UHGV virus genome: UHGV-0018639
Source of the DNA: a virus
Direction: 5' to 3' (one strand)
Length of the DNA stretch: 64,000 bases
The notes beneath the pieces were generated by a model, which was not told the origin of the DNA, did no database searches, and saw only the letters and a program-made list of their open reading frames with translations. Positions 1 to 64,000 of the stretch are shown here, one piece after another (positions within the stretch are counted from its first letter, which is position 1; every line of letters begins with the position of its first letter). A program made the position numbers and the translations under genes.

Positions 1-802
1 CCTTTGAAAGTAAACATCCACAAGATAATACTTTTCCATAGTTAAGATTTCCGGGAGTGGCATAATGAGTTCTACCGCAATCACATTTACATTCCCACAA
101 AATCCCACCATTTTTATCGCGCTGGTCTGTAGGCTTTATCGCAACTAATCTGCCAAATCTTTTGCCAGTAATGTCTACAGTGATTTTACACCCGCAAGAT
201 TTTGTTGTGCCATTTCTGAGACTAGCCCCCATTACTACACAAGTATTACCACATTCACATTTACAATTCCAATAAGTATGATTTGAATAAGAATTTTTAA
301 AATTAGATTTAGATATAACTGTTAATTTTCCAAAAACCATTCCCGTCATATCTTTTTCTGATCCACGACAAGAAGCACTGCCACAACTAGACACTTCACC
401 ATATCTTAACGATGTGCCCCTCACATTAACAACTTTCCCACAATCACATTGACACTCCCAAATTACTTGACGATTTGGACCTCGTTCAGATAAAGGCCTT
501 TTTGCTATTAGAGTTCCAAATCTTTGATTGGTAATGTCTTTAAAATTGCATCTTATAATACCATTTTCCCGATTTTCTTCATACGCCTGTAAAGTTAATT
601 CTTGATGTTTACACCCGCAAGAGCGAGTTTTTCCAGACTTTAAATTATCTCCATAAACTTCTCTTCGTGTCCCACACTCACACTCACAAAGCCAAACCAC
701 TTTACCACTACGATTTTTAACTCTGTATAAAACAGTCCAAGCTCCAAACTTTTGCCCTCTTAAATCCTGAGCTTTTCCAACAGGAATCTCATCTTCATGC
801 AT
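1..802 (-). CDS. Cys-rich tandem-repeat protein; the C-terminal part runs off the window start
   Basis: Minus-strand ORF starting ATG at 800-802 (MHEDEIPVGK...). It reads open to position 1 and is absent from the ORF track because no stop is seen. It contains four tandem repeats of about 58 aa, FGxLxV...W-C-C-CG...L-YG...SCGC, which look like zinc ribbons. Confidence 0.5.
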   Translation of the reverse strand, partial: MHEDEIPVGKAQDLRGQKFGAWTVLYRVKNRSGKVVWLCECECGTRREVYGDNLKSGKTRSCGCKHQELTLQAYEENRENGIIRCNFKDITNQRFGTLIAKRPLSERGPNRQVIWECQCDCGKVVNVRGTSLRYGEVSSCGSASCRGSEKDMTGMVFGKLTVISKSNFKNSYSNHTYWNCKCECGNTCVVMGASLRNGTTKSCGCKITVDITGKRFGRLVAIKPTDQRDKNGGILWECKCDCGRTHYATPGNLNYGKVLSCGCLLSK

Positions 803-803
803 T

Positions 804-1025
804 TTATTCAACCTCTACTAAAATTATTATATTGTTATTTTCATTATTGAAACTAACATTTTTAACAATTTTATTATAATAAGGCTCTAATTTATCTAGG
901 AGTCTTCCAATTTTAGGGTTATTATCCATAATAATACGCCAGCAATATTCTCTTTCCTCAATTGAGGTAAAGAAATATATGCCATCTAAATTACAGAGAG
1001 AAATAAATTGCTCTAAATTAATCAT
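804..1025 (-). CDS. hypothetical protein (73 aa)
   Basis: ORF track entry, tightly packed in the minus-strand operon with start/stop overlaps. Confidence 0.4.
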   Translation of the reverse strand: MINLEQFISLCNLDGIYFFTSIEEREYCWRIIMDNNPKIGRLLDKLEPYYNKIVKNVSFNNENNNIIILVEVE

Positions 1026-1177
1026 GTATCTAGATTATCCTTTTCTTTATTTTCCTCAATTAACTCTTTAAAATATTTATACCAATAGCAGGACTTATCT
1101 GGTAGACAAGTCCTACACATAGCAGTTTTGCAATTACAGAATTCAAACAAAGGGCATTTATTCCATTTATTAGTCAT
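1022..1177 (-). CDS. small Cys-rich protein (about 51 aa, approximate coordinates)
   Basis: Minus-strand ORF I translated by eye (MTNKWNKCPLFEFCNCKTAMCRTCLPDKSCYW...). It fills the gap between 1025 and 1174 and overlaps its neighbours by ATGA. Confidence 0.3.
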   Translation of the reverse strand: MTNKWNKCPLFEFCNCKTAMCRTCLPDKSCYWYKYFKELIEENKEKDNLDT

Positions 1178-3036
1178 TCTCTGATCTCCGAAAAGTCTAC
1201 ATTCTGTATAATAAAGTCACGTCTTGGACTTACTTCACTTCCCATTAGGGAATAAAGTAAATCCATTGCTTCTTCATCATACTCTATCACGTCCATACGC
1301 TGATATTCAGGATCAAACATAGATTTACGTGCCTGATTGGGTTCAAGAGAACCGAGGCCCTTATTACGCTGAACTTCGCCCTTCACCTTGGTTTTATTTG
1401 CTTCATATTCTGCATCAGTAAAGAAATAAGACTCAGTTTTTCCATTATTAACAATCCACAAAGGAGAGCGCAGCCAACACAGTCTGCCCTCACGAATAAA
1501 CTGAGGAGCAATATGCGCTAAAGCCGCCATAATAAGCAGGCCAATATGATAGCCGTCACTATCAGCATCGGTACAGATAGCAAGCTTGCCATACCGAAGT
1601 TTTTTTGCATCATACTTTTCGGGTACAATATTCATAGCACTTAATAGCAATTTAATTTCTTCATTCTCATAAACCTTCTCATCAGGATTAGATAAAGCAT
1701 TGATAATTTTACCTCGAATGGCCATAATACCATACTTAGTATAATCACGGCCCTGCGCCAAGCCTCCTAGTGCAGAATCACCCTCAGCAATCAACAGAGT
1801 GGAGTCTTCTCCCAAAAATTCCGCGTCTTTTAATTTATCGCTCGAAAAAACTTTTCGTTTTTGATTTTTTTCAACTTCTTTAGAAGCATTTAAAACTTGC
1901 TGACGAGTGCGCTCAGCCGCTTGATCGGCCTTAGCCTCTTTTGTTAAAAGCTCCATAACCTTATCAAACTCGTCACGGTGCTTTCGCTCAAACTCCTCAA
2001 GCATTTGGCCGGTCGCACGTTGACACAAGCCACGGAGAACAGGATTGTTTACTTTTGTCTTTGTTTGATCACTGAAACTAGGCTGAGGAACTTTGCAGCT
2101 TACTGCATAAAACAAACCTTTTCGAAGAATATCAGGTGGAACTTCACCCTTTATTTTCTTTTTGAAAAAGTTTGTAAGTGCTGTCTTTACGCCTGTAAGA
2201 CTAGTACCACCTGCGGTATTTTCAAGTCCATTAGTAAAAACGTGCCATTCTTCATTGCGTCCATTTGTCCAACACATCACAATTTCAGCTTCTACGTTAT
2301 CTTCTTTCATTATAACGTGGAGAGGGGTTTTGTTTAGCGATTTACCCGCGCAAGTTTTCATAAAGTCAAGCAATCCATTCTTTGCGTGGTACTGAACTGT
2401 TTCCTCTTCCCCTTTTATATGATTATTCAAAATAAAAGTAAGAAATGGATAAAGATAAGACCAGTTGCGACACATTTCTTTTATATCAGAAAATTTGATG
2501 TTTATTGGCTCAAGATTATACACTTCTTGAGAGGGAATGAAATCAACAAACATCCCATGTGCTTTAGGATTATTAGGTTCACCGACTGTAAGTGAAACTT
2601 TATTTCCTTTTTCAAGTATCAATTCACATTCTTTTCCATCTCTCATTGATACCGCGCGAAACTTATCACTCGACAAAGCAGTGCCCTTTGCGCCAATGCC
2701 ATTGAGGCCACCAACATTTTGATAAATTTTATCATTGAATTTGCCACCACTATGAGGTAGTGTATAAATTGCTTCAAGAGCATCAATACTATCATCTCTC
2801 AAACCAAATGGACAGCCTCTTCCATTATCAAGCACGGTAATTCGATTTCCTTCATATAAATCAACAACAATGCGATCACAGTATCCCATAGTTGCTTCAT
2901 CTATTGAATTTGTGACGATTTCGCGCACGCACTGTAAAACACCTTGATTATCTGCACTGCCCATATACATGGCTACGCGAGTTCTTACCGCATCTCGAAA
3001 GTTTAATGTTTCAATTGAATTGGCATCATAACTCAT
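1174..3036 (-). CDS. type IIA DNA topoisomerase ATPase/Toprim subunit (GyrB/ParE, T4 gp39-like)
   Basis: 620 aa. It has a GHKL ATPase N-terminus (VREIVTNSIDE, LDNGRG, GLNGIGAKG) and the Toprim motif EGDSALGG. Confidence 0.85.
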   Translation of the reverse strand: MSYDANSIETLNFRDAVRTRVAMYMGSADNQGVLQCVREIVTNSIDEATMGYCDRIVVDLYEGNRITVLDNGRGCPFGLRDDSIDALEAIYTLPHSGGKFNDKIYQNVGGLNGIGAKGTALSSDKFRAVSMRDGKECELILEKGNKVSLTVGEPNNPKAHGMFVDFIPSQEVYNLEPINIKFSDIKEMCRNWSYLYPFLTFILNNHIKGEEETVQYHAKNGLLDFMKTCAGKSLNKTPLHVIMKEDNVEAEIVMCWTNGRNEEWHVFTNGLENTAGGTSLTGVKTALTNFFKKKIKGEVPPDILRKGLFYAVSCKVPQPSFSDQTKTKVNNPVLRGLCQRATGQMLEEFERKHRDEFDKVMELLTKEAKADQAAERTRQQVLNASKEVEKNQKRKVFSSDKLKDAEFLGEDSTLLIAEGDSALGGLAQGRDYTKYGIMAIRGKIINALSNPDEKVYENEEIKLLLSAMNIVPEKYDAKKLRYGKLAICTDADSDGYHIGLLIMAALAHIAPQFIREGRLCWLRSPLWIVNNGKTESYFFTDAEYEANKTKVKGEVQRNKGLGSLEPNQARKSMFDPEYQRMDVIEYDEEAMDLLYSLMGSEVSPRRDFIIQNVDFSEIRE

Positions 3037-3093
3037 TTTTTCATCTCCAATCTTATTTTTCTTTTTTAATTATAACAAAAATTGAGGAAGAAA

Positions 3094-3384
3094 TCAAATT
3101 TCTTCCTCTAAATTCATTCTGTCGATTTGTCTTTTATCTCTTGGCGAATGATCAACTGCCGCGCCATAGGTTCCTTTATGTCGATATGACGCATGACCAT
3201 TTTTGGTTTTAGTTTTCTTCGATTTTCCCGCCGTTATGTATTTACTTATTTCGCCACTATTGGCAAAATAACCATCCTCCGCCCCGGCAGAGCGCCCCGC
3301 ATGGTCAAGATGGGATAGTAAATGGCGGCGGTGTTTGATTTTTCTTTGGCGAGCTTCGCGCATTTCTTCTTTAGTTCGACTCAT
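3094..3384 (-). CDS. basic hypothetical protein (96 aa)
   Basis: ORF track entry, rich in Lys and Arg. Confidence 0.4.
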   Translation of the reverse strand: MSRTKEEMREARQRKIKHRRHLLSHLDHAGRSAGAEDGYFANSGEISKYITAGKSKKTKTKNGHASYRHKGTYGAAVDHSPRDKRQIDRMNLEEEI

Positions 3385-3787
3385 TTTTTACTTCAATCCT
3401 CATTAGCTCATTTTCACCGAAAGGAAGACTACTAAAAGAAACATTTGTTGTCAATCTTGTTTCAGTGCTCATTCTTGCTATTGCTGAATTTCCAATTCCT
3501 CCGGTGATTGAATTTGTTGAATAAAACTGTTCAATTGTTGTCAGTTTTGGTTTTACAAATTGTGTAATATAACAATCAATACCATTCCATTTTGTCTTTA
3601 TCTTTAAATAAAAAGGCTTTTCATTTTCAAAATCAATACAACTCATATCAAAATAAGTAGTCCCGCAATATGGGCACTTATTTAGTTCGGGTTCGATTGG
3701 AGCCGCGCAATTAGGACAATTTATCTTCAAGGCTTTTCTTCCTCCCAATTTGGTGGAACAAAATTTGTCGCAAAATCCCAAACCCAT
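3371..3787 (-). CDS. zinc-ribbon protein; the N-terminal extent is uncertain
   Basis: CPNCAAP...CPYCG motif. The start may be an internal TTG or ATG preceded by GGAGG, because the 5' end overlaps the next small ORF. Confidence 0.45.
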   Translation of the reverse strand: MGLGFCDKFCSTKLGGRKALKINCPNCAAPIEPELNKCPYCGTTYFDMSCIDFENEKPFYLKIKTKWNGIDCYITQFVKPKLTTIEQFYSTNSITGGIGNSAIARMSTETRLTTNVSFSSLPFGENELMRIEVKNESN

Positions 3788-3902
3788 TTACCACGCCACA
3801 CAAGAAAAAAGGTAGTGCCGCACGTGTTGTCAACATAAGTATCCAAAATGGGTTCAATTTTTTGTGTCTTTACATTTTTTGCTTTGAACATTTATTCCAC
3901 CA
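3738..3902 (-). CDS. small hypothetical protein (about 54 aa)
   Basis: ORF I found by eye (MFKAKNVKTQKIEP...) with RBS AAGGTGG upstream and a class-II promoter just upstream on the minus strand. Confidence 0.3.
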
Positions 3903-3914
3903 CCTTTTACTTTT

Positions 3915-3950
3915 ATTATATTATATCAAAATTTCTTTTCAAAATCAAAT
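3915..3950 (-). promoter_or_regulatory. class-II-like promoter on the minus strand
   Basis: Reverse complement reads TTGATT-N17-TATAATATAATAAAAG, upstream of minus gene 3738-3902. Confidence 0.5.
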
Positions 3951-4007
3951 TTGTAGAGTTTCAGTTATATTGGCCTACTTATATAAGTCAAAGGAGGGAT
4001 GATATCT

Positions 4008-4184
4008 ATGGCTGATACCAAAAAAGCCCCTGAGTGCCGTAATAGAATTATGGCATATGTTATGAATAAACGCATTAACTATCGTGTATTAGAAACTCTG
4101 TTGGACAATCTTGAAGCAGCTATTATTGCTGATAATAAAACCGAAGAAACACCGATTCAACCAGAAGGCCCCTCAGAGGGATAA
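4008..4184 (+). CDS. small hypothetical protein (58 aa)
   Basis: ATG 9 nt after AAGGAGG, followed by a bidirectional intrinsic terminator. Confidence 0.4.
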   Translation: MADTKKAPECRNRIMAYVMNKRINYRVLETLLDNLEAAIIADNKTEETPIQPEGPSEG

Positions 4185-4190
4185 ATTATG

Positions 4191-4224
4191 CGCCAGTCTT
4201 TTAAATAAGACTGGCGTTTTTTAT
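4191..4224. terminator. bidirectional intrinsic terminator
   Basis: Hairpin CGCCAGTCTT-TTAAATAA-GACTGGCG followed by TTTTTTATT; sits between convergent genes. Confidence 0.7.
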
Positions 4225-4466
4225 TTATCTTCAGAACTCCATTTGTTAAGAGTTTTTTGATCGACTCGCAGAATATATAAATCATCGTCCTCCCCATTTT
4301 TCTGAATGAGAAGTGTATTGATACCAAATCTATTCAAATGCGGCATAAACAAATATAGCCCTTCCAAAGTAGTGCCGCAGAAGTTCATATTACGCAGATT
4401 ATGATAAATAAACTGGCGTGTTGCTTCGTTTTCTCTTTCCCAATCTATTCTTTCTATCATTCCCAA
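4221..4466 (-). CDS. hypothetical protein (81 aa)
   Basis: ORF track entry. Its stop overlaps the helicase gene start. Confidence 0.45.
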   Translation of the reverse strand: MGMIERIDWERENEATRQFIYHNLRNMNFCGTTLEGLYLFMPHLNRFGINTLLIQKNGEDDDLYILRVDQKTLNKWSSEDK

Positions 4467-5566
4467 CTCCTAAATTTTTGTTCTTGTTCTTTTTTGACGC
4501 GACGGCGTTTTACCCATAAAAGAAAGTCCTGAGCACGTGTAATAGCGACATAAGCAAGGCGTCCTTCCTCAACCATATCAAGCGGCACTCTGTGGGTATA
4601 ATAATTCGGCTCAGGAATTGTTGCGCCAATTACTACAACCTTCTTTTGTTGAAGTCCCTTTGATGAATGTATTGTGAGGACTTTGACAGTATTCTGCTTC
4701 ATTTTTTCTTGAAGTTGACCAAGATTTACTTCTTTTTGCTTGAAAGTATCGCAAAAAATGCCGCGACTTTCAAGATAAGATTTGACAGTTTCAAGCTGCG
4801 CATTAGTGCGAGTCAATACAAACCATTCACCAAATTTGCCATCTTGAAGTATATAATTTGCAACTGTTTCCAAATTGTAAAGAATTGTAATCTTTTTTCC
4901 CATTTCATCGCGCATTAGAGTAGAATTGTCATAATAACCACAATTCATCCGCTCAATGGCCCATTTTGCGAATTCGTGAATAACACGCGAATTACGGAAA
5001 TTTTCAGATAGTTTATAAGTTGCTACTCCATCAGTCTGGCTCAAATTTACAATAAGGTCAGGATTACTACCCGCAAATGCATAGATTGTTTGCTTTTCAT
5101 CTCCTAATATTGTAAATCGTTTTGGGTTTACCATTTCCAGAATAAACTCAAACTGATGATTATTACTATCTTGTGCTTCATCAAGCAGCAAATGATCGAC
5201 AGGAAAGTTATTTACACAACGTGGGTTCTGTTTTACTAAATTAAATAGTTCATCAAAGTCTTCGCTTTCAATTGTTTCTCTAGTTGCAATTTGTTCAGTG
5301 TGAAGTAAAAAGTTTGCAAATGAATGAACAGTGCCACAAAATCCAATCTGTAAAGGCTCAAGACGATTTATAATTTCTTGCGCCGCATTATTTGTAAATG
5401 TAATAGCCACAATATGTGAGGGCAATGTTCCTTGAGATACAAGCCACTTTATGCGTTCAATAAGGCAAAAAGTCTTTGAAGTGCCTGCACTAGACATTAC
5501 GACAACCTTGTCTTCTGGCGCAGTTATTATTCTATGTTGCTGTTCTGTTATTTTTATTTCGTCCAT
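4457..5566 (-). CDS. UvrD/PcrA-like SF1 DNA helicase (short form)
   Basis: Walker A-like AGTSKT and the UvrD motif Ia AITFTNNAA. 369 aa. Confidence 0.75.
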   Translation of the reverse strand: MDEIKITEQQHRIITAPEDKVVVMSSAGTSKTFCLIERIKWLVSQGTLPSHIVAITFTNNAAQEIINRLEPLQIGFCGTVHSFANFLLHTEQIATRETIESEDFDELFNLVKQNPRCVNNFPVDHLLLDEAQDSNNHQFEFILEMVNPKRFTILGDEKQTIYAFAGSNPDLIVNLSQTDGVATYKLSENFRNSRVIHEFAKWAIERMNCGYYDNSTLMRDEMGKKITILYNLETVANYILQDGKFGEWFVLTRTNAQLETVKSYLESRGIFCDTFKQKEVNLGQLQEKMKQNTVKVLTIHSSKGLQQKKVVVIGATIPEPNYYTHRVPLDMVEEGRLAYVAITRAQDFLLWVKRRRVKKEQEQKFRSWE

Positions 5567-6336
5567 TATCCTACTCTCTCATTTAATCCAAATTTTTTTG
5601 TGTCATAAAATTCAGTCCAATATTTTTCGCGTTCAGTCAGCTTATCTTTTGAAACTTTTTCCAATAATTCAAAAGTAAAATTTTCAATCCCATCTTCCTC
5701 CATTATAGTATGAAGGCGCGAATGACTGATGGTGCCACAATGATAGGCAGACTTAGCGTGTTGAATCCAACGGTCGCGCACATTTGTGGATTTGCCTATA
5801 TAAATTTCGCCTGTTTTTTCGCGTGTGATTTTATAGATGCCACTTGGTTGTTCTCCGTTTAAGACACGGCGTGTCATTTCAAGGACAGGTTTAGCACAAT
5901 AAGTATCATATATCATTTTATCTATATCAATGCGGCGATTAAGTTTAGGGGCTATTTCGCGCAAGACTTGTATGTCATTTAATGCCTCAGGAGACAAATT
6001 GACTTTGAAGAAGGTCTGTTCTTCAATCTTTTTCTTTTCACGGCGTATATCTTCATTTAAAACTTCGCGGCGTTCGCGCAAAGCATCAAGAGCTTTTTGG
6101 ACAATATCACATTGATATTGCGCATCTTGTGTTTCTTGGTTTATTTGTTCTATTCGAGCGTTATATTGAAGTTCAACTTCATCAAGCTCTTGTCGATATT
6201 TCTCCCTTGCTTCTAAAACATTGCGCGCCGCTTCGTCTATAATTTCTTTTTCTTTTTGTAAAACTAAATTTTTTTTATAATAGTGAATGTATATAAAATT
6301 AGCAATTATCAGTGCAACTATTATGAATATGGCCAT
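5566..6336 (-). CDS. GIY-YIG nuclease domain protein with N-terminal TM helix and coiled coil
   Basis: C-terminal GIYKI...GEIYIGKSTNVRDRWIQH (GIY-YIG), a hydrophobic N-terminus and a long coiled coil. The likely true start is MAIFIIV, with AGGAGG 7 nt upstream. Confidence 0.7.
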   Translation of the reverse strand: MAIFIIVALIIANFIYIHYYKKNLVLQKEKEIIDEAARNVLEAREKYRQELDEVELQYNARIEQINQETQDAQYQCDIVQKALDALRERREVLNEDIRREKKKIEEQTFFKVNLSPEALNDIQVLREIAPKLNRRIDIDKMIYDTYCAKPVLEMTRRVLNGEQPSGIYKITREKTGEIYIGKSTNVRDRWIQHAKSAYHCGTISHSRLHTIMEEDGIENFTFELLEKVSKDKLTEREKYWTEFYDTKKFGLNERVG

Positions 6337-6339
6337 TAC

Positions 6340-6400
6340 AATTCCTCCTATATTTCTTACTATATATAAGTATATCATAAAAAATGCTGGAAGTCAAATT
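6340..6400 (-). promoter_or_regulatory. class-II-like promoter on the minus strand, overlapping a terminator hairpin
   Basis: Reverse complement reads TTGACT-N17-TATACTTATATATAGTAAGAAATATAGGAGG. The -35 lies inside the hairpin stem. Confidence 0.5.
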
Positions 6401-6414
6401 TTCTGACTTCCAGC
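6386..6414 (-). terminator. intrinsic terminator hairpin (GCTGGAAGTCA...TGACTTCCAGC)
   Basis: Perfect 11-bp stem followed on the minus strand by ATTTTTTAT. Confidence 0.6.
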
Positions 6415-6421
6415 TTATATA

Positions 6422-6907
6422 TTATGGGTTGGGTTCATCTTCTAATACTTGCCAACATGACATTCGTGTATAATATTTGTCTATATAACTATTACCTTTA
6501 AGCTCTTTATAATCTTTATAAAGAGTATCTAGCTGTTCTTTCACAGACATAGGAAAGGTTCGTGCATCTCGGTATGTATGATATATATCCATTATATTTG
6601 CACGTAATATATTTTTTTGGCTTACGGCTAGTAAATCTATTTGTTCACTTTGGTAGATGTTTGTCTCTTCAATTCTATCCAAGCGCTCATCTATCCCGTC
6701 AAGCCGCGTATCAATATTACCCAACTGCTCTTGTATAGGGGCGAGTTTCTTTTCAATTTCTTCTCCGACTTCTCCTGCTCGTCTCTGTTTTATTTTACTC
6801 CAAAGACCTTGGAAAAAGCCAAATTTTTTACAAATTTTTTCAAACCCATCAGCGACAAGATAAATAGTTATAATCATGCCACCAATAAGTTCTGGTGAAA
6901 GTTCCAT
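6422..6907 (-). CDS. coiled-coil hypothetical protein (161 aa)
   Basis: ORF track entry with a heptad-rich sequence. Confidence 0.5.
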   Translation of the reverse strand: MELSPELIGGMIITIYLVADGFEKICKKFGFFQGLWSKIKQRRAGEVGEEIEKKLAPIQEQLGNIDTRLDGIDERLDRIEETNIYQSEQIDLLAVSQKNILRANIMDIYHTYRDARTFPMSVKEQLDTLYKDYKELKGNSYIDKYYTRMSCWQVLEDEPNP

Positions 6908-6948
6908 TCGCTCACCTCCTCGTCCTATAAAAGTAGCCGTTAGTCAAC

Positions 6949-7359
6949 TTACTCTACAGAACTTTGGTGCGCCCGCCAAACTTCATCATTATGCCAGCGA
7001 GATTTTGCAAGATATTTATCTTTGAATAGTTCGTGTGCGTCAGTAAGCGAATAAATATCCCAAAATGGGATAATGTATAAGGGAATATGATTAGCTAGCG
7101 CATAACTGATTTTGCGGCGGTCGTGCTCTTGTTGCTTCAACAGGCCGCTACGCCCCCCGAAAACTTCATAATAATGCTGCTGGCCATTTACTTCAATAAG
7201 GCCAAATGGTGTTTTGAAGTCATAGCGGAAGCGTCCGCCGCGCAAGTCTGTGTAAGATACTTCCTTCTGGTAGTAAATGTGCGCCTTTTGAAGTAAATCG
7301 CCAATATAGTTCTCATAATGGCTAGGCATTACATTTCCTCTATCTGACGCCACAGGCAC
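6949..7359 (-). CDS. hypothetical protein (136 aa)
   Basis: ORF track entry that overlaps the ligase gene stop. Confidence 0.5.
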   Translation of the reverse strand: MPVASDRGNVMPSHYENYIGDLLQKAHIYYQKEVSYTDLRGGRFRYDFKTPFGLIEVNGQQHYYEVFGGRSGLLKQQEHDRRKISYALANHIPLYIIPFWDIYSLTDAHELFKDKYLAKSRWHNDEVWRAHQSSVE

Positions 7360-8438
7360 TCAGATTTATCCTTATCATCACGGAAACGCACAAATTTGGG
7401 GTGTCTGAGCATCTTATCATCTGTAAGTTGCATAGCACTTACTTCAATAACCCGCCCTGCATAGGTATCAGGATGGGATTTTATCTCTTCAGTAAGACCG
7501 CTAAGGAAGCCAATGGGATGAATCTTGTCATCATTATACACAGCAATTTCAAGACTACCAGCCATTCCATAGAAGAAAGATTTTGTAACTGGTTCATATT
7601 GCGCGCCCTTTGTAAATTCTTTATAGAAATTGCCTTTCTTGAACTCGTTTGTCTTAGTATCAAGCCAATATTCCCAAGTTTCAATTTCCTTACCAGTATA
7701 AGTCCGTGTAGGCTTTGTGTAACGTCCAGTAAAGAAACAATCTATTGTGTCTTCCAGCTCTTTCTTTATTTTGAGAGAAATCTTAGTGGAACGCTTGCCC
7801 GGTTGATAAAGCCCATTTTCATTTAGAATGACACCGCCTTCACCGCCAGCCGCGAGAGTATCAGCTATCATATTCCATAATTCCTGTCCCCAAAAATATT
7901 TGGCAGTTGAAACATAAAGGTGTCTATTATCTTGAATTATATTGTCTATGTAATACATATACGACATACGAACTTTTGCGGGACTGCCCATAAGGGACTT
8001 GCCATTCCAAGCTAGCACATCAAAAATATAGAAGTGGAGCTTGTCATCTTTCTGGCGTGCAATTGCTTTATCAGTAAGAGCGCCCATTACTTTAGTAACT
8101 TCACTAGATCCTTCGTGTGTCGGAAAATAAATTTCGCCAAGAGCACAAGTTCCAATCGGCAAGGCATCAAAAAATGATTGAAGTTGCGGAACGTGGTCGA
8201 GCTTATCAGCAAAATCACCACTTACACCACGAGAGCGGCTAAGTAGCATTATATTGTTATCTTCGTCTTTTACAAATTTAGAGAAGTAACCATCCATTTT
8301 TCGAGCGCCCATCCATTCACCAGAAAATACACGCTTACGTGCCTCTTCTTTTGGATCGCCTTTATAGGACTTTGGATGAGCATAATAACGCATCGGCTCC
8401 ATCTCTTTGAAATTAAATCCATCTATATAGCCAAGCAT
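7329..8438 (-). CDS. ATP-dependent polynucleotide ligase (DNA or RNA ligase, KxDG nucleotidyltransferase superfamily)
   Basis: Motif I ARKMDGY (KxDG), motif IV EGGVILNENG and motif V LKIKK. 369 aa, about the size of T7-type DNA ligase. Confidence 0.7.
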   Translation of the reverse strand: MLGYIDGFNFKEMEPMRYYAHPKSYKGDPKEEARKRVFSGEWMGARKMDGYFSKFVKDEDNNIMLLSRSRGVSGDFADKLDHVPQLQSFFDALPIGTCALGEIYFPTHEGSSEVTKVMGALTDKAIARQKDDKLHFYIFDVLAWNGKSLMGSPAKVRMSYMYYIDNIIQDNRHLYVSTAKYFWGQELWNMIADTLAAGGEGGVILNENGLYQPGKRSTKISLKIKKELEDTIDCFFTGRYTKPTRTYTGKEIETWEYWLDTKTNEFKKGNFYKEFTKGAQYEPVTKSFFYGMAGSLEIAVYNDDKIHPIGFLSGLTEEIKSHPDTYAGRVIEVSAMQLTDDKMLRHPKFVRFRDDKDKSECLWRQIEEM

Positions 8439-8507
8439 TTTGTAGCCTCCTATCTTTTCTTTTTTAGAAAGATTCTTTTTGTTTATTTTTCTTGAAGTAA
8501 TTTTTTC

Positions 8508-8566
8508 TTTTCTTGACTTATAAGTATTACTTATAAGTAAGACACATACATATCTTACCTATAAGT
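8508..8566. repeat. three ACTTATAAGT-type palindromic boxes upstream of the ligase gene
   Basis: GACTTATAAGTATTACTTATAAGTAAG....CCTATAAGTATAAC; the same motif recurs in the iteron field at 53.7-54.3 kb. Confidence 0.55.
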
Positions 8567-8608
8567 ATAACTTACATTTTATATTATATTTTTATAATAC
8601 GCTTTGGC

Positions 8609-9184
8609 TTACGTGTTTACTATACCAGAATTTTGGAAAGAAGTCAAATTTTTAATGAATCGCTTTGCTTCAACTTCCAAGTCCTCAAAAGTTTGATTGT
8701 TGTCTATTACATAATCATATTTGTAGTTAAGGACATTTGCATCAGCATGATTTGATGCCTTTGAAGCTTCTGCTGAATCGCGCCGTATAAGTAAGGTCGT
8801 ACCATTTGTGGCCTTCTTGAGCTTGTCAATTTCGGCAGGTTCGCGCACATCTACAAAAATGAAGCCTTTTCGCGGATCGATTTGATAGGACAGCAATTCA
8901 TCTTCAAACTCGCGCACGTATTTCATTATATCACGGAAAGGCGCATTGTTGTATGCACTCATTAGATCTTTTAAGTCTGACAGGAATTTACGATCACGTG
9001 GCTCTTTTACACCTTGCCAACCAACTTTCGCGGCAACCTCCTTTACCAAATCTACACTACTGCGCGCCCTATAATATGGACCAAGAATAAAGCTACACAT
9101 TTGTTCAAATGTAGTTTTACCACTACTGGGCGCGCCATTTACTATAACCACATTTACGTGGTTCTCAACTATGTTTGTGTCCAT
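8609..9184 (-). CDS. P-loop nucleotide/polynucleotide kinase
   Basis: Walker A GAPSSGKTT near the N-terminus. 191 aa. It lies between ligase and RNase H, so it could be a PNK-like 5'-kinase or a dNMP kinase. Confidence 0.6.
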   Translation of the reverse strand: MDTNIVENHVNVVIVNGAPSSGKTTFEQMCSFILGPYYRARSSVDLVKEVAAKVGWQGVKEPRDRKFLSDLKDLMSAYNNAPFRDIMKYVREFEDELLSYQIDPRKGFIFVDVREPAEIDKLKKATNGTTLLIRRDSAEASKASNHADANVLNYKYDYVIDNNQTFEDLEVEAKRFIKNLTSFQNSGIVNT

Positions 9185-9662
9185 TTTCTATTTCTCCTTG
9201 AATTTTCTTGCGGGCTTGCACTGCCATTTTATCAACTTCTTCATTATAAGCAATGCCAACGTGCCCACGCACTTTTTCCCATTTGAAGCGTTCATTCTCA
9301 AAATAAGGGATAAGTTCTTGCCAAAGTCTTTTGTTTGCGACAGGCTTTTTCTGTGAATTCAACCAGTTGTATTTCTGCCACGAGCAATACCATTTCTGGT
9401 CATAGCAGTTATGAATGTAGGCGCTGTCTGTAAATACCACACATTCATCAAAGCCAGTGAAGGGAGTTTGTTCGGTAAGATATTTCAGCCCCTCAATAAT
9501 GCTGCGCATTTCCATCTGATTGTTAGTTGCACCAACCTCACCGCCGCTCTGTCGAGTGATTATTCCTTTTCCTTTTTGAATAATCATGAAGGCCCAACCG
9601 CCAACAGCGCCTTCTTTTCCATTTTTACTGCAGGCGCCATCAGCCCATAGCTCATATGTCAT
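9165..9662 (-). CDS. rnhA: ribonuclease H (RNase HI family)
   Basis: ADGAC...TNNQMEM...KVRGHVGIAYNEEVDKMA, the classic RNase HI catalytic motifs. The start is taken at MTYELW and overlaps the upstream gene by 11 nt. Confidence 0.8.
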   Translation of the reverse strand: MTYELWADGACSKNGKEGAVGGWAFMIIQKGKGIITRQSGGEVGATNNQMEMRSIIEGLKYLTEQTPFTGFDECVVFTDSAYIHNCYDQKWYCSWQKYNWLNSQKKPVANKRLWQELIPYFENERFKWEKVRGHVGIAYNEEVDKMAVQARKKIQGEIENGHKHS

Positions 9663-10182
9663 AGATGGTTGCCCCTTTCGCAAAGTAGGCATCATAAATG
9701 TCAGAAAAAATATTGACATTTTCGACGCGATTGGCGTGAAGCTCGAAAGCAATCAAGTCAAGCGGATCGACTTTAACATCACCGCGTGGCTTAGCAAATG
9801 CACCCGCATAGCGGAAGTAATGAAACGCTTTTGGCCCAAACTCGCGCCAGACGAATTTGATATACGCGAACCAATTTTTTGCGGAAAGATAAATTTTTGC
9901 ATCCTTTGTAAAGATAACGGTCTTGAGAGCTAAATGTAGTATTGCTTTATAGTTACGGTCAGCCGTATCTACATTAATTGTAAATTGCAGGTCGCCACCC
10001 TGTATGTAATGCGCGAAATTGAGGTAAGTTATTTGGCAGAGATAATCATAGTAGCCGAACTTATCATTTACATCGACGAATTCATCAGAGCGCTCTTCTC
10101 CCGTTTTGAAATCATACATAATAGAAAACCTCCTTTTCCATTTTACTATATATAGTATAACATAAAACGCCCAAAATTTCAA
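9652..10182 (-). CDS. hypothetical protein (176 aa)
   Basis: ORF track entry, first gene of the minus-strand replication operon. Confidence 0.5.
   Translation of the reverse strand: MKFWAFYVILYIVKWKRRFSIMYDFKTGEERSDEFVDVNDKFGYYDYLCQITYLNFAHYIQGGDLQFTINVDTADRNYKAILHLALKTVIFTKDAKIYLSAKNWFAYIKFVWREFGPKAFHYFRYAGAFAKPRGDVKVDPLDLIAFELHANRVENVNIFSDIYDAYFAKGATIYDI
10128..10180 (-). promoter_or_regulatory. class-II-like promoter for the minus-strand replication operon
   Basis: Reverse complement reads TTGAAA-N17-TATACTATATATAGTAAAATGGAAAAGGAGG. Confidence 0.5.
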
Positions 10183-10269
10183 GTTTTCTCTCTTTTTTAG
10201 AGGATAGCTCGCACAAATTTACTTTATAATGGATAGAAATATTCAAATAATTTTAGGAGGTTTAACATA

Positions 10270-10554
10270 ATGGATATGTTAGCTCTTTTGCTTGCCGTTT
10301 CTATGATTGAGTGGTATATTATCGACAGAGCCAAGTCTGCGATTTGGGACCAGTTTTCTTTCGGTAAATACATCACTATGGCGGTCAGCCTGATTGCGTC
10401 CTTCTGTCTCGCCTTTGCTTTCAAGCTCGATGTGCTTGTTGCTGTTGGCCTTGTTGAGGAAGTTTCCAATGCGGGCATTATCCTGACTGGTTTTGCACTG
10501 TCCAGCGGCAGTTCTGCTATCGCTGAGATTGTTGGTGGAATTAGCGGTAAGTGA
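10270..10554 (+). CDS. small membrane protein (94 aa, 2-3 TM)
   Basis: Hydrophobic ORF followed by an intrinsic terminator. The antisense ORFs 10224-10605 are rejected. Confidence 0.5.
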   Translation: MDMLALLLAVSMIEWYIIDRAKSAIWDQFSFGKYITMAVSLIASFCLAFAFKLDVLVAVGLVEEVSNAGIILTGFALSSGSSAIAEIVGGISGK

Positions 10555-10564
10555 TATGATAAAT

Positions 10565-10597
10565 GGGAGTAGAATTTTTCTACTCCCAATTTTTTCT
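10565..10597 (+). terminator. intrinsic terminator
   Basis: GGGAGTAGAATTTTTCTACTCCC followed by AATTTTTTCT. Confidence 0.75.
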
Positions 10598-10718
10598 ATC
10601 CACACCTTTTATTATAATTATATAAAATATTTTGGGTTACGCTTTTAGCATAATCCATTTTTTTTATTTTTTCAAGTTTTTGAAAATTGCTTATCCATTG
10701 GATTTTATGAAAAAAAAT

Positions 10719-10758
10719 TTGATTTTTCAAAAAAATGATGATATAATAAATGTATAAA
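10719..10758 (+). promoter_or_regulatory. class-II promoter (TTGATT-N17-TATAAT + ATAAATG)
   Basis: -35 at 10719-24, -10 at 10742-47. Confidence 0.6.
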
Positions 10759-10772
10759 ATGAGAAAGGAGAT

Positions 10773-12125
10773 ATGTCAATGGTTAAAGTAGGATTGCGTT
10801 TTCTTGATAAAAATAATGACATTGGTAATAAAACATATTGGTATATTGTAAAAGATAAAAAGGTTTGGGCGGATTTAAATAAGGCCGCAATGATAAGCAT
10901 TTCGACTCAAAATTCAACGGCATTTAAAATTACAAATGAGACTGGATACGGATATAGAGATGCTTGGGTTGTTTGGGTTGATATTGATACAATAAAAGAG
11001 GGCGATGAAAAAGAACTCGTTGCTATAAGTGAAATTAGAGGATATGATGAAACAAGACCCAGAAAGAAGGTTTCTTTTCCTGTTTGGGGGATTTGTAGAA
11101 CAAATAGACCTGAGTGTTATGATAATTGTTTTTCCGAGCCTGTGTCGTATAACTTTGATGCCTCTTTAAATGATTCTGCTATAAGTAATGGTACATTTTA
11201 TCTTAATACTCCTGACAGTTATAAACCGCTCAAGGTTTCATTTGATGGTTCAATGTCTAATACGACAAACACTTGCGAGTCAGAGAATTCCAAACTTCAA
11301 TCTGTTTTTGCCAGCTCTAATACTACTTGTACACTAACTAATACTCTCACGACGTCTAATCTTGAAGACTTGAAAAATTTGATTTATAAAGAAAATTCAT
11401 CTATAATAAATATACAAAATAAAAAGGAGAAAAATGAAATGAATATGAAAATTTTTGATACCCAGTTTGGTAAAGTTGATGATGTAGCAATGTCCATTTA
11501 TGGCGCAACCTTCAAGACCGTTGGCACTGATGGTCTTGCGCGTTCTATCGCATATGATCCAAATACTCAGGAGTATATTGACGTCCCCAATGAGATGATT
11601 ATCGCAAAAGGCTCTTATTGCTATGCTATGCCTTGCACTGCTGATAATCTTCATATTGGCGAGTATATTCGTCATAATGGCGCATGGGCACGTGTAATTG
11701 ATGTTGATGATGCCGCGCGCATCGTTGTTGAAAAGATTGCTACTCGTGAGGTTGCAACCATTCTTCCCGTGCGTTCTATTTTTGGCTATTCGTTTTACAC
11801 TAAGCTTATTACGCCGTTTCAGAGTGGCTTTATGACGGCTGACGCAGAACATCCTTTCGGCAATATTCTTCCACTTCTTATGATGGGTGATGGTAAGATG
11901 GATGAAATGCTTCCGCTAATGTTTATGATGGGTCAGGGTAGTACCGCTCAGTTTGATATGTCAAACCCTATGATGCTTATGATGTTTATGGGTGATAAGA
12001 CTGATAAGGACTCTGATATGTTCAAGATGATGATGATGGCTTCTCTGTTTAATCAGGTGAAGTCCAAGTCTGACGCACATTTTTGTGAGTGTGATTGCTG
12101 TGATACAGAAAGGAAGTCTTACTAA
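10773..12125 (+). CDS. hypothetical two-domain protein with Met-rich C-terminal tail
   Basis: 450 aa. It has a low-complexity Ser/Thr/Asn linker containing an in-frame AAGGAG+ATG, and a C-terminus of MMGDGKMDEMLPLMFMMGQG...MMMMASLF. Confidence 0.55.
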   Translation: MSMVKVGLRFLDKNNDIGNKTYWYIVKDKKVWADLNKAAMISISTQNSTAFKITNETGYGYRDAWVVWVDIDTIKEGDEKELVAISEIRGYDETRPRKKVSFPVWGICRTNRPECYDNCFSEPVSYNFDASLNDSAISNGTFYLNTPDSYKPLKVSFDGSMSNTTNTCESENSKLQSVFASSNTTCTLTNTLTTSNLEDLKNLIYKENSSIINIQNKKEKNEMNMKIFDTQFGKVDDVAMSIYGATFKTVGTDGLARSIAYDPNTQEYIDVPNEMIIAKGSYCYAMPCTADNLHIGEYIRHNGAWARVIDVDDAARIVVEKIATREVATILPVRSIFGYSFYTKLITPFQSGFMTADAEHPFGNILPLLMMGDGKMDEMLPLMFMMGQGSTAQFDMSNPMMLMMFMGDKTDKDSDMFKMMMMASLFNQVKSKSDAHFCECDCCDTERKSY

Positions 12126-12595
12126 TGGATAGCCGTATTCAGTATTCAGTTGACTATGAAAATGGGGTTGTACTTGCTCGGTTCAATCCCGATGAAATAA
12201 TGGACGATCTTCTCAAGGAAACAATGTATCTTTCAAATAAGATGAATAATATAAATTTCCGCTGGAATAAGATTTTTGAATTATTTGAAAAGTTTCGCAA
12301 GGATAATAAGACGTCTCTTGATAATCTATGTAGCAAGGCTAAGTGCAATATGGATGCCGGTGATAAGTTTGACCTTGAGGTCGGTAAAGGGCTTGCGAGG
12401 CGTAGGCTTCTCGTCAAGGTAGCATCACTGCGCGCACGTTGGTTTTGGACACTTGAAATGGCAATGATGGATAACCTGTTCCGTCTGATGGATAGATATT
12501 GTCATCATCAGCAAATTGCTTGCGACTATGATGAGGAACTTGTCAATTATACTCTGTCCGGTGAGTTTTGCTCTGACCACGAACCGAAGTTCTGA
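12125..12595 (+). CDS. hypothetical protein (156 aa)
   Basis: ORF track entry, ATGA start/stop overlap. Confidence 0.5.
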   Translation: MDSRIQYSVDYENGVVLARFNPDEIMDDLLKETMYLSNKMNNINFRWNKIFELFEKFRKDNKTSLDNLCSKAKCNMDAGDKFDLEVGKGLARRRLLVKVASLRARWFWTLEMAMMDNLFRLMDRYCHHQQIACDYDEELVNYTLSGEFCSDHEPKF

Positions 12596-12609
12596 AAGGA
12601 GTGAGTGCT

Positions 12610-13149
12610 ATGCGAATTGCAAAGAACTTAGATAATTATGACTATACGAATCGACTGAAAATCCGTAACCTTGATAATACTGATATGCTTGATTTCAATT
12701 GCGGCGGAGCTGCTTTGATGACGTTCGATGGATTCGTTCCTGACCATGAGCGTGATTCGTATGAAGAAGGCATTGACGACGATATTGAAATGGGGCTTGA
12801 GTCTTGGGAAGTCATTGACAGACTTCTTTGGCGCGATGTTGATGAAATGCTGCATCTTTTTGCAGGTCGTCTTCGACTGGCTGACGCGGGAGAACAGCCG
12901 CAAGAAAATGAACGTCTTATCGCATATCGCGTAGCACTCTCTTATGAAGAAGATGATGGTTGTGGCACGCTGATTGATACTGACTTTCACTTTAAGTATA
13001 TGGATAGTGATGGGCAGTGGTATCAAAAAAGAGGTTTCTTCAACCCGATTGAGAAGTGTGATTTGTCTGCTGATTCAATTTGGGAATGTGGGCCTTTGTG
13101 CCCGCCTTATACATCAGATATTGTGTTTATGATGCTTACGAAAATTTGA
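12610..13149 (+). CDS. hypothetical acidic protein (about 179 aa)
   Basis: ATG 8 nt after AAGGAG; the ORF track's 12601 is an alternative start. Confidence 0.5.
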   Translation: MRIAKNLDNYDYTNRLKIRNLDNTDMLDFNCGGAALMTFDGFVPDHERDSYEEGIDDDIEMGLESWEVIDRLLWRDVDEMLHLFAGRLRLADAGEQPQENERLIAYRVALSYEEDDGCGTLIDTDFHFKYMDSDGQWYQKRGFFNPIEKCDLSADSIWECGPLCPPYTSDIVFMMLTKI

Positions 13150-13185
13150 TTTTCTTTCAGATTTTTTATATAATATATATAGAAA
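13146..13185 (+). promoter_or_regulatory. class-II promoter TTGATT-N17-TATAATATATATAGAAAG
   Basis: -35 at 13146-51, -10 at 13169-74, conserved ATATATAGAAA downstream. Confidence 0.7.
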
Positions 13186-13205
13186 GTTGAGAGAGGAGCT
13201 TGAAA

Positions 13206-13499
13206 ATGGCTAATCGTATAACCCCTGAACAAATAAAACAAATCAATTTAGCTTATCTTTCGTGCCATACATATAATGGCGCGGCAAAAGCAGCGGGTGT
13301 TAGCCCGTCAACAGCAAAGAAATATATCGATCCAAATTTTCAAGCTCCGGATACGAATATTGTAGCTAAAGTAGTAGAGCCGCTACCTATGAATACAATC
13401 AATCCGTTTGTGTGCGCGAGTGAAATTTTTGAAGCAACTCAGTTATCTGACGCAGAAAAATCTGAAATGCCATTGTTTTGGAAGGAGATTTTGATATGA
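13206..13499 (+). CDS. small helix-turn-helix DNA-binding protein
   Basis: YNGAAKAAGVSPSTAKKY is HTH-like. Class-II promoter immediately upstream. Confidence 0.55.
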   Translation: MANRITPEQIKQINLAYLSCHTYNGAAKAAGVSPSTAKKYIDPNFQAPDTNIVAKVVEPLPMNTINPFVCASEIFEATQLSDAEKSEMPLFWKEILI

Positions 13500-13777
13500 A
13501 AACTTGGTTTATGTATCGAGAGAATCCAGATGGGAAATTTACAATAGTTCCTATTTATAAAAACTTTGGTGAAGATTGGAAAATAATGGGATCTTGGGCG
13601 GTGCTTCCCGCACGGCTGTTTGGATTGAGTTGGGCCGATTATCTGCGTTATTGCAGACAGTGCGGCGCCGATGTGCGAGGTAAGGCGCACCAGTATCCTA
13701 TTATTGCGTGGGATAAGAAGAATGATGAGTTCTTGAATGAGTTGAATAAGCGCGCGAATGAGTTGATTAAAATTTGA
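13496..13777 (+). CDS. hypothetical protein (about 93 aa)
   Basis: ATG after GGAAGGAG; overlaps the previous stop (ATATGA). Confidence 0.5.
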   Translation: MKTWFMYRENPDGKFTIVPIYKNFGEDWKIMGSWAVLPARLFGLSWADYLRYCRQCGADVRGKAHQYPIIAWDKKNDEFLNELNKRANELIKI

Positions 13778-13813
13778 TTTTGGCTGAAATTTTTTGTATA
13801 ATATATACAGAAA
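13774..13813 (+). promoter_or_regulatory. class-II promoter driving tRNA-Leu(TAA) and the SPFH gene
   Basis: TTGATT 13774-79, N17, TATAAT 13797-802, ATATACAGAAAG. Confidence 0.7.
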
Positions 13814-13821
13814 GTTGAAAT

Positions 13822-13907
13822 GCGGGACTGGTGTAATTGGTAGCCACATTTGATTTAAGCTCAAATGGCCTTTGGTCGTAAGGGTTCGAGTCCCTTGTCC
13901 CGCACCA
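13822..13907 (+). tRNA. tRNA-Leu (anticodon TAA), type II
   Basis: Cloverleaf GCGGGAC..GTGTAATTGGTAGCCAC..anticodon loop TTTAAGC..long variable arm..AAGGGTTCGAGTCCCTT..GTCCCGCACCA. Sits directly behind a class-II promoter. Confidence 0.85.
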
Positions 13908-13974
13908 ATTGCCGTTTTCAGTGGCGGCTTAGAAACAGTTCTCAAAGAAGTATCAAAAAGAAAGGAGAAAATGA

Positions 13975-14877
13975 ATGTCATTTTTCGTAAGAACAGTAAC
14001 TGATCGGTATGGGGATACAAATACTTATCCTCGTTGGGGCAGAATAGTGGGGTGCGCTATAGGGGCACTACTTGTTCTAATTATAATTCTCTCTTGTTTT
14101 ACTAAAGTTCCTACTGGCAATACTGGTATTGTCACTACATTTGGTAAGGTTGAGAATTATACATTGGATTCAGGCTTTCATCTAAAAGCTCCGTGGCAGA
14201 AGATAGTTAAGATGGATAATCGAGTACAGAAGCAGAGTATTGATTTGATGTGTTTCTCTTCTGATATTCAGGAAGTCTCTATGACTTATACAATTAACTT
14301 CCAGATTAGTAAGAGCGATGCAATGACGATTTATTCTACCATCGGCACTCATTATTATGAAACCGTTATTATGCCTTGTATTACCGAGTCAGTTAAGACA
14401 GTTTGTGCACGATATACCGCAGAAGAGCTAGTGGGCATGAGAAGTGAACTTGCTTCAGCAATAGAGGAAGATCTTTCTGAGAAATTAATTAATTACAACA
14501 TAGAGCTTGTTTCTACTTCTGTTGAGAACATGGATTTCACTGATGTCTTTACTGATGCTGTTGAAGCAAAGCAGGTTGCAGCACAGAATAAGCTCACCGC
14601 ACAGACTCGTGCTGAGCAGGAAGTTATTGAAGCCGAAGCAGCGGCTAAGGTTCAGGTAATTCAGGCACAGGCTGATGCAGATGCAATGGTGGCTAAGGCT
14701 CAGGCCGAAGCAGAAGCGACTCGAATTCGTGCAGAAGCCGAAGCAGAAGCCAACGCGAAGGTTGCCGCGTCTCTAACAAATGCGCTAATTGATTATACTT
14801 ATGCACAGCATTGGGATGGTAAGTATCCTACCTATTATGGTGGTAATGGTACGACTCCTGTTATCGATCTTAGATAA
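13975..14877 (+). CDS. SPFH/band-7 (prohibitin/HflK-like) membrane protein
   Basis: N-terminal TM helix, an SPFH core (PTGNTGIVTTFGKV...) and a C-terminal Ala/Glu-rich coiled coil (AEAEAAAKVQVIQAQADADAMVAKAQAEAEA). 300 aa. Confidence 0.75.
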   Translation: MSFFVRTVTDRYGDTNTYPRWGRIVGCAIGALLVLIIILSCFTKVPTGNTGIVTTFGKVENYTLDSGFHLKAPWQKIVKMDNRVQKQSIDLMCFSSDIQEVSMTYTINFQISKSDAMTIYSTIGTHYYETVIMPCITESVKTVCARYTAEELVGMRSELASAIEEDLSEKLINYNIELVSTSVENMDFTDVFTDAVEAKQVAAQNKLTAQTRAEQEVIEAEAAAKVQVIQAQADADAMVAKAQAEAEATRIRAEAEAEANAKVAASLTNALIDYTYAQHWDGKYPTYYGGNGTTPVIDLR

Positions 14878-14915
14878 ATAAATGAGCTGGCATCTCAATA
14901 AACTGCCATTAATAT

Positions 14916-15000
14916 GGGTCAGTAGCGAATCGGCAAACGCAACGGGCTGTAAACCCGTCTCCTTCGGGAATAATTGGATCGACACCAATCTGACTCACCA
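14916..15000 (+). tRNA. tRNA-Tyr (anticodon GTA), type II
   Basis: GGGTCAG acceptor pairs CTGACTC-A-CCA. Anticodon stem ACGGG/CCCGT with loop CTGTAAA. T-loop ATCGACA (A54). Confidence 0.75.
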
Positions 15001-15116
15001 AGACGCAGCGGGTGTTAGATTTTCTACTGGGGAATACTGTGTCTAATATAGAGAAAATCATTTTTGTGAAATTCAAGTATATTCTAGCTAAATATACCGT
15101 AAAAGCCGGATTATAT

Positions 15117-15192
15117 GCCCAGATAGCTCAGTTGGTAGAGCAGGGGACTGAAAATTCCCGTGTCGCTGGTCCAATTCCAGCTCTGGGCACCA
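15117..15192 (+). tRNA. tRNA-Phe (anticodon GAA)
   Basis: GCCCAGA..GCTCAGTTGGTAGAGC..loop CTGAAAA..GCTGGTCCAATTCCAGC..TCTGGGCACCA. Canonical cloverleaf. Confidence 0.9.
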
Positions 15193-15364
15193 TTTTGGGA
15201 TTGTTTACTGCTTCTTGTTCCCTTGATCGTGAAAATGCATGAGTAGCGATTAAAAAACATCTAAGCGGCGTGCATCGTTGGCCATCTGAGGGCTGCGTTA
15301 AGGCTTAAAAGGCCACAATCGATTGGGGTTGGTAAACCTCCTGCGGGGAAGCTTCCATTATTAT

Positions 15365-15447
15365 GGGCAAGTGGTGGAACTGGTAGACACAACAGTCTTA
15401 GACGCTGTCGCTTCGGTATAGGGGTTCGAGTCCCCTCCTGCCCACCA
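15365..15447 (+). tRNA. tRNA-Leu (anticodon TAG), type II
   Basis: D arm GTGGAACTGGTAGACAC, anticodon loop CTTAGAC, T arm AGGGGTTCGAGTCCCCT, CCA end. One A-C mismatch in the acceptor stem. Confidence 0.75.
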
Positions 15448-15567
15448 TAAGTCTCCAAGAGGATGGATTTCGGCTAAACTACCACCGGCGCACAATGTGT
15501 GATATGTGGCTTTGTCATTTGTGGAGACTATAATAAATAAAAACGAAAGTAAGCCGACTTTTGAAAT

Positions 15568-15651
15568 GCAGGATTGGTGGAATTGGCAGACACGGTGGAT
15601 TCAAGTCCCACTGCTTTTAGCATAAGAGTTCAAGTCTCTTATCCTGCACCA
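15568..15651 (+). tRNA. tRNA-Leu (anticodon CAA), type II
   Basis: GCAGGAT acceptor, D arm GTGGAATTGGCAGACAC, loop TTCAAGT, variable hairpin TGCTTTTAGCA, T arm AAGAGTTCAAGTCTCTT, ATCCTGCACCA. Confidence 0.8.
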
Positions 15652-15780
15652 TTGGTGGTCACTAGGGTTGTATTCTTCTCAAGCCAAGTGAGTAGTGTTG
15701 ATGAAACGAAATAGATGGTAAACAAATAATTGAGATTAAGTATGCAACCCGTTGTATTATTTTAATGAAAGGAGATAAAA

Positions 15781-16365
15781 ATGTCAGCAAATTTTTATAT
15801 TAGCGATATCCATTTTGGGCATAAAAATATAATAAAATTTGATCATCGTCCTTTTAGTAGTGTTGATGAAATGAACAGCATACTTATTGCAAATTGGAAT
15901 GATATAGTTGGTCACAATGATAATATCTACGTTCTTGGTGATTTTTGCTGGGGTAAATCTGATGAGTGGATTGATATTCTGTCTCAACTCAAAGGTAATA
16001 AGTATCTCATTGCTGGTAATCACGACTTGCGTAATCCTCCTTCAGATGTGCGGCGTTTCTTTCAGGATTGGCGCGACTACAAAGAAATTTTTGACAATGG
16101 CCGCAAGGTTATAATGTGCCATTATCCAATTCCGTTCTATAAGTCAGACTATAATTCAGATACTTATATGTTGTTTGGTCATTTGCACACAACATTTGAG
16201 AATGGGTATATTGAGGATTTGCGCGAACGGATAGAGCACGATCCATATGAGCGTTCAGCAAAAAATCTTTGCCAGTTTTATAACGTTGGTTGTATGATGC
16301 CTTGGATGGAATACAAGCCGCACACGTTGGATGAGATTGTTGAGGGGTTTGGTAAATATCACTAA
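15781..16365 (+). CDS. calcineurin-like metallophosphoesterase
   Basis: DIHFGH, GDF and GNHD motifs. 194 aa. Confidence 0.75.
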   Translation: MSANFYISDIHFGHKNIIKFDHRPFSSVDEMNSILIANWNDIVGHNDNIYVLGDFCWGKSDEWIDILSQLKGNKYLIAGNHDLRNPPSDVRRFFQDWRDYKEIFDNGRKVIMCHYPIPFYKSDYNSDTYMLFGHLHTTFENGYIEDLRERIEHDPYERSAKNLCQFYNVGCMMPWMEYKPHTLDEIVEGFGKYH

Positions 16366-16375
16366 ACCCACATAT

Positions 16376-16464
16376 GCGGGATGAACTCAGACGGCTCTGA
16401 GACCGGTCTTGAAAACCGTGGGCAGGTGAAAGCTTGTGGGGATCGACACCTCCGTCCCGCGCCA
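16376..16464 (+). tRNA. tRNA-Ser (anticodon TGA), type II
   Basis: Anticodon arm CCGGT-CTTGAAA-ACCGT is near-identical to E. coli serT. Long variable arm, T-loop ATCGACA, GTCCCGC-G-CCA. Confidence 0.7.
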
Positions 16465-16468
16465 GTAT

Positions 16469-16556
16469 GCGGAGTCAACCAGTAAGGTGCTGGACTCGCC
16501 TGCTAAGCGATGTGTAGCTATTCGGCTATTTGGTTCGTGTCCAAGGCTCCGCGCCA
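16469..16556 (+). tRNA. tRNA-Ser (anticodon GCT), type II
   Basis: GCGGAGT acceptor, anticodon loop CTGCTAA, variable hairpin TAGCTATTCGGCTA, T arm TTTGGTTCGTGTCCAAG, GCTCCGC-G-CCA. Confidence 0.65.
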
Positions 16557-16560
16557 ATAT

Positions 16561-16636
16561 GTGTCCTTAGTCCAATCGGTAGAACAACAGACTGTTAATC
16601 TGTAGGGTATAGGTTCAAATCCTATAGGACACGCCA
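16561..16636 (+). tRNA. tRNA-Asn (anticodon GTT)
   Basis: GTGTCCT..anticodon stem ACAGA/TCTGT, loop CTGTTAA..T arm ATAGGTTCAAATCCTAT..AGGACAC-G-CCA. Confidence 0.85.
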
Positions 16637-16639
16637 TAT

Positions 16640-16716
16640 GCGCCATTAGCTCAGTTGGTAGTAGCACTTGATTTTTAATCAAGGAGTCCGCGGTTCAAGT
16701 CCGCGATGGCGCACCA
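16640..16716 (+). tRNA. tRNA-Lys (anticodon TTT)
   Basis: GCGCCAT..GCTCAGTTGGTAG..CTTGA-TTTTTAA-TCAAG..CGCGGTTCAAGTCCGCG..ATGGCGC-A-CCA. Confidence 0.9.
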
Positions 16717-16736
16717 TAATTTTTGGAGGAAGTAAA

Positions 16737-17858
16737 ATGAAATTAACAGAAAAGGGGGTTGCCGCGTTTGCCGCAGCGTTAGAGCACTGCCCCAATGAAT
16801 CTTTTTCAGCGGCCAGCCTTTCAGCAAAGTGCGGCGCCTCTATTTCTGCAGCTACACTCAATGGTATTGTCAATCAGGGACTTATGACTCGACTTGGTGG
16901 TTCGCCTGTCAAGTTTGAATTAGTGCCTAACGCGAAAGACTTGTATAGCAAGGCGCGCGAAGATAAGCCAGCCAACGAAAATCTTCGTAAAGCACAGGCC
17001 GCGAAAAATGATGAGTTTTATACTCGGTATCAGGATATCGAAAAAGAAGTCTTACAGTATGACTTGCGTGGCAAAAAGATTCTGTGCAATTGCAATGATG
17101 GGTTAGATAGTGAATTTACAAATTTCTTTATGGCAAATTTTGAAGCACTTGGACTCGCCGAAGTCGTTTGTCTGAGTTATGAGAAAGAAAAGCTTGCTTT
17201 CAAAACGGTTAGGCGCACACCCACAAAGCCCGATATAAAAGTTGAAGTAGCACGGATTCCCCTTAAAGGAAACGGGGCTTTTGATTCATGCGAAGGTCGA
17301 GAAGCTTTAGCGGCCTGTGATGTTGTTATCACTAATCCGCCGTTCAGTCGGTTTCGTGAATTTGTCAATTTGATTTTGTCTTACAAGAAAGACTTTTTGA
17401 TAATTGGCAGTAAAAACGCTATTACTTATAAAGAGTTCTTTCCTCTTCTAATGAATGGCAAAGTTCATATTGGCAATTATAATGTTTCTACTTTTAAACA
17501 GCCCGATGATACTGAGAAGAGATTTGGAAACATTGGTTGGTTTACGACCCTTCCTGTCGCAAAGGCCACACAGCCAATTCCTTTAACAGCAACCTACGAT
17601 TCCGTCAATTATCCTGCCTATGATAATTTTCATGCAATCGAGGTAAGCCGCACAGCTAACATTCCAAAAGATTATGATGGTGTGATGGGCGTTCCTATTT
17701 CATTCCTTGATAAGTTTTGTCCTACTCAATTTAAAATTGTTGGATGGAGCAGACATAATGATGAAGGAATGGACGGCGGATATTGGACGGGCGGTTGTGC
17801 AGATGCTACTATAAATGGTAAACGAGTTTATCGTAGAATTTTGATTCAGAAAATTTGA
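16737..17858 (+). CDS. N6-adenine DNA methyltransferase (NPPF motif)
   Basis: Motif IV VVITNPPFS with a SAM-binding region upstream. About 373 aa from the ATG 7 nt after GGAGG; the track's 16668 start would overlap tRNA-Lys. Its stop codon lies inside the -35 box of the next promoter. Confidence 0.7.
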   Translation: MKLTEKGVAAFAAALEHCPNESFSAASLSAKCGASISAATLNGIVNQGLMTRLGGSPVKFELVPNAKDLYSKAREDKPANENLRKAQAAKNDEFYTRYQDIEKEVLQYDLRGKKILCNCNDGLDSEFTNFFMANFEALGLAEVVCLSYEKEKLAFKTVRRTPTKPDIKVEVARIPLKGNGAFDSCEGREALAACDVVITNPPFSRFREFVNLILSYKKDFLIIGSKNAITYKEFFPLLMNGKVHIGNYNVSTFKQPDDTEKRFGNIGWFTTLPVAKATQPIPLTATYDSVNYPAYDNFHAIEVSRTANIPKDYDGVMGVPISFLDKFCPTQFKIVGWSRHNDEGMDGGYWTGGCADATINGKRVYRRILIQKI

Positions 17859-17894
17859 TTTTTATCAAAATTTTCGATATAATATATATAGAAA
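17855..17894 (+). promoter_or_regulatory. class-II promoter (its -35 contains the methyltransferase gene's TGA stop)
   Basis: TTGATT 17855-60, TATAAT 17878-83, ATATATAGAAAG. Confidence 0.7.
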
Positions 17895-18026
17895 GTTGAG
17901 AGAAATGGTTCTAACAAGCCAGCGTGCGCGCGAGTAAAAGTTGTTAGTAAGCGGTTGGCATACGTGATAAGCCATTGCCCCAGCGAGAAGATTTAATAAA
18001 TCTTCTTTGTTGGCGGTGTTCAATTT

Positions 18027-18100
18027 CGGGGATGTGGTGTAATGGTAGCACACTTGATTTGGGGTCAAGAAGAGTGGTTCAAATCCAACATTTCCGGCCA
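18027..18100 (+). tRNA. tRNA-Pro (anticodon TGG)-like, irregular stems
   Basis: Perfect anticodon arm CTTGA-TTTGGGG-TCAAG, D loop TAATGGTAG, T loop GGTTCAAATCC, 3' GCCA. The acceptor and D stems cannot both be made canonical. Confidence 0.5.
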
Positions 18101-18107
18101 TAAAAAT

Positions 18108-18194
18108 GCTGAGTTCCCATAGTGGTCGATTGGAGCGGTTTTGTAAGCCGCAGACTTCGTGTCCGCATCAGTTCGAATCTGATACTCAGCTCCA
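18108..18194 (+). tRNA. tRNA with anticodon TGT (Thr-like) and an unusual long variable arm
   Basis: Perfect acceptor GCTGAGT/ACTCAGC-T-CCA, anticodon arm GCGGT-TTTGTAA-GCCGC, T arm ATCAGTTCGAATCTGAT, and a 15-nt variable arm. 87 nt. Confidence 0.6.
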
Positions 18195-18198
18195 CTAT

Positions 18199-18274
18199 AA
18201 GAGAGTAGCCCAATAGGTAAGGCAGCAGTCTCCAAAACTGAAGATTAAAGGTTCAATTCCTTTCTCTCTTGCCA
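18199..18274 (+). tRNA. tRNA-Trp (anticodon CCA)
   Basis: AAGAGAG..CAGT-CTCCAAA-ACTG..AAAGGTTCAATTCCTTT..CTCTCTT-G-CCA. Confidence 0.8.
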
Positions 18275-18316
18275 ACAATTTCATTTTTTCATTTTTCAAA
18301 TTTCCTTTCTTAAAAT

Positions 18317-18356
18317 TTGACTTTTTCAAAAAATCTTGATATAATATATACATAAG
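18317..18356 (+). promoter_or_regulatory. class-II promoter driving ORF-free region A
   Basis: TTGACT 18317-22, N17, TATAAT 18340-45, ATATACATAAGATAAAG. Confidence 0.65.
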
Positions 18357-19089
18357 ATAAAGAAAAGAAAAAGTCAAAAGGAGGACGATGCTAGTGCCAC
18401 CTACACGTGGTATCCTCTGTTTTCGCTAAGAGCGCTGGCATATATTCAATTAAATAATACTAACTCAGTGAAGACGGAATTCGATGTTCCGGCTGAGAAA
18501 TTCTAGCTAGCACAGCAGAAACGAAACAAGGATACTTGTGGATACTGGACTGGGAGGCCATCGAGAGATGAGCCGAAGTAGAGCGGTTGCTCAAGTGGGA
18601 AGAAGAGCAGGAATTGTGCTGAGTGAATCGCAAGTAAACGCAGCCGTGGAGTGGCGGGCGCAATAGATAGCTTGGTGAATAGCCAAGCCGAATCCAAGTT
18701 AGGTTTTAGTTGGTGACTGTGACAATCCTTGGAAAAGCCAATAAGCTCGTTCCGTTGAGACGACAGGGAATGTGAAATCTGTCTTTGACACTCTACAGTA
18801 TCCGAGTAGCGGAACACAACGGGGACTTTAGATTAAAAAGATGTTGACAGTAATAGAAATTACTACTTTCTGAACATCCCGTGAAAGGTAGAGGTAATCA
18901 ATCCTCTGGCGGATTAGGCGACATTAGACACTTGGGGTTATCCAAGACTAACAAGTCAATGTTGTTGCTGGGGTAAGAAGTGTATGGGCGACGGCCTGTA
19001 TGCTCAGACTTATCTCCCGCGTGGCAGAATATGCTTGAAGGTTTATCGAGGTAGGGCGAAGGCCCAGTAATATTTAGTTGGATTTATAT
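18346..19089 (+). ncRNA. ORF-free transcribed region A (candidate structured RNA) between a class-II promoter and tRNA-Met
   Basis: About 745 nt with no ORF of 60 aa or more on the sense strand. GC is higher than in flanking DNA. It opens with AAAGGAGG plus a 13-codon ORF (MLVPPTRGILCFR) and ends in a tRNA followed by a terminator. Confidence 0.35.
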
Positions 19090-19162
19090 GGCAGGAAGAG
19101 AAGGTTCTCCGTTTGGCCTCATAAGCCAGACTTCGTAGGTTCGATTCCTACTCCTGCAACCA
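19090..19162 (+). tRNA. tRNA-Met (anticodon CAT), non-canonical, initiator-like
   Basis: Anticodon arm TTGGC-CTCATAA-GCCAG, T arm GTAGGTTCGATTCCTAC, TCCTGCA-A-CCA. G1-A72 mismatch, shortened D arm, terminator hairpin directly after. Confidence 0.6.
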
Positions 19163-19163
19163 A

Positions 19164-19192
19164 GGAAGATGCTTCTTCCTCCGTTTTAAAAA
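19164..19192 (+). terminator. intrinsic terminator after tRNA-Met
   Basis: GGAAGATGCTTCTTCC followed by TCCGTTTT. Confidence 0.55.
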
Positions 19193-19330
19193 ATGTCTTG
19201 AACGACAGGAGGTTTTGCTTATGGACATAACAAAATCTAATGAGGACTTTAGTCCAACGAACAAGGCAAAGAGTTGGGCTTCTCTATAAAAAAGCCCTCG
19301 TTTAAAAAAAATGAAAGGAAGTAAGAAAAA

Positions 19331-19759
19331 ATGAAGTATTATAGTGATGTTCTTCATAGTTTATTTGATACTCAGGATGCGCTCGAAAAAGCCGAAGCTG
19401 AGAAGAAAGAAAAAGATGACGAAAAAGTTCGTCAGAAGGAAAATGCTGATAAGCTCAAGGCCGAGGATAAGAAGCGTTTTCTTGAGCTAAGAGAGAGGTA
19501 TTTTAAAGCAAGTGTTGAGTATGAAGCATATTTTGATAAATTGCTGAATAACTACTCATTTAACACCATAATGGGCTGGGTGTCTGAAGCGGCTACTAAA
19601 AAGACCCAGACCCAGACCCAGATTAAGACGATAGATCAGACGGCTGAAAGTATTTTTGATGCTTGCAAGTCAGCTAAAACTGTCAAAACCGCAAAAACGG
19701 CGCGTGAGCCTGAAAATTTGGGAGAAATTCTTATTCGTATTTTTGAGGATATGCAGTAA
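19331..19759 (+). CDS. hypothetical protein (142 aa), Lys/Glu-rich coiled coil
   Basis: ORF track entry with RBS GAAAGGAAG upstream. Confidence 0.5.
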   Translation: MKYYSDVLHSLFDTQDALEKAEAEKKEKDDEKVRQKENADKLKAEDKKRFLELRERYFKASVEYEAYFDKLLNNYSFNTIMGWVSEAATKKTQTQTQIKTIDQTAESIFDACKSAKTVKTAKTAREPENLGEILIRIFEDMQ

Positions 19760-19762
19760 GAA

Positions 19763-20320
19763 TTTTAAATAAATCAGGTTACTTGATCATCGGGTTTCCT
19801 GCGGAGTTAAAGCTAAAACGTTAGCGGTGAATATGGCCATTCCCGCAAGCTCGGCGACTTGTTAGGCAATCGCGCTGATGTAAATTATTGATAAGGGAGC
19901 TTTGGTATAATTTATTCACTGGGGCTTTCCAAAAGTCGGACTCAAGCCTAAACTGAGTTCGCAGTGCTGAGGTCGGTATTCGCTCGGAGAGGATGCGTTA
20001 TTGAGCTAATTAGATTAGCATCAATGTGAGGCAACGGTGGCCAACTCTTAGAGAGCCACGCGATAGAGTTATGTTAAAAGGCAATACTCAGTATCGGTGC
20101 TACTAGGGTTGATAGACAAGTAGTAAAAGTCAGGTGAAGATAATACCGGCTGACATAATTGGGACGTAGCTATAGGCGTAGGCCGTGCCAGAACTAAAGT
20201 GTGCGGCACACGAAACCCAAGTCAGATGCGGGCGATTGAAACGGCGCCCTCAACCCATATAAGGTTTTACAAGAGATTTTCCTTGCGTTAGGCTAAAAAA
20301 TCTCTTTTCTATATAAATTT
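19763..20320 (+). ncRNA. ORF-free region B (candidate structured RNA) preceding tRNA-Gln
   Basis: About 560 nt with no ORF, higher GC and many local hairpins. Ends with tRNA-Gln and an intrinsic terminator. Confidence 0.3.
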
Positions 20321-20395
20321 AGAGGTATAGTGTAATTGGCAACACATCGGCCTTTGACGCCGTATTTATAGGTTCAAGTCCTGTTACCTCTGCCA
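20321..20395 (+). tRNA. tRNA-Gln (anticodon TTG)
   Basis: AGAGGTA..GTGTAATTGGCAACAC..CGGC-CTTTGAC-GCCG..ATAGGTTCAAGTCCTGT..TACCTCT-G-CCA. Confidence 0.8.
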
Positions 20396-20400
20396 ACAGC

Positions 20401-20434
20401 TCCACATTAGAAAAGCCTAATGTGGACTTTTTTA
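20401..20434 (+). terminator. intrinsic terminator after tRNA-Gln
   Basis: TCCACATTAGAAAAGCCTAATGTGGA followed by CTTTTTTAT. Confidence 0.7.
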
Positions 20435-20502
20435 TATATATCAGCTACAAAAAATCTACTTAGAAATGCGGGCAACCGCAAAACGTATCAAAGGAGGAGC
20501 CT

Positions 20503-21126
20503 ATGGAAGAATTAGGTCTGTTATTGGGTTTGGGAGATGATGCTAACTATCAGCTTGCTAATCCAAGCCTGTTAGCGTATTATAAAGAACTCAATGAGCG
20601 TCGTCTCTGGCTCGATTGCGAGGTAGATGATGAAGCGATAGGTGATATGTGCCGCCAGATTATTCATTGGAATAAGGAGGATGACACAATAGAGCCTTCG
20701 AAGAGGAAAAAGATTATTATCTATTTTGTCAGCCCCGGTGGTAGTTTAGACAGCTATCTATGGCTCAAAGACGTAATAAATCTGAGTATTACTCCAATAG
20801 TTGGCATTATGATGAGCCGCACAGCTAGCGCGGCTGCTCTTATTTACCTTCATTGTCACGAGCGTTATGCTCTTGAAAGCGCAAAGATTTTGTTCCACTA
20901 CGGTTCAATTTCTCTTGCACAGGACGCCGCGAATGCGATTGAATCGATGAAGAAGTATGAGCAAGAAGTTGGGAAGTTTGTTGATGTAATTCGTGAGCAC
21001 TCTGACTTTTCAGGCGAATATATTCGTGATAAGTTGGTAAAGGATTGGGAGCTTACGGCTGATGAAGCTCTTGAGCACGGCATTGTTCAAAAGATTGTAA
21101 GTGATATCAGCGAACTTTGGAACTAA
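20503..21126 (+). CDS. ClpP-family serine protease
   Basis: FVSPGGSLDS and GIMMSRTASAAALIY resemble ClpP INSPGG and GxAASMG. 207 aa. Confidence 0.7.
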   Translation: MEELGLLLGLGDDANYQLANPSLLAYYKELNERRLWLDCEVDDEAIGDMCRQIIHWNKEDDTIEPSKRKKIIIYFVSPGGSLDSYLWLKDVINLSITPIVGIMMSRTASAAALIYLHCHERYALESAKILFHYGSISLAQDAANAIESMKKYEQEVGKFVDVIREHSDFSGEYIRDKLVKDWELTADEALEHGIVQKIVSDISELWN

Positions 21127-21138
21127 AGGAGGACTCCT

Positions 21139-21453
21139 ATGGATAAATATACTGGCTATTACGAATGGCGCCCATCAGAGCAAGGGCTTGAGGACTTTTA
21201 TTCTGGCTTTTTTACTCCTGCGGGGATGGGTCTGGTAGAAAACCAGTATTTGATTATCTATGACGCTGATGGCAAAGTTATAGATAAATATTTTTGTAAG
21301 AACAACGAGTTTGAGAAAGTTCATTATATGACACTCCAAAGCGATTACTGCGGCGTTATCAAACCGCGCAATGTGTATCAGGAACTAGCAATTCACGCAC
21401 TGTTAGATAGGCGTGTTCCTGTAAAGGCGCTGGGTGGTGTTTTTGGTTCGGGT
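21139..21453 (+). CDS. phoH: PhoH-like ATPase, exon 1 (N-terminal part up to the Walker A glycines)
   Basis: Ends ...RVPVKALGGVFGSG, the PhoH P-loop start. The in-frame TAA at 21457 lies inside the intron. Confidence 0.65.
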
Positions 21454-21680
21454 AAATAACTTGCCCCTTCTTAGGGCGACCTAAGAATGAAAATCGCGTG
21501 AATTGCTGGAAACCTAAGCCGCGAGGTATGGTAATCAGCAGCCAAGCCGTTTAACAACGGAAGGTTCAACGACTATCCCGACAGGGAGTAGGGAGCAATC
21601 CCGAAGTGCGCGACAACTTTCAAAGTTGATGATATAGTCTAATCCCCTTTTGAAATATCGGGAAACCGAGGGTATAAATG
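21454..21680 (+). ncRNA. group I self-splicing intron (no homing-endonuclease ORF, about 227 nt; boundaries approximate)
   Basis: Core elements P GAATTGCTGGAAACC (21500), Q AATCAGCAGCC (21533), R GTTCAACGACTAT (21564) and S GATGATATAGTCT (21628). P4 shows compensatory pairing TGCTG/CAGCA and P7 pairs GACTAT/ATAGTC. A P1 is possible between the exon end CGGGT and GCCC, and the omega-G is G21680. Confidence 0.7.
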
Positions 21681-22211
21681 AAGGACTTCCTAATGAGCGG
21701 TGCCTGTTTCAGTCTTATCGAAAAAGGCATCTTTGAAAAACTCGTATATATACGCCCTAACATTACACTTGAAGGTGTGCCTGACATCGGCTATCTCAAG
21801 GGTGGAATGGATGAAAAACTTGAATGGACTTTAGCTCCATTATGGGATAAGTTCGGTGGCCGCGAAGCTACTCAAAATCTTGTTGCTTCTGGCAAGATTG
21901 AACTTGTGGCTTTGCCTTTTATTAAAGGTCGTAGCTTTGAGAACAGTATTATCTATGTAAGTGAAGGTCAAAATATAACCCGCAAAGTAGCTGGTAATAT
22001 TATAAGCCGCGCTGGTGAAAACACTGAGATTTGGATAAATGGCGACTATCACAGTCAAACTGACCGTAGAATGTTTGAGATTGATAATGGTATGCGCGCA
22101 ATGGAAGAGACTCTGAAGGGTAATTCATTATATGAAACCCTTTATCTCCCAATCACGGAACGTTCGGCTGTTGCACAGCTTGCTGGAATTGTTTGCAATA
22201 CTGAAAATTGA
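21681..22211 (+). CDS. phoH: PhoH-like ATPase, exon 2
   Basis: KDFLMSGA...RPNITLEGVPDIGYLKGGMDEKLEWTLAPLWD...VALPFIKGRSFENSIIYVSEGQNIT...INGDYHSQTD aligns with the PhoH Walker B and C-terminal blocks. Confidence 0.65.
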   Translation, partial: KDFLMSGACFSLIEKGIFEKLVYIRPNITLEGVPDIGYLKGGMDEKLEWTLAPLWDKFGGREATQNLVASGKIELVALPFIKGRSFENSIIYVSEGQNITRKVAGNIISRAGENTEIWINGDYHSQTDRRMFEIDNGMRAMEETLKGNSLYETLYLPITERSAVAQLAGIVCNTEN

Positions 22212-22317
22212 ACACTCTTTTTTAGAATGAAATTTCACTAAATCTACTTACTATTGCCACAGGCCAGTTAGTTCCGTAGTGGCAGCGGCGTTGAAAGGCT
22301 AACTGTTTATATATCGT

Positions 22318-22345
22318 GAGGGGCAATTGCCCCTCTTTTTTTATA
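22318..22345 (+). terminator. intrinsic terminator after phoH
   Basis: GAGGGGCAATTGCCCCTC followed by TTTTTTTAT. Confidence 0.75.
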
Positions 22346-22365
22346 TCTAAAAGGAGGGCTTGTAG

Positions 22366-24057
22366 ATGGGATCGGTTTATAATGATGTATTACATACTTA
22401 TTCGCCTTACGGCCCAAACAATTATATGCCGCGCACAGGCCGCTACAAATTCAAACAGCGACACAATTATGAGAGTAATATAAGAGCTTTGCGAGAAAAA
22501 GAGAATACTTTTTATAGCGCCATATTAGGGACAACAGTTTCCTCTTTTGGAGAATTTGTGCGGCAAGTCAAAGAAAAACTATCAAAATTTCAACAAGATA
22601 CAAATGCTTTGCGGCAATTGGATAATGACAGGCTTACTCAAGCACTTTATCGTAAATATGGTTTTTCTACAAAAGGGCAATGGGATCAAGATGCCACTTT
22701 TTCTCGTCTTGTCGTTAAATTGGATGCTTCTGTTGCTGAGAACACCTTAGATACTTACATTAAAAAGATAGAAAAAACTGTTATTGCTGAACTTCAAAAA
22801 ATAGGTCAAGTTGGAAAAACTGATTTAAAGCTATCAGTTAGTGGCAATTTGAAGACTGGCACACTTACTATAGACTTTGGTCTTGAAAAGGGTGCGATTG
22901 AGAAAAAACTAGACGAAACTGGCTTGTTAAAAGGTGTTGTCAATGCCACAATGGGGCGTAAGTTAAAAGTTGAAGCGCAAAGTCTTGAATGGTTTAAAAA
23001 CCAAATTTTGAATGATCCAAATTTGATAAGCTTGACAACTAATAAAAAAGAATTTGTTTGGGAGGCTAATTCAAAACTTAGGACGAAAGATAGAGAAGGC
23101 AATGCAAATCCTTTTGCGATAAGTAAAAAAGGTTTAGCAAAAAAGAATATTAGTCAACAACAGCAAATAGAGGAAGAAATCAAATCTTTTATAATGACTA
23201 CGATTGGTTATAGTCAAACATCGCAAGATTTTCAAAACGTTTTTCAAGAAGCTTGGCGCACGCAAATTTCTAGTCGGAAATTAGGTATTGCAGGATATAC
23301 TTGGAACGGCGCGATAGCTAATATAGTTGGTGCTTTTGGCGAGTTTCAAACTTATGTTTTATTCCAATACATTTCGCATTTGTTTGGGAAAAAAGCACAA
23401 GGTAAAATAGCTGATGCTTTTGCTAGTGGCGAGCAAATGAAAGCTGATATTCAGTTTTTCCAAGGGTTTGGCATCCAAGTAAAAAATTATTCTGGCTATG
23501 GCTCTGAACTAAAGGAGCTCAAATTTAATATTCATCCAAATAAGCTTATTCAATATCCACAAATCAGTGAATGGATTGGCTCAAGTTTTTCAGAATATAT
23601 TGCGAATTATTATTTCAATAAAGATATCAATCGCGCGCCATTTGCAAGCATTATTGATGGACTAAAGCGAGCTTTCGCTGAAATAGCTTCAATGGGGACA
23701 GCAGATGATGTGCCCGACACCGTCTGTCTTTATAATTTAGGTGGTGGTTATCTAATCCCAGCATCAGATTTACTTGAGCAAGTTTATTTACAGTCTTATC
23801 GCTTAGACGATACTCAAGTTGCGATTACATCCGCTTTTGAAGGCTCTACAAATAAGGAGTTTCATAAAAAGAAAAAAGGAAAAGATGGAAAACAACAAGA
23901 GCCAACTTTTCTGAAATACTGGGAAAAGGATGGAGAAAGTTGGAAGCCAAAGGATGAGAACAGAAACCTCTACGCACAAATGCTCAATTCAAAAATTTCA
24001 ATCCGCGCGGTTGTCCCTTATGAACAATTTCTCCGCGAGGGTTATAAATTATGGTGA
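22366..24057 (+). CDS. large hypothetical protein (563 aa)
   Basis: ORF track entry with a GGAGG RBS and a terminator upstream. Confidence 0.55.
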   Translation: MGSVYNDVLHTYSPYGPNNYMPRTGRYKFKQRHNYESNIRALREKENTFYSAILGTTVSSFGEFVRQVKEKLSKFQQDTNALRQLDNDRLTQALYRKYGFSTKGQWDQDATFSRLVVKLDASVAENTLDTYIKKIEKTVIAELQKIGQVGKTDLKLSVSGNLKTGTLTIDFGLEKGAIEKKLDETGLLKGVVNATMGRKLKVEAQSLEWFKNQILNDPNLISLTTNKKEFVWEANSKLRTKDREGNANPFAISKKGLAKKNISQQQQIEEEIKSFIMTTIGYSQTSQDFQNVFQEAWRTQISSRKLGIAGYTWNGAIANIVGAFGEFQTYVLFQYISHLFGKKAQGKIADAFASGEQMKADIQFFQGFGIQVKNYSGYGSELKELKFNIHPNKLIQYPQISEWIGSSFSEYIANYYFNKDINRAPFASIIDGLKRAFAEIASMGTADDVPDTVCLYNLGGGYLIPASDLLEQVYLQSYRLDDTQVAITSAFEGSTNKEFHKKKKGKDGKQQEPTFLKYWEKDGESWKPKDENRNLYAQMLNSKISIRAVVPYEQFLREGYKLW

Positions 24058-24063
24058 TTCAAA

Positions 24064-24318
24064 ATGCTTTATTTCGCACAATGCGGCAGCCCTGTCAACT
24101 ATGAATCCTTTATTGTTGATGCCGAAAGCCTTTCGGATGTTGTGGAATGGATAAAGGACTTCTCTTCAATTGATGAGGAGCCGCAGGACGAAGACCAAAC
24201 ATATGCTTCTGCTATATCTGGACATTTGTGGTATAACATTGAACAGTTTGATTCTCGTAATGAGGAACATTCTGATGTTTTATCACAAATGAATGGAATC
24301 CCACTCTGTATAGAGTAA
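24064..24318 (+). CDS. acidic hypothetical protein (84 aa)
   Basis: ORF track entry. Confidence 0.45.
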   Translation: MLYFAQCGSPVNYESFIVDAESLSDVVEWIKDFSSIDEEPQDEDQTYASAISGHLWYNIEQFDSRNEEHSDVLSQMNGIPLCIE

Positions 24319-24323
24319 AAACT

Positions 24324-24362
24324 TGATTTTCGACGAAATTTTCGTTATAATAAATTGTAAAA
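24324..24362 (+). promoter_or_regulatory. class-II promoter variant
   Basis: TTGATT 24324-29, N16, TATAAT 24346-51. Confidence 0.55.
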
Positions 24363-24369
24363 AGTTTTA

Positions 24370-24711
24370 TTGGGAGAGATACATATGGAAACTAAAAAAG
24401 ACATAAACGTTTCAATATCCAAAGAAGATTTTATTGGCTTGTTGATTTCAGCCGTTGAATATGATGATTGGATAGATATGCTGGACAAAAATGGAATTTC
24501 TCTCAACGCTCCTGCACTCGATGGCGTAACTCGTAAGATAATAGACTTCTTCGAGAGAGTGCTGGATGACGATGAGGGAGCAATAAAATACTACCTTTGG
24601 GGTATTGCTGGTGGGCATTATAAATCTGAAAAGAGAATGATAACCCACACAGGAAAACCCATACTTATTGAAAGCGCGGAAGATGTTTGGAATTATCTTA
24701 CAAATAAATAA
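24370..24711 (+). CDS. hypothetical protein (113 aa)
   Basis: Preceded by a class-II promoter and followed by an intrinsic terminator. Confidence 0.5.
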   Translation: MGEIHMETKKDINVSISKEDFIGLLISAVEYDDWIDMLDKNGISLNAPALDGVTRKIIDFFERVLDDDEGAIKYYLWGIAGGHYKSEKRMITHTGKPILIESAEDVWNYLTNK

Positions 24712-24719
24712 GACACTTA

Positions 24720-24751
24720 CAGGTCGTGAGAAATCACGGCCTGTTTTTATT
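24720..24751 (+). terminator. intrinsic terminator
   Basis: CAGGTCGTGAGAAATCACGGCCTG followed by TTTTTATT. Confidence 0.75.
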
Positions 24752-24809
24752 GGACTAAAGAACAGTTTTAGCTACTTTACAGAAGAGAAAATCTGTGAGG
24801 TGAGAAACA

Positions 24810-25139
24810 ATGGTTCGTGGTGGTACACACCGTCATAATTTCTATATTCCATTCGACGCGGCACAAATTGAAAAAGTATTTGTGTCTTACTCTCAGAATG
24901 GAGAAATAATTTTGGAAAAATCAACAGATGATTGCGTATTCAACTCTACCAAAAATTGCCTTCAAGTTGATTTATCCCAAGAAGATACTTTGTCTTTTGC
25001 CGCGCCCGGAATTATTACGACACCAGAACGGAGCCTCGTGATTATTCAACTCAGAGTCTTATTGGCAAATGGACACAGTTATGTATCCGCACCAATCAAA
25101 GAAAGATTGTTTGATGTTCTGAAAGGAGGACAAATCTAA
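24810..25139 (+). CDS. hypothetical (structural?) protein (109 aa)
   Basis: ORF track entry, first gene of the tail-fibre block. Confidence 0.5.
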   Translation: MVRGGTHRHNFYIPFDAAQIEKVFVSYSQNGEIILEKSTDDCVFNSTKNCLQVDLSQEDTLSFAAPGIITTPERSLVIIQLRVLLANGHSYVSAPIKERLFDVLKGGQI

Positions 25140-25306
25140 TGCTTAGAACTATTGATGAAATAGAGCACATTAGTGAGGACTATCAAGTCAAGTTCTATGA
25201 TTATGAGAAGACTTTCTATGGCTCAACCTCCAATCCTGATGAATCCGATGATAATGTCATTATATATGATGGCGGTGGCGTCTCTGGCTGGACGAAGGAG
25301 AAATGA
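25139..25306 (+). CDS. small hypothetical protein (about 55 aa)
   Basis: ORF I found by eye, MLRTIDEIEHISEDYQVKFYDYEK..., with TAATG and ATGA overlaps to its neighbours. Confidence 0.35.
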   Translation: MLRTIDEIEHISEDYQVKFYDYEKTFYGSTSNPDESDDNVIIYDGGGVSGWTKEK

Positions 25307-25686
25307 TGGCAAGAGTAATAAAAATCACATTTCAACTACGTCGCGGTCTGCACGATAAATGGATTGAAGAGAACCCAATACTCAGTGAAGGAGAGCCAGC
25401 CTTTGAGACAGATACCTTCCGTCTGAAAATTGGCGATGGCAAAACCGCGTATCAGGCTTTACCTTATATTGGTGGAGATGGGAGTGAGGATGACGCCCGC
25501 GTGGTAAATGCGGATACTCACTATGATTTTCCATCTATAGGCAAGGCCAATACGATATATAAGGCAGATAAAGAAAGAACTCTCTATCAATGGGATGAAG
25601 AAACATTGACTTATGTTTCACTAAATTCTTTTGAAAATGTAAAAATTATCCACGGAGGGAACGCTGATGGCTACAACTACATTTAA
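25303..25686 (+). CDS. short tail-fibre-like protein carrying only the HylP-type N-terminal domain
   Basis: N-terminus ...WIEENPILSEGEPAFETDTFRLKIGDGKTAYQALPYIGG is shared with three downstream fibre genes. Confidence 0.55.
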   Translation: MMARVIKITFQLRRGLHDKWIEENPILSEGEPAFETDTFRLKIGDGKTAYQALPYIGGDGSEDDARVVNADTHYDFPSIGKANTIYKADKERTLYQWDEETLTYVSLNSFENVKIIHGGNADGYNYI

Positions 25687-26920
25687 TACCCGCATAGTCC
25701 TGCGCAATGATAGTACAGCAAAGTGGCTTGAGAATAAAGATCAAGTCTTGCTCAAGGGCGAACTTGGTGTCGAATTCGAAGCTGATGGCGGCGTCAAGAT
25801 AAAAATTGGCGACGGCGCGAAAACTTGGGAGCAACTTGAATATTTCGGTGGAGCAAGCGCCGCACAAGTCTTTCAAGCCGAGTCCGCTGATGCAGCAGGC
25901 GATATTGCAGCAATTACTACCGCAGTAGGTGATGCGAAACTTCAATCTGGCGATTTCGCTATTGTAAGCCACGATATTGATGGCACGCATAAATCTTATA
26001 CAGCTTATGTTTATGATGGTAAAAACTGGAAAGCAATGGACGGCAACTATGATGCGTCCAATGTTTATTTCGGCGATAACATTACAATGGCTGGCTCTTA
26101 CAGCCAAATCGGGAATTTGACCAAAACTCAAAATGGTACAGCAACTTTTGCTGTCAAAGGTAAGTCTGTTGCTGAAGCTTTTACTCAAATTTTCTCTAAA
26201 AGACTTCAGCCCGGTGCTCCTACTCAGCCGTCTGTTAGCTTGACCTTTAGCCAAGCAAAAGCTTATGAAGTCGGTACTACTGTTACTCCGACTTGGAGCG
26301 CGACTTTGAGCACTGGTTCTTATACTTATGGCCCTGCTACTGGTATTACCGCTACGGCTTGGGAAATTAGTGATACGGCTGGCAATACTGCTACTACAGC
26401 AAGCGGCTCTTTTGATGCTATTACTGTTGCTGATGGTACTAACTACAAAATAACCGCTAAAGCAACTCATGGAGCTGGCGCAGTTGCAAATGATAATCTT
26501 GGTAGTCCGTCTAGCCCAGAAGTCAAAATTGCGGCTGGTTCTAAGAGTAAAACTTCTGATGCAATCACTGGCTACCGCAATACTTTCTATGGCACTAAAA
26601 CTACAAAGGATGCACTTGATAGTGCGGCGATTCGTAGCTTGTCTAACAAATCCAATACTGCTTGGGCCAATGGTAAGTCTTTCACCGTGCAAATTCCCGT
26701 TGGCGCTGTTCGTGTTGTTTTTGCTTATCCTGCGACGCTGCGTGATGTCAACTCCGTAAAGGATGTTAATGGCTTGAACGCGGAAATCAAGAGTGCATTT
26801 GCTAAATCCACTATTGCTGTTGAAGGCGCAAATGGTGCGACTGCAATTGACTATAAAGTTTATACGACTGATTTTGCTGAGCCTGTCGCAAAGGCAAACA
26901 GCTACACTATCACAATTTGA
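25667..26920 (+). CDS. tail fibre protein (HylP-like N-terminal domain)
   Basis: MATTTFNTRIVLRNDSTAKWLENKDQVLLKGELGVEFEADGGVKIKIGDGAKTWEQLEYFGG, then a Thr/Ser/Gly/Ala-rich beta-rich body. Confidence 0.65.
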   Translation: MATTTFNTRIVLRNDSTAKWLENKDQVLLKGELGVEFEADGGVKIKIGDGAKTWEQLEYFGGASAAQVFQAESADAAGDIAAITTAVGDAKLQSGDFAIVSHDIDGTHKSYTAYVYDGKNWKAMDGNYDASNVYFGDNITMAGSYSQIGNLTKTQNGTATFAVKGKSVAEAFTQIFSKRLQPGAPTQPSVSLTFSQAKAYEVGTTVTPTWSATLSTGSYTYGPATGITATAWEISDTAGNTATTASGSFDAITVADGTNYKITAKATHGAGAVANDNLGSPSSPEVKIAAGSKSKTSDAITGYRNTFYGTKTTKDALDSAAIRSLSNKSNTAWANGKSFTVQIPVGAVRVVFAYPATLRDVNSVKDVNGLNAEIKSAFAKSTIAVEGANGATAIDYKVYTTDFAEPVAKANSYTITI

Positions 26921-26938
26921 TAAAGGAGGGAAAACATA

Positions 26939-28234
26939 ATGGCATTGACATTTGGTACTCTTGATTTTGCTGTTGCTTTTAGCCGTCAGACGGCATTCCC
27001 TCTGGACGCTAAAAGTTATTTTGAAAGTTTAGAACTTGCTCAAGCAGCCGCGGCAACCGCGCAAGAAGCAGGCAGTTCTGAAACCGTTTATTATTTTGGC
27101 CAAACTATTGCTGTTGTTGAAAATAGCAAGGCTACTCTTTATGTAATTCAGCCTGACAAAACTCTCAAAGAGGTTGGCGGCAATATTGCCATCAATGAGA
27201 ACGTTTTTGTTAAAACTGATGATAAGCTTGACCTTCTTGGATTTGCTGGCGCTGTTGCTGGTGCGCAACTTGTTAAAAGCGCCGATGGTAAACTTAGCTG
27301 GGTAAAGCCAGACACTACTACAGTTGAGGGGCTTTCAACAAGCGTAACGGCTCTCGAACATACCGTTAATGGTTATACTGATGATGATGGTGTTGTTCAC
27401 GAAGGTCTTGGCACTAAGGTTTCTACTTTGGAAACTAAAGTGGGTAATGTCTATACAAAGTCTGAAGTTGATGCAAAAGTTTCCAGTGTTATGCGCTATA
27501 AAGGTAGCAAAGATACCTACGCCGAGCTGCCTTCTGAGGGGAACGAAATCGGTGATGTTTGGAATGTTGTAGGCGCTGATACCACAAATGGCGTGCGCGC
27601 CGGTGATAACTTTGCTTGGAATGGCACTGGTTGGGATAACCTTGGCGGCGCAGTTGTTCTTGATGGTTATGCGACCAAAGATGACCTCATTGGAAAAGTT
27701 GATAAGGTTGAAGGCTCTCGTTTGATGACTTCAGCCGAAGGCGAAAAACTGGCTGGTATAGCGGCTGGCGCGGAAGTCAATGTTGTAAAGTCTGTCGATG
27801 ATGCAGAATTTACACTTGATGAGAATGGTAAGCTCAACATTAAGGCTCTTGGTCAAAGTAAGATAACTGGCTTGGCCGATGCACTTGCTGGTAAGGTTTC
27901 TACTGAAGCTGGCAAGGGACTGTCCTCTAATGACTATACTGACGCTGAAAAGGAAAAATTGGGCGCAATTGAAGCTGGTTCTCAAGTGAACATCCTTGAA
28001 GCCATCTCCATTGGCGGCACTGATGCTCCTATTTCCGACAAGAAAGTTGATATTCCTGTTGCTACTGCCGAGAAGCTTGGTGTTGTTAAGAGTTCTTCTG
28101 AGAAAGACCAAATTGCGGTTGGTGCAGACGGTATTATGTCTATCAATACAGTAAGTCTTTCTAAGATAGTTCAGGCAGCTGATGAAACTCTCATCATAAA
28201 TGGCGGCAATAGTGGCCTTACTATAGGAGAGTGA
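26939..28234 (+). CDS. tail fibre / structural protein with (T/S)xxEKxKLxxIxAGxxVN repeats
   Basis: TDAEKEKLGAIEAGSQVNILEAI...KKVDIPVATAEKLGVVKSS, the phage side-fibre repeat motif. Confidence 0.6.
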   Translation: MALTFGTLDFAVAFSRQTAFPLDAKSYFESLELAQAAAATAQEAGSSETVYYFGQTIAVVENSKATLYVIQPDKTLKEVGGNIAINENVFVKTDDKLDLLGFAGAVAGAQLVKSADGKLSWVKPDTTTVEGLSTSVTALEHTVNGYTDDDGVVHEGLGTKVSTLETKVGNVYTKSEVDAKVSSVMRYKGSKDTYAELPSEGNEIGDVWNVVGADTTNGVRAGDNFAWNGTGWDNLGGAVVLDGYATKDDLIGKVDKVEGSRLMTSAEGEKLAGIAAGAEVNVVKSVDDAEFTLDENGKLNIKALGQSKITGLADALAGKVSTEAGKGLSSNDYTDAEKEKLGAIEAGSQVNILEAISIGGTDAPISDKKVDIPVATAEKLGVVKSSSEKDQIAVGADGIMSINTVSLSKIVQAADETLIINGGNSGLTIGE

Positions 28235-28239
28235 TATAA

Positions 28240-29715
28240 ATGGCAAACACTACATTCAATACAAGAATACAGAATAAGATAGACACTTTTGCAAATTGGC
28301 AAACCAACAACCCCAAGTTGCTGAATGGTGAAATTGCAATTGTTGTCGTCCCCGCAAAAGCTGGCGCGGTTGCTCAAGAGCCAGCCATCCTGTTCAAGGT
28401 TGGCGATGGTGTTAAGTTATTCAAAGAGCTTAGTTGGGCTAGCAGCATTGCAGCCGACGTTTATGACTGGGCGAAAGCATCTACTAAACCGTCTTACACC
28501 GCCGATGAAATTGATGGTTTGGAAGGCTACATTGCTGGCCAGATTCAGGATACCGATACTCAATATAAGATTGAAGTTGATGCTGAAGATGCGCGCAAGT
28601 ATTACCTGTATTCCAAAGATAAGGGCGGCGCTTGGGGCACTACTCCTGTAAGCACCATTACCATTCCTGCCGATAAGGTCTATACACTTGTCGAAGGCGC
28701 AACTAATGGTACTGTAAAGTTTGATGGCACTGATGTTAAGGTCCACGGGCTTGGCTCCGCGGCTTATACTGAATCTACTGCATATGACGAGGCTGGTGCG
28801 GCTAACACTGCACTGCAAAATGCAAAGGTCTATGCAGACGGCAAAGATGATGCGATTGCTGAAGCTAAAACCGCAGGCGATAATGCGCAAGCCGCTGTTG
28901 ATGCACTGAGTGGCAAAGTTGGCACTGTTCCTGATGATAAGACTGTTGTCCAAATGATTGCTGATGCGCAAACCGCGGCAACTTATGATGATACAACCAT
29001 CAAGGCATCCATTAAAGCTAACACTGATGCTATCGCCAAACTAAATGGCGCGAATACTGTTGACGGTTCTGTCGATAAAAAGATAAAAGATGCAATCAAT
29101 AAATTTGCGACTGATGTCAGCGACAATAATACTGTTGACACTTTCAAAGAATTGATTGATTATGCGGCCAGCCACCAAGGTGAATATTCTACTCTTTCTG
29201 GTGAAGTTCAAAAGAACACGACCGCAATAGCAACTTTGAATGGCACTGGCGCTGGCTCTGTCAGCAAGACCGTTAGTGATGCAGTTGATGCCGCAAAAAC
29301 TGAGCTTCAGGGCAATATTGACAATAAAGTTGATAAGGTTGATGGCAAGGGCCTCTCCACTAATGACTATACGACAACTGAGAAGACCAAGCTTTCTGGA
29401 ATTGCCGAAGGTGCTCAGGTCAATGTCATTGAAGAAATTCAAGTCAATGGGACAAAAGTCGCTCCTTCTGGTAAGAAGGTCAATATTCCTGTCCCGACTG
29501 GCGCGCTGGCAAGTAAGAGCGAAGTAGCTAAAACGGACTTGGCCGCGGCTCTTAAAACTGAAATTGAAGGGAAGGTCAATTCAGCCGATTGTGGCGACAT
29601 TATTTCTCATAACGCAAGTGAGTTTGCTGTCGCTAATCACAATCACAAAATTGAAGATCTAACTCAAACAGATTATATAATTTTTAACTGCGGTTCTTCT
29701 TCTACGGTAATATAA
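28240..29715 (+). CDS. tail fibre protein (HylP-like N-terminal domain, long coiled-coil shaft)
   Basis: MANTTFNTRIQNKIDTFANWQTNNPKLLNGEIAIV...KVGDGVKLFKELSWAS, plus TTEKTKLSGIAEGAQVNVIEEI. Confidence 0.65.
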   Translation: MANTTFNTRIQNKIDTFANWQTNNPKLLNGEIAIVVVPAKAGAVAQEPAILFKVGDGVKLFKELSWASSIAADVYDWAKASTKPSYTADEIDGLEGYIAGQIQDTDTQYKIEVDAEDARKYYLYSKDKGGAWGTTPVSTITIPADKVYTLVEGATNGTVKFDGTDVKVHGLGSAAYTESTAYDEAGAANTALQNAKVYADGKDDAIAEAKTAGDNAQAAVDALSGKVGTVPDDKTVVQMIADAQTAATYDDTTIKASIKANTDAIAKLNGANTVDGSVDKKIKDAINKFATDVSDNNTVDTFKELIDYAASHQGEYSTLSGEVQKNTTAIATLNGTGAGSVSKTVSDAVDAAKTELQGNIDNKVDKVDGKGLSTNDYTTTEKTKLSGIAEGAQVNVIEEIQVNGTKVAPSGKKVNIPVPTGALASKSEVAKTDLAAALKTEIEGKVNSADCGDIISHNASEFAVANHNHKIEDLTQTDYIIFNCGSSSTVI

Positions 29716-29723
29716 ATCTACGA

Positions 29724-29770
29724 AAACCCGCCTCGTTTTTAAAACGAACGGGGCGGGTATTTCTATTTTA
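29724..29770 (+). terminator. intrinsic terminator after the long fibre gene
   Basis: AAACCCGCCTCGTTTTTAAAACGAACGGGGCGGGT followed by ATTTCTATTTT. Confidence 0.65.
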
Positions 29771-29782
29771 GGAGGTTTTTCA

Positions 29783-30208
29783 ATGGCTCGTGAATTTCTT
29801 TCAAGAATACAAAATAAACGAGACACCAGTACGAACTGGACAAAAAACAACCCCATAATTCTCAATGGCGAAATTATTCTGGTTGACACAGCGGAAGGTG
29901 AACTCCGCGCAAAAATTGGTGATGGAACTAAAACTTATAAACAGCTGCCATTTTCGGATGAGGTATTGAAAAGCCTCATAAATACGGTGGCGCAAAATGC
30001 AGAGAAAAATGTAATTGTTGGTATTCAGAAAAATGGAACGGATATTAGTGTAAATACCTCTACTCGTAAGGCAAATATCACCGTTCCAACAAAGACGTCT
30101 GAGCTAACTAATGACAGCAGTTTTATCAAAGGTCCTTTTCTAACAGAAGATGAGGTCGATATGATTTGTGGAACGGCTGTGGCAAATGCTTCTAATTTGA
30201 CTTACTAA
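29783..30208 (+). CDS. tail fibre protein (HylP-like N-terminal domain, 141 aa)
   Basis: MAREFLSRIQNKRDTSTNWTKNNPIILNGEIILVDTAEGELRAKIGDGTKTYKQLPF. Confidence 0.6.
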   Translation: MAREFLSRIQNKRDTSTNWTKNNPIILNGEIILVDTAEGELRAKIGDGTKTYKQLPFSDEVLKSLINTVAQNAEKNVIVGIQKNGTDISVNTSTRKANITVPTKTSELTNDSSFIKGPFLTEDEVDMICGTAVANASNLTY

Positions 30209-30230
30209 TTGGAGTAAAGGAGGAATACAA

Positions 30231-31094
30231 ATGGCGCAAACTGAAAAACCCGTAGGCACTCAAGGCATAACACGTCTATGGTATAATTTTATACAGAAAT
30301 TAAATACTACGAAAACTGAACTTCAAGCGGATATTGGCAATAAGGTTGATAAAGAAACTGGCAAAGGGTTGTCATCCAATGACTATACTTCTGGTGAAAA
30401 ATCTAAGCTTGCTGGTATTGCGGCGGGTGCAAATAATTATAGTCTGCCCAAAGCTGGAAGTTCTCTTGGCGGTGTCCAAAGTGGTGGTGACGTGTCTATT
30501 GCAAATGGCTTGATTTCTTATAAATCCACAATGCCCATAGCAAAAGGTGGCACTGGAGCAACCACAGCGGCACAAGCCTGTACGAATTTAGGAGCTTTAC
30601 CTACGGCTGGTGGTACAATGACTGGCCCACTCAAGCTGACAAAAAATGTTCACTATGGCACGACTGAACCTTCTAACCCAGCCGCCGGTCAAATGTTTTT
30701 GAAAGAAGTTAATGTGGCGCAACTTGTATACCCAGTTGGTGCGATTTATATGTCAACTGTTGCAACTAATCCAAAGACGCTTTTTGGCTTTGGTACATGG
30801 GAACAGATTAAGGATACATTTTTACTGGCCGCTGGCTCAACTTATAATGCTGGTTCGACAGGTGGTGAAGCGGAGGTAACATTAGCAACAAAGCAAATAC
30901 CCTCGCACAACCACGCAATCTTTTATCCGAATGCAGGCGCCGGAAATAACTATGCCCCGATTGGTTATCCGAATGTCGGTAGCAAGAGCACATATTGGGC
31001 AGTAGGTTCCTATACAGGTGATGTTGGTGGCGGAGAAGCTCATAACAATATGCCACCTTATTTGGCGGTTTATGTTTGGAAGAGAACAGCATAA
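30231..31094 (+). CDS. tail fibre protein with phage tail-collar domain
   Basis: GEKSKLAGIAAGANNY, KGGTGATTAAQACTNLGA, and the C-terminal GGEAEVTLATKQIPSHNHA...HNNMPPYLAVYVWKRTA collar-domain signature. Confidence 0.75.
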   Translation: MAQTEKPVGTQGITRLWYNFIQKLNTTKTELQADIGNKVDKETGKGLSSNDYTSGEKSKLAGIAAGANNYSLPKAGSSLGGVQSGGDVSIANGLISYKSTMPIAKGGTGATTAAQACTNLGALPTAGGTMTGPLKLTKNVHYGTTEPSNPAAGQMFLKEVNVAQLVYPVGAIYMSTVATNPKTLFGFGTWEQIKDTFLLAAGSTYNAGSTGGEAEVTLATKQIPSHNHAIFYPNAGAGNNYAPIGYPNVGSKSTYWAVGSYTGDVGGGEAHNNMPPYLAVYVWKRTA

Positions 31095-31108
31095 GGTAGG
31101 TGTTCTAA

Positions 31109-32164
31109 ATGGCGCAGATATCTTATCGTGTTGAAAATACGATTTATAACTGGAGCACAACATCGTATCTAAACTATACAACATCATATAATTCACTAAC
31201 CAATCAAACTACAGTTAATTTTGAAAGTTGCGACCAGTCCTATTGGGGCACAGCGAATTATGGTACAAGTGTCACAACAAATATTACAGTCACAGCGGTC
31301 GATAATACTTCTAGCGTGGAGACTTCTTATCTTAAAATTGACGGGCATACGAATGGTGGTACAAAACAATTTATTGGAACCCCATCTCCTGTTTCTGTCG
31401 TGGTGACGCACTCATCAGTAAGTGGTGCAAAACGTGTTAAGATTGACGTTTCTACAGCAATTTTCGTAGCAATGAGTGGTAGTATCCAGAAAACAGCAAA
31501 TGGTTCTGGTACAGCAACCGCTACTTCTGGCACTCATTATCCTAAGCGAACTTTATCAATCAGCGCTGAAAATGCGACTGTAACTTGCCAACGCACAAGC
31601 TCACCTGCTGGTGCGGGAACTGGTATATTGACAAATGGCGCAACGATTTATGATAATGATGTTTTGAAATTTACCTTTACTCCAGCAGCTAATTATACAA
31701 TCAAGACTCACACCGTAAATGGAACTACATTTACATCTGGTCATTCACATACTGTTAGTGGCAATGTCACTGTTGTCGTAGTTGCCGAGCCATCAATTTT
31801 TACATTGTCTCTCAACTATGATAGTGGTGTAAATTTAACGGTTAAACGAAATGGTACAACCTTAGCGAACGGAGCCGTATTGAATAAAGGAGAAGTTTTG
31901 ACTATTACTTATAGTTTAAAAGATGATAGTACAACCTCCATTCAAGAAGCGACTTTAAACGGTATCACAATTTCGTCTGGTGCAACTCATACTGTTAATA
32001 GTAGTGTTATTGTTCGAGTTTATTCTCAAACGAAACAAACTCAATGTATGGTTTATCAAGCTAAAGTGTATAACGGCTCAAGCTGGGTAAATGTGGGCTT
32101 AGTTGAATTCTATGACTCGAAGTGGAAGTATTATGGATACTTGGGTGCCGGGTCTGGTATGTGA
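31109..32164 (+). CDS. Ser/Thr-rich tail fibre or receptor-binding-like protein (351 aa)
   Basis: Low-complexity Thr/Ser/Asn/Gly beta-rich sequence, placed between the fibres and the lysin. Confidence 0.5.
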   Translation: MAQISYRVENTIYNWSTTSYLNYTTSYNSLTNQTTVNFESCDQSYWGTANYGTSVTTNITVTAVDNTSSVETSYLKIDGHTNGGTKQFIGTPSPVSVVVTHSSVSGAKRVKIDVSTAIFVAMSGSIQKTANGSGTATATSGTHYPKRTLSISAENATVTCQRTSSPAGAGTGILTNGATIYDNDVLKFTFTPAANYTIKTHTVNGTTFTSGHSHTVSGNVTVVVVAEPSIFTLSLNYDSGVNLTVKRNGTTLANGAVLNKGEVLTITYSLKDDSTTSIQEATLNGITISSGATHTVNSSVIVRVYSQTKQTQCMVYQAKVYNGSSWVNVGLVEFYDSKWKYYGYLGAGSGM

Positions 32165-32212
32165 ATAAGAAATATAAACCAATTGAGGTTTTACAAAAGG
32201 AGATCAATTCAA

Positions 32213-33194
32213 ATGATAGGTGTAGATCTAAATCAATATCGTAATCTACCCGATTACACACAACTTAAAAAGGATGGCTATGAGTTTGCTATTATAAAAT
32301 TGGCAACTGGTGTATCCTTTACTAATCCTTTATTTCAAACCCAGTTTAGTGGTTGTAAGTCAGCCGGCCTCAACATTGGCGTTTATACTCGTGCCGACAA
32401 GCAACCTACAAGCGGTGCACAGGAAGCTGCCTATGCACTTAATATACTGGGTAATCGTCACGTAGATTTCCCCATTTACTATGACGTAGAGGGAGAAACA
32501 CTAAATCTTTCAAAAGACAAACTGACTCAGCTGATTCTTGATTTTGGTGAAGCAATAAAACGTGCAGGATATCGTTGGGGTATTTATACATCCCGCGCAC
32601 ATTTCAAGTGCTTTGACCTTGACAAGCTAAAAGAGGCTGGCGCATCTATATGGTGTGCCGCCTATGACACACAAGCTGGAATGGAGTGCGACATTTGGCA
32701 AAAGTCAGATAAAGGCTCTATTACAGGATATTCTGGACCAGTTGATGTGGATGTTTTATATAATGAAAGCATAATACAGAAGGAGGAAAATAAAATGAGT
32801 TTGAATTTGATAAAATGTTTTCAAACACAGGGCGCGTGGTATAATCAAACCACAAATGGTACTCCTGTTGGGGTATGTTGGCATGATACTGGCGCTGGTA
32901 ATCCAACATTGAAGCGTTATGTTCAGCCATCTACTAATGACCCTGATTATAATTATTTTATAAATCTTATCGGTAAGAACAATAATGGCAATCACTGGAA
33001 TCGTATGGCTGCAAATCAGGCAGGGTTAAATGCTTGGATTGGTCAGCTTGCAGACGGTAGCGTTGCTACTATTCAAGCTGGCCCTTGGGAGAAACGTCCT
33101 TGGGGCGTTGGCTCTGGTAAATATGGTTCACTCAATGGTGATAAGAATGTACCTAATGATAAGTTTTGGATCCAGTTTGAGATTACATCATCGT
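32213..33194 (+). CDS. endolysin exon 1: GH25 muramidase plus the first half of an amidase-like domain
   Basis: GH25 blocks GVDLNQY..DGYEFAIIKLATG..GLNIGVYTRA..FPIYYDVEG..WGIYTS..IWCAAY. The second domain begins VGVCWHDTGAG. There is an internal in-frame AGGAGG-N8-ATG at about 32789. The ORF-track stop at 33206 lies in the intron. Confidence 0.65.
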
Positions 33195-33525
33195 TAGTCT
33201 CCGCGTAAAGCGATTTGCGTGTAAAAATACATATCGAATTGCTGGGAAACTGTAAAGCTATTCTTGCTACAACGTAAGGATGAAATAAGCCTAAGCGTGA
33301 AAGCCGCGAAAGCAGAAAGAAAAGAATAGATGGCGTATGGTCAAATCCTAAGCGCCGTATAATTGGCAATCAGCAGCTAAGCCTTGAATAGAGGAAAGTT
33401 CAACGACTAAGTGCCTTGCAAGCGATTGGCAAGGACAGTGGTATGTGGCTCATTGAGCTAAAGATATAGTCTGTGCTTCGAGAGAAATCCGAAGGAGCGA
33501 AAGCTCAGTGCGGGGTAGCGACCCG
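33195..33525 (+). ncRNA. group I self-splicing intron (no ORF, about 331 nt; boundaries approximate)
   Basis: Core elements P GAATTGCTGGGAAAC (33236), Q AATCAGCAGC (33368), R GTTCAACGACTAA (33398) and S AAGATATAGTCT (33461), nearly identical to the phoH intron. P1 pairs exon ATCGT with GCGAT (33210), and omega-G is G33525. Confidence 0.65.
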
Positions 33526-34604
33526 TTCTAAACACAAACAGATGCGATGATTACGCACACAACCAGCCTTGCCGCAAGGCTTACTTCGAGCAAGCTTATC
33601 AACAAGCTGTCGAATTTACCGCCTACATTTGCCAACTCTACAATATAGATCCGTTTGGCACTGTCAACTATCGCGGCCACGATGTCCCGACAATTTGTTG
33701 CCACTATGACAGCTATAAGCTCGGCTTCGGCTCTAACCACGGCGACGTCTATCTTTGGTTTAATCGTTTCGGCAAGACAATGGATGACGTTAGACGTGAT
33801 GTCGGCGCACTGATGGGTAAGGTTGTTGTTCCTGACACTCCTGGCCCCGTCATTCCGACTCAACCGTCTAAGCCTTCTAACCCCTATCCGACTCTCAGAG
33901 TTGGCACGCACAGCTCAGCCGTCAAAACTGCACAGCAGCGCCTTATCGCGCACGGTTATAGTGTAGGTTCTGCTGGCGCTGATGGTTGGTTTGGTGAGGG
34001 CACTCTTAATGCCGTCAAGAAATTCCAGTCCGCCAAAGGTTTGACCGTTGATGGTATAATTGGTTCTGCTACTTGGACAGCACTCAATAAGGAGCCAGAG
34101 AAAAAGGAAGAACCCGTCAAGCCTGTGCAACCAAGTGAGCCAGCTAAGCCTGTCCAACCATCCACTAACCGCCCGACAATCGGCGTTGGTGATAGTGGAG
34201 CTTACGTAAAAGAAGCTCAAACAATGTTGAAAAAGCTCGGCTATGACATTGGTAAATATGGTGCCGATGGTGTATTTGGCAACTCTACTAAAGCAGCAGT
34301 TCTCAATTTCCAAAAGAAAAACAATCTTGCCGCTGACGGTATTGTTGGCCCAAATACTTGGGTCGAACTTGACAAGCAAGTTGCCGCACTGTCAAAAAAG
34401 TCTGACAGCTCTAATGGTGTCCCATTCCTTGTCCGAGTAAACTCCAACGCTCTCAATATTCGCAAAGGCCCCGGCACTAACTATGCGATAGCTCGTGTGA
34501 TTACTGACCGCGGCACTTATACAATTATTGAGGTGTCTGGTGAATGGGGTAAACTCAAGAGCGGCGCTGGCTGGATAAATCTGAATTATACTACTAGAGT
34601 TTGA
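33526..34604 (+). CDS. endolysin exon 2: amidase-like C-half, two PG_binding_1 domains, C-terminal SH3b
   Basis: The frame is open from 33519 and joins the 33780 ORF. It contains ...AYQQAVEFTAYICQLYNIDPFGTVNYRGHDVP..., two AVKTAQQRLIAHGY...DGWFG...TW motifs and NIRKGPGTNYAIARVITDRGTYTIIEVSGEWGKLKSGAGWINLNY. The spliced product is about 686 aa. Confidence 0.6.
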
Positions 34605-34609
34605 TACAT

Positions 34610-34641
34610 GACACTCCTGTTTATCAGGAGTGTCTTTTTTA
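34610..34641 (+). terminator. intrinsic terminator after the endolysin
   Basis: GACACTCCTGTTTATCAGGAGTGTC followed by TTTTTTAT. Confidence 0.8.
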
Positions 34642-34648
34642 TGCAAAA

Positions 34649-34689
34649 TTTGATTTTTTTGAAACGATATGTTATAATATATATAGAAA
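34649..34689 (+). promoter_or_regulatory. class-II promoter
   Basis: TTGATT, N18, TATAATATATATAGAAAATGAG. Confidence 0.65.
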
Positions 34690-34707
34690 ATGAGAAAAGG
34701 AGCTAAC

Positions 34708-34962
34708 AAAATGACTTCAAAAGAACTGGTAATAAAAGTGCTCGATAATCACGGTTGTCAGGATGTGTATGCAATCGCGCGTGATGCTAAAAGATTGTTC
34801 AAGGAAGATATAACTCCTTCGTCTGCTGGCGCGGCGCTCCGTTCACTGGCAAAAGAAGGAGAGGTTGGCTCCTCACGAGATGGCAACGGCCGCACAATTT
34901 ATTGGCTGGCCCGCACGAATGGATATCATTGGGACGGCTATTTGAAAGGAGAGGATGAATAA
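34708..34962 (+). CDS. small hypothetical protein (84 aa)
   Basis: ATG after AAAGGAG, class-II promoter upstream. Confidence 0.5.
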   Translation, partial: KMTSKELVIKVLDNHGCQDVYAIARDAKRLFKEDITPSSAGAALRSLAKEGEVGSSRDGNGRTIYWLARTNGYHWDGYLKGEDE

Positions 34963-35346
34963 GTGGATGATAAGAATCGTGGCTATGATGTTTGGGAAAA
35001 CGGTAAGATAATTTATGAGAATGTTCCAATGGATTTTGTTGTCAAGCTGATAAATCAGAGTGGCTCGTCGCTTACAATAATGCCACGCAGTGAGATAATA
35101 GAGCTTGGAACTGGACGGTGGCCACATAATCTGTCGAATGAAGAGCTGATTCAGGAGAATTCGTCTCTTCTTGATGACCTGATGAAGGTTTCAGATGAGC
35201 TAGCCGATACTCGCGCACAGCTTGGTGAGGCGCAGGCGGCTCTTCACTATATGCGGCATTTGTATGAGCAGTTGGAAAGTAAGTATGCAGAGGTCAAACG
35301 TGTGTATAAGCAAATGGAAGGAGCGTTAGAAAAATGCGAACTCTAA
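34963..35346 (+). CDS. hypothetical protein with C-terminal coiled coil (127 aa)
   Basis: ORF track entry. Confidence 0.5.
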   Translation: MDDKNRGYDVWENGKIIYENVPMDFVVKLINQSGSSLTIMPRSEIIELGTGRWPHNLSNEELIQENSSLLDDLMKVSDELADTRAQLGEAQAALHYMRHLYEQLESKYAEVKRVYKQMEGALEKCEL

Positions 35347-35690
35347 ACCGTAAGAAGGCACTTCGCCGTGTAAATAAAGTCGTGCGCGAACTTAATGAAG
35401 GAATAAAACAAGACAATCTTTGGCATGGGCGTTTTTGGATTAGACAGAAGGAATTCTATGTCAGGCCCTATCCTGACAATTCGGGGCTTGAGGGTGTTGT
35501 TGTGCTTGAGTTTCATGACCTCAAGACTGGTTATACAAGCGACAAAATTTTCGACCTGATAAATTTTGAAGCTCCTTTCACTTGGCACATCTGGCGCGAC
35601 CTCAACAATTTCATCGTCGAAGAGTGTGACGTATGGCGTAAGGAAGGCCGCGATGCCCTTTACTCTGATACTACGGTTTATAGACCGTAA
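35334..35690 (+). CDS. hypothetical protein (118 aa)
   Basis: ORF track entry. Confidence 0.5.
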   Translation: MRTLNRKKALRRVNKVVRELNEGIKQDNLWHGRFWIRQKEFYVRPYPDNSGLEGVVVLEFHDLKTGYTSDKIFDLINFEAPFTWHIWRDLNNFIVEECDVWRKEGRDALYSDTTVYRP

Positions 35691-35693
35691 AAT

Positions 35694-35733
35694 TTGATTT
35701 TTCACAAAATTTTAGCTATAATATATATAGAAA
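35694..35733 (+). promoter_or_regulatory. class-II promoter
   Basis: TTGATT 35694-99, N17, TATAAT 35717-22, ATATATAGAAAATGA. Confidence 0.7.
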
Positions 35734-35755
35734 ATGAAAGTGAGGGAAAGAATAA

Positions 35756-36100
35756 ATGAAGAAAATTCTGATACTTACAGCCGAAGGTGCGACTCAGTAT
35801 TTTATTCGCCAGAACACAACAGTGCGGCGGTGTGATAAGAGTGAGGTTCTTTCCCTTATGCTTAAGCCGCATCTCTTCAAAGTAGAGCGACGCCGCATCA
35901 ACGGTGGGGACTTGTGTGCAAATGTTTCGCGCGATGTGGATAGGACGTCGAAGCGTCGATTCGACAAGACATGGTATGCGGCCTATCTTCTGACTTGTTT
36001 CAACTGTTTGTTCCTTGGGTTCAATAGTTCGTTGCCTGATGAAGATTGCGAACATTTCGACACACTGTGGGAATATGCTAAAACTGGAAAAGTTTCGTAA
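35756..36100 (+). CDS. hypothetical protein (114 aa)
   Basis: Class-II promoter upstream. Confidence 0.5.
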   Translation: MKKILILTAEGATQYFIRQNTTVRRCDKSEVLSLMLKPHLFKVERRRINGGDLCANVSRDVDRTSKRRFDKTWYAAYLLTCFNCLFLGFNSSLPDEDCEHFDTLWEYAKTGKVS

Positions 36101-36114
36101 AGGAGGAATGTCTA

Positions 36115-36357
36115 ATGGGTAAAAGTCCAATGCTTGTTCACCAGATACTGCGTGATTGGCGCGAAGAAAGTAAAAGCCCTCCTTTTTCATACAGCTTTGA
36201 TTGGGTGAAAAGACAGATTGATATCTATACGGCGCGGCCCGGCCTTTTGATTGGTAAGGGTGGTTCATTAGCTGAGAAGTATATTGGGGAAATGAAAGCG
36301 GCATATCCTTCTTTCAATATTCGGTTTCACGAACTTGAATTGCATTATGTCAAATAA
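36115..36357 (+). CDS. small KH-domain-like RNA-binding protein
   Basis: IGKGG (the GXXG loop) in PGLLIGKGGSLAEKYIGEM. 80 aa. Confidence 0.5.
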   Translation: MGKSPMLVHQILRDWREESKSPPFSYSFDWVKRQIDIYTARPGLLIGKGGSLAEKYIGEMKAAYPSFNIRFHELELHYVK

Positions 36358-36372
36358 GAAAGGAGCATATCA

Positions 36373-37212
36373 ATGATAAATCCGCAGGAATATGTGAATA
36401 AGGCATATCAGCTTGGTGAAAAGGTTTATGGTAATCGTCTTATATTTGCCGCGCATTATGGTTCTTTCAATTATGGCCTTGCTGATGAAGAAAGCGATTG
36501 TGATGTTATGCTGATTGTAATGCCGTCAATGGATGAGATTATACGATGTGATGTTACTGATACGACGCTGAGATGTGCTCCTGAAGGCGACATCAAAGTA
36601 ATTGATGTGCGCACTTTTGTCAAGCGCCTTTGTGATGCTGACCTTAATTCCCTTCAGTGTCTCTATGCGCCCTATCATAAGTGGGATGAATATTGGGATG
36701 ATATTTTTGCATCTCTGCGCAATGGTGAGTTCCTTTGGGACGTTACAATGATGAATCCGACCGAACTTTTCTACAATATGCGGGGTGTAATAGCCCGCGC
36801 GAGTAAGCGAATGGAAAGAGTCAGTGAGGAAAAGCCTTTCAGTCCATCAGATTCTAAGATGATTTATAACGCAATGAGAATGATTGATCTTGCTGATCTT
36901 TTGTCAGATGAGATTGAGGATGATGGACTTGGCGTTTGTAACGATATCAATTTGTTTTCTTGGGAATATGGTATTCATAGTAAACATGATTTGATGGCAA
37001 TGAAACGTGGTCTTTATTCCTATCAAGCTGCGCATAGTTGCATCGACGGCTGTTTGGAACAGATTGATGAATATCGGGATATATTCATCAATGACAGTAT
37101 GTTAGAGAAAGTTGAGGATGGCCGTATATGTCAGCGCCTTGAGCGAATGATAGAGGCCGCGATTTATAAGCTTTATTTTGAGGGAAAATCTTTTCCGCAA
37201 TTTTGGTCATAA
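36373..37212 (+). CDS. minimal Pol-beta-fold nucleotidyltransferase
   Basis: GSFNYGLADEESDCDVMLIV is a GS-x10-DxD NTase signature. 279 aa with a helical C-terminal domain. Confidence 0.6.
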   Translation: MINPQEYVNKAYQLGEKVYGNRLIFAAHYGSFNYGLADEESDCDVMLIVMPSMDEIIRCDVTDTTLRCAPEGDIKVIDVRTFVKRLCDADLNSLQCLYAPYHKWDEYWDDIFASLRNGEFLWDVTMMNPTELFYNMRGVIARASKRMERVSEEKPFSPSDSKMIYNAMRMIDLADLLSDEIEDDGLGVCNDINLFSWEYGIHSKHDLMAMKRGLYSYQAAHSCIDGCLEQIDEYRDIFINDSMLEKVEDGRICQRLERMIEAAIYKLYFEGKSFPQFWS

Positions 37213-37215
37213 AAA

Positions 37216-37255
37216 TTTGATTTTCTCTCAAATTTTATGTATAATATATATAGAA
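37216..37255 (+). promoter_or_regulatory. class-II promoter driving a tRNA and ORF-free region C
   Basis: TTGATT, N17, TATAAT 37239-44, ATATATAGAAAGTGAG. Confidence 0.7.
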
Positions 37256-37272
37256 AGTGAGAGAAAGATATG

Positions 37273-37347
37273 AGCTGGATAGCTCAGTTGGTAGAGAGCT
37301 AACATTTGGAAGGTTAGAGGGCGATGGTTCGAATCCATCTCTGGCTC
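37273..37347 (+). tRNA. tRNA, anticodon uncertain (TGG/Pro-like), possibly with a 9-nt anticodon loop; no encoded CCA
   Basis: AGCTGGA..GCTCAGTTGGTAGAGAGC..CTAAC-ATTTGGAAG-GTTAG..GATGGTTCGAATCCATC..TCTGGCT-C. Good acceptor, D and T arms. The anticodon stem is either 5 bp with a 9-nt loop, or a 7-nt loop TTTGGAA closed by an A-G pair. Confidence 0.55.
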
Positions 37348-38195
37348 AATTATTTAAATAAGACAGTAGATGAACTAAAATGAAATTCTACTGTCGGATG
37401 CTTCGCTCCATCCATTACGAACAGAGCGAACCCCGCAAGTCTGAGGGTGAGAGACTGAGTTTTTTGGTAATCTTAAACCAACGTCGGGATAAGTGGCGTT
37501 ACATCTTATCAAAAAATCCGTCTGACTGCAGTAAGGGCGGTTGGTTTGTAGGTTTGCCAACAGGTATAAGTCTGGATATCAATAAATACCTACCAAAGAG
37601 GAGTCGGGTTGGAGTCCTCCGGTGCGGTTGATGACCTAGGCCGCACACATATGTTAGGTTAGTTCAGTAGGAAGAATTACTCCCGTCAAGGAGAGAGTTG
37701 AGTTCGAATCTCAAACCTATCCTTGGTTTGATAAGCCAAGAATTTTATCAGGTGCGGCCCTTTGTCGTCGGTCGAGACTCCGTCCGGAAATGAGCTACGT
37801 CTAAGTAAGAAGCGTAAACTTAGCGCTGATGTGCGTGATGCATTGGTTGCGTGTCCAAAACACGATAGGTTTAGTTGGGTTTTCTACACAAAATTCAACT
37901 GAGTCAGACCGCTCACATGAAGGTCGAGGGTTCCACTCCCCTGACGAAAAGCCAATCGGAAAATCTCTTGGTTTTCTCAATTTTGTCAGTAGTTAGTCGC
38001 ACTGATGAAATTGCTTTTTAGAGTAAGGTGTGTAAGTAGCTAAAGAGATGACGCCTCTTTTCTACTTAAAAACCAAGTTATCCGCCTCTGCTTGGCCGCC
38101 CTAACATTTTAAATGAGGGTGAAATGCGTGGAAGGTAGTCAAAAATGGGGACTGCCGCATAGTTGGTTTTGGAGCGTTGCCAGCTACGGAAAGAT
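37348..38195 (+). ncRNA. ORF-free region C (candidate structured RNA / pseudo-tRNA) between two tRNAs
   Basis: About 850 nt with no ORF of 60 aa or more. It contains at least one degenerate tRNA-like element (about 37646-37725, with T arm TTGAGTTCGAATCTCAA) and many GC-rich hairpins. Confidence 0.3.
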
Positions 38196-38275
38196 GGTGC
38201 GTTAGGCGAATTGGTAGAGCCGCTACCCTTTCAAGGTAGAGTTTTTTGGGAGTTCAAGCCTCCCACGCATCACCA
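38196..38275 (+). tRNA. tRNA-Glu (anticodon TTC)
   Basis: GGTGCGT..CTACC-CTTTCAA-GGTAG..GGGAGTTCAAGCCTCCC..ACGCATC-A-CCA, followed by a terminator hairpin. Confidence 0.7.
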
Positions 38276-38310
38276 CTATATTTCTTTTTTATATTTCCTT
38301 TTCTTAGAGT

Positions 38311-38345
38311 CCCGCGTAGATTAGCTACGCGGGATTTGATTTTTT
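38311..38345 (+). terminator. intrinsic terminator after tRNA-Glu
   Basis: CCCGCGTAGATTAGCTACGCGGG followed by ATTTGATTTTTT. Confidence 0.65.
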
Positions 38346-38375
38346 AAAGAATTTTTATTATAATATATATAGAAA
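38336..38375 (+). promoter_or_regulatory. class-II promoter
   Basis: TTGATT 38336-41, N17, TATAAT 38359-64, ATATATAGAAAGTGA. Confidence 0.7.
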
Positions 38376-38399
38376 GTGAAAAGAAAGGAATTTTAAAAA

Positions 38400-38696
38400 A
38401 TGATAAAAGCAATTATTCTTGATGATGGTTATCATTCCAATGATGTGGTAATAAAGTTCGGGGAAAATTATAAGAGTGTTTCTCTTGTATATTTTTTGAA
38501 TCTGCTCTGTAAGCGTCATGACTCTGATTATGAAGTAAAGACCATTCACTTTGAGGATATTGGGGATGATGCCGCGGCGGAATGGTTTGAAATTCTAAAC
38601 AATATGAGCTATTGTTCGTCTACTGTTCAGTCTTGCGAAGAGTTTGAGAAGCTCTGGGAGTCTGACGAGGTTGTAGATGGAATAGATGTGTATTGA
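38400..38696 (+). CDS. hypothetical protein (98 aa)
   Basis: ORF track entry, class-II promoter upstream. Confidence 0.5.
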   Translation: MIKAIILDDGYHSNDVVIKFGENYKSVSLVYFLNLLCKRHDSDYEVKTIHFEDIGDDAAAEWFEILNNMSYCSSTVQSCEEFEKLWESDEVVDGIDVY

Positions 38697-38711
38697 AAAA
38701 GGAGAACTTCA

Positions 38712-39029
38712 ATGAATCTTTGGGTTGATGATATTAGAACTCCGCCTTTTGATAGCTATATATGGGCACGTTCTGTGAATGAAGCTATTACCGCCATCAA
38801 ATCCTATGAGAGGAACTTTGCTGGTGGCGGCACTATTTTTATTAGCCTCGATCATGATGCAGGCGATTTTGCAGAGGATGGAGGAAATTATATTCGCGTT
38901 TTGGACTGGCTTGAGCAGACAGGAATTGTAGATACTGGATACTTTTTCCATCTTCATACTCAAAACCCCGTAGGAAGAGAAAATATGGAGAGAATTATTA
39001 GAAAAAATGGATGGAGGTTAGTAAAATAA
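38712..39029 (+). CDS. hypothetical protein (105 aa)
   Basis: ORF track entry. Confidence 0.5.
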   Translation: MNLWVDDIRTPPFDSYIWARSVNEAITAIKSYERNFAGGGTIFISLDHDAGDFAEDGGNYIRVLDWLEQTGIVDTGYFFHLHTQNPVGRENMERIIRKNGWRLVK

Positions 39030-39370
39030 TGGATGCTTTGGAATTTATTCGTGAGAGAAGGCGTATGTGTAAGTCTTTTGGCGACAGTTGTCATGATTGC
39101 CCTGCTCATCCAAAGGGCTATTGCATAGCCTTTGATGGGGAGGAGGCAATTCCTATTGTCAAAAAGTGGTCTGCTGAACACTCGCATAAGACACGGCAGA
39201 GTATTTTTCTGGAGCAATATCCAGAAACAGAACTTGACGGATTTGGTGTAATGACGCTTTGCCCGGCTATGATTTCTAAAGCTTATAGGGGTAGTTATGG
39301 AGGGTGTAGGAACCCAGATGATAATTGTAATGATTGCTGTCATAAATTTTGGGAACAGGAGGTAGAATAA
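39029..39370 (+). CDS. Cys-rich protein, paralog 1 of a tandem pair
   Basis: MDALEFIRERRRMCKSFGDSCHDCPA...KWSAEHSHKTRQSIFL...FWEQEVE. Confidence 0.55.
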   Translation: MDALEFIRERRRMCKSFGDSCHDCPAHPKGYCIAFDGEEAIPIVKKWSAEHSHKTRQSIFLEQYPETELDGFGVMTLCPAMISKAYRGSYGGCRNPDDNCNDCCHKFWEQEVE

Positions 39371-39696
39371 TGGACGCTGTGGAATTTATTAAGGAACGCA
39401 ACCGAATGTGTAAATCTTTTGGTGATTGCTCTAATTGTCCTGCTGGTAAGAATATCTGCTGTAATACTTATGAATGGCAAGAGGAACTTGCCGCCGTTGT
39501 TGAAAAGTGGTCTACTGAACATCCTCGCAAGACGCGCCAAAGCGAGTTTTTGAAACAATTTCCTTATGCGAGTTGCTTTGATGGTGTCGTGGTAATTTGT
39601 CCTAAAGTAGTTGATACTTATTTTTCTTGCCCTGCTGATGCTAATATTAATTGTTCCGCTTGTAAGTATGGATTCTGGCTGCAGGAGGTAAAATGA
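39370..39696 (+). CDS. Cys-rich protein, paralog 2 of a tandem pair
   Basis: MDAVEFIKERNRMCKSFGDCSNCPA...KWSTEHPRKTRQSEFL...FWLQEVK, colinear with the upstream gene. Confidence 0.55.
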   Translation: MDAVEFIKERNRMCKSFGDCSNCPAGKNICCNTYEWQEELAAVVEKWSTEHPRKTRQSEFLKQFPYASCFDGVVVICPKVVDTYFSCPADANINCSACKYGFWLQEVK

Positions 39697-39697
39697 T

Positions 39698-40168
39698 ATG
39701 GAAACAGTAAATTGCCTTCGTTGTGATTTTCATCATAAGGATAATGGAAACTGTACCGCTGTTGGGGGATTTTGTACGGCGGTACCGGCTGCACATTGCC
39801 CGATGTTGCGGAAATATTTAGATACGGGGCTGACGCCGGAACTTGTGCAAGAAACTGCAGAATTAGCAATATGGGTACATGAAAATGGACTTGAAAAGAT
39901 TAAAGAATGGATTAAAGCCGACAGGGACGGGAGATTAGTGGTATTGTCCTCTAACAAAGCGTTGACCAATGCAGATCGTATGCGAACCGCGACAAATCAG
40001 CAGTTGGCGGAACTGTTATATGACAATCAAAAAGAACTTTGTAGATTAATATATAAAACTCTTGGGTTTAAGAACGAGCTAAAGTTTTCAGAGGACTATT
40101 CGGATATTTTAGCGTGGCTGAACGCTTCTGAAAAAGGCGAAGAAAACCTTGGAGGAGACAAAGGATGA
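39698..40168 (+). CDS. hypothetical Cys-containing protein (156 aa)
   Basis: ORF track entry. Confidence 0.5.
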   Translation: METVNCLRCDFHHKDNGNCTAVGGFCTAVPAAHCPMLRKYLDTGLTPELVQETAELAIWVHENGLEKIKEWIKADRDGRLVVLSSNKALTNADRMRTATNQQLAELLYDNQKELCRLIYKTLGFKNELKFSEDYSDILAWLNASEKGEENLGGDKG

Positions 40169-40245
40169 TTGAATTAATACCTTGCCCGTTTTGCGGCGGT
40201 AAAGCAGAATGGAATAAAAAGAACAAAGCACCCCAGTGTTCATAG
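40165..40245 (+). pseudogene. truncated Lar-like zinc-ribbon ORF (26 aa)
   Basis: MIELIPCPFCGGKAEWNKKNKAPQCS* resembles the Lar restriction-alleviation N-terminus (M.ELKPCPFCG) but stops early. Confidence 0.3.
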
Positions 40246-40350
40246 TGTAAAGCAACAATACCATCTGCTGGGGTGTATTTCAAAAATATTTTGATAAGAA
40301 TTATAGATATCGCCAATATATGGTTGGGCTTTGGAATAGGAGGGTTGACA

Positions 40351-40674
40351 ATGGCTAAATACATCGAACTCGAAAGAGCACTTGCATTAATACGACCGGA
40401 TGCGCCAGAGGATGAAAAAGTCGCTATCACAATCACAACTGCCAAAAAACTCCTTCGGAATCTTTTGGATCGTGCACCGGCCGCTGATGCTGCGCGAGTG
40501 ATGCATGGGAAATGGATATCATTAACCGATTGTTCGAACGCAGGGGTATATTGCTCAATTTGTCATAAGAAAGTATATAAGGAAGATTACGCTTGGTGTA
40601 ATAAAAAAAATAAAGTAAGGTCATCATATTGTCCTAACTGTGGCGCGAAAATGGACGGAGGCATAAATGGCTGA
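40351..40674 (+). CDS. zinc-ribbon protein (C-terminal CxxCGAKMDG), paralog a
   Basis: ...VMHGKWISLTDCSNAGVYCSICHKK...YCPNCGAKMDGGING. The start is taken at MAKYIELE. Confidence 0.5.
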   Translation: MAKYIELERALALIRPDAPEDEKVAITITTAKKLLRNLLDRAPAADAARVMHGKWISLTDCSNAGVYCSICHKKVYKEDYAWCNKKNKVRSSYCPNCGAKMDGGING

Positions 40675-40918
40675 CTATATTGAACGTAAAGTTGTTAAGG
40701 AGCTACTCAATATTAACTATGGCGGCTATCTTGATGCCGTAGATCGTATCCCTGCTGCAGACGTTGTCCCGGTGGTGCATGGGCGGTGGGCGCATCTTGG
40801 CGGAGACGAATGGTGTTGTTCTGCTTGTGGCTTTGTTCTTACCACTGAGGGTAGCTGGGATAAGCCTACTAAAAAATACTGCGAGGATTGCGGCGCGAAG
40901 ATGGATGGAGACAAATAA
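40667..40918 (+). CDS. zinc-ribbon protein (C-terminal CxxCGAKMDG), paralog b
   Basis: ...VVHGRWAHLGGDEWCCSACGF...YCEDCGAKMDGDK. Confidence 0.5.
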   Translation: MADYIERKVVKELLNINYGGYLDAVDRIPAADVVPVVHGRWAHLGGDEWCCSACGFVLTTEGSWDKPTKKYCEDCGAKMDGDK

Positions 40919-41092
40919 ATGACACGTAAGAAATTTATGAAACTTTGTATGGCTAATTTTGGCTATTCTCGAAATGAGGCTGAGGAATCGGCCAGTCATA
41001 TTATTGAACTCAATAAAAATTATATTGCCTCATATAAAGAAAGATATAATTTTATTTTAAGGCTTCGCCAGTCAAGGGAAATGTTTAAATGA
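40919..41092 (+). CDS. small hypothetical protein (57 aa)
   Basis: ORF I found by eye, MTRKKFMKLCMANFGYSRNEAEE...; TAAATG junction. Confidence 0.35.
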   Translation: MTRKKFMKLCMANFGYSRNEAEESASHIIELNKNYIASYKERYNFILRLRQSREMFK

Positions 41093-41134
41093 TGCACTTT
41101 GTATGATAAAAGGAAATGTATCAAGGAGGAATTA

Positions 41135-41440
41135 ATGAGTAAATGTAATTGTTATCACGAAAGGTCAGAACGTAGATATATTTTTAATACTTTTACTGGG
41201 ATACCAGAAACCTCATATCTTAGCACATATGGAGTCTGCTATGGCACAAAAGAATGTGATGTGTGCGGCTGTGAAGGTGATGAAACTAAATGTAGTTTCT
41301 ATCCTGAAAAGCGCGAAAAAGCCATTCAAGCTAATACTATGGCTTTTGAAAAACCAGCGTGTGTTAACTGCCCATCTAATCCTAAGAATGGTGGAGATGG
41401 AATTTGTTTTTGTATCTTGGGACAAGATTTGATTTATTGA
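41135..41440 (+). CDS. Cys-rich hypothetical protein (about 101 aa)
   Basis: ATG after AAGGAGG; CNCYHERSE...CDVCGCEGDETKC...CVNCPSN. Confidence 0.5.
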   Translation: MSKCNCYHERSERRYIFNTFTGIPETSYLSTYGVCYGTKECDVCGCEGDETKCSFYPEKREKAIQANTMAFEKPACVNCPSNPKNGGDGICFCILGQDLIY

Positions 41441-41448
41441 GGTAAAAT

Positions 41449-41613
41449 ATGAAACAAACAATTGAATTAAATGCAAAAGATATCGAGCGGCTAATTGCAA
41501 AAGAGTTTAATGTTAAAGAAGAGCAAGTAATTGTCTCGCTCGGTAAAGTATATAGTGGAGATGGAATTGGCGAGAATAAGGATTATAAGATTTATGCTAT
41601 TGTGAATAAGTAA
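41449..41613 (+). CDS. small hypothetical protein (54 aa)
   Basis: ORF I found by eye, MKQTIELNAKDIERLIAKEF... Confidence 0.35.
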   Translation: MKQTIELNAKDIERLIAKEFNVKEEQVIVSLGKVYSGDGIGENKDYKIYAIVNK

Positions 41614-41633
41614 CTTTGGAATGAGGTGTAAGT

Positions 41634-41882
41634 ATGATTTGTTATCATTGTAAAAATGTAGACGCTTGTCCTTTATTTAGACATGCGTATTCTATGTCTG
41701 AAGATTTTGAGATTCTCAAATGCAAGAATTATGATGAAGTAAGTAAATATAAATACAGACTTATTGCGAAGAATGACGATCTTTTGCATTTAATTTATGA
41801 TTACTTTACAGATAACGTTAGTGGAGAGCATAGTGACGAAGAAGTAAAAGAAGCAATTACAAGTGCTATATGGAGTTTGTGA
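41634..41882 (+). CDS. hypothetical protein (82 aa)
   Basis: ORF track entry. Confidence 0.5.
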   Translation: MICYHCKNVDACPLFRHAYSMSEDFEILKCKNYDEVSKYKYRLIAKNDDLLHLIYDYFTDNVSGEHSDEEVKEAITSAIWSL

Positions 41883-41892
41883 GGCGAAAGTT

Positions 41893-42249
41893 ATGACAGA
41901 AACAATAAACTGTGTATATGAAACCCCTTGTGAATGGTGTTCAAAATGGGACAAGAAGTGTGATAAAAAGGCACCAGAGCGCGGGCAAAGAGTCAAGTGT
42001 CATCCTATTGATGATGCATTCGCTAATAAAATGTGCCAATCAGAATTTGATCACGAATGGGTATGTATTGGAATATCTACGGTAGGAACGGAATATATAT
42101 GTAGAAAATGCTTTGCTCGAAAAAATATTATGTATGAATTAGGGACAGAGGGTATTCCAACACTGACTACTACAACCGCAAAACAAGCGGCTTGTGTCAA
42201 TTATTTAGTAAATACAAAAAATGATGGAGAAAAGAAAGTAGATAGATGA
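41893..42249 (+). CDS. Cys-rich hypothetical protein (118 aa)
   Basis: ATG after GAGG; CVYETPCEWCSKWDKKCD... Confidence 0.5.
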   Translation: MTETINCVYETPCEWCSKWDKKCDKKAPERGQRVKCHPIDDAFANKMCQSEFDHEWVCIGISTVGTEYICRKCFARKNIMYELGTEGIPTLTTTTAKQAACVNYLVNTKNDGEKKVDR

Positions 42250-42386
42250 CAAGACTTGAATGTGCAATGGAACTTTTGAAGATATATCATAGATATGATT
42301 ATCCTAATTTGGAGGATACGAAAGCAATTGCCTATGCGATTATGGAAATTGGTAAAAGTGAGCTAAGAGAAGAAATAAAAGATTAA
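42246..42386 (+). CDS. small hypothetical protein (46 aa)
   Basis: ATGA overlap; MTRLECAMELLKIY... Confidence 0.35.
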   Translation: MTRLECAMELLKIYHRYDYPNLEDTKAIAYAIMEIGKSELREEIKD

Positions 42387-42483
42387 GCTGGCAAGATAAA
42401 ACAAGGTAATAGCGCGAACTATTGTAAAATTTGAAAAATGATATTTGACAAATCAATATTTTATAATATAATGACAATACAAA

Positions 42484-42590
42484 ACTAAAGTTCCACACAT
42501 AATAAGTTAAATTTATCAATTGACTTAGAAGCGTGGAACTTGTTTTTTTATAAAAATTGAGTTATAATATATATAGAAAATGAGGAAAAG
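42484..42590 (+). repeat. terminator-promoter cassette copy 1
   Basis: Inverted repeat GTTCCACAC...GTGGAAC, then CTTGTTTTTTTATAAAAATTGAGTTATAATATATATAGAAAATGAGGA. About 85% identical to copies 2 and 3. Confidence 0.65.
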
Positions 42591-42603
42591 GAGATTAGAA
42601 ATT

Positions 42604-42951
42604 ATGAATGAACATTTGGAGAACATTATATACTCAATCAATCATGCGGTGGCTAAAGCGGCGATTCATCGGTCGAATGGACTGAAACCTGAAGATACCA
42701 CCTACCATCGTGGGATAGATATCGCATATGACCTTCATTCAATATGCGAAATTATCAATAAAGACGCTGGCGAAGATTTTGTGGGAGTGGAAGCAACAAA
42801 AGTTTACGAAGTAGAGTTTTTCGATATGCACGACGATTCTTTCGGTAATACAATTCAAGGCAACAAATCTACTATTTGTATTGGGATGTTGCCTCTTATC
42901 AGATATAAGAATGATGGAATACGCGGTGCGTGGTATATTTATAAGGATTGA
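42604..42951 (+). CDS. hypothetical protein (115 aa)
   Basis: First gene after terminator-promoter cassette 1. Confidence 0.5.
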   Translation: MNEHLENIIYSINHAVAKAAIHRSNGLKPEDTTYHRGIDIAYDLHSICEIINKDAGEDFVGVEATKVYEVEFFDMHDDSFGNTIQGNKSTICIGMLPLIRYKNDGIRGAWYIYKD

Positions 42952-42962
42952 GAGGGCTGTAA

Positions 42963-43466
42963 ATGAAAATATTACTCTTTTTGCTGGGTTTCGCTGTGGT
43001 TTTTGCTATTGCTGTAATAGCAATAGCAAAAATAGTAAACTACTTCCGCGGTAAGCGGCCTGTTGATTACGAATATACACTTGAGAAGATCAAAGTCTTT
43101 TTAGATTTTTCTACTTTTAAGTCTTTTTATCTCGCGGCACCAGAAAATTTCAATCTTAAAGATGAAACTGTCTATTTTAACGAGAAGGGTTATGGAAGTT
43201 CAAGTTATCGTACTCGTATAGGGTTCAAAACACTTGCTGACTTGTGGGCCTATCAGGATTGGAAAGAGGAGATTGACTCCAAAAAAGAGAATGCTGAAAA
43301 TGATGAAGCAACCCTCAAATTTTGTCAGTCAATGACGCGCGTTTTGGAAAAGAAAAAGCAGGCTGAACTCAAGAAAGCACAGAACGCTGCGCAAGATAGT
43401 ATCAATATTATTGACAACCTTATGAGAGAAGAGCGTCCTTTACCGCCACGACAGATTCAATTTTAG
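42963..43466 (+). CDS. membrane-anchored hypothetical protein (167 aa)
   Basis: N-terminal TM helix LLFLLGFAVVFAIAVIAIA. Confidence 0.5.
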   Translation: MKILLFLLGFAVVFAIAVIAIAKIVNYFRGKRPVDYEYTLEKIKVFLDFSTFKSFYLAAPENFNLKDETVYFNEKGYGSSSYRTRIGFKTLADLWAYQDWKEEIDSKKENAENDEATLKFCQSMTRVLEKKKQAELKKAQNAAQDSINIIDNLMREERPLPPRQIQF

Positions 43467-43478
43467 GAGGTAAATAAA

Positions 43479-43718
43479 ATGTTCCAAAATTTTTACAAGT
43501 GCGAGTATGGACACGGCTTGTGTAAAGCTCCAGAGACACAGTGCCCGCACTGGCAGGGTGTATTCTGTGAGTTAGACGAACAGAGAAAAAGGTCTATTTC
43601 TCAGGAACATTTTGTGCGGGATTGCCATAAATGTGTTTATGAACTTGTATGTGATGGTAATCCTGTAGATTGTAAGAAATATAGGAGAGACGCGCTGGAT
43701 GGAGGGTATTATGGATAA
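43479..43718 (+). CDS. Cys-rich hypothetical protein (79 aa)
   Basis: ORF track entry. Confidence 0.5.
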   Translation: MFQNFYKCEYGHGLCKAPETQCPHWQGVFCELDEQRKRSISQEHFVRDCHKCVYELVCDGNPVDCKKYRRDALDGGYYG

Positions 43719-44031
43719 GTATAATTTTCTTGAGGCGAAAGATGCTATTTTTAGACTTTTGGCCGACTACTGCATACCTATTGAAAAAGATGGGGTATAT
43801 TATATGTCTCATAAATATCACAGCTCCTATCAAAAGGCTTTTCAGGCTCTTGGCATAGAGCAGGATGAAGTTCCACTTATGGATTTTTGTCAGATGTGGG
43901 AAGAGAATAACCGTGATACTTGGGGTCTTTGGAACTTCGGATATATTTATTATGGAGCAACCGCACAGATGTATTATGATACAATTGTTGAGAATTATCT
44001 TGCGCGAGTTGATGGAGTGGAGGATGACTGA
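43711..44031 (+). CDS. hypothetical protein (about 106 aa)
   Basis: Start at MDKYNF. Confidence 0.5.
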   Translation: MDKYNFLEAKDAIFRLLADYCIPIEKDGVYYMSHKYHSSYQKAFQALGIEQDEVPLMDFCQMWEENNRDTWGLWNFGYIYYGATAQMYYDTIVENYLARVDGVEDD

Positions 44032-44208
44032 TGGGCGGCGAAGAAATACTTTGGCGCAATACTTATAGAATGAGTCATTGTATTGATTGCCCAAATTCAT
44101 TGTGTGGGCGTTGCACTGATGATATGATAGTTTGTCAGTGGCGTAGGCTTTTGGATAACTTGGGAGATTGGTTTGAAAGTGAGGAGAATAAAAATGAGTC
44201 TAACTGAA
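44032..44208 (+). CDS. small Cys-rich protein (about 58 aa, coordinates +/-1)
   Basis: ORF I found by eye, MGGEEILWRNTYRMSHCIDCPNSLCGRCTDD... Confidence 0.3.
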
Positions 44209-44547
44209 TATGCATCAATTGACGAAATCAAGCGTTGCTTAGAGGACGCTTGTGAGCCTTTTCTCGTAAGCCCACTTAGCGCTTGGAACGGCCATTGCCT
44301 TTATGAGTGGTATGACATAGAGAACATTTTGGACACGGCGTCTACGGTTGATTTGACGGACAGTCGCGCGAAAGGTGAGTGGCTTGACTTGGACAAGAAT
44401 TTTGAAACAAAGCATCCGCCTCTCGCAATATGTAGTTGTTGTGAGAGTGCAAACTATGTCAATGCCATTCGTCTCAAAGATAAGGTAAGAATACTGACAA
44501 GATTCTGCGGACGTTGCGGCGCGGAATTGGAATATAAGGGGAATTAA
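44194..44547 (+). CDS. zinc-ribbon hypothetical protein (about 117 aa)
   Basis: ...CSCCESANY...CGRCGAELEYKGN. Confidence 0.5.
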   Translation: MSLTEYASIDEIKRCLEDACEPFLVSPLSAWNGHCLYEWYDIENILDTASTVDLTDSRAKGEWLDLDKNFETKHPPLAICSCCESANYVNAIRLKDKVRILTRFCGRCGAELEYKGN

Positions 44548-44549
44548 AA

Positions 44550-44879
44550 ATGGCGTGTAAATATTTTGATACAGTAAAAAAGCAGCATTATGTCTATGAT
44601 CGTGTGAATGGTTCGTTCAGCGGCCAGATTGCGGATATGGAATATTATGTCTGCAAAGCCACAAACGACCGTGCAATCTGCACGTGCGGCGGTTGTGTAG
44701 ATAAGTGCGATTATTATAGGCCGAGTGCAGTCAAGCAATTGGAAGCGCTAAGTATCAGTCGAGATGCAATTAATCTGCTTTATCATGATGGAATCATTGA
44801 TGAGGAAGATAATGATGCGCTGAATATCGTATGGCGGTGTGCTGAGCGAGAGATAAGGAGTGCCGAATGTCTGGAATGA
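44550..44879 (+). CDS. Cys-rich hypothetical protein (109 aa)
   Basis: ORF track entry. Confidence 0.5.
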   Translation: MACKYFDTVKKQHYVYDRVNGSFSGQIADMEYYVCKATNDRAICTCGGCVDKCDYYRPSAVKQLEALSISRDAINLLYHDGIIDEEDNDALNIVWRCAEREIRSAECLE

Positions 44880-45211
44880 CGATTCTTACACAACATCCGA
44901 TTGTTGAATATGCTGGACAAGTTTGGGTTGTTTTGGCAGCTATTGCTTTTAGTCTTACAGTTAGTTTTTTGATAGTGGCGCTAATTTGTCGTTCGACCGA
45001 ATCCTTGGGTCTGTGTGTTATTTTTCTTCTTGCTCTTTTCGCTTTTTGTGTGATTGGAAAAGTGCATTATAAAGAAGTCGAAACTGGCCGCTATGAATAT
45101 CAAGTTCTTCTTGATGAAACCTGCGACATAAACGAGCTTGCCTCCCACTATGATATAATAGGTCAAGACGGTCTAATCTGGACAATTCAAGATAAAGAAC
45201 CCATTGAATAA
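44867..45211 (+). CDS. membrane protein (114 aa, 2 TM)
   Basis: Hydrophobic N-terminal half. Confidence 0.5.
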   Translation: MSGMTILTQHPIVEYAGQVWVVLAAIAFSLTVSFLIVALICRSTESLGLCVIFLLALFAFCVIGKVHYKEVETGRYEYQVLLDETCDINELASHYDIIGQDGLIWTIQDKEPIE

Positions 45212-45216
45212 ATTTA

Positions 45217-45311
45217 TTAGTTCCGCACACTTTTAAGTTGAACTTATCATTCTACTTAGAGGGCGCGGAACTTGTTTTTTTATAAAAATTACGTTATAAT
45301 ATATATAGAAA
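45217..45311 (+). repeat. terminator-promoter cassette copy 2
   Basis: GTTCCGCAC...GCGCGGAAC, then CTTGTTTTTTTATAAAAATTACGTTATAATATATATAGAAAATGAG. Confidence 0.65.
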
Positions 45312-45325
45312 ATGAGAAAGGGAGT

Positions 45326-45760
45326 ATGAATAAAATGAAGATTTGGAGTGTTAGTGTTCCGAATACGTTCAATGGACTGAGCAATACTTCTTTGTTTATA
45401 AATGAAGAAGATGCTAAGGATAAATTCAATAGGTTCAAAGACCGTGGCGCGACGATGGGGCAGGTTGATGACATTTGGAATTTCTGTGCGCGCAATTTTG
45501 ACGATGTTCTTATTGATGTGATTGAATCGTTCTATGATGAGCGTGGTCGTTTCAATCCAGGGAAAGAAACTGAGGATGGCGAGTCTATTGACATTGACAG
45601 CGCGCTGATGGATGTATGTTATGATGTATTTGGAAATTCGGATTATTTCAATGTTGATACTCATTGGGGTGATGACTATAGTAGCCGCTGCTTTATCGCA
45701 GTAAGCTGGAATTGTGAGGGCGAAAATCGCCTGTTCACCGATGTGGAGTTAATAGACTAA
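45326..45760 (+). CDS. acidic hypothetical protein (about 144 aa)
   Basis: First gene after cassette 2; start at MNKMKIW after GGGAG. Confidence 0.5.
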   Translation: MNKMKIWSVSVPNTFNGLSNTSLFINEEDAKDKFNRFKDRGATMGQVDDIWNFCARNFDDVLIDVIESFYDERGRFNPGKETEDGESIDIDSALMDVCYDVFGNSDYFNVDTHWGDDYSSRCFIAVSWNCEGENRLFTDVELID

Positions 45761-45761
45761 G

Positions 45762-46001
45762 ATGTTAGTTGATGATGTAGTTCAGAATGGATATGAGGTT
45801 TGCGCCTTTACTTTTTTCAATAATTCGTGTGAGGCAATTGGCGAAGAATTTTTGGAATGCTTCGATGCTATGGCGTTCAAAGCTCATTTTGGATTTCAGT
45901 TTCGCGTAGCATTATACAATTGGGATAATGAATACTACATTGTGCTGTTTCGTGATGGGATAGCTGTTGAAGCACATAAGGAGGAAAAGAAAAATGGATA
46001 G
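45762..46001 (+). CDS. hypothetical protein (79 aa)
   Basis: ORF track entry. Confidence 0.45.
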   Translation: MLVDDVVQNGYEVCAFTFFNNSCEAIGEEFLECFDAMAFKAHFGFQFRVALYNWDNEYYIVLFRDGIAVEAHKEEKKNG

Positions 46002-46191
46002 GACAAATGATTGTTCGAGATTTCCCAAACTTCTGATGCGGTATGGCAATAGGATGCATCGTATTGATGTGACTGATAAGGATAATCATTCCATTGAGGT
46101 AAGTGTGTGGGATCTGGATGGAGAGATATTTCTGATGAAGCGCACAGATGGCGGCGTTGATATATGTGAGAAAATTGGGATGAGGATGTGA
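45994..46191 (+). CDS. hypothetical protein (about 65 aa)
   Basis: Start at MDRTNDC. Confidence 0.4.
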   Translation: MDRTNDCSRFPKLLMRYGNRMHRIDVTDKDNHSIEVSVWDLDGEIFLMKRTDGGVDICEKIGMRM

Positions 46192-46195
46192 ATAA

Positions 46196-46678
46196 ATGAG
46201 TAAACTTGGTTGGATTTGTTTGATAAGATTTGATGATAAAGGAGACGCGTCTAAGGATATATTCCCTGTGGTTTATGAAAATAAAACTTATTGGTGGTGT
46301 AAGCGTTATGGGTCTGATATGATTACTTTTTATGTAAAACCTGACATTGCTTATCAAGACCCTTATATCGGTAAAGTGTTAACTTACACTGAATTTTTCA
46401 ATTTTTATAGGACATCACCACATCCTAAGAATAAATCTTATCTTGTATATGTCGCGGGGAATGAACAGAAAAATTTCTCTTGGATAAAGACACGCTTGCC
46501 TGCTGAGAGAAAACTTGAAAAAACTCTTGCTGATATTGAAAGATATAACAGGCAGCTAGGCGCATATGAACGCCAAAGAGATAATACGATAAGAGAGATT
46601 GAAAAGCTTGAGCTTTCTCTTAAACAAGCCAAGGAAGAGTTGGAAGAACTGGAGAAGGAGGTCGCGCAGAATGAGTAG
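46196..46678 (+). CDS. hypothetical protein with C-terminal coiled coil (160 aa)
   Basis: ORF track entry. Confidence 0.5.
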   Translation: MSKLGWICLIRFDDKGDASKDIFPVVYENKTYWWCKRYGSDMITFYVKPDIAYQDPYIGKVLTYTEFFNFYRTSPHPKNKSYLVYVAGNEQKNFSWIKTRLPAERKLEKTLADIERYNRQLGAYERQRDNTIREIEKLELSLKQAKEELEELEKEVAQNE

Positions 46679-47189
46679 ACTTATCATAATGACCGGCCCG
46701 TGTTGTGCGGGTAAAACAACTTTTGTCAACAAGATGAAAGAGGAAGGCAAACTTGATGGCTTTGTCATTATAAGCCCTGAAGATGTTTATGAGGCCATAA
46801 ATGGCAGCGCGGCAGACCGTTCTAATAGAGAATGGGCTTGGCTTTTGATTTGGCATAGAATTCTGGCCAATATGCAGAGCGGCATTGATACGCTTGTTGA
46901 TGCGAACGCACCGACTGAATGCGCGCGAACTCAGTATTTAGAGTGGTTTAGGGGTTTTACATCTCACGAGCTTATTTATATTGACACTAATGTTTCAACT
47001 CTTTGTCAGCATAATGAAAAGCGCGCTGAGCGTAAATTGTGCGGCTGGGACTTGATAACTCAGTGGCGCAACTATGAAAATCCAGCAAATGACTGCCACA
47101 TAGATGAGTGGGATTCTTTTATGTGTTGGACTTCAAATGAAGATGGTAGTTTTACTTTGACTAAGAAGCATAAGAAAGGAGAATTCTAA
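46671..47189 (+). CDS. P-loop kinase / AAA_33-like NTPase
   Basis: Walker A MTGPCCAGKTT at the N-terminus. About 172 aa. Overlaps the next gene with ATGA. Confidence 0.6.
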   Translation: MSRLIIMTGPCCAGKTTFVNKMKEEGKLDGFVIISPEDVYEAINGSAADRSNREWAWLLIWHRILANMQSGIDTLVDANAPTECARTQYLEWFRGFTSHELIYIDTNVSTLCQHNEKRAERKLCGWDLITQWRNYENPANDCHIDEWDSFMCWTSNEDGSFTLTKKHKKGEF

Positions 47190-47917
47190 TGAACATACAG
47201 ATTTCCGCGCCGTATCAGCCTTGTGCATATCATTGCCCGTTTTGCGTGGCGCGTGGGCATAAACACGGTTATAAATTTGATGACCTTTATAGCGCTGATG
47301 AACAGCGTTATTTCAATCGTCTGTCTAATTTTCTCACTAACTATTGTGATAAGACTAACACGTGGCCTACTGTCATAATTACAGGTGAGTGCGACCCTTC
47401 TCAGAATATGAGATGGGCAACTAAAGTGGCAAACCTGTGTAGTGATTTGGGTTGCAAAGTTGAGTTTCAGACGCATAACCTGTCTTTGAAAGAAAGCGAT
47501 ATACCGCACGCAATTGACGTTTTGTCTTATTCAATAACGAATGTTCGCGAATATCTGTCGGCTTGGCGCTATGTAAAGCCAAAATGGTGCGTCAATCGTA
47601 TGGTGATGATATTACGCGATGGTTTTGAGTTCTTGGACAAGGACAACTTCTCTCCGATGGGCTTTGACCAGATTACATTCAAGGCGCTAAATTATGGTGA
47701 GAGTGATGTAATCAACAAGTGGATTGATGAACACACTCCTGCATCTATCGACAATTTCTACGACATAATGGAAAGTCGCAATGGTTCGACCCTTTCTGTC
47801 CGTGTTGATACCACGTGCCAGCAGGCCGAGGGACGCTATTATGTGTTCAGAACTGACGGTTATGTCTACGACAGTTGGGAAGCATCAATTCCTCTCGCTG
47901 AGTGCCATATTCATTAA
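47189..47917 (+). CDS. radical SAM domain protein
   Basis: CAYHCPFC (CxxxCxxC) near the N-terminus, then IITGE. 242 aa. Translationally coupled to the kinase. Confidence 0.6.
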   Translation: MNIQISAPYQPCAYHCPFCVARGHKHGYKFDDLYSADEQRYFNRLSNFLTNYCDKTNTWPTVIITGECDPSQNMRWATKVANLCSDLGCKVEFQTHNLSLKESDIPHAIDVLSYSITNVREYLSAWRYVKPKWCVNRMVMILRDGFEFLDKDNFSPMGFDQITFKALNYGESDVINKWIDEHTPASIDNFYDIMESRNGSTLSVRVDTTCQQAEGRYYVFRTDGYVYDSWEASIPLAECHIH

Positions 47918-47938
47918 AAATAATAAGAATATTTAAAT

Positions 47939-47978
47939 TTGAAATTCCTCAAAATTTTTGCTATAATTATTATAGAAA
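47939..47978 (+). promoter_or_regulatory. class-II promoter variant (TTGAAA-N17-TATAAT)
   Basis: TATAATTATTATAGAAAATAAGG. Confidence 0.5.
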
Positions 47979-47998
47979 ATAAGGAAAGGAAATATAAA

Positions 47999-48238
47999 AT
48001 GAACAAGAATGATTGGATTCGATATCAAAAGGCGCAGCCGCTCAATGGAGAAAGAGTTTGGGTTTTGCCTTATAGCCCCTATGTGCCGTGGCCTTATCTT
48101 GATTTGGTAGAGCTGTGTGAGTATCAGTGGAATCAGTTGGTATGTGATTTTGAGTGGGTAGTTCTCCGCACTGGAGAGAGGCTGAAAACAAGTGAAATGG
48201 ATTATTGGTGCACAGTTAGTGTGCCAGAAAGGTGGTAA
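47999..48238 (+). CDS. hypothetical protein (about 79 aa)
   Basis: Start at MNKNDWIRYQ after AAGGAAAGGA. Confidence 0.45.
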   Translation: MNKNDWIRYQKAQPLNGERVWVLPYSPYVPWPYLDLVELCEYQWNQLVCDFEWVVLRTGERLKTSEMDYWCTVSVPERW

Positions 48239-48242
48239 AATA

Positions 48243-48503
48243 ATGCTGAGATTCAAGGCAACTTATTGGGACGAATTTATAGACGGAAATGGCGGAAATG
48301 GCGATGAGCATACCGTTTGGGGTGTTTGCGAAGGGCCATCTTTCGTTGAAGCAACAAGGCGCATTGAGGATGCGTTTGGTAAGGACCTTCTGAGTGTTGA
48401 AGTTATGGCTGGGGACGATTATGATGACGAGATTTTTCTGATTGACCCCGATAGTGAAGGCTGGCTCCGCACGGCGCTTTCAAATATTCAGAGAAATAAG
48501 TAA
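48243..48503 (+). CDS. hypothetical protein (about 86 aa)
   Basis: ORF track frame; start at MLRFKAT. Confidence 0.45.
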   Translation: MLRFKATYWDEFIDGNGGNGDEHTVWGVCEGPSFVEATRRIEDAFGKDLLSVEVMAGDDYDDEIFLIDPDSEGWLRTALSNIQRNK

Positions 48504-48539
48504 AACGAATACAAAACAAAATTGAAAGGAATTTGTAAA

Positions 48540-49007
48540 ATGAAGAAGATTATATCTACGATTTGTCTAATTCTTTTGTGCGGAGTTATGCTTGCACTGA
48601 TGACTGGTTGTGGTGCGACCGCCGCACAGACTGTTGAAACAAAAAGTACGGCAACGTCTGCCCCTATTACACCTGTCCCCATAACGCCAGAACCGACACC
48701 TTCTACTACGCTTAAATCTCTCAATGACCCTATTGCTGGTAATTGGATTATGTATCAGGCTGAGGTAAATGGCGTCGCTGTTGGCCCTGAAATAATTGTT
48801 GATTGGGGCTATACTCTGACAATTGATTCTGACGGTTATGCAGTTCTTATAACAAGTGATGATACCATTTATAGTGTTGCTGAATATACAAAGAGTGATG
48901 GCCAGTTTGATTGGTATGATATTGGTGCGATGGCTATTATTTATGATACTAAGAATGATGTACTTGCACTAACTAACTACTCTGATGTATTTTACTACGC
49001 TAGATAA
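48540..49007 (+). CDS. lipoprotein (signal peptide and lipobox LMTGC)
   Basis: MKKIISTICLILLCGVMLALMTGCGAT. Confidence 0.6.
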   Translation: MKKIISTICLILLCGVMLALMTGCGATAAQTVETKSTATSAPITPVPITPEPTPSTTLKSLNDPIAGNWIMYQAEVNGVAVGPEIIVDWGYTLTIDSDGYAVLITSDDTIYSVAEYTKSDGQFDWYDIGAMAIIYDTKNDVLALTNYSDVFYYAR

Positions 49008-49016
49008 TCTCTTTTA

Positions 49017-49106
49017 TACGGTTCCCGCACAAGTAAGTCTTTTTGTAGGACAGAAAGTGCGGGAACTTGTTTTTTTATAAAAATTGAGTTATAATATATA
49101 TAGAAA
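49017..49106 (+). repeat. terminator-promoter cassette copy 3
   Basis: GTTCCCGCAC...GTGCGGGAAC, then CTTGTTTTTTTATAAAAATTGAGTTATAATATATATAGAAAATGAGGAG. Confidence 0.65.
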
Positions 49107-49123
49107 ATGAGGAGGGAAGTAAA

Positions 49124-49348
49124 ATGAAGTATAGAATGACAGTGTATGATAGAGAAGGTAAGTTTTATACATCTACTATCTTGCGCCCCAATATTGGGAC
49201 ACTTGGTCAGTATTATACATTTAGAGAATTGGTTGAGAATGAAACGATACGCACTATTTGCCCTAAGATGATGCGTGCTTTCACACCGATAAATGATGAT
49301 GGATATGATGAAGTTGAAGAATCTTTTGTGCTAATGGCGGAGGGTTGA
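49124..49348 (+). CDS. hypothetical protein (74 aa)
   Basis: First gene after cassette 3. Confidence 0.5.
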   Translation: MKYRMTVYDREGKFYTSTILRPNIGTLGQYYTFRELVENETIRTICPKMMRAFTPINDDGYDEVEESFVLMAEG

Positions 49349-49350
49349 GT

Positions 49351-49506
49351 AATGAAAGAGAATTTATCCAAGTCTGAAACAGCAATGCCGCACGATCAGT
49401 TAGCTCAGTGGTGCGCGCTCCGTAAGAAATGCCAGAAATTCACAAACAAGAAAACTTACACGCGGAAAGAGAAACATCGTAAGCGAATTGAAGATAGCGA
49501 AGCTTG
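49351..49506 (+). CDS. small basic protein (51 aa)
   Basis: ORF I found by eye, MKENLSKSETAMPHDQLAQWCALRKKCQK... Confidence 0.3.
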
Positions 49507-49543
49507 AAAAAATAAAAAATTTTTGATATAATATATATAGAAA
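49504..49543 (+). promoter_or_regulatory. class-II promoter (TTGAAA-N17-TATAAT)
   Basis: -10 at 49527-32, ATATATAGAAAGTGAGG. Confidence 0.6.
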
Positions 49544-49556
49544 GTGAGGGAAGAGA

Positions 49557-50114
49557 ATGAAACATTACAAGATTTACGGCGCGACTTGCTACAGTTTTGA
49601 AGCTCCAGTAGGCAAAGACCAGATTGTCAGAGTTGAATTTATGCCGGAGGAGGACGATACGGAGGACGTTTCGACTTTCTATATTGGGCTGCTCGTTTAT
49701 GATAAGCGCAAACGCAATCATGCCCTTAATCGCTGGATTGGCCTTGTCAATTTGGATGAAGATGGGTATGTGCGTGGCGATGAATATCCGATAACTGGAA
49801 AACATCAGTTTGAAACCTTTGCTGTCGCACGCAAGCTATTTCTTGAAGGAATTGAAAATGTGCGGCATATGTATTGTTCTTCTTCTCTTACCTTTATTGT
49901 TGGAACGAGCGAGGAAAAACGCGCGCGAGTGTATGATAGATTTTTGAGTCGTTATGGATGGCGGGCGCATGGTGCCAATGATTACGCCGCTCAGTTTGGA
50001 TATAGTTGGAAATGGAGTAAGTATTACCTTCCCAAAGGCTGGGATGAGTTTTTGGAATGTGAAAACAGTTTGGCTAAAAAGGAGAATGAGTATGTTGAAC
50101 TCGCATTTGATTGA
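49557..50114 (+). CDS. hypothetical protein (185 aa)
   Basis: Class-II promoter upstream. Confidence 0.5.
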   Translation: MKHYKIYGATCYSFEAPVGKDQIVRVEFMPEEDDTEDVSTFYIGLLVYDKRKRNHALNRWIGLVNLDEDGYVRGDEYPITGKHQFETFAVARKLFLEGIENVRHMYCSSSLTFIVGTSEEKRARVYDRFLSRYGWRAHGANDYAAQFGYSWKWSKYYLPKGWDEFLECENSLAKKENEYVELAFD

Positions 50115-50150
50115 AACCGCATCTGAACGAAATAAGATTGGAGTAGCAAG

Positions 50151-50471
50151 ATGATAAATGAGTCTGAAAGATGTTATACGGCAGCTGAAGTTGGTAATAT
50201 GATTTCTACCGTTGAATGGCATTATGGTGATGAATGGGGACCGAATGGAATTACGGCACTAGAGGATATGCTAGGTATTGATCATTTTGGTGATGAAGTA
50301 GCTGAATGGGCGCGCACTGACCATTCGCCGCAAGGTTATATTAGTATCAGTGAATTGCTCAAAAAGATGATAGAAATTAAACAGCAAGATTTGGATGTAA
50401 AAAACTTTGTAAAAATATTGACGACTTGGGTTCTAACAAACCAAGATAACACGGTGGTGATAATGAAATGA
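50151..50471 (+). CDS. hypothetical protein (106 aa)
   Basis: ORF track entry. Confidence 0.5.
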   Translation: MINESERCYTAAEVGNMISTVEWHYGDEWGPNGITALEDMLGIDHFGDEVAEWARTDHSPQGYISISELLKKMIEIKQQDLDVKNFVKILTTWVLTNQDNTVVIMK

Positions 50472-50926
50472 CAAGGGAAGTCCGAGAAGTCCTCGCGGAG
50501 GCCCTCGCAATCGCATCTGCATTATTGCTATTTTCTACCCTTGCAGTTTGTCTAATAATGGCAAGTCGCGGCGGGCAGCCTGAAGAAAAGAATTGGCTTG
50601 TTCAGTCATGGGCACAGGTTCAAGGCGTTTGGGAAAGTGAGTCTTATACCGATCAGAATGGTGAGATACATTCATTAGCTTATAGTGAAATGCACGAACT
50701 AATAATAAGTGGAGATTCAATTGTTTCAACTTATTGTGGTAGTTCAAACACTGGCCGCATTTGGCTGTGGGCGATTGACGATGAAACATATATTTATCAT
50801 ACGACTATTGGCTTGACAATTGGATTTACAAAAGATACCTTTGGTGCGACGCCTGATGGTGGAAATGTTGTATGGTATTGCCGCGCGAGTGAGTCAGAAA
50901 TTGGATTTGAGATGTCTAATAAGTAG
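50468..50926 (+). CDS. membrane-anchored hypothetical protein (152 aa)
   Basis: N-terminal TM ALAIASALLLFSTLAVCLIMA. Confidence 0.5.
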   Translation: MTREVREVLAEALAIASALLLFSTLAVCLIMASRGGQPEEKNWLVQSWAQVQGVWESESYTDQNGEIHSLAYSEMHELIISGDSIVSTYCGSSNTGRIWLWAIDDETYIYHTTIGLTIGFTKDTFGATPDGGNVVWYCRASESEIGFEMSNK

Positions 50927-50961
50927 GGCGAGCGTCCAAATGAAAATTATAAGTTGAAAAT

Positions 50962-51001
50962 TTGATTTTCTCTCAAATTTTCGATATAATATATATGTAA
51001 G
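50962..51001 (+). promoter_or_regulatory. class-II promoter
   Basis: TTGATT 50962-67, N17, TATAAT 50985-90, ATATATGTAAGATAAAG. Confidence 0.65.
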
Positions 51002-51068
51002 ATAAAGAAAGAAACAAAACAAAAACAAATGGCGCGTGCGGCCCTACCGACGAGAAGGAGAAAATAGA

Positions 51069-51443
51069 ATGACTATTAGAGAGCTTTATGTTGCAGTTAT
51101 CAATGGCGAGATGAATGATGAGATGGTTGAGAAGGCTACTGCGCTTCTGGCCACGATGGACAAGGCGAAGGAAACCGCGAAGAACAAGCCCAGTAAGGCC
51201 GCTCTGACCAATGAGAAGTATCTGGCTTACCTCAAGGCCAATGTGCTTACCAGTGAGGGTAAGATTGGTTCTGAGCTGGCTGATGCGCTGACCAATGCGT
51301 TTGCTGAGGACTTCAGCGAGAAGTCCTGCTCTGCTACCAAGGTTGCAAGTATTCTGAAGGCTAGCATCGCTGATGGTTCTGTTGTCAAGGGCAAGACCAA
51401 GATTGACAAGAGCGAGCGCACTACCTATGCGCTTGCTGAGTAA
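51069..51443 (+). CDS. hypothetical Lys/Ala-rich protein (about 124 aa)
   Basis: Start at MTIRELYV; GC-richer than its neighbours; followed by hairpins. Confidence 0.5.
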   Translation: MTIRELYVAVINGEMNDEMVEKATALLATMDKAKETAKNKPSKAALTNEKYLAYLKANVLTSEGKIGSELADALTNAFAEDFSEKSCSATKVASILKASIADGSVVKGKTKIDKSERTTYALAE

Positions 51444-51668
51444 GGCAGGCAAGCAAGTCAGTTGAACTGACAGGACGCGTCGTCCTGAAAAACCAATAAG
51501 ACTTACGCCCCGTTGGACATACCGACGGGGCGCTTTCACTATAAAGGAAGGCAAGGCCGCACAAATTTGCGGACGCACGTGTGAGTTTGAAAAAATCGTC
51601 GCTAGGAGCCACGAAAAATTTGAGAAAAACGTATATGTGAAGAACTACATTCTGGGAGGTATTTTGGA

Positions 51669-52064
51669 ATGAATTTGACTGATAAAACTGATGCTGGAGT
51701 GAATGGAATAATAGAAAAAGAAAGTGATGAAATAGAAATATCTACATATAAAAGTCGCCGCGTAGACCGATTACCAGAAATAAATATGAAGAGATTTTTA
51801 CTAGACAAAGGGCCATCTTTTGAAACAAATAATGATTGGTATTATGCGATGCGAGAATTGAGCTATAATGCTTTCAAGCTTTGGATGTGGATGGCTAGCG
51901 GAGATTCTCAAAAATATATCACTGTGAGATATTTAAAACGACTTTTTAGTTTATCTGATAGTGGCTATAATATAGCTATCACAGAATTGAAAGAAAAAAA
52001 TTATTTACAAGAAGTTGGAGATGGGAAATTTTTCTTTGCGCGGGCAAAAGATTGGAGGACGTAA
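51669..52064 (+). CDS. Rep-like winged-helix protein (N-terminal domain paralog of the downstream initiator)
   Basis: ...AFKLWMWMASGDSQKYITVRYLKRLFSLSDSGYNIAITELKEKNYL is colinear with LYLYLASNADGFNLELSPAAILEKLDIKKSTYYNAINTLEELGYI in the next Rep-like gene. Confidence 0.55.
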   Translation: MNLTDKTDAGVNGIIEKESDEIEISTYKSRRVDRLPEINMKRFLLDKGPSFETNNDWYYAMRELSYNAFKLWMWMASGDSQKYITVRYLKRLFSLSDSGYNIAITELKEKNYLQEVGDGKFFFARAKDWRT

Positions 52065-52125
52065 AGGAGGCGATGTTTAACTAATATAGTTGTATTAAGC
52101 GCCAATTTGAAAGGAGAAATACGGA

Positions 52126-52404
52126 ATGAGCCAAAAAATATTCGAGTGCTACAGTTTACGATTGGCTATGTATCTTATTGATCAAGGGTTTATAGTAATA
52201 AGACTGCGCCCTGACATTAAGAAAAGTGGCAATATGGTTTACTTTTTCAATGAAACTTCTGCTCTTAGAAAAGCGGTAGGGGATTTTAAGAGCACTCATT
52301 CAAAATTGTCTACAAAGGAGTCTACATATGAGTGTGCCAAATCAGAAAATAATACGTATATCAAAGAAGAAATACAAGGAGAACTTTCTCCAAATAGGGA
52401 TTGA
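52126..52404 (+). CDS. small hypothetical protein (92 aa)
   Basis: Strong RBS GAAAGGAGAAA; 77-nt overlap with the next gene in the +1 frame. Confidence 0.45.
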   Translation: MSQKIFECYSLRLAMYLIDQGFIVIRLRPDIKKSGNMVYFFNETSALRKAVGDFKSTHSKLSTKESTYECAKSENNTYIKEEIQGELSPNRD

Positions 52405-53179
52405 TGAATGGATGGAAGCCGCGCGAGTATTGAATCCGGGCGGTTTGAAATTATATCTCTATTTAGCGTCTAATGCTGACGGGTTTAATTTGGAATTGAG
52501 TCCTGCGGCAATTCTTGAAAAGTTAGATATAAAGAAATCAACATATTATAATGCGATAAATACCCTTGAGGAGTTAGGGTATATCAACTTAGTTCAAGGG
52601 AATATTTATCAGTTTACTACAACCCCTGTTTCCAAAAATTTGGAAAAAGAGGTTGATTCCAAGAATTTGGAAAAGACAGCCAATTCCAAAAAATTGGAAA
52701 ATGGAGATAAGAAGCCACCAATTTTTTCCAAAAATTTGGAAGCTGCGGAGGTAAGTAAGCCAAAAATTGATAAAAAGAATGAAAATACTAATTTTGACAT
52801 TTCCAAAAACTTGGAAAGTGATTCCAATTCTTTGGAAAGTGATTCCAAAAAATTAGACCAAACTTTCCAAAAAATTACTATAGAAATAGATAAAATAGAT
52901 AATATAGATAAAATAAATAATGTTCGGCCTTTTGATGAAAAAAGAAAAGAAGAGTTGAGAGAAGATATTTCAGATGGTGGCTATATAAAGTCAAAGAAGG
53001 AATGGGTTATAGACAGGTTTCATCATTTTAGGCAGGAGCCACATGATATGCAAATTCATCGGTTATCTTTTTATGGCTATTCCATAGAAGAGGCTGAGTT
53101 TATTGTTAAAGAAATTTTGAGCGAAGAAAAGATGAAAAGAGTAGAAAGAAGTTTAGGGATAATGCCGCTTGAACCCTAA
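52328..53179 (+). CDS. putative replication initiator (wHTH N-terminal domain, SKNLE repeats)
   Basis: The N-terminal winged-helix block is typical of plasmid/phage Rep proteins. Its central region has 5 or more copies of the peptide (S)KNLE(K/S), encoded by the same TTCCAAAAATTTGGAA palindromes that recur in the downstream iteron field. Confidence 0.55.
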   Translation: MSVPNQKIIRISKKKYKENFLQIGIDEWMEAARVLNPGGLKLYLYLASNADGFNLELSPAAILEKLDIKKSTYYNAINTLEELGYINLVQGNIYQFTTTPVSKNLEKEVDSKNLEKTANSKKLENGDKKPPIFSKNLEAAEVSKPKIDKKNENTNFDISKNLESDSNSLESDSKKLDQTFQKITIEIDKIDNIDKINNVRPFDEKRKEELREDISDGGYIKSKKEWVIDRFHHFRQEPHDMQIHRLSFYGYSIEEAEFIVKEILSEEKMKRVERSLGIMPLEP

Positions 53180-53254
53180 AAACCAGAAAATCTCCTAAGA
53201 ACCAACCCTTTTCGGTTTTTCGGTTCGCGCGTCTTTAGGTAGGGTAAGTAAGTT

Positions 53255-53625
53255 AGTTGAATTTTCCAAAAATTTGGAAAGACTATAAGTCTAGCTTGCT
53301 CTATGACCTCGCGCGAAGGCAACGCCGCATCCGTAAGTAGGACAGTTGTGTAAGTCAAGTCAAATGTCAAGAAAGTAAAACAAAATGTCAAGCCTTTCAA
53401 CAGACTTGACATTTGACTTGACACATTTGACATTTGACTTGACATTTATCTTACTTACAATCTTACCTACACGTGCGCCTTCACCAATTTTGGTAGGAAC
53501 GCCGCCCTGTAAGTAAGACAGGAATTTTGGGACGTTAGAATTTTCCAAAAATTTGGTAAGTGCGGCGTGCTAGAAAAATTCTAGAAATTTTGGGGCGAGA
53601 GAATTTTCCAAAAATTCCACCGTTG
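53255..53625. repeat. TTTTCCAAAAATTTGGAAAG palindromes (3 or more copies), also embedded within the rep-like gene 52328-53179
   Basis: Copies at about 53263, 53533 and 53603; related TTCCAAAATTTGGAAG copies at about 54625, 54768 and 54990; at least 5 copies inside the Rep ORF, where they encode the SKNLE repeats. Confidence 0.55.
53368..53452. repeat. TTGACATTTGAC direct-repeat cluster (5 or more copies)
   Basis: CAAATGTCAAG...AAATGTCAAG...GACTTGACATTTGACTTGACACATTTGACATTTGACTTGACATTT. Confidence 0.6.
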
Positions 53626-53754
53626 ATGGAGTAAGAAAAATTGTGAAAAATTTGTGAATTTTTCAGTTGGACAGAAAATTTTAGGACTGTGAATTTTAGG
53701 AGAGTAAGTAAATCTCCTACACTTTATATTGTAAGTAAGGCATATAAGTAAGGT

Positions 53755-54075
53755 AGATAAGTTAACTTATAAGTAGGACTTATAAGTAAGACTTATAAGT
53801 TAACTGTGTGTTTTACTTATAAGTTAACTGATAATTCAATCTATAAGTTAACTGACAGTCCAACCTATAAGTTAACTGATAACTCAACCGACTCCAAACC
53901 GCCTCGCGGGAGAGAGCACAAGTTCCACCTATAAGTCAACTGAACCCCAAACTATGCGTCCTACCTATAAGTTAACGGGAGGTTTGCGTGTGGGGGAAAG
54001 CGACCGACTCAGCGGGCGTATGCTGTTGTACCGTAGCTCTCAACTGCGTAGCCAACCTATAAGTCAACGAACACA
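53755..54075. repeat. iteron array: 11 or more copies of (A/C)CTATAAGT(T/C)AAC(T/G) at about 24-bp spacing
   Basis: ACTTATAAGTAGGACTTATAAGTAAGACTTATAAGTTAACTG...CTTATAAGTTAACTGA x4...CCTATAAGTCAACTG...CCTATAAGTTAACGG...CCTATAAGTCAACGA, with further copies at 54255-54285. Confidence 0.7.
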
Positions 54076-54784
54076 CAAGCGAACGCCCACTCCACATCGC
54101 TCGGTCATGTAATGGTCGAGGCCTTGTGCGGGGTATGGGGGGAGGCGTTTTTATGTAATTTTTTGGATATAATGTCAAATTTTATGCAAAATCAAGTTTC
54201 TTTTTTATAGAAAATATACAAAAAAATGAATAAATATGCATTTTCTCATGAGGCCGCGACTATACGTTTAACCTATAAGTAATACTTATAAGTAGGGCCT
54301 ACCTAACCTCTCCTCCAATTTTGGGGGGGAATTTTTTATGCCAAATGTGACAATGTCAAGTTTTACTTACACAACCAGCGCGGCCGTCGTTTTAACTAAC
54401 TTATTTTCTAACTTACTGGTAATCCCACAATTATAAACACCACTGGTTTTATTCTCCCAAACATTTGTAAGTTCTTTCTTGAAAAGACTTGCGCGCACAC
54501 AATTTTTTCGTGGCTCAGAATGAATAAATTACGGTTGGATGGTGCGACTTGCCCTACTTACAGGTGCGCCCGCCCAGAATTTCCCAGTTTTTCCAAAATT
54601 TTCCAACTTTTTTAGATTTTGTCAATTTTCCAAAATTTGGAAGTCGCGCACGGTTGAACGGCATACCTGACGGTCAGAAAAGTTGTTTTTTTTTACAATG
54701 TAGAGTTTTGTGACTTACTATACAATAAAAACAGAAATCGCGCTGGAAGAAATTTCCAGCTTATGTAAAAATTTGGAAGCGCCG

Positions 54785-54945
54785 CTGTGTAGGTTCCAGC
54801 TTATATAGGTTGGAAAAATTTTCCAGCTGCTGGTTTATTCTTCTAATTTTCCAGCTGGGCATTGTCGTAGTTGCTGCGTTTCAGTTTTTCTCCAGCTGCT
54901 ACGCTTTCCAGCTTTTCCAGCTGCTATATGTTTCAGCTGCTGGGA
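54785..54945. repeat. TTCCAGCTGCT direct repeats (6 or more copies)
   Basis: TTCCAGCTTAT, TTCCAGCTGCTGG, TTCCAGCTGGG, TCCAGCTGCTACGCTTTCCAGCTTTTCCAGCTGCTATATGTTTCAGCTGCTGG. Confidence 0.6.
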
Positions 54946-55107
54946 CCGATGGTGAGTGGAGGCGACCGCACGTGTGGGTTGGTAAAATTTGGAATTACTT
55001 CCAAAATTTGGAAGGCGGGCAAATGGAAGAAATTTACATTCTTCCGACTGGAAGGAAACTGACAATAAAACCCAATTTTTGGAAACTGAAAAATTTGAAA
55101 ATAATAA

Positions 55108-55127
55108 TTTAGACTAAAGTAGTCTAA
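55108..55127. promoter_or_regulatory. isolated copy of the palindrome (TTTAGACTAAAGTAGTCTAA) at the distal end of the early cluster
   Basis: Same half-sites. It lies just beyond the terminator of the last minus-strand gene, with no promoter attached. Confidence 0.45.
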
Positions 55128-55166
55128 TTTTTTATAAAATACAGAAAAGGGAGATTATCCCTTTTC
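55128..55166 (-). terminator. intrinsic terminator of the early cluster (its stem contains the exonuclease stop codon)
   Basis: Minus strand reads GAAAAGGGATAATCTCCCTTTTC followed by TGTATTTTAT. Confidence 0.6.
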
Positions 55167-56039
55167 TGACATTTTCTGCAAAAAAGCTTCAACTGTGCCA
55201 AGTTCACGGAATGGAAAATACAGTATGCCAAACTGATAATTGCCTTTTGTTCGCTTGTGAATTTCCGCAAAGATTTTACTTTCTATTTCTGCGTCAGAAA
55301 GTGCGGTATGCTCTTCATCAAAATCAAAATCTTTTGCAAGGAATCGAAACGACGTTTCCGCGCTTGTCTTGAAATATTTCCCGCTTGCCGTTATCCATTC
55401 ATTATCTACACAAGCCTGCTTATATTCATCATTGTTGAGCAAATGCCGCGCCGACAGTCCCCACAAATCAAACAGGGGATAAGCAACGCCGTGAAAACGA
55501 AATACATCACCTTCAAATTCGCGGCGGCTTTCGTGCGTTCTGCCGCTTGCAATGTTTTCACAAATGCGTTCCTGCAAGGCAAGCCACGAATGAAACTGCG
55601 GGGAATAAAGATTGTTTATATAAAGCTCTGTAAATGGAATTGCTTTCTTGAAGTCAAACATTGAGTTATACGCACCTACGGCGGAAACTTCGGACAAATC
55701 ACGCTCAAGAACGGTAATAGCGTGCTTCCAGTCGGTCAGCTTGATTTCGCCGCGCTCAAGGCGTTCAAGGTAAATCGGGCGTTTGCTTGCATAATATGCA
55801 GTGTCAAAGATTTCCGGAACGCTGAAAATTTCGCTTATCAGGAAAGAGCGGCGGCGATATACACGGCCTTTCGCGTCAATTATCTGCCAGCCTAAATCAT
55901 ATATCAGCGGCTTAGCAATAGCAACTTTCTGCTTCGCGGCGGCGTCTAACTTTGCGGCGTAGGGCAGTGTAGCAGTCTCACAGTCAAGAACCATGTAATA
56001 CTTGCGGCGGCGGTCGAGTCTCTTTTCCATTTTTATCAA
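55155..56039 (-). CDS. DEDDh 3'-5' exonuclease (DnaQ/RNase T-like)
   Basis: Exo I MVLDCETAT, Exo II YNSMFDFKKA, Exo III HTALSDAEIESKIF. 294 aa. Confidence 0.75.
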   Translation of the reverse strand: MIKMEKRLDRRRKYYMVLDCETATLPYAAKLDAAAKQKVAIAKPLIYDLGWQIIDAKGRVYRRRSFLISEIFSVPEIFDTAYYASKRPIYLERLERGEIKLTDWKHAITVLERDLSEVSAVGAYNSMFDFKKAIPFTELYINNLYSPQFHSWLALQERICENIASGRTHESRREFEGDVFRFHGVAYPLFDLWGLSARHLLNNDEYKQACVDNEWITASGKYFKTSAETSFRFLAKDFDFDEEHTALSDAEIESKIFAEIHKRTKGNYQFGILYFPFRELGTVEAFLQKMSEKG

Positions 56040-56099
56040 TTCCTTTTTTTGTTAATGTCAAGGGTCTGCCTTCGCTCCCTTGCAAGTATTATTATAGCA

Positions 56100-56167
56100 C
56101 CGCCGCGCAAGAAAGTCAATTGTTAGTTTTTTCACAAGGCTTGTTTTTTAGACTAACTTAGTCTAAA
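56100..56167 (-). promoter_or_regulatory. early-class operator and promoter: palindrome TTTAGACTAACTTAGTCTAAA plus TTGAC(A/T)-N17 -10
   Basis: Palindrome 56147-67. Confidence 0.6.
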
Positions 56168-56193
56168 AAAGCCTATAAAAAATGGGAACTTTT

Positions 56194-56529
56194 TCAAGTT
56201 CCCTTCTTTTCTGCCGCTTTTGCTTCGCGGCGTGCCTTGTCGCGTGCAATCTTCTTTTCCTTTTCGGCGGCTTTCGCGGCGGCCTTTTCTTTCTTGTCAT
56301 TCAGCTTGATTGCGTAATCCTCGCGGCGGCTATAACAGTCATCGCCTTCAAGCTCCTTTGGAACTTTTATAACTACCTGAATACAGCCTTCTTCGCCGTC
56401 ATCAGCAGCAACGGGGAAAGAAAAAGTATTCGCGGCTTCCAGCCCCACATCTTCGCCGTTTTCCTTCGCACAATTCATAAAGAATTCAACGAACTTCGCG
56501 CGCATAGCATTAGCATTTTTAACTGTCAT
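56194..56529 (-). CDS. hypothetical protein with Lys/Ala-rich basic tail (111 aa)
   Basis: GC-richer than flanking DNA; own operator-promoter. Confidence 0.5.
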   Translation of the reverse strand: MTVKNANAMRAKFVEFFMNCAKENGEDVGLEAANTFSFPVAADDGEEGCIQVVIKVPKELEGDDCYSRREDYAIKLNDKKEKAAAKAAEKEKKIARDKARREAKAAEKKGT

Positions 56530-56557
56530 TTTTCATATCTCCTTTTCATTTGGTAAT

Positions 56558-56627
56558 TGTATTTTATCATATAAACTGCGAATTGTCAATATCTTTTTTC
56601 TAGAAATTTAGACTAACTTAGTCTAAA
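56558..56627 (-). promoter_or_regulatory. early-class operator and promoter
   Basis: Palindrome 56607-27; minus strand reads TTGACA-N17-TAAAAT. Confidence 0.65.
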
Positions 56628-56654
56628 ATTTTGGCGGCGGGATTGCTCCCGCAT

Positions 56655-56891
56655 TTAAATCTCTTCGATTGAATTGTAATTTTCTTCCCAAAAGACTTCC
56701 ATATCTTCCTGCTTCAGTTCATTAAGAAGGCAGTCGATATTGTCTCTTGCCTGCCGAAAATCATCCTCATATGTACCACGCTCTTCGCTGCTGGTATAAA
56801 GGTCGTCAAGCAGTGCGGCGGCGTCTTTAAGAATTTTCTCGTCATAGTCATCCAGAACATAACGCTTCTTAGTGCAAGTCTTAATTATCAT
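56655..56891 (-). CDS. acidic hypothetical protein (78 aa)
   Basis: ORF track entry; own operator-promoter. Confidence 0.5.
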   Translation of the reverse strand: MIIKTCTKKRYVLDDYDEKILKDAAALLDDLYTSSEERGTYEDDFRQARDNIDCLLNELKQEDMEVFWEENYNSIEEI

Positions 56892-56924
56892 TTTTAAAAT
56901 CTCCTTTTCTTATTTTGTAAATAA

Positions 56925-56992
56925 AGTATAACATAATTTTTTTGAAAAGTCAAGTTTTTTTGTGCTGTGGTTTTAGACTAACTTAGTCTAAA
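56925..56992 (-). promoter_or_regulatory. early-class operator and promoter
   Basis: Palindrome 56972-92. Confidence 0.6.
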
Positions 56993-57021
56993 TGACGTGA
57001 GAGACATTGGTCTCTCAAGTT

Positions 57022-57198
57022 TCAATCTTTTTTGGTTCCAAACATCTGTTCCCAGCGCCAGTCATTGAATGAAATGTTCTGATGTTCACACCTATCACAG
57101 ATTGCCCCATTGTCGCAAGGGCGATTGCCATTTTCATCGGCATAGCAGTGACAAACTTCACTTAAATAACGACTGTATAAATAAACCATTTTATCCAT
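57022..57198 (-). CDS. small Cys-rich protein (about 58 aa)
   Basis: ORF I found by eye, MDKMVYLYSRYLSEVCHCYADENGNRPCDNGAICDRCEHQ...; own operator-promoter. Confidence 0.4.
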   Translation of the reverse strand: MDKMVYLYSRYLSEVCHCYADENGNRPCDNGAICDRCEHQNISFNDWRWEQMFGTKKD

Positions 57199-57224
57199 TG
57201 TTTTTTCTCCTTTTTTTATTGTGT

Positions 57225-57284
57225 TTGTATTATAACACCATAGTGTGCATTTGTCAACTCTGTTTTAGACTACAATAGTCTAAA
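57225..57284 (-). promoter_or_regulatory. early-class operator and promoter
   Basis: Palindrome TTTAGACTACAATAGTCTAAA 57264-84; TTGACA-N17-TATAAT. Confidence 0.65.
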
Positions 57285-57301
57285 AACCCAAAACGGGAAA
57301 A

Positions 57302-57769
57302 TCAATTTGACTTTCCCAGAATCTTCAAAATTCCATACATTTCTTTTTCATTGAATGCATTGATGCCCCATTCTTCACGGTTACGCGCTTCATCGTCAAA
57401 GAGAATTGCTTCATCATCATAGAATGAGCAGACCGTTGATTTCGGCGTTCCATAAGGAACAACACGAATTTCATCAAACTGGACACTTTTCAAATGAGTT
57501 GCAAGCCATTCTTTTTTTGCTTGCTCAATTAGAGCAAGATACGCTGCACTTGCTGTTTTACTTCCCCAAGAGACAATACAAATTTTATATCCCATTTTCT
57601 TCAGCTTATTCAACTGCCGCGCGAGTGTGCGCATATTGCCGAGCGGGTCAGCATATAAATATGGAGTGGGAATACTTTTCTGCAGACACTCAAGCCATTG
57701 CGGATATGAATAAAAATCAACTATTGTTCCGTCCATATCAAAGACGATTGCGGGCTTGTGGTTATACAT
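57302..57769 (-). CDS. HAD-superfamily hydrolase / phosphatase
   Basis: Motif I FDMDGTIVD. 155 aa. Confidence 0.7.
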   Translation of the reverse strand: MYNHKPAIVFDMDGTIVDFYSYPQWLECLQKSIPTPYLYADPLGNMRTLARQLNKLKKMGYKICIVSWGSKTASAAYLALIEQAKKEWLATHLKSVQFDEIRVVPYGTPKSTVCSFYDDEAILFDDEARNREEWGINAFNEKEMYGILKILGKSN

Positions 57770-57789
57770 AAATCATAATTTCCTTTCTT

Positions 57790-57868
57790 ATTTTGTAAAA
57801 TAAGTATAACATAAATGCGCGGCATTGTCAAGTTTTTTTGTGAGTGGTTTTAGACTAACTTAGTCTAA
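57790..57868 (-). promoter_or_regulatory. early-class operator and promoter
   Basis: Palindrome 57848-68; TTGACA-N17-TATACT. Confidence 0.6.
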
Positions 57869-57896
57869 AAAAGAAAAAACTGGTAAAAATTACCAG

Positions 57897-58094
57897 TCAA
57901 AGATATGTAAATTCTTTTGTTGGCTCATAAGGCACGATTGTGTATGATGAATTTTTGAAGCCCAACTGCCGTGAAAGCCGTTTATTTTCTTCCACTATGC
58001 GCTTGCACTCTTTTTCATCAGTAGAAGCTCCGATTATAACTCCATTATCATAATAGTAATCGGTTGCGCGGTGATATACAAAATAGATTGTCAT
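57897..58094 (-). CDS. hypothetical protein (65 aa)
   Basis: ORF track entry. Confidence 0.45.
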   Translation of the reverse strand: MTIYFVYHRATDYYYDNGVIIGASTDEKECKRIVEENKRLSRQLGFKNSSYTIVPYEPTKEFTYL

Positions 58095-58107
58095 TCTTTC
58101 GCTCTCC

Positions 58108-58338
58108 TTACATTATAATTCTAAAATCAATTTTTGGAATTTTTACTACTTCGTTTTGCTCAAAGGAAAACGGTTCACCTGAACTCAAGTCAATGGCATT
58201 GAAATCATCTCCATCATCTAAACTCATAAACTTTTGAGTTTTTAAGTAAATGGCCATATCTTCACCTATGATTACTTCACTAACAGGAACATCACAAAAA
58301 TTTTTTTCTTCCCATTGAAAATCTTTAGTTATTTTCAT
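58108..58338 (-). CDS. hypothetical protein, family A copy 1 (76 aa)
   Basis: Paralog of 60050-60283, sharing DD(L)FNAI(A/D)LS(D/S)GE...I(P/V)...(E/D)...I.M. Confidence 0.5.
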   Translation of the reverse strand: MKITKDFQWEEKNFCDVPVSEVIIGEDMAIYLKTQKFMSLDDGDDFNAIDLSSGEPFSFEQNEVVKIPKIDFRIIM

Positions 58339-58359
58339 TATATTTAATTCCTTTCTTTT

Positions 58360-58425
58360 AGTGTCTATATTATATCATAATGTGCCAATTTTGTCAACTA
58401 TTGTTTTAGACTATGGTAGTCTAAA
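58360..58425 (-). promoter_or_regulatory. early-class operator and promoter
   Basis: Palindrome TTTAGACTATGGTAGTCTAAA 58405-25; TTGACA-N17-TATAAT. Confidence 0.65.
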
Positions 58426-58453
58426 ACGCCCTAAAAGAGCGAGAAAATCTCGC

Positions 58454-58675
58454 TCAATTTTCAAGAATAAATCTATATTTTACTTTACAACATGGCGTGT
58501 CGTCACCTACCCAGAATAACTCTCCATTATCGAGATAAACCGCGTTGCCTTCATCGGTCGTATCTGTTTTTATAAAGATATTGGCAGGGTCAATTTCTTT
58601 ATAAAGAACTTCACCGCGCGAAAAACCACAAAAGGGAGAACTTTCCTTACCATTGCGCAAATCTTCAATATACAT
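58454..58675 (-). CDS. hypothetical protein, family B copy 1 (73 aa)
   Basis: Paralog of 59813-60034 (MYIEDLRNGKESSPF...DEGNAVYLDNGELF...KYRFILEN). Confidence 0.5.
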   Translation of the reverse strand: MYIEDLRNGKESSPFCGFSRGEVLYKEIDPANIFIKTDTTDEGNAVYLDNGELFWVGDDTPCCKVKYRFILEN

Positions 58676-58711
58676 TTTTGTTTCCTCCTTAAATTCTTTT
58701 CAATAAATGCC

Positions 58712-58849
58712 AAGAGCCAATGCGAAAAACTACACGGTAAATAGCGCGGCCTATACGGACTTCTTCGCCCCTCTGGAATTTGTTATTTGACGCTTTGCCG
58801 AAATCCCATCCGCAATAGCCGAAAATTTCATTCATTACGCTTGCCTCCC
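58712..58849 (-). CDS. small hypothetical protein (about 45 aa)
   Basis: ORF I found by eye, MNEIFGYCGWDFGKASNNKFQRGEEVRIGRAIYRVVF... Confidence 0.3.
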
Positions 58850-58854
58850 TTTCT

Positions 58855-58928
58855 TGACTACATCATATCATATTTTTTAGGAAATGTCAATAAAAATTTT
58901 AGAAACTTTTAGACTAACTTAGTCTAAA
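58855..58928 (-). promoter_or_regulatory. early-class operator and promoter
   Basis: Palindrome 58908-28, plus an extra half-site TTTGTCTAAA at 58930. Confidence 0.6.
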
Positions 58929-58972
58929 ATTTGTCTAAAAAAGAAATGGGATTTTCTCCCATTTCTCTCGGT

Positions 58973-59344
58973 TTACTTCTCTATGAAGTAAACCTTGCGC
59001 TTGCCCACCTTCGGGAACTTACGCTCTTCCACGCTGATAAGGCCATCCTTCACAAGTCCGCGGGCAATCGCGCCTGCCTTGTTATGTGTGATTTCAAGAG
59101 CTTCGCCCAGCTCCGTCTCGGTCAGGCCGTCACAGCCGTCCGCGTTCAGCGTCTCCATGATTGCGGCGCGGATAGGCGCGTTCTCCTTCTCTGACTTCTC
59201 TGCGGCCTTGCTCTTGCGCTGGTCGTTGCGGCGGTCAAGATTGGACAGAGCTTCCACACAATAGGCGTTCAGCTCGTCGGTCAGGTCATACTTCTCCATC
59301 ATGGTGGTGAAAAACTCGCGTGCGGTCATCTTCTTGTCGTTCAT
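58973..59344 (-). CDS. putative winged-helix DNA-binding protein (GC-rich, about 57% GC)
   Basis: ...GLTETELGEALEITHNKAGAIARGLVKDGLISVEE...KVGKRKVYF has a wHTH-like C-terminal half. Its strikingly higher GC than the AT-rich neighbours suggests horizontal acquisition. Confidence 0.5.
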   Translation of the reverse strand: MNDKKMTAREFFTTMMEKYDLTDELNAYCVEALSNLDRRNDQRKSKAAEKSEKENAPIRAAIMETLNADGCDGLTETELGEALEITHNKAGAIARGLVKDGLISVEERKFPKVGKRKVYFIEK

Positions 59345-59409
59345 AGCATTTCCTTTCTAAATGGCGCTAAGGTCGCCGCCCTTATTAGTGCGGGGCTTTA
59401 TCTCCCCTT

Positions 59410-59485
59410 CACGATTATTATTATAGCACAATATCGCGGAAAGTCAACAATTATTTTTTGGATTTTTAGACTATCTTAGTCTAAA
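59410..59485 (-). promoter_or_regulatory. early-class operator and promoter (upstream of the GC-rich wHTH gene)
   Basis: Palindrome TTTAGACTATCTTAGTCTAAA 59465-85. Confidence 0.6.
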
Positions 59486-59503
59486 AGCAAAAAAGAAGAT
59501 TTA

Positions 59504-59689
59504 TTAATCTTCTTCATCCCATTCTTTTATAAGGGCGAGCGAACCATCTTCTAAAATTTTCCAAATTTCATAGTATTTGGTTTCATCAAGAGGCGCAGTT
59601 CTCCAATCATCAACTATACGCTCAGGAATAATTGCGGCGTCACATTCCCATTGGTCACTTAAAGGGCGTGCTTCGCATATAAGATACAT
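59504..59689 (-). CDS. acidic hypothetical protein (61 aa)
   Basis: ORF track entry. Confidence 0.45.
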   Translation of the reverse strand: MYLICEARPLSDQWECDAAIIPERIVDDWRTAPLDETKYYEIWKILEDGSLALIKEWDEED

Positions 59690-59714
59690 TTTTAAAATCT
59701 CCTTTTCTTTTTTT

Positions 59715-59780
59715 AGTAATTGTATTATATCTCAAAGTTTCTAAAAAGTCAAGTCGTGTTTTAGACCAACTTAGTCTAAA
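59715..59780 (-). promoter_or_regulatory. early-class operator and promoter
   Basis: Palindrome TTTAGACCAACTTAGTCTAAA 59760-80. Confidence 0.6.
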
Positions 59781-59812
59781 AAAGTTTTTCTGAAAAAGAG
59801 CGGGAGAACCGC

Positions 59813-60034
59813 TCAATTTTCAATGGTGAATGTATATTTTACGGGAAAACAAAGTTCTTGCGGACTTACTTTAAAAACCTCCCCATTGTCAACGTAAACG
59901 GCGTTACCTTCGTCAGTTTCGTCTATTTTCATAAAAAATTCATTGGGGTCGCATTTTTTGACAAGTAAGGCTCCTTTTTCAAAAGAGTCAAAAGGAAATA
60001 CCGTCTTTGAATTGCGTAAATCCTGTACATACAT
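59813..60034 (-). CDS. hypothetical protein, family B copy 2 (73 aa)
   Basis: MYVQDLRNSKTVFPF...DEGNAVYVDNGEVF...KYTFTIEN. Confidence 0.5.
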   Translation of the reverse strand: MYVQDLRNSKTVFPFDSFEKGALLVKKCDPNEFFMKIDETDEGNAVYVDNGEVFKVSPQELCFPVKYTFTIEN

Positions 60035-60049
60035 TTTTTCAAATCTCCT

Positions 60050-60283
60050 TTACATTTCAATTTCAAGGTTATATTCTGTGGGAATCCAAACAATTTCATC
60101 TATGTCAAAAAGTCGGAGTTCTCCATCAGAAAGTGCGATTGCATTGAAGAGGTCATCTTCATCTTCTCGGCGTATTGTTGTAGTAGAAATATAAGGCTTG
60201 CCGCAGTCATCGAGAAAAAGCTGACCATAATCAACAAAACCATAACTCGTTCCGAAATTGCCTGTCTTAACTTTGTAATTCAT
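60050..60283 (-). CDS. hypothetical protein, family A copy 2 (77 aa)
   Basis: Paralog of 58108-58338. Confidence 0.5.
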   Translation of the reverse strand: MNYKVKTGNFGTSYGFVDYGQLFLDDCGKPYISTTTIRREDEDDLFNAIALSDGELRLFDIDEIVWIPTEYNLEIEM

Positions 60284-60299
60284 TTTTAATTCCCCCTTT

Positions 60300-60376
60300 A
60301 GTGTCTATATTGTATCATATACCGCACGAATTGTCAATAAAAATTTCAGAAACTTTTTAGACTAACGTAGTCTAAA
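60300..60376 (-). promoter_or_regulatory. early-class operator and promoter
   Basis: Palindrome TTTAGACTAACGTAGTCTAAA 60356-76; TTGACA upstream. Confidence 0.6.
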
Positions 60377-60398
60377 ATTTTAGAAAAAGGAAGATTTT

Positions 60399-60707
60399 TC
60401 AACCTTCCTCTTCGTCATGCTGGAATATGAGAGTAAAAGACATATACTCATCGAGATACCGCGCGGTCTGTGGATTAATGTCAAAGTCGTCACATACATC
60501 CGCGGCGCTTTCTTCCTTGCTATAATAACGACAAGTCTGGAGCGGGCTAGTCAAATCAATGACTGGAACATTAACATTAGCCGTGGTTGCTGGCCGTCCT
60601 ATGACAAGAAGTCGGGTGCGGCCTTCATGGTTTTCGCCATAAATTGCGTAAAGATTGCCAATTTCAACCAGTCCGCTTATCACTGTACCAATATCAAATT
60701 CAACCAT
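60399..60707 (-). CDS. hypothetical protein (about 102 aa)
   Basis: Start at MVEFDIGTV after AAAGGAG. The ORF-track start at 60770 would overlap the promoter. Confidence 0.5.
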   Translation of the reverse strand: MVEFDIGTVISGLVEIGNLYAIYGENHEGRTRLLVIGRPATTANVNVPVIDLTSPLQTCRYYSKEESAADVCDDFDINPQTARYLDEYMSFTLIFQHDEEEG

Positions 60708-60734
60708 TTTTTTAAATCTCCTTTTTTTATTTTG

Positions 60735-60808
60735 TAAATATATAATACCATACCCCGCATGATTTGTCAATGTATTTTTTCACAAAATTTAGACCAACTT
60801 AGTCTAAA
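60735..60808 (-). promoter_or_regulatory. early-class operator and promoter
   Basis: Palindrome 60788-808. Confidence 0.6.
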
Positions 60809-60833
60809 AATTCCAAAAACCAAAAAGTGGAAA

Positions 60834-61223
60834 TTACTTTCCACTCATTGGACACACGGCTAAGCCGCGCTCAGTTAAATATTTGATTGCTTTTTCGCCG
60901 TCGTGGTAGTTTAAAATGTCTTGAATTGATGGATGTGCTTTATCATACTTAAAGCAAAAAGAAATATCAATATCTTTTTGTTTCTTCTCATTTGCTATCG
61001 GGAGACAATCTTCCCATTTAGCAAAACGGCGAAAGCCTTTTCTATTTTTTTCAACGCTGACACCGCTAGTATATCCTTTGTTAAAATACTCTTCTAATAA
61101 ATCCCAACTGCCGTGAACTTCTTTATCTTTGGGAATTTCATCATCAAGGTGGAAGCCCTTCGACGTGATATCTATAAGTTTATTGTTATAATATGTATAA
61201 ACCCATCCATAAAATGCCTTCAT
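60834..61223 (-). CDS. hypothetical protein (about 129 aa)
   Basis: Start at MKAFYGWVY after GGAAGG, abutting the upstream membrane-protein gene. Confidence 0.45.
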   Translation of the reverse strand: MKAFYGWVYTYYNNKLIDITSKGFHLDDEIPKDKEVHGSWDLLEEYFNKGYTSGVSVEKNRKGFRRFAKWEDCLPIANEKKQKDIDISFCFKYDKAHPSIQDILNYHDGEKAIKYLTERGLAVCPMSGK

Positions 61224-61441
61224 TTCGCCACTTCCTTCCCCACGCCAAGAACAATTTTTGTAATCCACAGAATAAGCCACATTAGAAACGCGGTTTTTGC
61301 GCTGAACGCAAAAGCAATAACGCCCAACTTAGTGAGCGCCCACCACAATACCCAAATCAGGCCGAGAGTAAATCCCGCGCTTATCGCGCTAAGCAGGGCA
61401 ACAATGATAATTCCAAGAATGACTGCGAAAGTTTTATTCAT
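61220..61441 (-). CDS. small membrane protein (73 aa, 2 TM)
   Basis: VILGIIIVALLSAISAGFTLGLIWVLWWAL... Confidence 0.5.
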   Translation of the reverse strand: MNKTFAVILGIIIVALLSAISAGFTLGLIWVLWWALTKLGVIAFAFSAKTAFLMWLILWITKIVLGVGKEVAK

Positions 61442-61464
61442 TTTTTATCAATTCCTTTCCGGTT

Positions 61465-61541
61465 TTGTAAGACAAGTATAACATATAAATTTTGGTTTGT
61501 CAACCAATTTTCTAAGAATTTTTAGACTAAGATAGTCTAAA
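61465..61541 (-). promoter_or_regulatory. early-class operator and promoter
   Basis: Palindrome TTTAGACTAAGATAGTCTAAA 61521-41. Confidence 0.6.
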
Positions 61542-61569
61542 TTTGGTAGAAATTCCAAAAAAGCGGGGC

Positions 61570-61806
61570 TTAAAAGCCCCGCCCGAACATTTTTTCTAGT
61601 TTTCTTTCATATTCAAGCTGTGCGAGCCGTTCCTCTTCTTCCTCTTGCTCAGCTTCCTCTTCCTCTTCGAGCCGCAGGTCGTTATACCAAGCGTAATCAT
61701 CACATTCTTCAGCGGGATTGCCGTCTATACAGCAATAACCATTCTTATAATAGGGGCAATCAATATCGCCTTCAGCAGGGCAAGTATAAGATGAAAATTC
61801 CTTCAT
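61570..61806 (-). CDS. Cys-rich protein with poly-Glu tail (about 78 aa)
   Basis: MKEFSSYTCPAEGDIDCPYYKNGYCCIDG...EEEEEAEQEEEEE; start after AAGGAG. Confidence 0.5.
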   Translation of the reverse strand: MKEFSSYTCPAEGDIDCPYYKNGYCCIDGNPAEECDDYAWYNDLRLEEEEEAEQEEEEERLAQLEYERKLEKMFGRGF

Positions 61807-61829
61807 TGTGGTATCTCCTTCACTCAATT

Positions 61830-61904
61830 TCTGTACCAAGTATAACACATAACCGCGCACTTGTCAATAAGAAATTTTGGCAATTTTAGACTAAGATAGT
61901 CTAA
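61830..61904 (-). promoter_or_regulatory. early-class operator and promoter
   Basis: Palindrome 61884-904. Confidence 0.6.
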
Positions 61905-61922
61905 ATTTTGAGCGGGAACTTT

Positions 61923-62234
61923 TCAGTTCCCTTTGTTCCAATCTTCAGAAATGCGATCAAAGACTTCTTCAGATGTAAGCCAACCCTCAACAGAATCGCC
62001 ATTGCGAGTCAGACCCATTATTTCGAGAAGCCCTTCTTCATGTCCATAACTGCCGCTATGACAAATTGCATCACAAATCAAATTCTTTCCGTGGCCGTAA
62101 TATCGCACAGAAGGCATCCCTATAACATAGTCTATTCGATAGGGAATTTTTGCCTCTTGCAGAAGCCACTCAAGTTTGCCCATTTCAATATATTTTATTT
62201 CAATTCCGCATGAGTCCTTCTTTATCAGTTCCAT
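61923..62234 (-). CDS. hypothetical protein (103 aa)
   Basis: ORF track entry. Confidence 0.5.
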   Translation of the reverse strand: MELIKKDSCGIEIKYIEMGKLEWLLQEAKIPYRIDYVIGMPSVRYYGHGKNLICDAICHSGSYGHEEGLLEIMGLTRNGDSVEGWLTSEEVFDRISEDWNKGN

Positions 62235-62254
62235 TTTTCAAAAACTCCTTTTCT

Positions 62255-62332
62255 TATTGTATTTATATAATATCACAAAATTTTCGTAAGTCAACCCACA
62301 AAAAATTCCAATTTAGACTATGATAGTCTAAA
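62255..62332 (-). promoter_or_regulatory. early-class operator and promoter
   Basis: Palindrome TTTAGACTATGATAGTCTAAA 62312-32. Confidence 0.6.
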
Positions 62333-62362
62333 ATTCTGAAAAAGTTTGAGCTTTATCAGCTC

Positions 62363-62542
62363 AAACAAATTCTGCAAAAGAGCGCTCCACAGCTCTTGCA
62401 TCTTCGCGGCGACACTCAACCCTTATCAGGTTATCGCCTAGATGCTCTACAAAGCAGGGAATATTAGCCTCTAGCAGATTCATCGCTCGAATAAATTCGG
62501 GCGCGTTCGCATCTTCAACATAAATTTCCTTTATATACATTT
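62363..62542 (-). CDS. small hypothetical protein (about 59 aa)
   Basis: ORF I found by eye, MYIKEIYVEDANAPEFIRAMNLLEANIPCFVEHL... Confidence 0.35.
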
Positions 62543-62559
62543 GGTAATCAATTCCTTTC

Positions 62560-62643
62560 TCTCAATTTCTGTATTTATTATATCACAAATTTTCTATAAT
62601 GTCAAATCCATTTTCTTTCCAATTTAGACTATAATAGTCTAAA
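62560..62643 (-). promoter_or_regulatory. early-class operator and promoter
   Basis: Palindrome TTTAGACTATAATAGTCTAAA 62623-43. Confidence 0.6.
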
Positions 62644-62684
62644 ACAAAAATTTTCGTAAAAAAAGGAGCGGGAAATAATCCCGC

Positions 62685-62966
62685 TCAATTCCAGCCGCGC
62701 ATTTTCCAGCACAGAGCATCGCCCGGCTGCCCGTAGCAGATGTTCGGGTGCAGAATAACCTCACCTTCGAGGATTCCGAGCTTTTCGCAGAACTCCTCGA
62801 TCAGCACGTCGGTAGCTTCAATGCGCGCCTGCTCCAGCGTGTCGGCTGACGGAGCTTCCAGCTCTCCCCAGCTAATAAGGACACTATTCACAATCGGCGG
62901 CAGGCGGTGAGCGTTCGCGGCAACGTAGGCGCAGAGTTCACGGTAATTTATGGCGGTAGTAGTCAT
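62685..62966 (-). CDS. hypothetical protein (about 93 aa, GC-rich; weak HicB-antitoxin-like N-terminus)
   Basis: Start at MTTTAINYREL after AAGGGGGA. About 55% GC. Confidence 0.45.
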   Translation of the reverse strand: MTTTAINYRELCAYVAANAHRLPPIVNSVLISWGELEAPSADTLEQARIEATDVLIEEFCEKLGILEGEVILHPNICYGQPGDALCWKMRGWN

Positions 62967-62989
62967 TGGAAAATCCCCCTTTTCAAGTA

Positions 62990-63062
62990 TGACTAATTTT
63001 ACCACGGATTCACGGAAATGTCAATGGCCAAGGATTTCCATTTTAGACTATGATAGTCTAAA
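62990..63062 (-). promoter_or_regulatory. early-class operator and promoter
   Basis: Palindrome 63042-62. Confidence 0.6.
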
Positions 63063-63161
63063 TTTTTTTGTTTGTGAAATAACTAACGAATTTCGGTAAA
63101 ATTTTCACAAAGCGTAATCGTTTGTGAAATAACAAACAAACTTTTTCAAAAAAAGGAACGG

Positions 63162-63518
63162 TCAAATGACCGCTCCAATTTTTCCCATTTTCTGCCATTT
63201 TGTAATTATTTTCCAATTTTCGGACGCCTGCCGCACAAGCGATGAAGGCGCGGTTTTGCCGTGCGCGTTGAATATGTCATTGATTTGCTTGACTGTCGCA
63301 GGATAGAATGTTATCAGAACGCCGCGTTTCCCGCGCACAAAAGCAATAGCATTGTCAGTTATATCAATGTGCGCGGCGCGTTCAGCGTCGTAGAATGTGG
63401 CATAGGTCTGCCCTATGCCAAGTTCAGATATAAGAAGCGCGCGGTCGACACGCTCTGAACTAACGTGCCGACTCGCGCGCCGTGCCTTATACATTGTGTG
63501 TCTGGTCGTAGACCGCAC
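63162..63518 (-). CDS. hypothetical basic protein (118 aa)
   Basis: ORF track entry, GC-rich. Confidence 0.45.
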   Translation of the reverse strand: MRSTTRHTMYKARRASRHVSSERVDRALLISELGIGQTYATFYDAERAAHIDITDNAIAFVRGKRGVLITFYPATVKQINDIFNAHGKTAPSSLVRQASENWKIITKWQKMGKIGAVI

Positions 63519-63580
63519 CAGCTATCAGGCCGACAGCTCCAAGGAAAGCGAAGAGAGCGAATCCAAGCGTAAAGTACATA

Positions 63581-63856
63581 TCACTCATCCTCCTTCAACA
63601 TCTGGAACTGGTCATACAGTTCCCAGCGCACATACACGACCAGCTCCGGCCAGCGGGGGCTGTCGTAGCTCAAGCGGGCGCAAAAGCTCACGACTGTCGC
63701 AGTGTCCAGCTCATCTTCAGACCACCAACGGCGGTGTACGGCGTAACCGTCCTTTCCGTTGTGGGTCGCGTACTCCAGCCGATAGCCCGTTGTGGCTTCG
63801 TAAAGCGCAATGTGGTTGTCCTGCTGGTTCAGGCTTTTCAATTGTCCAAGTGTCAT
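63581..63856 (-). CDS. hypothetical protein (91 aa)
   Basis: RBS AGGAAGGAG; a GC hairpin lies upstream. Confidence 0.45.
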   Translation of the reverse strand: MTLGQLKSLNQQDNHIALYEATTGYRLEYATHNGKDGYAVHRRWWSEDELDTATVVSFCARLSYDSPRWPELVVYVRWELYDQFQMLKEDE

Positions 63857-63913
63857 TTTAATGTTCTCCTTCCTAAAATTGGAGCGGCTTGTTAGGCCGC
63901 TCCGTTGTTGTTG

Positions 63914-64000
63914 TCAGATTGTTTCCGGCAGGGTCATGCCGTCAAATTCGCGGATATCATACACGGTTTCAGGGTCATAAACGTAGCCGTAGTTTTCAGC
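63914..64000 (-). CDS. C-terminal end of a gene that continues past the window end
   Basis: Open minus-strand frame ...AENYGYVYDPETVYDIREFDGMTLPETI*. Confidence 0.35.
   Translation of the reverse strand, partial: AENYGYVYDPETVYDIREFDGMTLPETI

Follow-up and report, generated by a model that had tools for sequence, protein, structure and literature searches.

The window, by which we mean the whole 64,000-nucleotide stretch of virus genome UHGV-0018639 that was analysed, contains a family of repeats that hold up as promoters on every criterion that can be read from sequence. These promoters are probably recognized by the primary-sigma RNA polymerase of the host (we would put this at roughly 0.8), and would head short non-structural transcription units, in some cases as terminator-promoter cassettes. 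The promoter has the look of a host promoter that has been copied, not of a signal specific to the phage. Families of early phage promoters are already known; the new points are the identity with the 6S RNA promoter and the link to ROOL RNA.

Anatomy and targets of the promoter family

On the plus strand, TTGATT-N17-TATAAT-ATATATAGAAA occurs in 16 copies, or 17 if the weak 24323 site is counted (Table 1). A PWM trained on the 11 core copies finds exactly 16 plus-strand sites, at 40-77 bits against a shuffle maximum of -7.7, which bears out the repeated family of the original prediction. Pattern searches gave 14 matches to the 40-mer with up to 3 mismatches (0.00 expected) and 11 occurrences of exact TATAATATATATAGAAA (0.04 by chance).

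All 16 sites possess the predicted 17-bp spacer and an exact TATAAT, although the -10 is not perfect throughout the family, being TATACT in the minus-strand copies at 6397 and 10182. The near-consensus -35, TTGATT, is found in 10 of the 16, and is replaced by TTGTTT in three, TTGAAA in two and TTGACT in one. Nor is the 11-nt extension invariant, as had been claimed: it is exact in 11 of 16 copies and 1-4 bases off in the remaining five. The (A/G)TGAG tail follows immediately in six copies, and elsewhere carries a one-base variant or an insertion. The extension is composed of an AT-rich discriminator, ATATAT, and the first five transcribed bases, AGAAA, as counted from the predicted +1. The initial transcribed sequence comes in two discrete flavours, AGAAA and GTAAGATAAAG; sites 50962 and 18317 are distinct in having a "...(G/A)TAAGATAAAG" flavour.

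The Gram-positive TRTG -16 motif is found in promoter copies, and in a profile of 522 non-redundant sites the information peaks at the -35, the A-tract, T-17/T-15/G-14, the -10 and -6 to +5. Information persists to about +18, even in copies that drive tRNAs, for which polymerase contacts alone offer no obvious explanation. The TTGTTT trio (42540, 45272 and 49067) is 90-95% identical across 40 nt, from the spacer to +10, and has a related hairpin and a -35/spacer with TTGTTTTTTTATAAAAATT in common.

Table 1. Promoter copies and associated features of the window; apart from the weak copy, the plus-strand promoters are the 16 PWM sites, and each +1 is predicted.
Feature	Position	Strand	Remarks
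Looser copy, TTGATT-N17-TATAAT-TAAAAAAGAAA	3058..3097	-	5' of topoisomerase II gene 1174-3036
Looser copy, TTGATT-N17-TATAAT-ATAATAAAAGT	3909..3948	-	TATAAT ATAATAAAAG; predicted at about 3920
Looser copy, TTGACT-N17-TATACT-TATATATAGTAAG	6357..6397	-	Predicted at about 6340
Looser copy, TTGAAA-N17-TATACT-ATATATAGTAAA	10143..10182	-	Divergent from 10719 copy; predicted at about 10130
Promoter, variant extension (TATAAT AAATGTATAAA)	10719..10758	+	+1 10754; would drive ORF 10779-12125
Promoter, variant (TATAAT AAATATACAAA)	11379..11418	+	Within ORF 10779-12125; SD, in-frame ATG 11439
Promoter, exact	13146..13185	+	+1 13181; leader AGAAAGTTGAGAGAGGAG; ATG 13206
Promoter (ATATACAGAAA)	13774..13813	+	+1 13809, 13 nt 5' of tRNA-Leu 13822
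Promoter, exact	17855..17894	+	+1 17890
Promoter, TAAG flavour, TTGACT-N17-TATAAT-ATATACATAAG	18317..18356	+	+1 18352
ROOL RNA	18440..19085	+	RF03087, 268.9 bits
Weak 17th copy, TTGATT-N17-TATAAT-AAATTGTAAAA	24323..24362	+	5' of ORF 24385-24711
Intrinsic-terminator hairpin + T-run	34610..34634	+	15 nt 5' of 34650 promoter
Promoter, exact	34650..34689	+	+1 34685; ATG 34711
Promoter, exact	35694..35733	+	+1 35729; ATG 35756
Promoter, exact	37217..37256	+	+1 37252, 20 nt 5' of tRNA-Pro 37272
13-bp hairpin	38307..38337	+	3' arm enters -35; U-tract is TTTGATTTTTT
Promoter, exact	38336..38375	+	+1 38371; ATG 38400
Hairpin, AGTTCCACAC...GCGTGGAACT	42488..42541	+	Adjoins -35 of 42540 copy; z -4.7
Promoter, TTGTTT subfamily, exact extension	42540..42579	+	ATG 42604
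Hairpin	45219..45272	+	Adjoins -35 of 45272 copy; z -4.6
Promoter, TTGTTT subfamily, exact extension	45272..45311	+	ATG 45335
Promoter, TTGAAA-N17-TATAAT-TATTATAGAAA	47939..47978	+	ATG 47999
Hairpin, GGTTCCCGCAC...GTGCGGGAAC	49020..49067	+	Adjoins -35 of 49067 copy; z -2.5
Promoter, TTGTTT subfamily, exact extension	49067..49106	+	ATG 49124
Promoter, TTGAAA -35, exact extension	49504..49543	+	ATG 49557
Promoter, +1G flavour (TATAAT-ATATAT-GTAAGATAAAGAAAG)	50962..51001	+	72-nt leader to ATG 51069
Second promoter class, TTGAC[AT]-N17-TATAAT, without ATATATAGAAA	56080..62605	-	Right arm (56-63 kb); outside family
Second-class -35 starts	56119, 56953, 57257, 58397, 59752, 62605	-	TATACT at 56953

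Every copy points in the same direction as its genes, and 12 sites lie 18-29 nt 5' of a start codon preceded by a Shine-Dalgarno sequence. The copies at 13774 and 37217 run into tRNAs, as originally predicted, and the former leads a tRNA/ORF array extending to about 17858; the copy at 18317, by contrast, has as its target not an ORF-free region but a ROOL RNA, which begins 88 nt downstream of the predicted +1 and adjoins tRNA-Met 19085-19162. The ROOL RNAs of two other sequences, L210 and L031, likewise have a family copy upstream. At 17855, the leader runs for 137 nt without an ORF before it reaches tRNA-Pro/Thr/Trp (18027-18274). No family copy was found by the PWM scan in the tail-fibre and endolysin (lysis) block at 24.4-34.6 kb. 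It is the geometry, the TRTG motif, the co-orientation, the constant short distance to the target, the absence from this block and the conservation of the motif on which the promoter reading holds.

In the left arm, four copies lie on the minus strand (3097, 3948, about 6397 and 10182). The three that had been predicted all exist, and that at 3097 is a fourth; all are looser than the plus-strand copies. The -35 of the 6397 copy falls within the 3' arm of a hairpin.

The promoter in other phages and at the host 6S RNA gene

Exact copies of the motif are present in at least 120 stretches, spread over at least 104 other IMG/VR phage contigs, while shuffling the extension twice with its composition kept gave 0 and 0 matches; the promoter core is common to about 100 contigs that otherwise have no DNA similarity. 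In relatives that are 81-90% identical, the motif is retained at orthologous sites where the flanks and downstream tRNA have diverged. The 37217 promoter, for example, is retained through +17 with changed flanks and tRNA, the leader AGAAARTGAGAGAAAGATATG is retained before tRNAs in three related phages, and the 10719 copy is retained in L002. Relative L052 has 1.2 kb of additional DNA, the end of which lies 6-10 nt 5' of the 35694 promoter, and L017 is without 38514-46377, its breakpoints being within genes and not at promoters. The tail fibre is similar to that of a Faecalibacterium phage.

Outside phages, at least one host gene has the exact motif: among the matches listed, it lies directly 5' of the Rfam 6S RNA at no fewer than 12 loci of the Ruminococcus flavefaciens group, including those of three isolates (MA2007, ND2009 and SAb67). 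When 15 6S loci of this group were chosen by a 6S-internal 23-mer only, and thus blind to the promoter, 11 had the motif upstream. These loci are chromosomal and surrounded by housekeeping genes. The group is referred to here as the host, which for this particular phage is putative.

The ssrS (6S RNA) promoter of the R. flavefaciens group is identical to that of the phage from -35 to +5 (TTGATT-N17-TATAATATATATAGAAA), and shares the T-run past the -35 and the TG before the -10. Unlike the phage family, it belongs to a single-copy chromosomal gene; a conserved TTTTACATAGATTTGCTA 5' of its -35 is missing from the phage copies, and its leader, which varies in length, departs from the phage leader past +5. 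Beside the handful of other host promoters seen in 218 kb of host DNA, the copies in the phage vary far less, and may therefore be under an additional constraint or have been homogenised through recombination.

Because the 6S gene carries the same sequence from -35 to +5, the host sigma-A holoenzyme presumably suffices without a phage factor. The promoters would be read by unmodified host RNA polymerase of the sigma-A/sigma-70 type, starting at the A seven bases past the -10, probably early and at high strength. Their upstream half consists of TTGATTTTT (the -35 plus T-run) and a 17-bp A/T spacer, in which an A-tract is accompanied by a partial TRTG -16 motif, and their downstream half of TATAAT, the ATATAT discriminator and, from the predicted +1 A, a purine-rich AGAAA R TGAG... 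leading into the Shine-Dalgarno sequence. An initial transcribed sequence rich in purines helps the polymerase to escape from the promoter (PMC12464699). The stretch from -6 to +5 may represent part of the host polymerase's optimum, in which the DNA melts easily, transcription starts at a purine and escape is efficient, and the 11-nt extension would be conserved for that reason. Each copy would start a short unit of small ORFan genes, a tRNA array or the ROOL RNA, and where, as in several copies, the T-run of the -35 doubles as the U-tract of an upstream terminator hairpin, the modules may act as insulated terminator-promoter cassettes. The phage itself is probably virulent and roughly 125-130 kb long, with a host among gut or rumen Bacillota.

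Comparison with known phage promoters

Many copies of a host-sigma promoter per genome, driving small early genes, are also characteristic of the early promoters of T4 and of the host-takeover module of SPO1, whose consensus is tighter and longer than that of the host. The consensus sequences differ from that of the window family. T4 favours its own early promoters through ADP-ribosylation of RNA polymerase by Alt; an Alt-like factor was not identified here.

A likeness in layout and in sequence is found in the early promoters of T5, another tRNA-rich, virulent phage with a repeated strong promoter for host polymerase. T5 PN25 ("T5P33", "repeat c") has a 17-bp spacer with AAAATTTT and a perfect TATAAT, starts at an A and continues into purine-rich transcribed sequence, and in the T5 record -10 to +17 is annotated as a repeat family. 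Aligned in register with the 13146 copy, it is identical at 41 of 65 positions, against a background of 20.3 +/- 3.9, and the identities include TTGAGAGAGGAG at +7 to +18. The discriminators differ, being AGATTC in T5 and ATATAT here, and we know of no identity between the T5 promoter and that of a host 6S RNA gene. As both phages and hosts (E. coli and Bacillota) are unrelated, the resemblance is taken to be convergent rather than homologous. The transcribed region is reported to influence how strong such promoters are (Kammerer et al. 1986, as cited in PMC12464699).

In T4-type phages, the PeSL (promoter-early stem-loop) is a small composite element in which a stem-loop resembling a terminator is joined to a strong, sigma-70-like early promoter, and recurs in ORFan-rich plastic regions with a Shine-Dalgarno sequence and start codon at its 3' end (PMC2839356, PMC4122927). 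Similarly, a hairpin of this kind accompanies five copies here, and small ORFan genes are where the family is concentrated. However, the hairpin is present on only 5 of 17 copies, and it lies upstream, adjoining the -35, whereas in a PeSL figure legend it sits at the -10 box or overlaps it. The parallel does not make the phage T4-like.

Competing explanations

It is possible, if rather doubtful, that the near-identity of the copies stems mainly from duplication and recombination of mobile, PeSL-like terminator-promoter cassettes that shuffle small-gene modules, in which case the sequence would owe its conservation to recombination as much as to its function as a promoter. Such an origin would be compatible with the preferred reading, and is consistent with the abutting hairpins, the likeness within the TTGTTT trio, the position of copies amid ORFan modules that differ between relatives (as in L052 and L017) and the similar composition and role of PeSLs in T4-type phages (PMC2839356, PMC4122927). 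Yet a hairpin is missing from the majority of copies, the breakpoints of L017 fall within genes, and the core is shared by contigs that have nothing else in common. Moreover, spacers vary freely between copies while the -35, the -10 and -6 to +5 are fixed, which fits selection on function and not gene conversion. An RNA-level role for +1 to about +18, as a shared 5' leader instead of a promoter determinant, appears unlikely; such a leader might enhance translation, signal RNase processing or stability, or determine capping. Conservation does continue to about +18, as the original suggestion of a 5'-UTR element would have it, AGAAARTGAGAGAAAGATATG is kept before tRNAs, and the two leader flavours recur on many unrelated contigs; however, such an element is unnecessary for -6 to +5, the most conserved part (-6 to -1) is untranscribed, and the host 6S leader diverges past +5. 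Shine-Dalgarno sequences account for much of the purine richness, and a translation signal would be superfluous for copies that drive tRNAs and ROOL RNA.

That ATATATAGAAA is recognized by a phage-encoded factor on which these promoters depend, whether a sigma factor or sigma appropriator, as originally proposed, or else a modifier of RNA polymerase, is now very improbable, since the identical -35 to +5 drives the 6S gene of uninfected Ruminococcus in a housekeeping context. The motif has a complete sigma-A -35/-10 with TRTG, and is unlike the boxes of known phage factors, such as T4 MotA (TGCTT at -30), T4 late (TATAAATA) and SPO1 gp28 (AGGAGA). No sigma factor or RNA polymerase gene was found among the roughly 30 ORFs scanned within the 64-kb window, although a sigma-like gene could lie elsewhere in the phage. 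The uniformity of the copies beside host promoters would suit such a factor, as would a scheme in which the right-arm TTGACA type is the true host-only immediate-early class and the family fires later. That the repeats are instead replication, packaging or protein-binding sites can be set aside almost entirely: being dispersed and AT-rich, they offer nothing specific in its favour, and the strict co-orientation with genes, the fixed short distance to the Shine-Dalgarno/ATG or tRNA 5' end, the canonical -35/17/-10 geometry and the occurrence before the host 6S gene all argue against it. A better candidate for the origin is the iteron-rich, ORF-free region at 53.2-55.1 kb.

Copies and anatomy of the promoter family

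A pattern search for the 40-mer TTGATT-N17-TATAATATATATAGAAA found 14 plus-strand matches with at most three mismatches, from 10719 to 50962, as against 0.00 in shuffled sequences, and the 17-mer TATAATATATATAGAAA occurs exactly 11 times in the window where 0.04 occurrences would be expected. A weight matrix trained on 11 exact family copies returned exactly 16 plus-strand sites, scoring 40-77 bits against a top shuffled-sequence score of -7.7, and thereby reproduced the plus-strand count of the original prediction; the exact 17-bp spacer and perfect TATAAT that it had described also held, in 16 of 16 copies. Conversely, the 11-nt extension said to be invariant is exact in only 11 of the 16, and the single -35 that had been proposed, TTGATT, is present in ten copies, with three TTGTTT, two TTGAAA and one TTGACT making up the rest. 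The three minus-strand copies are likewise present, at about 3948, 6397 and 10182, although they are looser than had been claimed, two of them carrying TATACT; a fourth looser copy lies at 3097. With a weaker 17th plus-strand copy at 24323 included, every plus-strand site (17/17) has the form TTGnnn-N17-TATAAT, with a -35 that agrees with TTGACA at three to five of six positions (four of six for TTGATT). The plus-strand family sites thus show the -35 related to TTGACA, the spacer of 17 +/- 1 bp and the TATAAT by which sigma-70/sigma-A promoters are recognised. The small right-arm genes (56080-62605, minus strand) have a distinct promoter class, TTGAC[AT]-N17-TATAAT without ATATATAGAAA, whose timing may differ from that of the family copies; this class resembles some host promoters, such as a tRNA promoter in one of the retrieved stretches (L250).

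A profile was built from 522 non-redundant TTGNNN-N17-TATAAT sites, drawn from 120 related phage stretches among the matches listed. Outside the fixed bases, this profile has four information peaks: -32 to -27 (ATTTTT), an A-tract at -23 to -19, the Gram-positive 'TRTG' -16 motif (T-17, T-15 and G-14), and -6 to +5 (ATATAT followed by AGAAA). Downstream, a tail rich in purines dies away by about +18, and the profile contains no information upstream of -36. The extension would therefore correspond to the discriminator and the first five transcribed nucleotides. Across the loci compared, the -16 motif is represented by T-17 in 79-95%, T-15 in 82-92% and G-14 in 44-59%; its TG is found in only some of the window copies and is present in host 6S promoters.

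The transcription start was taken as the purine seven bases past the -10, and this inferred position is a purine in every flavour seen. A second stereotyped flavour, TATAAT-ATATAT-GTAAG-(A/G)TAAAGAAAG, which would start with G, is common in these phages and occurs in the window at 50962, with a close form at 18317. As for NAD-capping in the +1 A context, the T at -1 does not fit the published consensus. At orthologous sites in related phages, the -35, -10, discriminator and leader to +17 are kept while the spacers vary, and the flanks, even including the downstream tRNA, have diverged. Retention of the promoter amid diverged flanks points to purifying selection on the promoter, rather than recent copying alone.

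The same element in other phages and at the host 6S RNA gene

The exact pattern of 23 specified bases was found in at least 120 stretches on at least 104 distinct IMG/VR contigs, whereas that collection yielded no stretch at all for either of two shuffles of the 11-nt extension matched to it in composition. Among the matches listed, the contigs are mostly 60-200 kb long (longest 402 kb), the GC content of the stretches is 27-49%, and only four of the at least 120 stretches have other DNA similarity to the window. In a host scan covering one genome per prokaryotic species, the exact motif fell, among the matches listed, mostly on gut/rumen Bacillota MAG contigs, many of which look like binned phage DNA with tRNA arrays. 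At no fewer than 12 loci in Ruminococcus flavefaciens-group genomes, however, including those of the isolates MA2007, ND2009 and SAb67, it lies directly 5' of an Rfam 6S RNA gene, surrounded by genes for housekeeping proteins (HtrA, HD hydrolase, short-chain dehydrogenase, NrdD/NrdG). In a sample of 15 metagenome 6S loci, retrieved by a 23-mer internal to the 6S gene so as to avoid ascertainment bias, 11 contain the exact TTGATT-N17-TATAATATATATAGAAA and the remaining four are off by one to three bases. Other promoters in 218 kb of this host DNA are similar in style (TTGATTTTT, TRTG, AT-rich discriminator), and none of them has the exact extension. Inside the R. flavefaciens-group 6S gene, close to the 5' end, lies a promoter-like TTGTTC-N16-TATAAT (6790-6817 in the retrieved stretch L165), and this is kept in every copy seen. 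In the phage loci, nhmmer found no 6S-like RNA downstream of the motif; a 6S-like start in one retrieved stretch (L203) was rejected, having no Rfam match.

One reading of the extended conservation offered by the original prediction was a phage-specified sigma factor or appropriator. This proposal fares poorly, as the -35 and -10 are both present and the whole element recurs at the host 6S RNA gene, ssrS; the identity with the 6S promoter is the main argument against either factor. No gene for a sigma factor, appropriator or RNA polymerase was found among the approximately 30 ORFs scanned, which belong to a 64-kb window of a genome of ~125-130 kb. Because transcription of 6S RNA in the host requires no phage, unmodified sigma-A holoenzyme presumably recognises the element. 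The family, whose identical sequence precedes the chromosomal 6S gene, would then presumably be used by the host holoenzyme without phage factors, and a new phage sigma factor is no longer needed as an explanation. A more specific proposal, judged rather unlikely, is that a broad set of gut and rumen Bacillota phages copied, or converged on, the ssrS promoter itself and not a generic strong promoter. That promoter may remain fully active when cells grow slowly, are poor in nucleotides and are loaded with 6S RNA, and the +1 A (AGAAA) and +1 G (GTAAG) flavours would then tune phage units to the ATP and GTP pools of the host. If this holds, the motif would serve the phages as a physiological means of infecting gut bacteria close to stationary phase, and would also be a marker from which the hosts of uncultured phages could be predicted.

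In its architecture the family resembles the classic strong early promoters of phage T5. The sequence of the early promoter PN25 was confirmed to be 100% present in T5; the annotation there reads 'putative early promoter T5P33', with 'repeat c copy 6' given for the stretch from -10 to +17. Aligned without gaps, PN25 agrees with the window copy at 13146 at 41 of 65 positions (background 20.3 +/- 3.9); the agreement takes in AAAATTTT-type spacer content, TATAAT, the A start and, from +7 to +18, the 12-mer TTGAGAGAGGAG. As the hosts of T5 and of the window phage are unrelated, the resemblance is convergent. The strength of such promoters is known to depend in part on the transcribed region, and escape is favoured when the initial transcribed sequence is rich in purines (PMC12464699, citing Kammerer et al. 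1986).

Judged from its sequence, the family is a real and well-delimited set of host-polymerase promoters, with starts, strength and timing that are predicted. Repeated families of host-polymerase promoters have long been known in T5, T4 and SPO1. Three things go beyond the routine here: the host 6S RNA promoter is an exact match, one 40-bp element recurs across about 100 otherwise dissimilar gut/rumen phage contigs, and ROOL RNA is assigned a candidate promoter. The family supplies a transcription-unit map for an uncultured large phage. For Ruminococcus and other Oscillospirales, a group that is hard to manipulate genetically, it offers a candidate strong promoter of 40 bp. The match between phage and host ssrS promoters is moreover a testable host-prediction signal for uncultured phages, and raises a hypothesis on phage gene expression in slow-growing gut bacteria.

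Two of the motif-bearing stretches, L144 (about 4870-5055, minus strand) and L192, have the exact motif in front of a ~140-nt predicted transcript that ends in an intrinsic terminator. This transcript, with no ORF and no Rfam match, carries a tRNA T-arm-like GGTTCAAGTCC, and the next ORF is integrase-like by eye; it may be a new sRNA or the att-site remnant of a mobile element. Another contig with the motif, whose array holds 11 tRNAs, has a gene for a tRNA with a CTA anticodon (amber suppressor, called 'Pyl'; L141, 4081-4155), a hint that some phages of the group recode TAG.

Transcription units and upstream hairpins

Family sites are co-oriented with genes at leader distance, and 12 of them lie 18-29 nt 5' of a start codon preceded by a Shine-Dalgarno (SD) sequence. 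Placement directly ahead of tRNA genes, as had been predicted, was borne out, but the supposed ORF-free regions proved to be RNA genes, namely tRNAs and ROOL.

Leaders and RNA genes associated with family copies, and group I introns
Feature	Position	Strand	Details
Family copy	13774		13 nt before tRNA-Leu
Family copy	17855		137-nt leader without ORF, then tRNA-Pro/Thr/Trp
Family copy	18317		88 nt before ROOL RNA
ROOL RNA	18440-19085	+	RF03087, 268.9 bits, full-length; between the 18317 copy and abutting tRNA-Met (19085)
Group I intron	21444-21662	+	RF00028, 88 bits; splits PhoH-like gene (21139-21459 / 21678-22211)
Group I intron	33145-33494	+	RF00028, 65.8 bits; starts inside 3' end of GH25 endolysin ORF (32213-33208)
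Family copy	37217		20 nt before tRNA-Pro
Family copy	50962		72-nt leader, then ORF 51069

A family copy also precedes ROOL elsewhere, by 78 nt in L210 and 56 nt in L031, and in L041 and L068 ROOL comes after tRNAs. ROOL occurs near tRNAs and in phages, and is possibly co-transcribed with tRNAs (PMC5737381); the placement of promoter and tRNAs around ROOL in the window and in other contigs agrees with that remark.

Ten copies lie within 34.6-51 kb among small ORFs, the majority without a Pfam match, and in the tail-fibre and lysis block (24.4-34.6 kb) the weight-matrix scan found no family copy beyond the weak 24323 site. The 448-aa ORF 10779-12125, which has no Pfam or PHROG match, contains on the plus strand, at 11379-11441, a promoter copy together with an SD and an in-frame start codon (ATG at 11439), all of them kept in the relative L002; an internal transcript from this copy may yield a shorter C-terminal isoform.

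At 34650, a canonical terminator stands 15 nt upstream of the promoter, and the copies at 38336, 42540, 45272 and 49067 are each preceded by a strong hairpin that ends at the -35 TTG, so that the T-run behind it (TTGATTTTTT or TTGTTTTTTT) could also serve as the U-tract of a terminator. Hairpin z scores at these copies range from -2.5 to -4.7, and the hairpin is absent at the other 12 of 17 plus-strand sites. The copies at 42540, 45272 and 49067 are 90-95% identical over 40 nt, from the spacer to +10, and also have in common a related hairpin and a TTGTTTTTTTATAAAAATT -35/spacer block. T4-type phages have promoter-early stem-loop (PeSL) cassettes, in which a stem-loop accompanies a strong early promoter of sigma-70-like type; these cassettes sit in plastic regions rich in ORFans, where they mediate the shuffling of modules (PMC2839356, PMC4122927). 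The window family is similar in that it has a strong sigma-70-like promoter (by sequence only) and in that its copies are enriched among small ORFan genes; five of the copies have the upstream hairpin. In one relative (L052), 1.2 kb of extra DNA ends 6-10 nt upstream of the 35694 promoter; as a clean PeSL-type cassette insertion this was rejected, as it does not begin with another promoter copy. A second relative (L017) is without 38514-46377, with breakpoints within genes. The evidence for possible module shuffling between the window copies is thin.

Gene content and further features of the phage

The window comes from a large virulent phage. Its gene products include a topoisomerase II large subunit, UvrD-like helicase, DNA ligase, RNase H, dNMP-kinase-like protein, ClpP, intron-split PhoH, EcoRI-type methylase, tail-fibre and baseplate proteins and a GH25 endolysin, together with 16 tRNA genes; this gene content and the strong SD sequences, of AAAGGAGG type, point to a Bacillota host. 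Megablast with 34-39 kb found no close relative among GenBank phages, and protein tblastn against them gave only distant topoisomerase matches and one tail-fibre match, 46% identical to a protein of Faecalibacterium phage FP_Brigit. Parts of the window are matched at 81-90% identity by three IMG/VR contigs, 126-132 kb in length; relatives in that collection include 3300045988_159535, 3300045988_158127 and 3300045988_159271.

The region 53200-55100 has no ORFs and lies at a switch of GC skew and gene strand, just past an HTH protein gene (52328-53179). It contains seven copies of iterons with a 24-bp period (CTATAAGTTAACTGA, 53785-54071) and many TTCCAAAAATTTGGAA palindromes, and is likely a replication origin or regulatory hub; Rfam at a permissive threshold gave no credible match in 50.5-55.5 kb. 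The positions 16375-16461 and 37653-37722, both on the plus strand, carry a tRNA-Sec-like match just short of the threshold (46.2 against 47 bits) and, in the ARAGORN output, an odd tRNA with the anticodon not called. Lastly, a 60-nt repeat encoding a GKGLS(S/T)NDYT motif recurs with 72-77% identity in three consecutive tail-fibre genes (27892-27951, 29325-29384 and 30341-30400), which points to putatively modular, paralogous receptor-binding proteins.

Follow-up and report, generated by a model that had tools for sequence, protein, structure and literature searches.

The window analysed here, a 64,000-nt stretch of UHGV virus genome UHGV-0018639, carries 13 tRNAs between 13.8 and 20.4 kb (ARAGORN). 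Within this tRNA island a preliminary description had singled out two long stretches, region A (18346-19089) and region B (19763-20320), as promoter-driven, novel structured RNAs that are richer in GC than their surroundings, full of local helices and free of ORFs of 60 aa or more. Both stretches are present where it placed them. They lie on the plus strand, as do the tRNAs and flanking genes, and the gene content around them is that of a phage. Their GC content of 0.42-0.48, compared with about 0.35-0.37 in the immediate flanks, bears out the claim of GC richness; other coding DNA nearby reaches 0.40-0.44. The features of the island between 18,317 and 20,432 are collected in table 1.

Table 1. 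Features of the tRNA island, in window coordinates, with the evidence for each.
Feature	Coordinates	Strand	Evidence
Promoter of the region A transcript	18317-18345	+	11/12 matches
Leader hairpin	18380-18418	+	fold predictions and compensatory changes in L039
Mini-ORF, 13 codons, MLVPPTRGILCFR	18388-18429	+	sequence reading
ROOL RNA (RF03087), full length	18440-19085	+	covariance model
tRNA-Met(CAU)-like gene	19091-19162	+	ARAGORN; Rfam tRNA match 19085-19162
Terminator-like hairpin after tRNA-Met	19163-19187	+	read from sequence
142-aa ORF between both RNAs	19331-19759	+	ORF listing
Variable hairpin after ORF stop codon	19775-19801	+	fold and alignment of relatives
Region B conserved non-coding block, about 505 nt	19802-20306	+	conservation, covariation
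Region B hairpin, strongest covariation	19994-20033	+	6/16 pairs change on both sides
Region B hairpin, two covarying pairs	20035-20062	+	helix 12, alignment A4 columns 235-262
Predicted multi-helix junction domain, region B	20103-20256	+	helices 15-23 of consensus structure
3'-terminal A/U-rich hairpin, region B	20271-20306	+	z = -2.6
tRNA-Gln(UUG)	20321-20395	+	ARAGORN; Rfam 63.4 bits
Intrinsic terminator after tRNA-Gln	20401-20432	+	10-bp stem, then CTTTTTT

Region A and its leader

Scanning with Rfam, a check that the preliminary description had proposed, identified region A as ROOL RNA and assigned region B to no family at E <= 10. Region A is therefore structured, as had been claimed, and not novel. 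The match covers 646 nt and model positions 1-574 of 574 and scores 268.9 bits where the cut-off is 99.1 (E = 2e-60), and the relatives L039 and L050 gave the same match. Region A also agrees with the published description of ROOL as an RNA of about 580 nt near tRNAs in phages or prophages (PMC5737381). In a comparison of the window with four relatives, the segment shows about 96% identity. It carries insertions and is the lowest-scoring full-length ROOL that we saw (269 versus 300-400 bits). ROOL was described by Weinberg et al. 2017 (PMC5737381) as an RNA class of phages and bacteria, and cryo-EM revealed that it forms RNA-only nanocages (Kretsch et al. 2025, PMC12286853). [quoted passage not shown]

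The promoter ahead of region A is sigma-70-like, consisting of TTGACT, a 17-nt spacer and TATAAT with an upstream TG, and is nearly invariant among relatives. Its motif, TGNTATAATATATA, occurs in 27 copies in this phage, compared with 3.6 expected. The term promoter-driven thus fits region A; for region B, a scan of the stretch separating it from the tRNA-Met terminator found no sigma-70-like promoter, and only an internal -10-like element (TGGTATAAT) came to light. The tRNA-Met(CAU) gene begins 5 nt past the end of ROOL, encodes its CCA and has a short D-loop; at 28.4 bits it falls below the Rfam tRNA cut-off of 29, in line with its earlier description as non-canonical. The terminator that had been placed after it is visible on direct reading as the hairpin AGGAAGA/TCTTCCT followed by CCGTTTT; our terminator scan left it unflagged, its T-run being below the length that the scan rule demands. 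The absence of ORFs of at least 60 aa holds for the plus strand. On the minus strand, region A contains two mechanical ORFs that overlap ROOL, one of 104 aa (18503-18817) and one of 67 aa, and no gene was called at these ORFs in related contigs.

The leader between promoter and ROOL contains AAAGGAGG followed by an ATG...TAA frame coding MLVPPTRGILCFR (18377-18429), which had been read as a Shine-Dalgarno sequence with a 13-codon ORF. Both elements are there, with the ATG only 3 nt past GGAGG. The Shine-Dalgarno-like GGAGGA is also the 5' strand of the leader hairpin, and UGUUUU follows the hairpin. In L039, AAG replaces the ATG of the mini-ORF and GTT replaces the in-frame GTG, and at the stem base GGAGAGC/GUGCUCUC stands in place of GGAGGAC/GUAUCCUC. 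With both start codons missing from this lineage but the pairing retained, the mini-ORF is not conserved as a coding feature. The hairpin, the inner part of which was flagged as terminator-like by the terminator scan, looks like a terminator or attenuator, or else a 5' stabiliser.

Region B: coding content, conservation and fold

Stop codons number 9-15 per frame in all six frames of region B, and all three kinds are present in five of the six (one has no TAG). Every frame would need at least two kinds of stop reassigned, and stop-codon recoding is rejected, as it had already been in the preliminary description. No gene was called at region B in any of over 30 contigs of relatives that were retrieved by way of the ClpP cluster. 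Searched on its own with lax filters, region B gave no Rfam match at E <= 10, including to the ROOL covariance model and to the GOLLD RF02032 3'-domain model, a model that does detect GOLLD in a gut phage (L018, 172.6 bits). We found no described family in the literature that matches it.

Several known classes were considered and set aside. For tmRNA, neither ARAGORN nor Rfam gave a signal in region B, and the same tools find tmRNAs in other ROOL-bearing phage loci. Nor was there an Rfam match to a group I or II intron or to RNase P RNA; the group I model detects two introns elsewhere in the window. The earlier failure to place either region in the tmRNA, RNase P RNA or intron classes is thereby upheld for both. 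A replication origin with iterons is not indicated, there being no iterons or direct repeats in region B. Degenerate tRNA arrays, which the preliminary description had named along with lack of conservation as outcomes that would speak against its view, were not called by Rfam or ARAGORN: at E <= 10, no tRNA match fell inside 18440-19085 or 19763-20320, only on the flanking tRNAs. The tRNA-Gln and terminator that it had placed after region B are both in position.

Region B is conserved in relatives. When the window is compared with four relatives, identity across its core is 93.4-99.0% (divergence 1-7%), while fourfold-degenerate sites diverge by 19-28% in the ClpP-like gene next to it, by 27-51% in PhoH and by about 40% in the methylase. 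The tRNAs are 90-100% identical in the same comparison. These values indicate that region B is under purifying selection at the nucleotide level. Conservation alone is not specific, because the short intergenic spacers of the island are conserved as much as region B. The conserved block has its 5' edge at the hairpin 19775-19801, which is represented by four unrelated sequences across lineages (alignment A2 columns 26-60) and always forms. Upstream of it, relatives have an ORF of 133-147 aa at the position of the 142-aa ORF. The latter evolves fast: its protein is 48-85% identical to those of relatives, and it diverges more at third than at first and second codon positions; it matches no family above threshold. 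Downstream, tRNA-Gln follows region B immediately in all lineages checked.

We collected 32 distinct sequences of region B, which are 85.5-99.6% identical to the window and come from a single clade of human-gut phages of about 130 kb. BLAST against 50,697 phage genomes, in near and distant modes and up to E = 10, returned chance matches only. Exact 19-24-mers of the conserved cores recovered only four contigs of the clade from IMG/VR and five contigs from a metagenome collection, all carrying region B at 93-99% identity, and none from GTDB genomes. Following the ClpP-like protein led to one 90% cluster and a 34% match on a short contig, and to nothing else. Searches with an nhmmer profile built from region B gave no match in the GOLLD locus, 14 ROOL loci, the rest of the window or three other gut-phage records.

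The claim that both regions are full of local helices was not confirmed by folding energy. Compared with shuffled sequences, region B reached z = -0.6 to -1.1 (single sequence) and ROOL only -2.5, so that such scores carry no information on region B or its sub-domains and are weak for ROOL too. Since the folding energy of region B is no better than that of shuffled sequences, the evidence for structure is the comparison of relatives. The RNAalifold structure of the 32 sequences comprises 163 pairs, with 98.6% of cells paired. Ten pairs were changed on both sides, compared with 4.5 +/- 1.5 when the 3' partners were shuffled (reached in 1 of 500 shuffles) and 1-5 when the partners were slid; a hand-curated structure gave 11 pairs versus 5.3 +/- 1.7 (0/500). 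ROOL served as the positive control and gave four pairs versus 1.8 in the same pipeline (3/300), while segments of the coding controls ClpP and orf563 gave two and three pairs, no excess over their shuffles (135/300 and 218/300). Column-shuffled alignments of region B yielded 2.1 +/- 1.4 pairs, with a maximum of 7, and a consensus energy of -232.7 +/- 7.6, versus -254.1 observed. The covariation excess was clear only with 32 sequences, not with 5-8. A further measure, cells changed on both sides, was dropped as the coding controls exceeded their shuffles too. The consensus energy was also better on the plus strand (-254) than on the minus strand (-229.5). In an eight-sequence alignment we counted 152 G.U versus 13 A.C cells, a count biased towards the plus strand from which the structure was predicted.

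In the predicted fold, a helix that pairs 19812-19823 with 20260-20270 closes the 5' and 3' ends, the peripheral hairpins covary and the core of the junction is nearly invariant. In the hairpin with the strongest covariation, AUUGA-G-CUAAU...AUUAG-CA-UCAAU is replaced by GUUGG-A-UAAG...CUUA-CG-CCAAC in L070, L071 and L040, and the architecture is kept. Much of the covariation sits in this one hairpin, replaced as a block in the three sequences, which may represent a single event. In the neighbouring hairpin, a U-A pair changes to C-G and a G-C pair to A-U. The junction domain combines flanks that are nearly invariant in 32/32 sequences (20103-20164 and 20200-20256) with a peripheral arm (20181-20209) in which pairs change in a compensatory manner, the loop has gained 7 nt by insertion and a side hairpin has been lost by a 10-nt deletion. 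The core varies so little that its pairing is a prediction without support from covariation. The 3'-terminal hairpin keeps its stem while its loop is replaced in L040, and a 14-nt spacer separates it from the tRNA. Throughout region B, indels lie in loops or remove whole side hairpins. The covariation events are few and phylogenetically linked, because all sequences belong to one clade at 85% identity or more.

Region B is non-coding, conserved, covarying and constantly linked to a tRNA, and for this region the earlier claim of a novel structured RNA is supported. With compensatory changes above controls in a few helices of a single clade, together with nucleotide-level purifying selection, it qualifies well as a candidate new structured RNA, matching no described family, next to the known ROOL RNA of region A.

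Two tRNA-fused units and other readings of region B

The arrangement suggests two units on the plus strand, each a large RNA fused to a tRNA. The first would run from the promoter through the leader with its conserved hairpin to ROOL, tRNA-Met 5 nt further on, and a terminator. The second, which comes after the variable 142-aa ORF and the variable hairpin, would comprise the region B RNA, the 14-nt spacer, tRNA-Gln and a terminator. Each large RNA would be transcribed as a precursor joined to its own tRNA, and RNase P cleavage at the 5' end of the tRNA would free its 3' end. Region B would then be a structured RNA that acts in trans during infection, in a functional niche that it may have in common with ROOL and GOLLD. 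We place the probability of this explanation as a whole at roughly 0.6.

Alternatively, region B could be a cis-acting 5' leader of tRNA-Gln, a long, structured part of the precursor through which processing, storage or timing of the tRNA would be controlled. Its invariable fusion to tRNA-Gln across only 14 nt, the single terminator after the tRNA and the failure to find a promoter of its own are consistent with this, and the idea resembles the inhibited storage hypothesis for tRNAs embedded in GOLLD (PMC12990946). However, the other tRNAs of this first island stand in tight arrays or have no comparable leader, and a nearly invariant junction core of 150 nt exceeds the needs of any known tRNA leader. 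ROOL, moreover, has the same fused layout and yet accumulates as a separate RNA in the L. salivarius case cited above. We regard a leader function as unlikely, if worth keeping in mind.

Region B could also be a very divergent GOLLD or ROOL that the Rfam models fail to recognize. It resembles the GOLLD of the distant gut phage MT835469.1 in genomic position and in being fused to a tRNA, and its size is near that of the GOLLD 3' domain (416 model positions, 491 nt in MT835469.1). The ROOL of the window itself already scores lower than any other full-length member that we saw. Against this, neither the lax covariance searches of the isolated region nor the region B profile connected it to either family, and we saw no conserved motifs in common beyond short A-rich loops. 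Such a relationship appears improbable.

More doubtful still is conservation at the DNA level, without a folded RNA, as an internal promoter or other regulatory element, a replication or packaging site, or the result of recent exchange between phages. The genomes of these phages are mosaic, and the equal conservation of the neighbouring short spacers would suit such a reading. So would the extended -10-like TGGTATAAT at 19903-19911, which agrees with the phage promoter motif at 12 of 14 positions. Its hexamer is, however, altered to TTTAAT or TCTAAT in two lineages, and variation supports neither the internal promoter nor the AU-rich helix 19881-19889/19908-19916 predicted there. A DNA site predicts neither compensatory changes, nor indels confined to loops, nor a better consensus energy on the plus strand; iterons and direct repeats are lacking, and recent exchange would need separate events on either side of the highly diverged 142-aa ORF. 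A protein encoded by region A or B, through recoding or small ORFs, is barely credible: the mini-ORF with its Shine-Dalgarno-like sequence and the mechanical minus-strand ORFs of region A are set against the loss of the mini-ORF starts in L039, the stops in every frame of region B, the lack of gene calls in either region in related contigs and a ROOL match that fully explains region A.

Relation to ROOL, GOLLD and other large RNAs

We noticed two more RNA-like blocks built on the same plan in the window, X (37349-37652, about 300 nt) and Y (37723-38195, about 470 nt), neither of which has been assigned to a family. It is conceivable, and we put it forward only tentatively, that the clade carries ROOL and up to three undescribed large structured RNAs (B of about 505 nt, X of about 300 nt and Y of about 470 nt), each attached to a tRNA from which tRNA-processing enzymes would release it. 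These might jointly be called tRNA-island ornate RNAs; during infection they may act on the translation machinery or, as ROOL and GOLLD do, self-assemble.

Large, intricately folded RNAs are rare in bacteria and phages, and GOLLD and ROOL are the only natural RNAs reported as multi-subunit nanocages. A phage with ROOL beside one to three unclassified tRNA-fused RNAs would offer new candidates for structural work, and its clade, found in many human-gut metagenome assemblies with contigs from many ENA and SRA runs, a natural system for studying the function of such RNAs.

Region B resembles ROOL in being a large RNA of similar size directly 5' of a tRNA and terminator in the same island, with a conserved core and a variable periphery. 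In contrast, the ROOL model detects no similarity to it in sequence or structure. The ROOL of the window is preceded by a terminator-like leader hairpin that is conserved within this clade. RNase P and RNase Z set the ends of neighbouring RNAs in tRNA-punctuated processing, which is known from mitochondrial transcripts and bacterial rRNA operons. A tRNA or tRNA-like gene lies about 5-14 nt past the end of each of ROOL, region B, X and Y, and X and Y also start right after one, so that, judged by layout, they may be processed in this manner. Like OLE, raiA and HEARO, region B is long and non-coding, its predicted fold is intricate and its core is highly conserved; those RNAs are chromosomal and widespread, whereas region B was seen only in one phage clade and has no Rfam match.

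GOLLD (RF02032; Weinberg et al. 2009; PMC12286853, PMC12990946) is a large phage RNA that adjoins or contains tRNAs, as region B adjoins one. Region B differs in that its profile does not match the GOLLD of MT835469.1 and in having no separate variable 5' domain. In that phage, GOLLD (172.6 bits) is followed by tRNA-Arg and lies about 2.6 kb upstream of a homologue of the ClpP-like gene. GOLLD with tRNA-Arg there and region B with tRNA-Gln here are thus both located upstream of homologous ClpP-like genes, which suggests that different RNA families may be interchangeable at similar genomic positions.

ROOL RNA in the tRNA island

In an Rfam scan of the whole window, 18440-19085 on the + strand proved to be a full-length ROOL RNA (RF03087, 268.9 bits against a cut-off of 99.1 bits, E 2e-60), with model positions 1-574 of 574 covered. 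The preliminary description had proposed region A (18346-19089) as a novel structured RNA; it is structured but, as a full-length ROOL member, not novel. Relatives carry the same match at 266 and 260 bits. ROOL is a described RNA class of ~580 nt, found near tRNAs in phages and prophages (PMC5737381), and cryo-EM revealed that it forms RNA-only nanocages (PMC12286853). For comparison we used 14 other IMG/VR loci fetched by ROOL motif, 10 of which contain full-length matches of 300-400 bits; by these scores the window ROOL is a divergent, insertion-bearing member. In three of the 14 loci (L021, L025 and L030) a phage tmRNA lies in the same tRNA island. Two minus-strand ORFs overlapping ROOL (104 and 67 aa) are mechanical; no gene is called at either in the related contigs.

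The window is a portion of a ~130-kb phage genome recurring in human-gut metagenomes, and among the genes identified in it are a phosphoesterase, an EcoRI-type methylase, a Clp-like protease, an intron-split PhoH and tail proteins. Contigs of relatives were drawn from IMG/VR, ENA and Logan gut assemblies; among the cultured phages of the GenBank collection there is no close relative. All the tRNAs that ARAGORN detected are on the + strand, 13 of them within 13.8-20.4 kb and a further three near 37-38 kb. Window-wide there are 27 copies of a phage-specific promoter-like motif, TGNTATAATATATA, compared with 3.6 expected (for example at 13166, 13794, 17875, 18337, 34670, 37237, 38356 and 49524); most of them precede genes or RNA units and are on the + strand. 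Two group I introns are present (21444-21662 and 33145-33494). The former splits PhoH into 21139-21459 and 21678-22211; some relatives have an intact PhoH (281 aa), others one whose intron bears a LAGLIDADG endonuclease gene.

The tRNA-Met(CAU)-like gene beyond ROOL encodes its CCA, has a D-loop of 4 nt and scores 28.4 bits, slightly below the Rfam tRNA cut-off. Region A had also been described as beginning with a Shine-Dalgarno sequence and a 13-codon ORF. The SD-like AAAGGAGG and the ORF are indeed there, but they are not conserved as an ORF: the ATG lies only 3 nt past GGAGG, and L039, the most divergent lineage, has lost the ATG as well as the in-frame GTG. GGAGGA pairs with UAUCCUC around a GCCAC/GUGGU stem, and the L039 hairpin reads GGAGAGC/GCUCUCU, with two pairs altered on both sides. 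Because L039 loses the start codons and keeps the pairing, and UGUUUU follows 3', we read the leader as a conserved terminator-like or stabilising hairpin and not a conserved small ORF. It may act as an attenuator or terminator, or as a 5' stabiliser.

Features of the RNA units and of the GOLLD locus used for comparison
Feature	Position	Strand	Remarks
Promoter, near-consensus	18317-18345	+	one of the 27 TGNTATAATATATA copies
ROOL leader hairpin, then UGUUUU	18380-18424		between promoter and ROOL; conserved; stem covaries in L039
tRNA-Met(CAU)-like gene	19091-19162	+	5 nt past ROOL end
Hairpin and U-tract	19163-19187		3' of tRNA-Met(CAU)-like gene
Region B hairpin	19994-20033		swapped as a unit in three sequences; 6/16 pairs covary
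Region B hairpin	20035-20062		changes U-A to C-G and G-C to A-U
Region B arm	20181-20209		C-G to U-A change; many pass through G.U
Promoter, -10 TATAAT	37240-37245	+	start of second RNA unit
X	37349-37652	+	ORF-poor; ends just before marginal tRNA
Marginal tRNA	37653-37722		between X and Y; Rfam 29.2 bits
Y	37723-38195	+	ORF-poor; ends just before tRNA-Glu
GOLLD RNA, L018 (MT835469.1)	8889-9469		172.6 bits; tRNA-Arg directly 3'; ClpP-like gene ~2.6 kb downstream

Conservation and covariation of region B

Region B (19763-20320) had been put forward as a structured RNA without a known family, and this is supported by covariation above shuffles among sequences from one clade and by Rfam, which gave no match at E<=10 even for the isolated region under lax filters. 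The region is non-coding: each frame contains 9-15 stops, of all three kinds in five of the six (one is without TAG). ARAGORN returned nothing, and no gene is called there in >30 related contigs fetched via the ClpP cluster. Single-sequence folding energy is ordinary (z = -0.6 to -1.1), in a test that is weak for ROOL too (z = -2.5).

Compared with four relatives, the region B core diverges by 1-6.6%, ROOL by ~4% and tRNAs by 0-10%, with the caveat that short spacers bearing promoters or terminators are as conserved as region B. Divergence at fourfold-degenerate sites is 19-28% in the adjacent ClpP-like gene, 27-51% in PhoH and ~40% in the methylase. One recent transfer of the whole island is insufficient for this pattern, since the 142-aa ORF that separates ROOL from region B has diverged much further (protein identity 48-85% in relatives). 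Between the tRNA-Met terminator and this ORF lies a 22-codon ORF, MDITKSNEDFSPTNKAKSWASL (19221-19289), with AGGAGG 8 nt upstream and, as read from the sequence, a hairpin overlapping its stop codon. The conserved block starts abruptly at 19802; the hairpin just 5' of it (19775-19801) is unrelated in sequence across four lineages and folds in all.

The first 5-8 region B sequences were too similar for covariation to decide. With loci L039-L071, obtained via ClpP-like protein cluster members and contigs, the alignment comprises 32 distinct full-length sequences, 85.5-99.6% identical to the window. Its RNAalifold structure contains 163 pairs, and 98.6% of the cells are paired. Ten pairs changed on both sides, compared with 4.5 +/- 1.5 when 3' partners were shuffled (reached in 1/500) and 1-5 in slid-partner controls; hand-curated local helices gave 11 versus 5.3 +/- 1.7 (0/500). 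As the sequences all come from one clade, the independent events behind these counts are few. The identical pipeline was calibrated on other alignments from the same genomes.

Covariation calibration, + strand
Alignment	Pairs changed on both sides	Shuffle mean	Shuffles reaching
Region B	10	4.5	0/300
ROOL (positive control)	4	1.8	3/300
ClpP coding segment	2	1.4	135/300
orf563 coding segment	3	3.0	218/300

Column-shuffled region B alignments (n=40) yielded 2.1 +/- 1.4 pairs, at most 7, and their consensus energy was -232.7 +/- 7.6 versus -254.1 observed. The count of both-side-changed cells was not relied on, because coding controls exceed shuffles there too.

In the hairpin at 19994-20033, AUUGA-G-CUAAU...AUUAG-CA-UCAAU is replaced by GUUGG-A-UAAG...CUUA-CG-CCAAC with its architecture unchanged. 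The loop of the arm at 20181-20209 gains 7 nt in four sequences, and a 10-nt deletion in two sequences removes an adjacent side hairpin. Both flanks of a predicted multi-helix junction, 20103-20164 and 20200-20256, hardly vary among the 32 sequences, which argues for a sequence-specific function, the junction pairing itself being predicted. A predicted 5'/3' closing helix, formed by 19812-19823 and 20260-20270, is preserved and shows one-sided changes only. Consensus energy favours the + strand (-254 versus -229.5), and tRNA and gene orientation agrees. An earlier 8-sequence alignment gave 152 G.U versus 13 A.C cells, a count biased to the + strand because its structure was predicted from that strand.

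A second RNA unit at 37-38 kb

The second unit runs promoter, tRNA-Pro, X, marginal tRNA, Y, tRNA-Glu and terminator. Its Rfam matches are tRNAs only, X and Y having none at E<=1. Identity to relatives is 86-91% for Y, versus 76-78% for the flanking 279-aa gene. In the pipeline used for region B, Y showed 7 covarying pairs versus 1.8 +/- 0.9 in shuffles and X 4 versus 1.4 +/- 0.7 (0/300 for each), while the neighbouring orf98 showed none. ARAGORN assigns the marginal tRNA a two-base anticodon (tc), and BLAST found no counterpart in three relatives. X, the embedded tRNA and Y together span ~850 nt, the size of a GOLLD RNA. The 279-aa gene (36373-37212), just upstream of the unit, has, in relatives, a weak precomputed match to PF10127 (RlaP), a nucleotidyltransferase family associated with RNA repair.

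Putative transcription of region B and comparison with ROOL and GOLLD

A tRNA-Gln lies 3' of region B in every lineage, 14 nt past the 3' hairpin, and a terminator comes next. At 1886-3000 of L050, a relative, region B and the ClpP-like gene are separated by a GIY-YIG endonuclease gene and a different tRNA-Gln, of 89 nt. In the stretch from the tRNA-Met terminator to region B, a promoter scan revealed no sigma-70-like promoter. Inside region B, TGGTATAAT (19903-19911) is similar to the phage promoter motif; two lineages have TTTAAT or TCTAAT at this site, which also falls within a candidate hairpin's loop. The layout is most simply explained as two precursors, one of ROOL and tRNA-Met and one of region B and tRNA-Gln. 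In both, the large RNA would get its 3' end when RNase P cleaves at the 5' side of the tRNA.

No search run found region B outside its clade. In the phage collection, the ClpP-like gene is matched most closely (32% identity) by one in MT835469.1, a 176-kb sequence of a distant phage from human faeces. Region B is placed relative to its ClpP-like gene much as GOLLD is in MT835469.1, but is without similarity to GOLLD by Rfam model or profile search. It resembles both ROOL and GOLLD in context and architecture, although membership tests place it in neither family. The description that suits it best is a candidate new family, similar in kind to those two.

Follow-up and report, generated by a model that had tools for sequence, protein, structure and literature searches.

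What interrupts a conserved phage gene within the codons of its nucleotide-binding loop, and can the two halves still give one protein? In the 64,000-nucleotide stretch of DNA analysed here (the window), a frame at 21139-21459 terminates ...ALGGVFGSGK-stop and a frame at 21678-22211 carries the PhoH blocks GVPDIGYLKGG, IYVSEGQN and INGDYHSQTD, as an earlier preliminary description had reported and as the open reading frame list bore out. On the evidence of sequence and comparison, we consider it highly likely that a compact, ORF-less IA-type group I intron splits the phoH-like ATPase gene of this uncultured phage of approximately 130 kb at G-S-G/K-D (the slash marking the junction), that the copy represents an endonuclease-less stage of homing, and that it would be removed by splicing. 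The gene and its neighbourhood are arranged as follows.

20503-21126, + strand: clpP-like protease gene, upstream of phoH (PF00574, 66.4 bits)
21126-21132, + strand: Shine-Dalgarno AAGGAGG, 6 nt 5' of the phoH start codon (21139), from the sequence
21139-21453, + strand: phoH exon 1, 105 codons, ending ...G-V-F-G-S-G (first half of the P-loop)
21454-21680, + strand: group I intron, IA-type, 227 nt, ORF-less (Rfam RF00028)
21457-21459, + strand: in-frame UAA stop in the P1 loop, from the sequence
21680, + strand: terminal guanosine (omega-G) with the 3' splice site after it, from the junction and conservation
21681-22211, + strand: phoH exon 2, K-D-F-L-M... to the stop, 176 codons plus stop
22318-22335, + strand: hairpin resembling an intrinsic terminator, with a T run after it, 3' of phoH

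The clpP-like gene stands before the PhoH gene in all related contigs, and the pair is flanked by terminator-like hairpins, the one listed above and another at 20401-20426; the two genes probably form one transcription unit.

The Rfam group I model RF00028 matched 21444-21662 over its full length (1-253); the score was 88.0 bits where the gathering score is 50, and E, with all 64 kb of the window searched, was 4.1e-21. The match is far beyond chance, and the P3-P9 core proposed by the preliminary description was accepted in it. The P, Q, R and S elements were recovered at 21500-21514 (GAATTGCTGGAAACC), 21533-21543 (AATCAGCAGCC), 21564-21576 (GTTCAACGACTAT) and 21628-21640 (GATGATATAGTCT), with R and S agreeing with the Rfam consensus, and every element previously described was found where it had been placed or within one base of it. 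All of the assigned P1-P9 pairs, given below, are canonical or G-U.

21450-21466, + strand: P1 hairpin, GGGUAA (21450-55) with UUGCCC (21461-66)
21460-62 with 21681-83: P10, CUU with AAG (the first three bases of exon 2)
21468-21487, + strand: P2 hairpin, 8 bp, GNRA loop GCGA
21494-21613, + strand: P3, 21494-99 with 21608-13, enclosing P4, P5, P5a, P6, P6a, P7.1 and P7.2
21504-09/21535-40, + strand: P4
21512-14/21530-32, + strand: P5
21518-20/21525-27, + strand: P5a, GCGA loop
21541-43/21563-65, + strand: P6
21547-51/21556-60, + strand: P6a
21571-21639, + strand: P7 pseudoknot helix, GACUAU (21571-76) with AUAGUC (21634-39)
21577-79/21584-86, + strand: P7.1, CCC-GACA-GGG
21591-94/21599-602, + strand: P7.2, GGGA-GCAA-UCCC, GCAA loop
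21614-21628, + strand: P8 minimal hairpin, CAACUU-UCA-AAGUUG, 6 bp and a 3-nt loop
21644-21672, + strand: P9, CCC/GGG around the hairpin UCGG-GAAA-CCGA (21658-21669)

The P7.1 and P7.2 hairpins, both of which covary, follow the 5' strand of P7 and precede the 3' strand of P3, and by these hairpins the intron was assigned to subgroup IA and would be IA2-like. P7 is the guanosine-binding site of group I introns, and by analogy the P7 helix here, in which the GACTAT/ATAGTC pairing described earlier gives six canonical pairs that are invariant in four same-site copies, would bind the guanosine. The minimum-free-energy z-score of the region was only -1.8 and lends no support, a modest value being expected because the ribozyme is pseudoknotted. 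The list of open reading frames holds none of at least 40 aa wholly inside the intron, no frame stays free of stops for more than 47 aa, and the earlier remark that there is no homing endonuclease holds for the window copy, in which no intron-encoded one was found.

The in-frame splicing previously proposed at U21453/G21680 was upheld: joining U21453 to A21681 takes out 227 nt and yields ...GSG/KDFLMSG..., with a predicted ligated RNA junction of ...GGUUCGGGU/AAGGACUUC... and a junction peptide, in the predicted spliced product, of VFGSGKDFLMSGACFSLIEK. This ligated product is collinear residue for residue with the uninterrupted homologues of related phages and equal to them in length (281 aa), exon 1 aligning with their residues 1-105. 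Comparison with intron-less alleles alone (the site in L001 reads GGTGTCTTTGGTTCAGGT/AAAGATCTTCTAATG) leaves the junction ambiguous by 2 nt, because AA is repeated at both borders, and the U-before and G-before rules settle this ambiguity. G21680 is the sole G giving an in-frame junction that matches the homologues, and the omega-G is kept in all same-site copies. Two other sites were considered and rejected: with a 3' splice site after G21683 the invariant Lys106 would be lost, and a 5' splice site after U21457 had no in-frame, G-preceded acceptor matching the homologues. On unspliced RNA, the UAA at 21457-59 would be expected to stop ribosomes one codon past the splice site.

Within P1, a U21453-G21463 wobble marks the 5' splice site, with the internal guide sequence CUUGCCC at 21460-21466. 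An exon CGGGU had earlier been paired with a guide GCCC; the GGGU pairing and the U-G pair at the splice site stood, and the extra C is unpaired. A U-G pair occupies this column in 78 of the approximately 94 aligned family members. P10 has changed in a compensatory manner in L103, where guide UUU faces exon AAA in place of the CUU and AAG of the window. Two exon positions distinguish the alleles, each with G fixed when the intron is present and A when it is absent: 21450, which completes P1, and 21683, which completes P10. Both changes are synonymous, and they are the only fixed intron-plus/intron-minus differences at or within 150 nt of the junction, in a comparison whose intron-less side comprises just two different sequences (L001-type and L007).

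A covariance model built from four same-site copies picked out 100 viral contigs with a total of 138 related introns, sizes of 198-274 nt being typical. Across 135 of these related phage introns, 13 of 13 modelled helices covary, with 59 of 60 pairs changed on both sides and 94.3% of cells pairing (vs 32-46% with the partners slid), in an alignment that is model-fitted, made of more distant family members and biased towards structure. All 8 P2 pairs covary in the family, and each helix from P3 to P7.2 has compensatory changes (family alignment A4). At 95% identity, the four same-site copies have no compensatory change in their ribozyme, covariation among them being uninformative because pairs never vary; one P6a pair is broken in L009. 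Substitutions among these copies avoid the helices, which hold 2 of the 16 substituted columns though 134 of the 238 columns are paired (hypergeometric P = 2.6e-4), and loop changes stay GNRA (L2 GCGA/GUGA, with GUGA in L008 and L009; L5a GCGA/GCAA; L7.2 GCAA/GUAA).

The 281-aa spliced product gave a single, continuous match to PF02562 (residues 74-261 on profile positions 2-186; 97.7 bits, curated cutoff 27 bits), and exon 2, which had been expected to align with PhoH downstream of the Walker A, did so, scoring 81.3 bits on its own. The spliced protein also matched phrog_2765 (2e-60) and PDB 3b85 (E 2e-11), GVFGSGKD aligning to GPAGSGKT of the latter and IYVSEGQN to VILDEAQN. At the junction motif G-S-G/K-D, all of 17 homologues share G103, G105, K106 and D107, and D107 and E200 are invariant within this PhoH subfamily. 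No canonical combination of Walker A (GxxxxGK[S/T]) and Walker B (hhhhDE) was found in the protein, and its 'Walker A' is a family-wide variant with GxGKD instead of GK[ST]; judged by its sequence, the protein belongs to a divergent PhoH subfamily and is a putative ATPase. Both exons are under selection, with dN/dS of 0.02-0.04 for exon 1 and 0.01-0.03 for exon 2 (overall 0.011-0.039), and these low values hold also between intron-bearing alleles. Among cultured phages the best PhoH matches were of the Lactococcus 949-type, with 37-43% identity and all in one piece, and none of the 40 matches listed by that protein search was an interrupted phoH.

The intron is present in some related phages and absent from others. 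The site is empty in L001-L007 and holds a same-site intron in L008, L009, L010, L100 and L103, and the genome backgrounds of empty sites and of occupied ones (the latter in the window, L008, L009, L010 and L100) are approximately 91-92% identical. P0001, an uninterrupted 281-aa protein of related contigs, is 95% identical and is encoded in the same ClpP-PhoH-563aa gene order as in the window. The same-site forms in relatives are ORF-less (232 nt), with a damaged-looking LAGLIDADG gene or with an intact-looking one (L103), and the LAGLIDADG ORF (PF14528) of L008, L010 and L103 lies inside P8, the position which is a minimal hairpin in the window. As same-site copies carry LAGLIDADG in P8, the window copy probably comes from an endonuclease-bearing mobile intron and is probably a non-autonomous derivative of it, the direction of change that we infer being loss of the endonuclease gene. 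Identity between intron-plus and intron-minus genomes dips at the site (L001 vs L009: 0.79-0.87 near it, at least 0.95 in the flanks), which was not taken as proof of co-conversion because the region is mosaic in all comparisons. A DNA search of cultured phages gave short intron-core matches only, with no related genome in that collection; these blastn matches were to Staphylococcus, Listeria, Enterococcus, Bacillus and Felixounavirus-type phages, most of those listed lying under a DNA polymerase annotation.

Among known systems, the closest comparison is with Staphylococcus phage 812 (Kayvirus; GenBank EF136585), whose RecA-like gene has a group I intron encoding I-812II, a LAGLIDADG ('DOD') endonuclease. 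Among cultured phages, I-812II is the protein that best matches the LAGLIDADG endonuclease of the phoH introns (36% identity, 95% of the length covered), its gene lies in P8 as in the phoH intron relatives, and the P9 design, CCC...[stem-GAAA-stem]GGG, is common to the phage 812 and window introns. The phage 812 intron also cuts the Walker A at the equivalent position, GLTGSG/KST, in phase 0 and with GGT/AAG at the junction. However, the host genes (RecA-like and PhoH) are not orthologous, the phage 812 intron contains an ORF and is 1369 nt long, that of the window being ORF-less and 227 nt, and the ribozymes are only distantly similar, phage 812 having a P5 extension of approximately 130 nt and giving a 12-bit partial match to the same-site-copy model; the claim of common origin is accordingly based on what the two have in common in endonuclease, architecture and insertion position. 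Compact IA2 phage introns are found in T4 td, nrdB and nrdD, in the SPO1 DNA polymerase gene and in Twort orf142, and those of T4 carry GIY-YIG or HNH endonucleases, not LAGLIDADG. The window intron has in common with these compact introns the P/Q/R/S core with the P7.1/P7.2 insertion (P7-P3'), a conserved coding gene as host, a functional motif as target and a stop soon after the 5' splice site, but differs in host gene and insertion site.

In the Bacillus anthracis/B. cereus group, a recA intron was kept for splicing only after loss of its endonuclease gene, by a deletion that left the secondary structure preserved; the population includes intron-minus, intron with endonuclease and intron without endonuclease states, read as a homing cycle, and the exons bearing the intron carry P1/P10-pairing bases (PMC2504315). 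The phoH intron is alike in its endonuclease-less stage, mixed population states and P1/P10-pairing exon bases, and unlike in being phage-borne, the recA intron being chromosomal, in another host gene and with a ribozyme of IA1/IA3 features. In Campylobacter phage vB_CcoM-IBB_35, the PhoH gene has an intein (PMC3322345), so that phoH was there likewise invaded by a self-splicing mobile element, although at the level of protein and not as an RNA intron.

We propose that the clpP-phoH transcript would be synthesised first and that a ribosome on exon 1 would halt at the UAA in the P1 loop, and that the RNA would fold into P1-P9. An external guanosine held in P7 would then attack after U21453, at the P1 wobble, and the freed 3'-OH of U21453, positioned by P10, would attack after the omega-G at 21680, so that the ligated mRNA could be translated into the 281-aa PhoH. 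The window copy would be the endonuclease-less stage of a homing cycle of which sister phages hold the empty, LAGLIDADG-bearing and ORF-less states.

The locus could also be read as encoding two polypeptides without splicing, of 106 aa and of 177 aa, the second from an AUG at 21678-80, giving a split or P-loop-less PhoH, maybe beside splicing. This AUG consists of the last three intron bases and is in frame with exon 2, an SD-like GAGGG (21668-72) sits 5 nt before it, the arrangement is kept in L008-L010 and, with other bases in the spacer, in L103 (GAGGGUAAAAUAUG), and public gene calls list the two fragments separately. However, the ribozyme accounts for the conservation of GAGGG, which forms the 3' strand of P9/P9a and is base-paired once the intron is folded; the last three bases are CUG rather than AUG in the related phage 812 intron; a break between G and K would leave the nucleotide-binding loop divided between two chains; and the junction exactly restores the invariant motif. 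We regard this reading as very unlikely, and as slightly less probable again one in which phoH is a pseudogene of this phage and its intron a remnant that is decaying and does not splice. Loss of the endonuclease gene and the shrinking of P8 to its 6-bp hairpin would suit such decay, but the core helices, U-G pair, omega-G and P10 are all intact, substitutions among copies avoid helices, and dN/dS of approximately 0.02-0.04 in both exons, intron-bearing comparisons included, is not expected of a dead gene; endonuclease-less yet splicing-competent introns are moreover the norm, as in B. anthracis recA (PMC2504315). Nothing was found in favour of an artefact of assembly or chimerism, a reading which is effectively refuted because the intron recurs independently: no fewer than five independent contigs (L008, L009, L010, L100 and L103) have it at this site, and 106-aa exon-1 fragments occur on dozens of contigs in NCBI, ENA, JGI and Logan. 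Self-splicing of the phoH intron is the reading that we infer.

As a phage element the phoH intron is of an ordinary kind; in the searchable open-access literature, no earlier report of a group I intron in this host gene was found. The open-access papers with both phoH and a group I intron treat the two separately. Gene callers cut phoH into fragments of 106 aa and approximately 177 aa (one exon-1 fragment being annotated 'predicted ribonuclease YlaK'), and the intact 281-aa protein is therefore hidden on many metagenomic phage contigs. That an intron occupies the equivalent GSG/K point in the RecA-like gene of a Staphylococcus phage hints at P-loop codons being targeted recurrently, and a related intron lies in another ATPase, at GQPG/CGKT, in L020. 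A more tentative idea, which we think possible but would not favour, is that the intron and LAGLIDADG lineage may home to P-loop-coding DNA (...GGN-NNN-GGT/AAG...) and move between non-orthologous ATPase genes; if true, ectopic transposition of introns from one gene family to another would use the Walker A as a common landing pad. The understanding of group I introns is unchanged by the phoH intron, with which phoH joins the list of phage genes that they have invaded, and the sister contigs provide a natural series of the empty site, an intact-looking endonuclease gene, damaged-looking ones and the ORF-less intron, in which the guide-pairing exon bases vary together with intron presence.

Two open reading frames on the same strand were found within 21139-22211, at 21139-21459 (106 aa, ending ...ALGGVFGSGK before its stop) and 21678-22211 (177 aa), as claimed in the preliminary description of a phoH-like gene split around its Walker A; the gap of about 220 nt between them was free of ORFs. 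An Rfam scan of the whole 64-kb window, a check of the kind which that description had proposed, gave a full-length Intron_gpI match (RF00028) at 21444-21662, whose 88.0 bits (E = 4.1e-21) exceed the gathering score of 50, a resemblance that is not due to chance. The four strings quoted as the group I core (P, Q, R and S) were all located, and every helix pair in the following list was checked and found to be canonical or G-U.

Core elements and helices of the phoH intron (+ strand)
21450-55 / 21461-66, P1, with the U21453-G21463 wobble at the splice site
21460-66, guide sequence, CUUGCCC
CUU 21460-62 / AAG 21681-83, P10, pairing with the start of exon 2
21468-75 / 21480-87, P2, GCGA loop
21494-99 / 21608-13, P3
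21500-21514, P core element
21504-09 / 21535-40, P4
21512-14 / 21530-32, P5
21518-20 / 21525-27, P5a, GCGA loop
21533-21543, Q core element
21541-43 / 21563-65, P6
21547-51 / 21556-60, P6a
21564-21576, R core element
21571-76 / 21634-39, P7, pseudoknot helix
21577-79 / 21584-86, P7.1
21591-94 / 21599-602, P7.2, GCAA loop
21614-19 / 21623-28, P8, 3-nt loop
21628-21640, S core element
21644-46 / 21670-72, P9, surrounding UCGG-GAAA-CCGA (21658-69)
21680, omega-G

P1 thus has the U-G pair at the splice site that had been proposed, and its loop holds an in-frame UAA (21457-59). A minimum-free-energy fold, in which the P7 pseudoknot is not representable, independently recovered P1, P2, P3, P4-P6a, P7.1, P7.2, P8 and P9. 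The P7.1/P7.2 pair would mark the intron as subgroup IA, and we take it to resemble the introns of T4, SPO1 and Twort in this respect.

The last codon of exon 1 is complete and ends at U21453 (...GGU UCG GGU). As a stop codon lies at 21675-77 in the exon 2 frame, the acceptor must fall at or after 21678, and G21680 gives the sole G-preceded position preserving both the frame and the lysine. Joining 21453 to 21681, the in-frame splice put forward earlier, excises 227 nt and yields a protein of 281 aa (...GVFGSG/KDFLMSG...) with a single continuous PhoH match (PF02562, 97.7 bits) in which residues 74-261 align to profile positions 2-186; exon 2 by itself aligned to PhoH past the Walker A, as predicted (81.3 bits, profile 34-186). 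The spliced protein also matched phrog_2765 ('PhoH-like') at 2e-60 and had 292 homologues in a search of ~5.8 billion proteins, the best of which (P0001) is uninterrupted, 281 aa long and 95% identical. Since G103, G105, K106 and D107 never varied when 17 homologues with identities as low as 47% were aligned, the predicted junction restores a fully conserved motif, neither adding nor dropping a residue. Contigs encoding P0001 (up to 129 kb) share the window's gene order of ClpP, PhoH and a 563-aa protein and are ~91-92% identical to it on both sides, with the alignment interrupted exactly at the intron. The preliminary description was right in observation and in interpretation.

Among six alleles, the only fixed differences between intron-plus and intron-minus forms up to 150 nt from the junction were at 21450 (G with the intron, A without; Ser TCG vs TCA) and 21683 (G with, A without; Lys AAG vs AAA), a comparison that includes only two distinct intron-less sequences. 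Both changes are synonymous, and the pairing partners of these very positions are C21466 (P1) and C21460 (P10), respectively. The more divergent phage contig L103 has UUU in the guide, where the window has CUU, and AAA in the exon; this compensatory change favours the predicted P10 and 3' splice site.

Values of dN/dS were 0.011-0.039 in exon 1 and exon 2, whether the window was compared with intron-less or with other intron-bearing alleles, and both exons are thus under strong purifying selection in intron-carrying lineages. Such selection implies that an intact protein is made, and so that the intron probably splices. In this PhoH subfamily the Walker A (21439-21453 + 21681-21686) has Asp in the usual Thr/Ser place (GSGKD) and the Walker B (21951-21974) has Ser/Thr/Cys in the usual Asp place (YVSEGQN vs VILDEAQN in PDB 3b85), with D107, E200, Q202 and N203 invariant in the 17 homologues; from the alignment, the two Mg-coordinating positions seem to have exchanged residues with each other.

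The four same-site ribozymes were 95% identical, with paired positions never varying jointly. Although paired columns make up 134/238, 14 of the 16 substituted columns lay outside helices (P = 2.6e-4); one of the two helix substitutions was A-U to G-U, and loop changes stayed within the GNRA class. A covariance model built from these copies retrieved 138 related introns from 100 viral contigs, in some cases several per contig; most lack an ORF and measure 200-270 nt. Compact introns of this type are therefore plentiful in phage metagenomes, and 227 nt is a typical size. In the family alignment 94.3% of cells paired, vs 32-46% with partners slid by 1-3 columns, both-side changes occurred in 59/60 pairs and 0/500 shuffles reached the observed covariation values; the alignment is model-fitted and thus biased towards structure, but the margin is large. 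Three to seven family introns apiece were seen within a few kb on five IMG/VR contigs (L086, L046, L049, L054 and L063), and host genes among the top matches, judged by eye from translations, included RNR-like, capsid-like and psbA-like sequences.

That the intron is dead and phoH a pseudogene is very improbable, being contradicted by the helix-sparing substitutions and covariation on the one hand and by the low dN/dS of both exons on the other. An assembly artefact is effectively excluded by the recurrence of the intron on many independent contigs. Separate translation of the phoH halves, possibly as a side product, is also very improbable, if marginally less so than a dead intron. The 3' end of the intron (21668-21680, GAGGG-UAUAA-AUG) resembles a ribosome-binding site, with the AUG in the exon 2 frame 5 nt after GAGGG, and this layout is retained with other spacer bases in the related contigs L008-L010 and L103. 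However, GAGGG forms the 3' side of P9/P9a, a P-loop divided between G and K is implausible, and the recA intron of Staphylococcus phage 812 is without the layout. The arrangement could be incidental to P9, or could let a PhoH that lacks the P-loop be translated from the unspliced transcript.

Scanning IMG/VR with the spliced protein gave sister phage contigs of 75-132 kb, in which the phoH site was found in differing states.

States of the phoH site in related contigs
L007, empty site
L009, ORF-less intron, 232 nt
L008 1981-3039, 1059-nt intron with a 246-aa LAGLIDADG ORF (PF14528, 7e-13) in the P8 loop
L010 2065-3000, 936-nt intron with a LAGLIDADG ORF in P8, the second domain lacking 40 aa (120 nt, in-frame deletion)
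L103 about 4663-5728 (- strand), PhoH split at GSG/KD; the LAGLIDADG ORF in P8 of the intron (279 aa) is apparently intact

The L008 ORF differs from those of L010 and L103 by 1 nt in an A-run, giving a truncated N-terminus, possibly through homopolymer sequencing error; L103 retains ClpP-PhoH synteny. Because these contigs differ in site state, invasion, decay of the endonuclease and loss of the ORF, the successive steps of the classical homing cycle known from introns of the B. cereus group (PMC2504315), are all represented in the population. The window's copy, which as first described has no homing endonuclease, is the ORF-less stage. The P8 loop of L009 is still similar to both ends of the ORF-bearing P8, which suggests that the ORF was deleted rather than ancestrally absent.

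When 20803-22230 was compared with L001 and L007-L010, the 3' part of clpP and the whole of phoH were 78-90% identical per 100-nt bin and the flanks mostly 92-98%; against L008, identity was 96-100% from 21930 on and only 78-82% around the intron site. This mosaic pattern suggests recombination around the site.

Group I introns are well known in conserved phage genes, often in catalytic-motif codons, and undergo cycles of endonuclease gain and loss. Among cultured phages, the closest relative of the phoH-intron-lineage endonuclease was I-812II (36% identity over 95% of length), encoded by an intron that lies within the gene for a RecA-like recombinase in Kayvirus phages, Staphylococcus phage 812 among them. 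That intron shares the P8 location of the ORF and the P9 design with the phoH lineage and interrupts the Walker A at the corresponding position (GLTGSG/KST; junction GGT/AAG), but the ribozymes have only a distant likeness. On contig L020, another ATPase gene has its Walker A (...LIYGQPG/CGKTTF..., phase 1) split by a related compact intron (5896-6149, -), which scored 123.5 bits with the same-site model and whose 5' exon likewise ends ...CTGGGT. The phage 812 and L020 positions make P-loop-coding DNA a plausible, if doubtful, recurrent landing site. In the open-access full-text literature no account of a group I intron within phoH was found; an intein has been described there, in the PhoH of a Campylobacter phage (PMC3322345). 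As far as searched, phoH is a host gene without an earlier such report.

A second group I intron at 33145-33494 (+; RF00028, 65.8 bits) splits an endolysin gene, with a GH25 domain in the upstream ORF (32183-33208) and two PG_binding_1 domains plus a sub-threshold SH3_3 (24.4 bits, cutoff 27) in the downstream ORF (33780-34604); by manual translation, ~33530-33780 past the intron is open in the downstream frame. It matched the phoH-intron model weakly (23.6 bits) and is thus a different intron. Twelve tRNA genes (Rfam) lie at 13822-20392 and 37273-37347 (+), eleven clustered upstream of clpP-phoH, and L001 has a similar array. A ROOL RNA (RF03087, 268.9 bits) at 18440-19085 (+), at the end of the array and ~2 kb upstream of phoH, is found at the corresponding place in L001, L007 and L009 and also in L011, which is more distant.

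Gene callers enter each exon as a protein in its own right, 106 aa and 170-177 aa long (NCBI, ENA, JGI and Logan contigs; P0001 cluster), one 106-aa fragment being named 'predicted ribonuclease YlaK'. The finding is therefore of value for gene annotation, as public gene calls split phoH into two fragments, and, as a neat case from nature, it illustrates both the homing cycle and the way in which guide sequence and exons co-vary.
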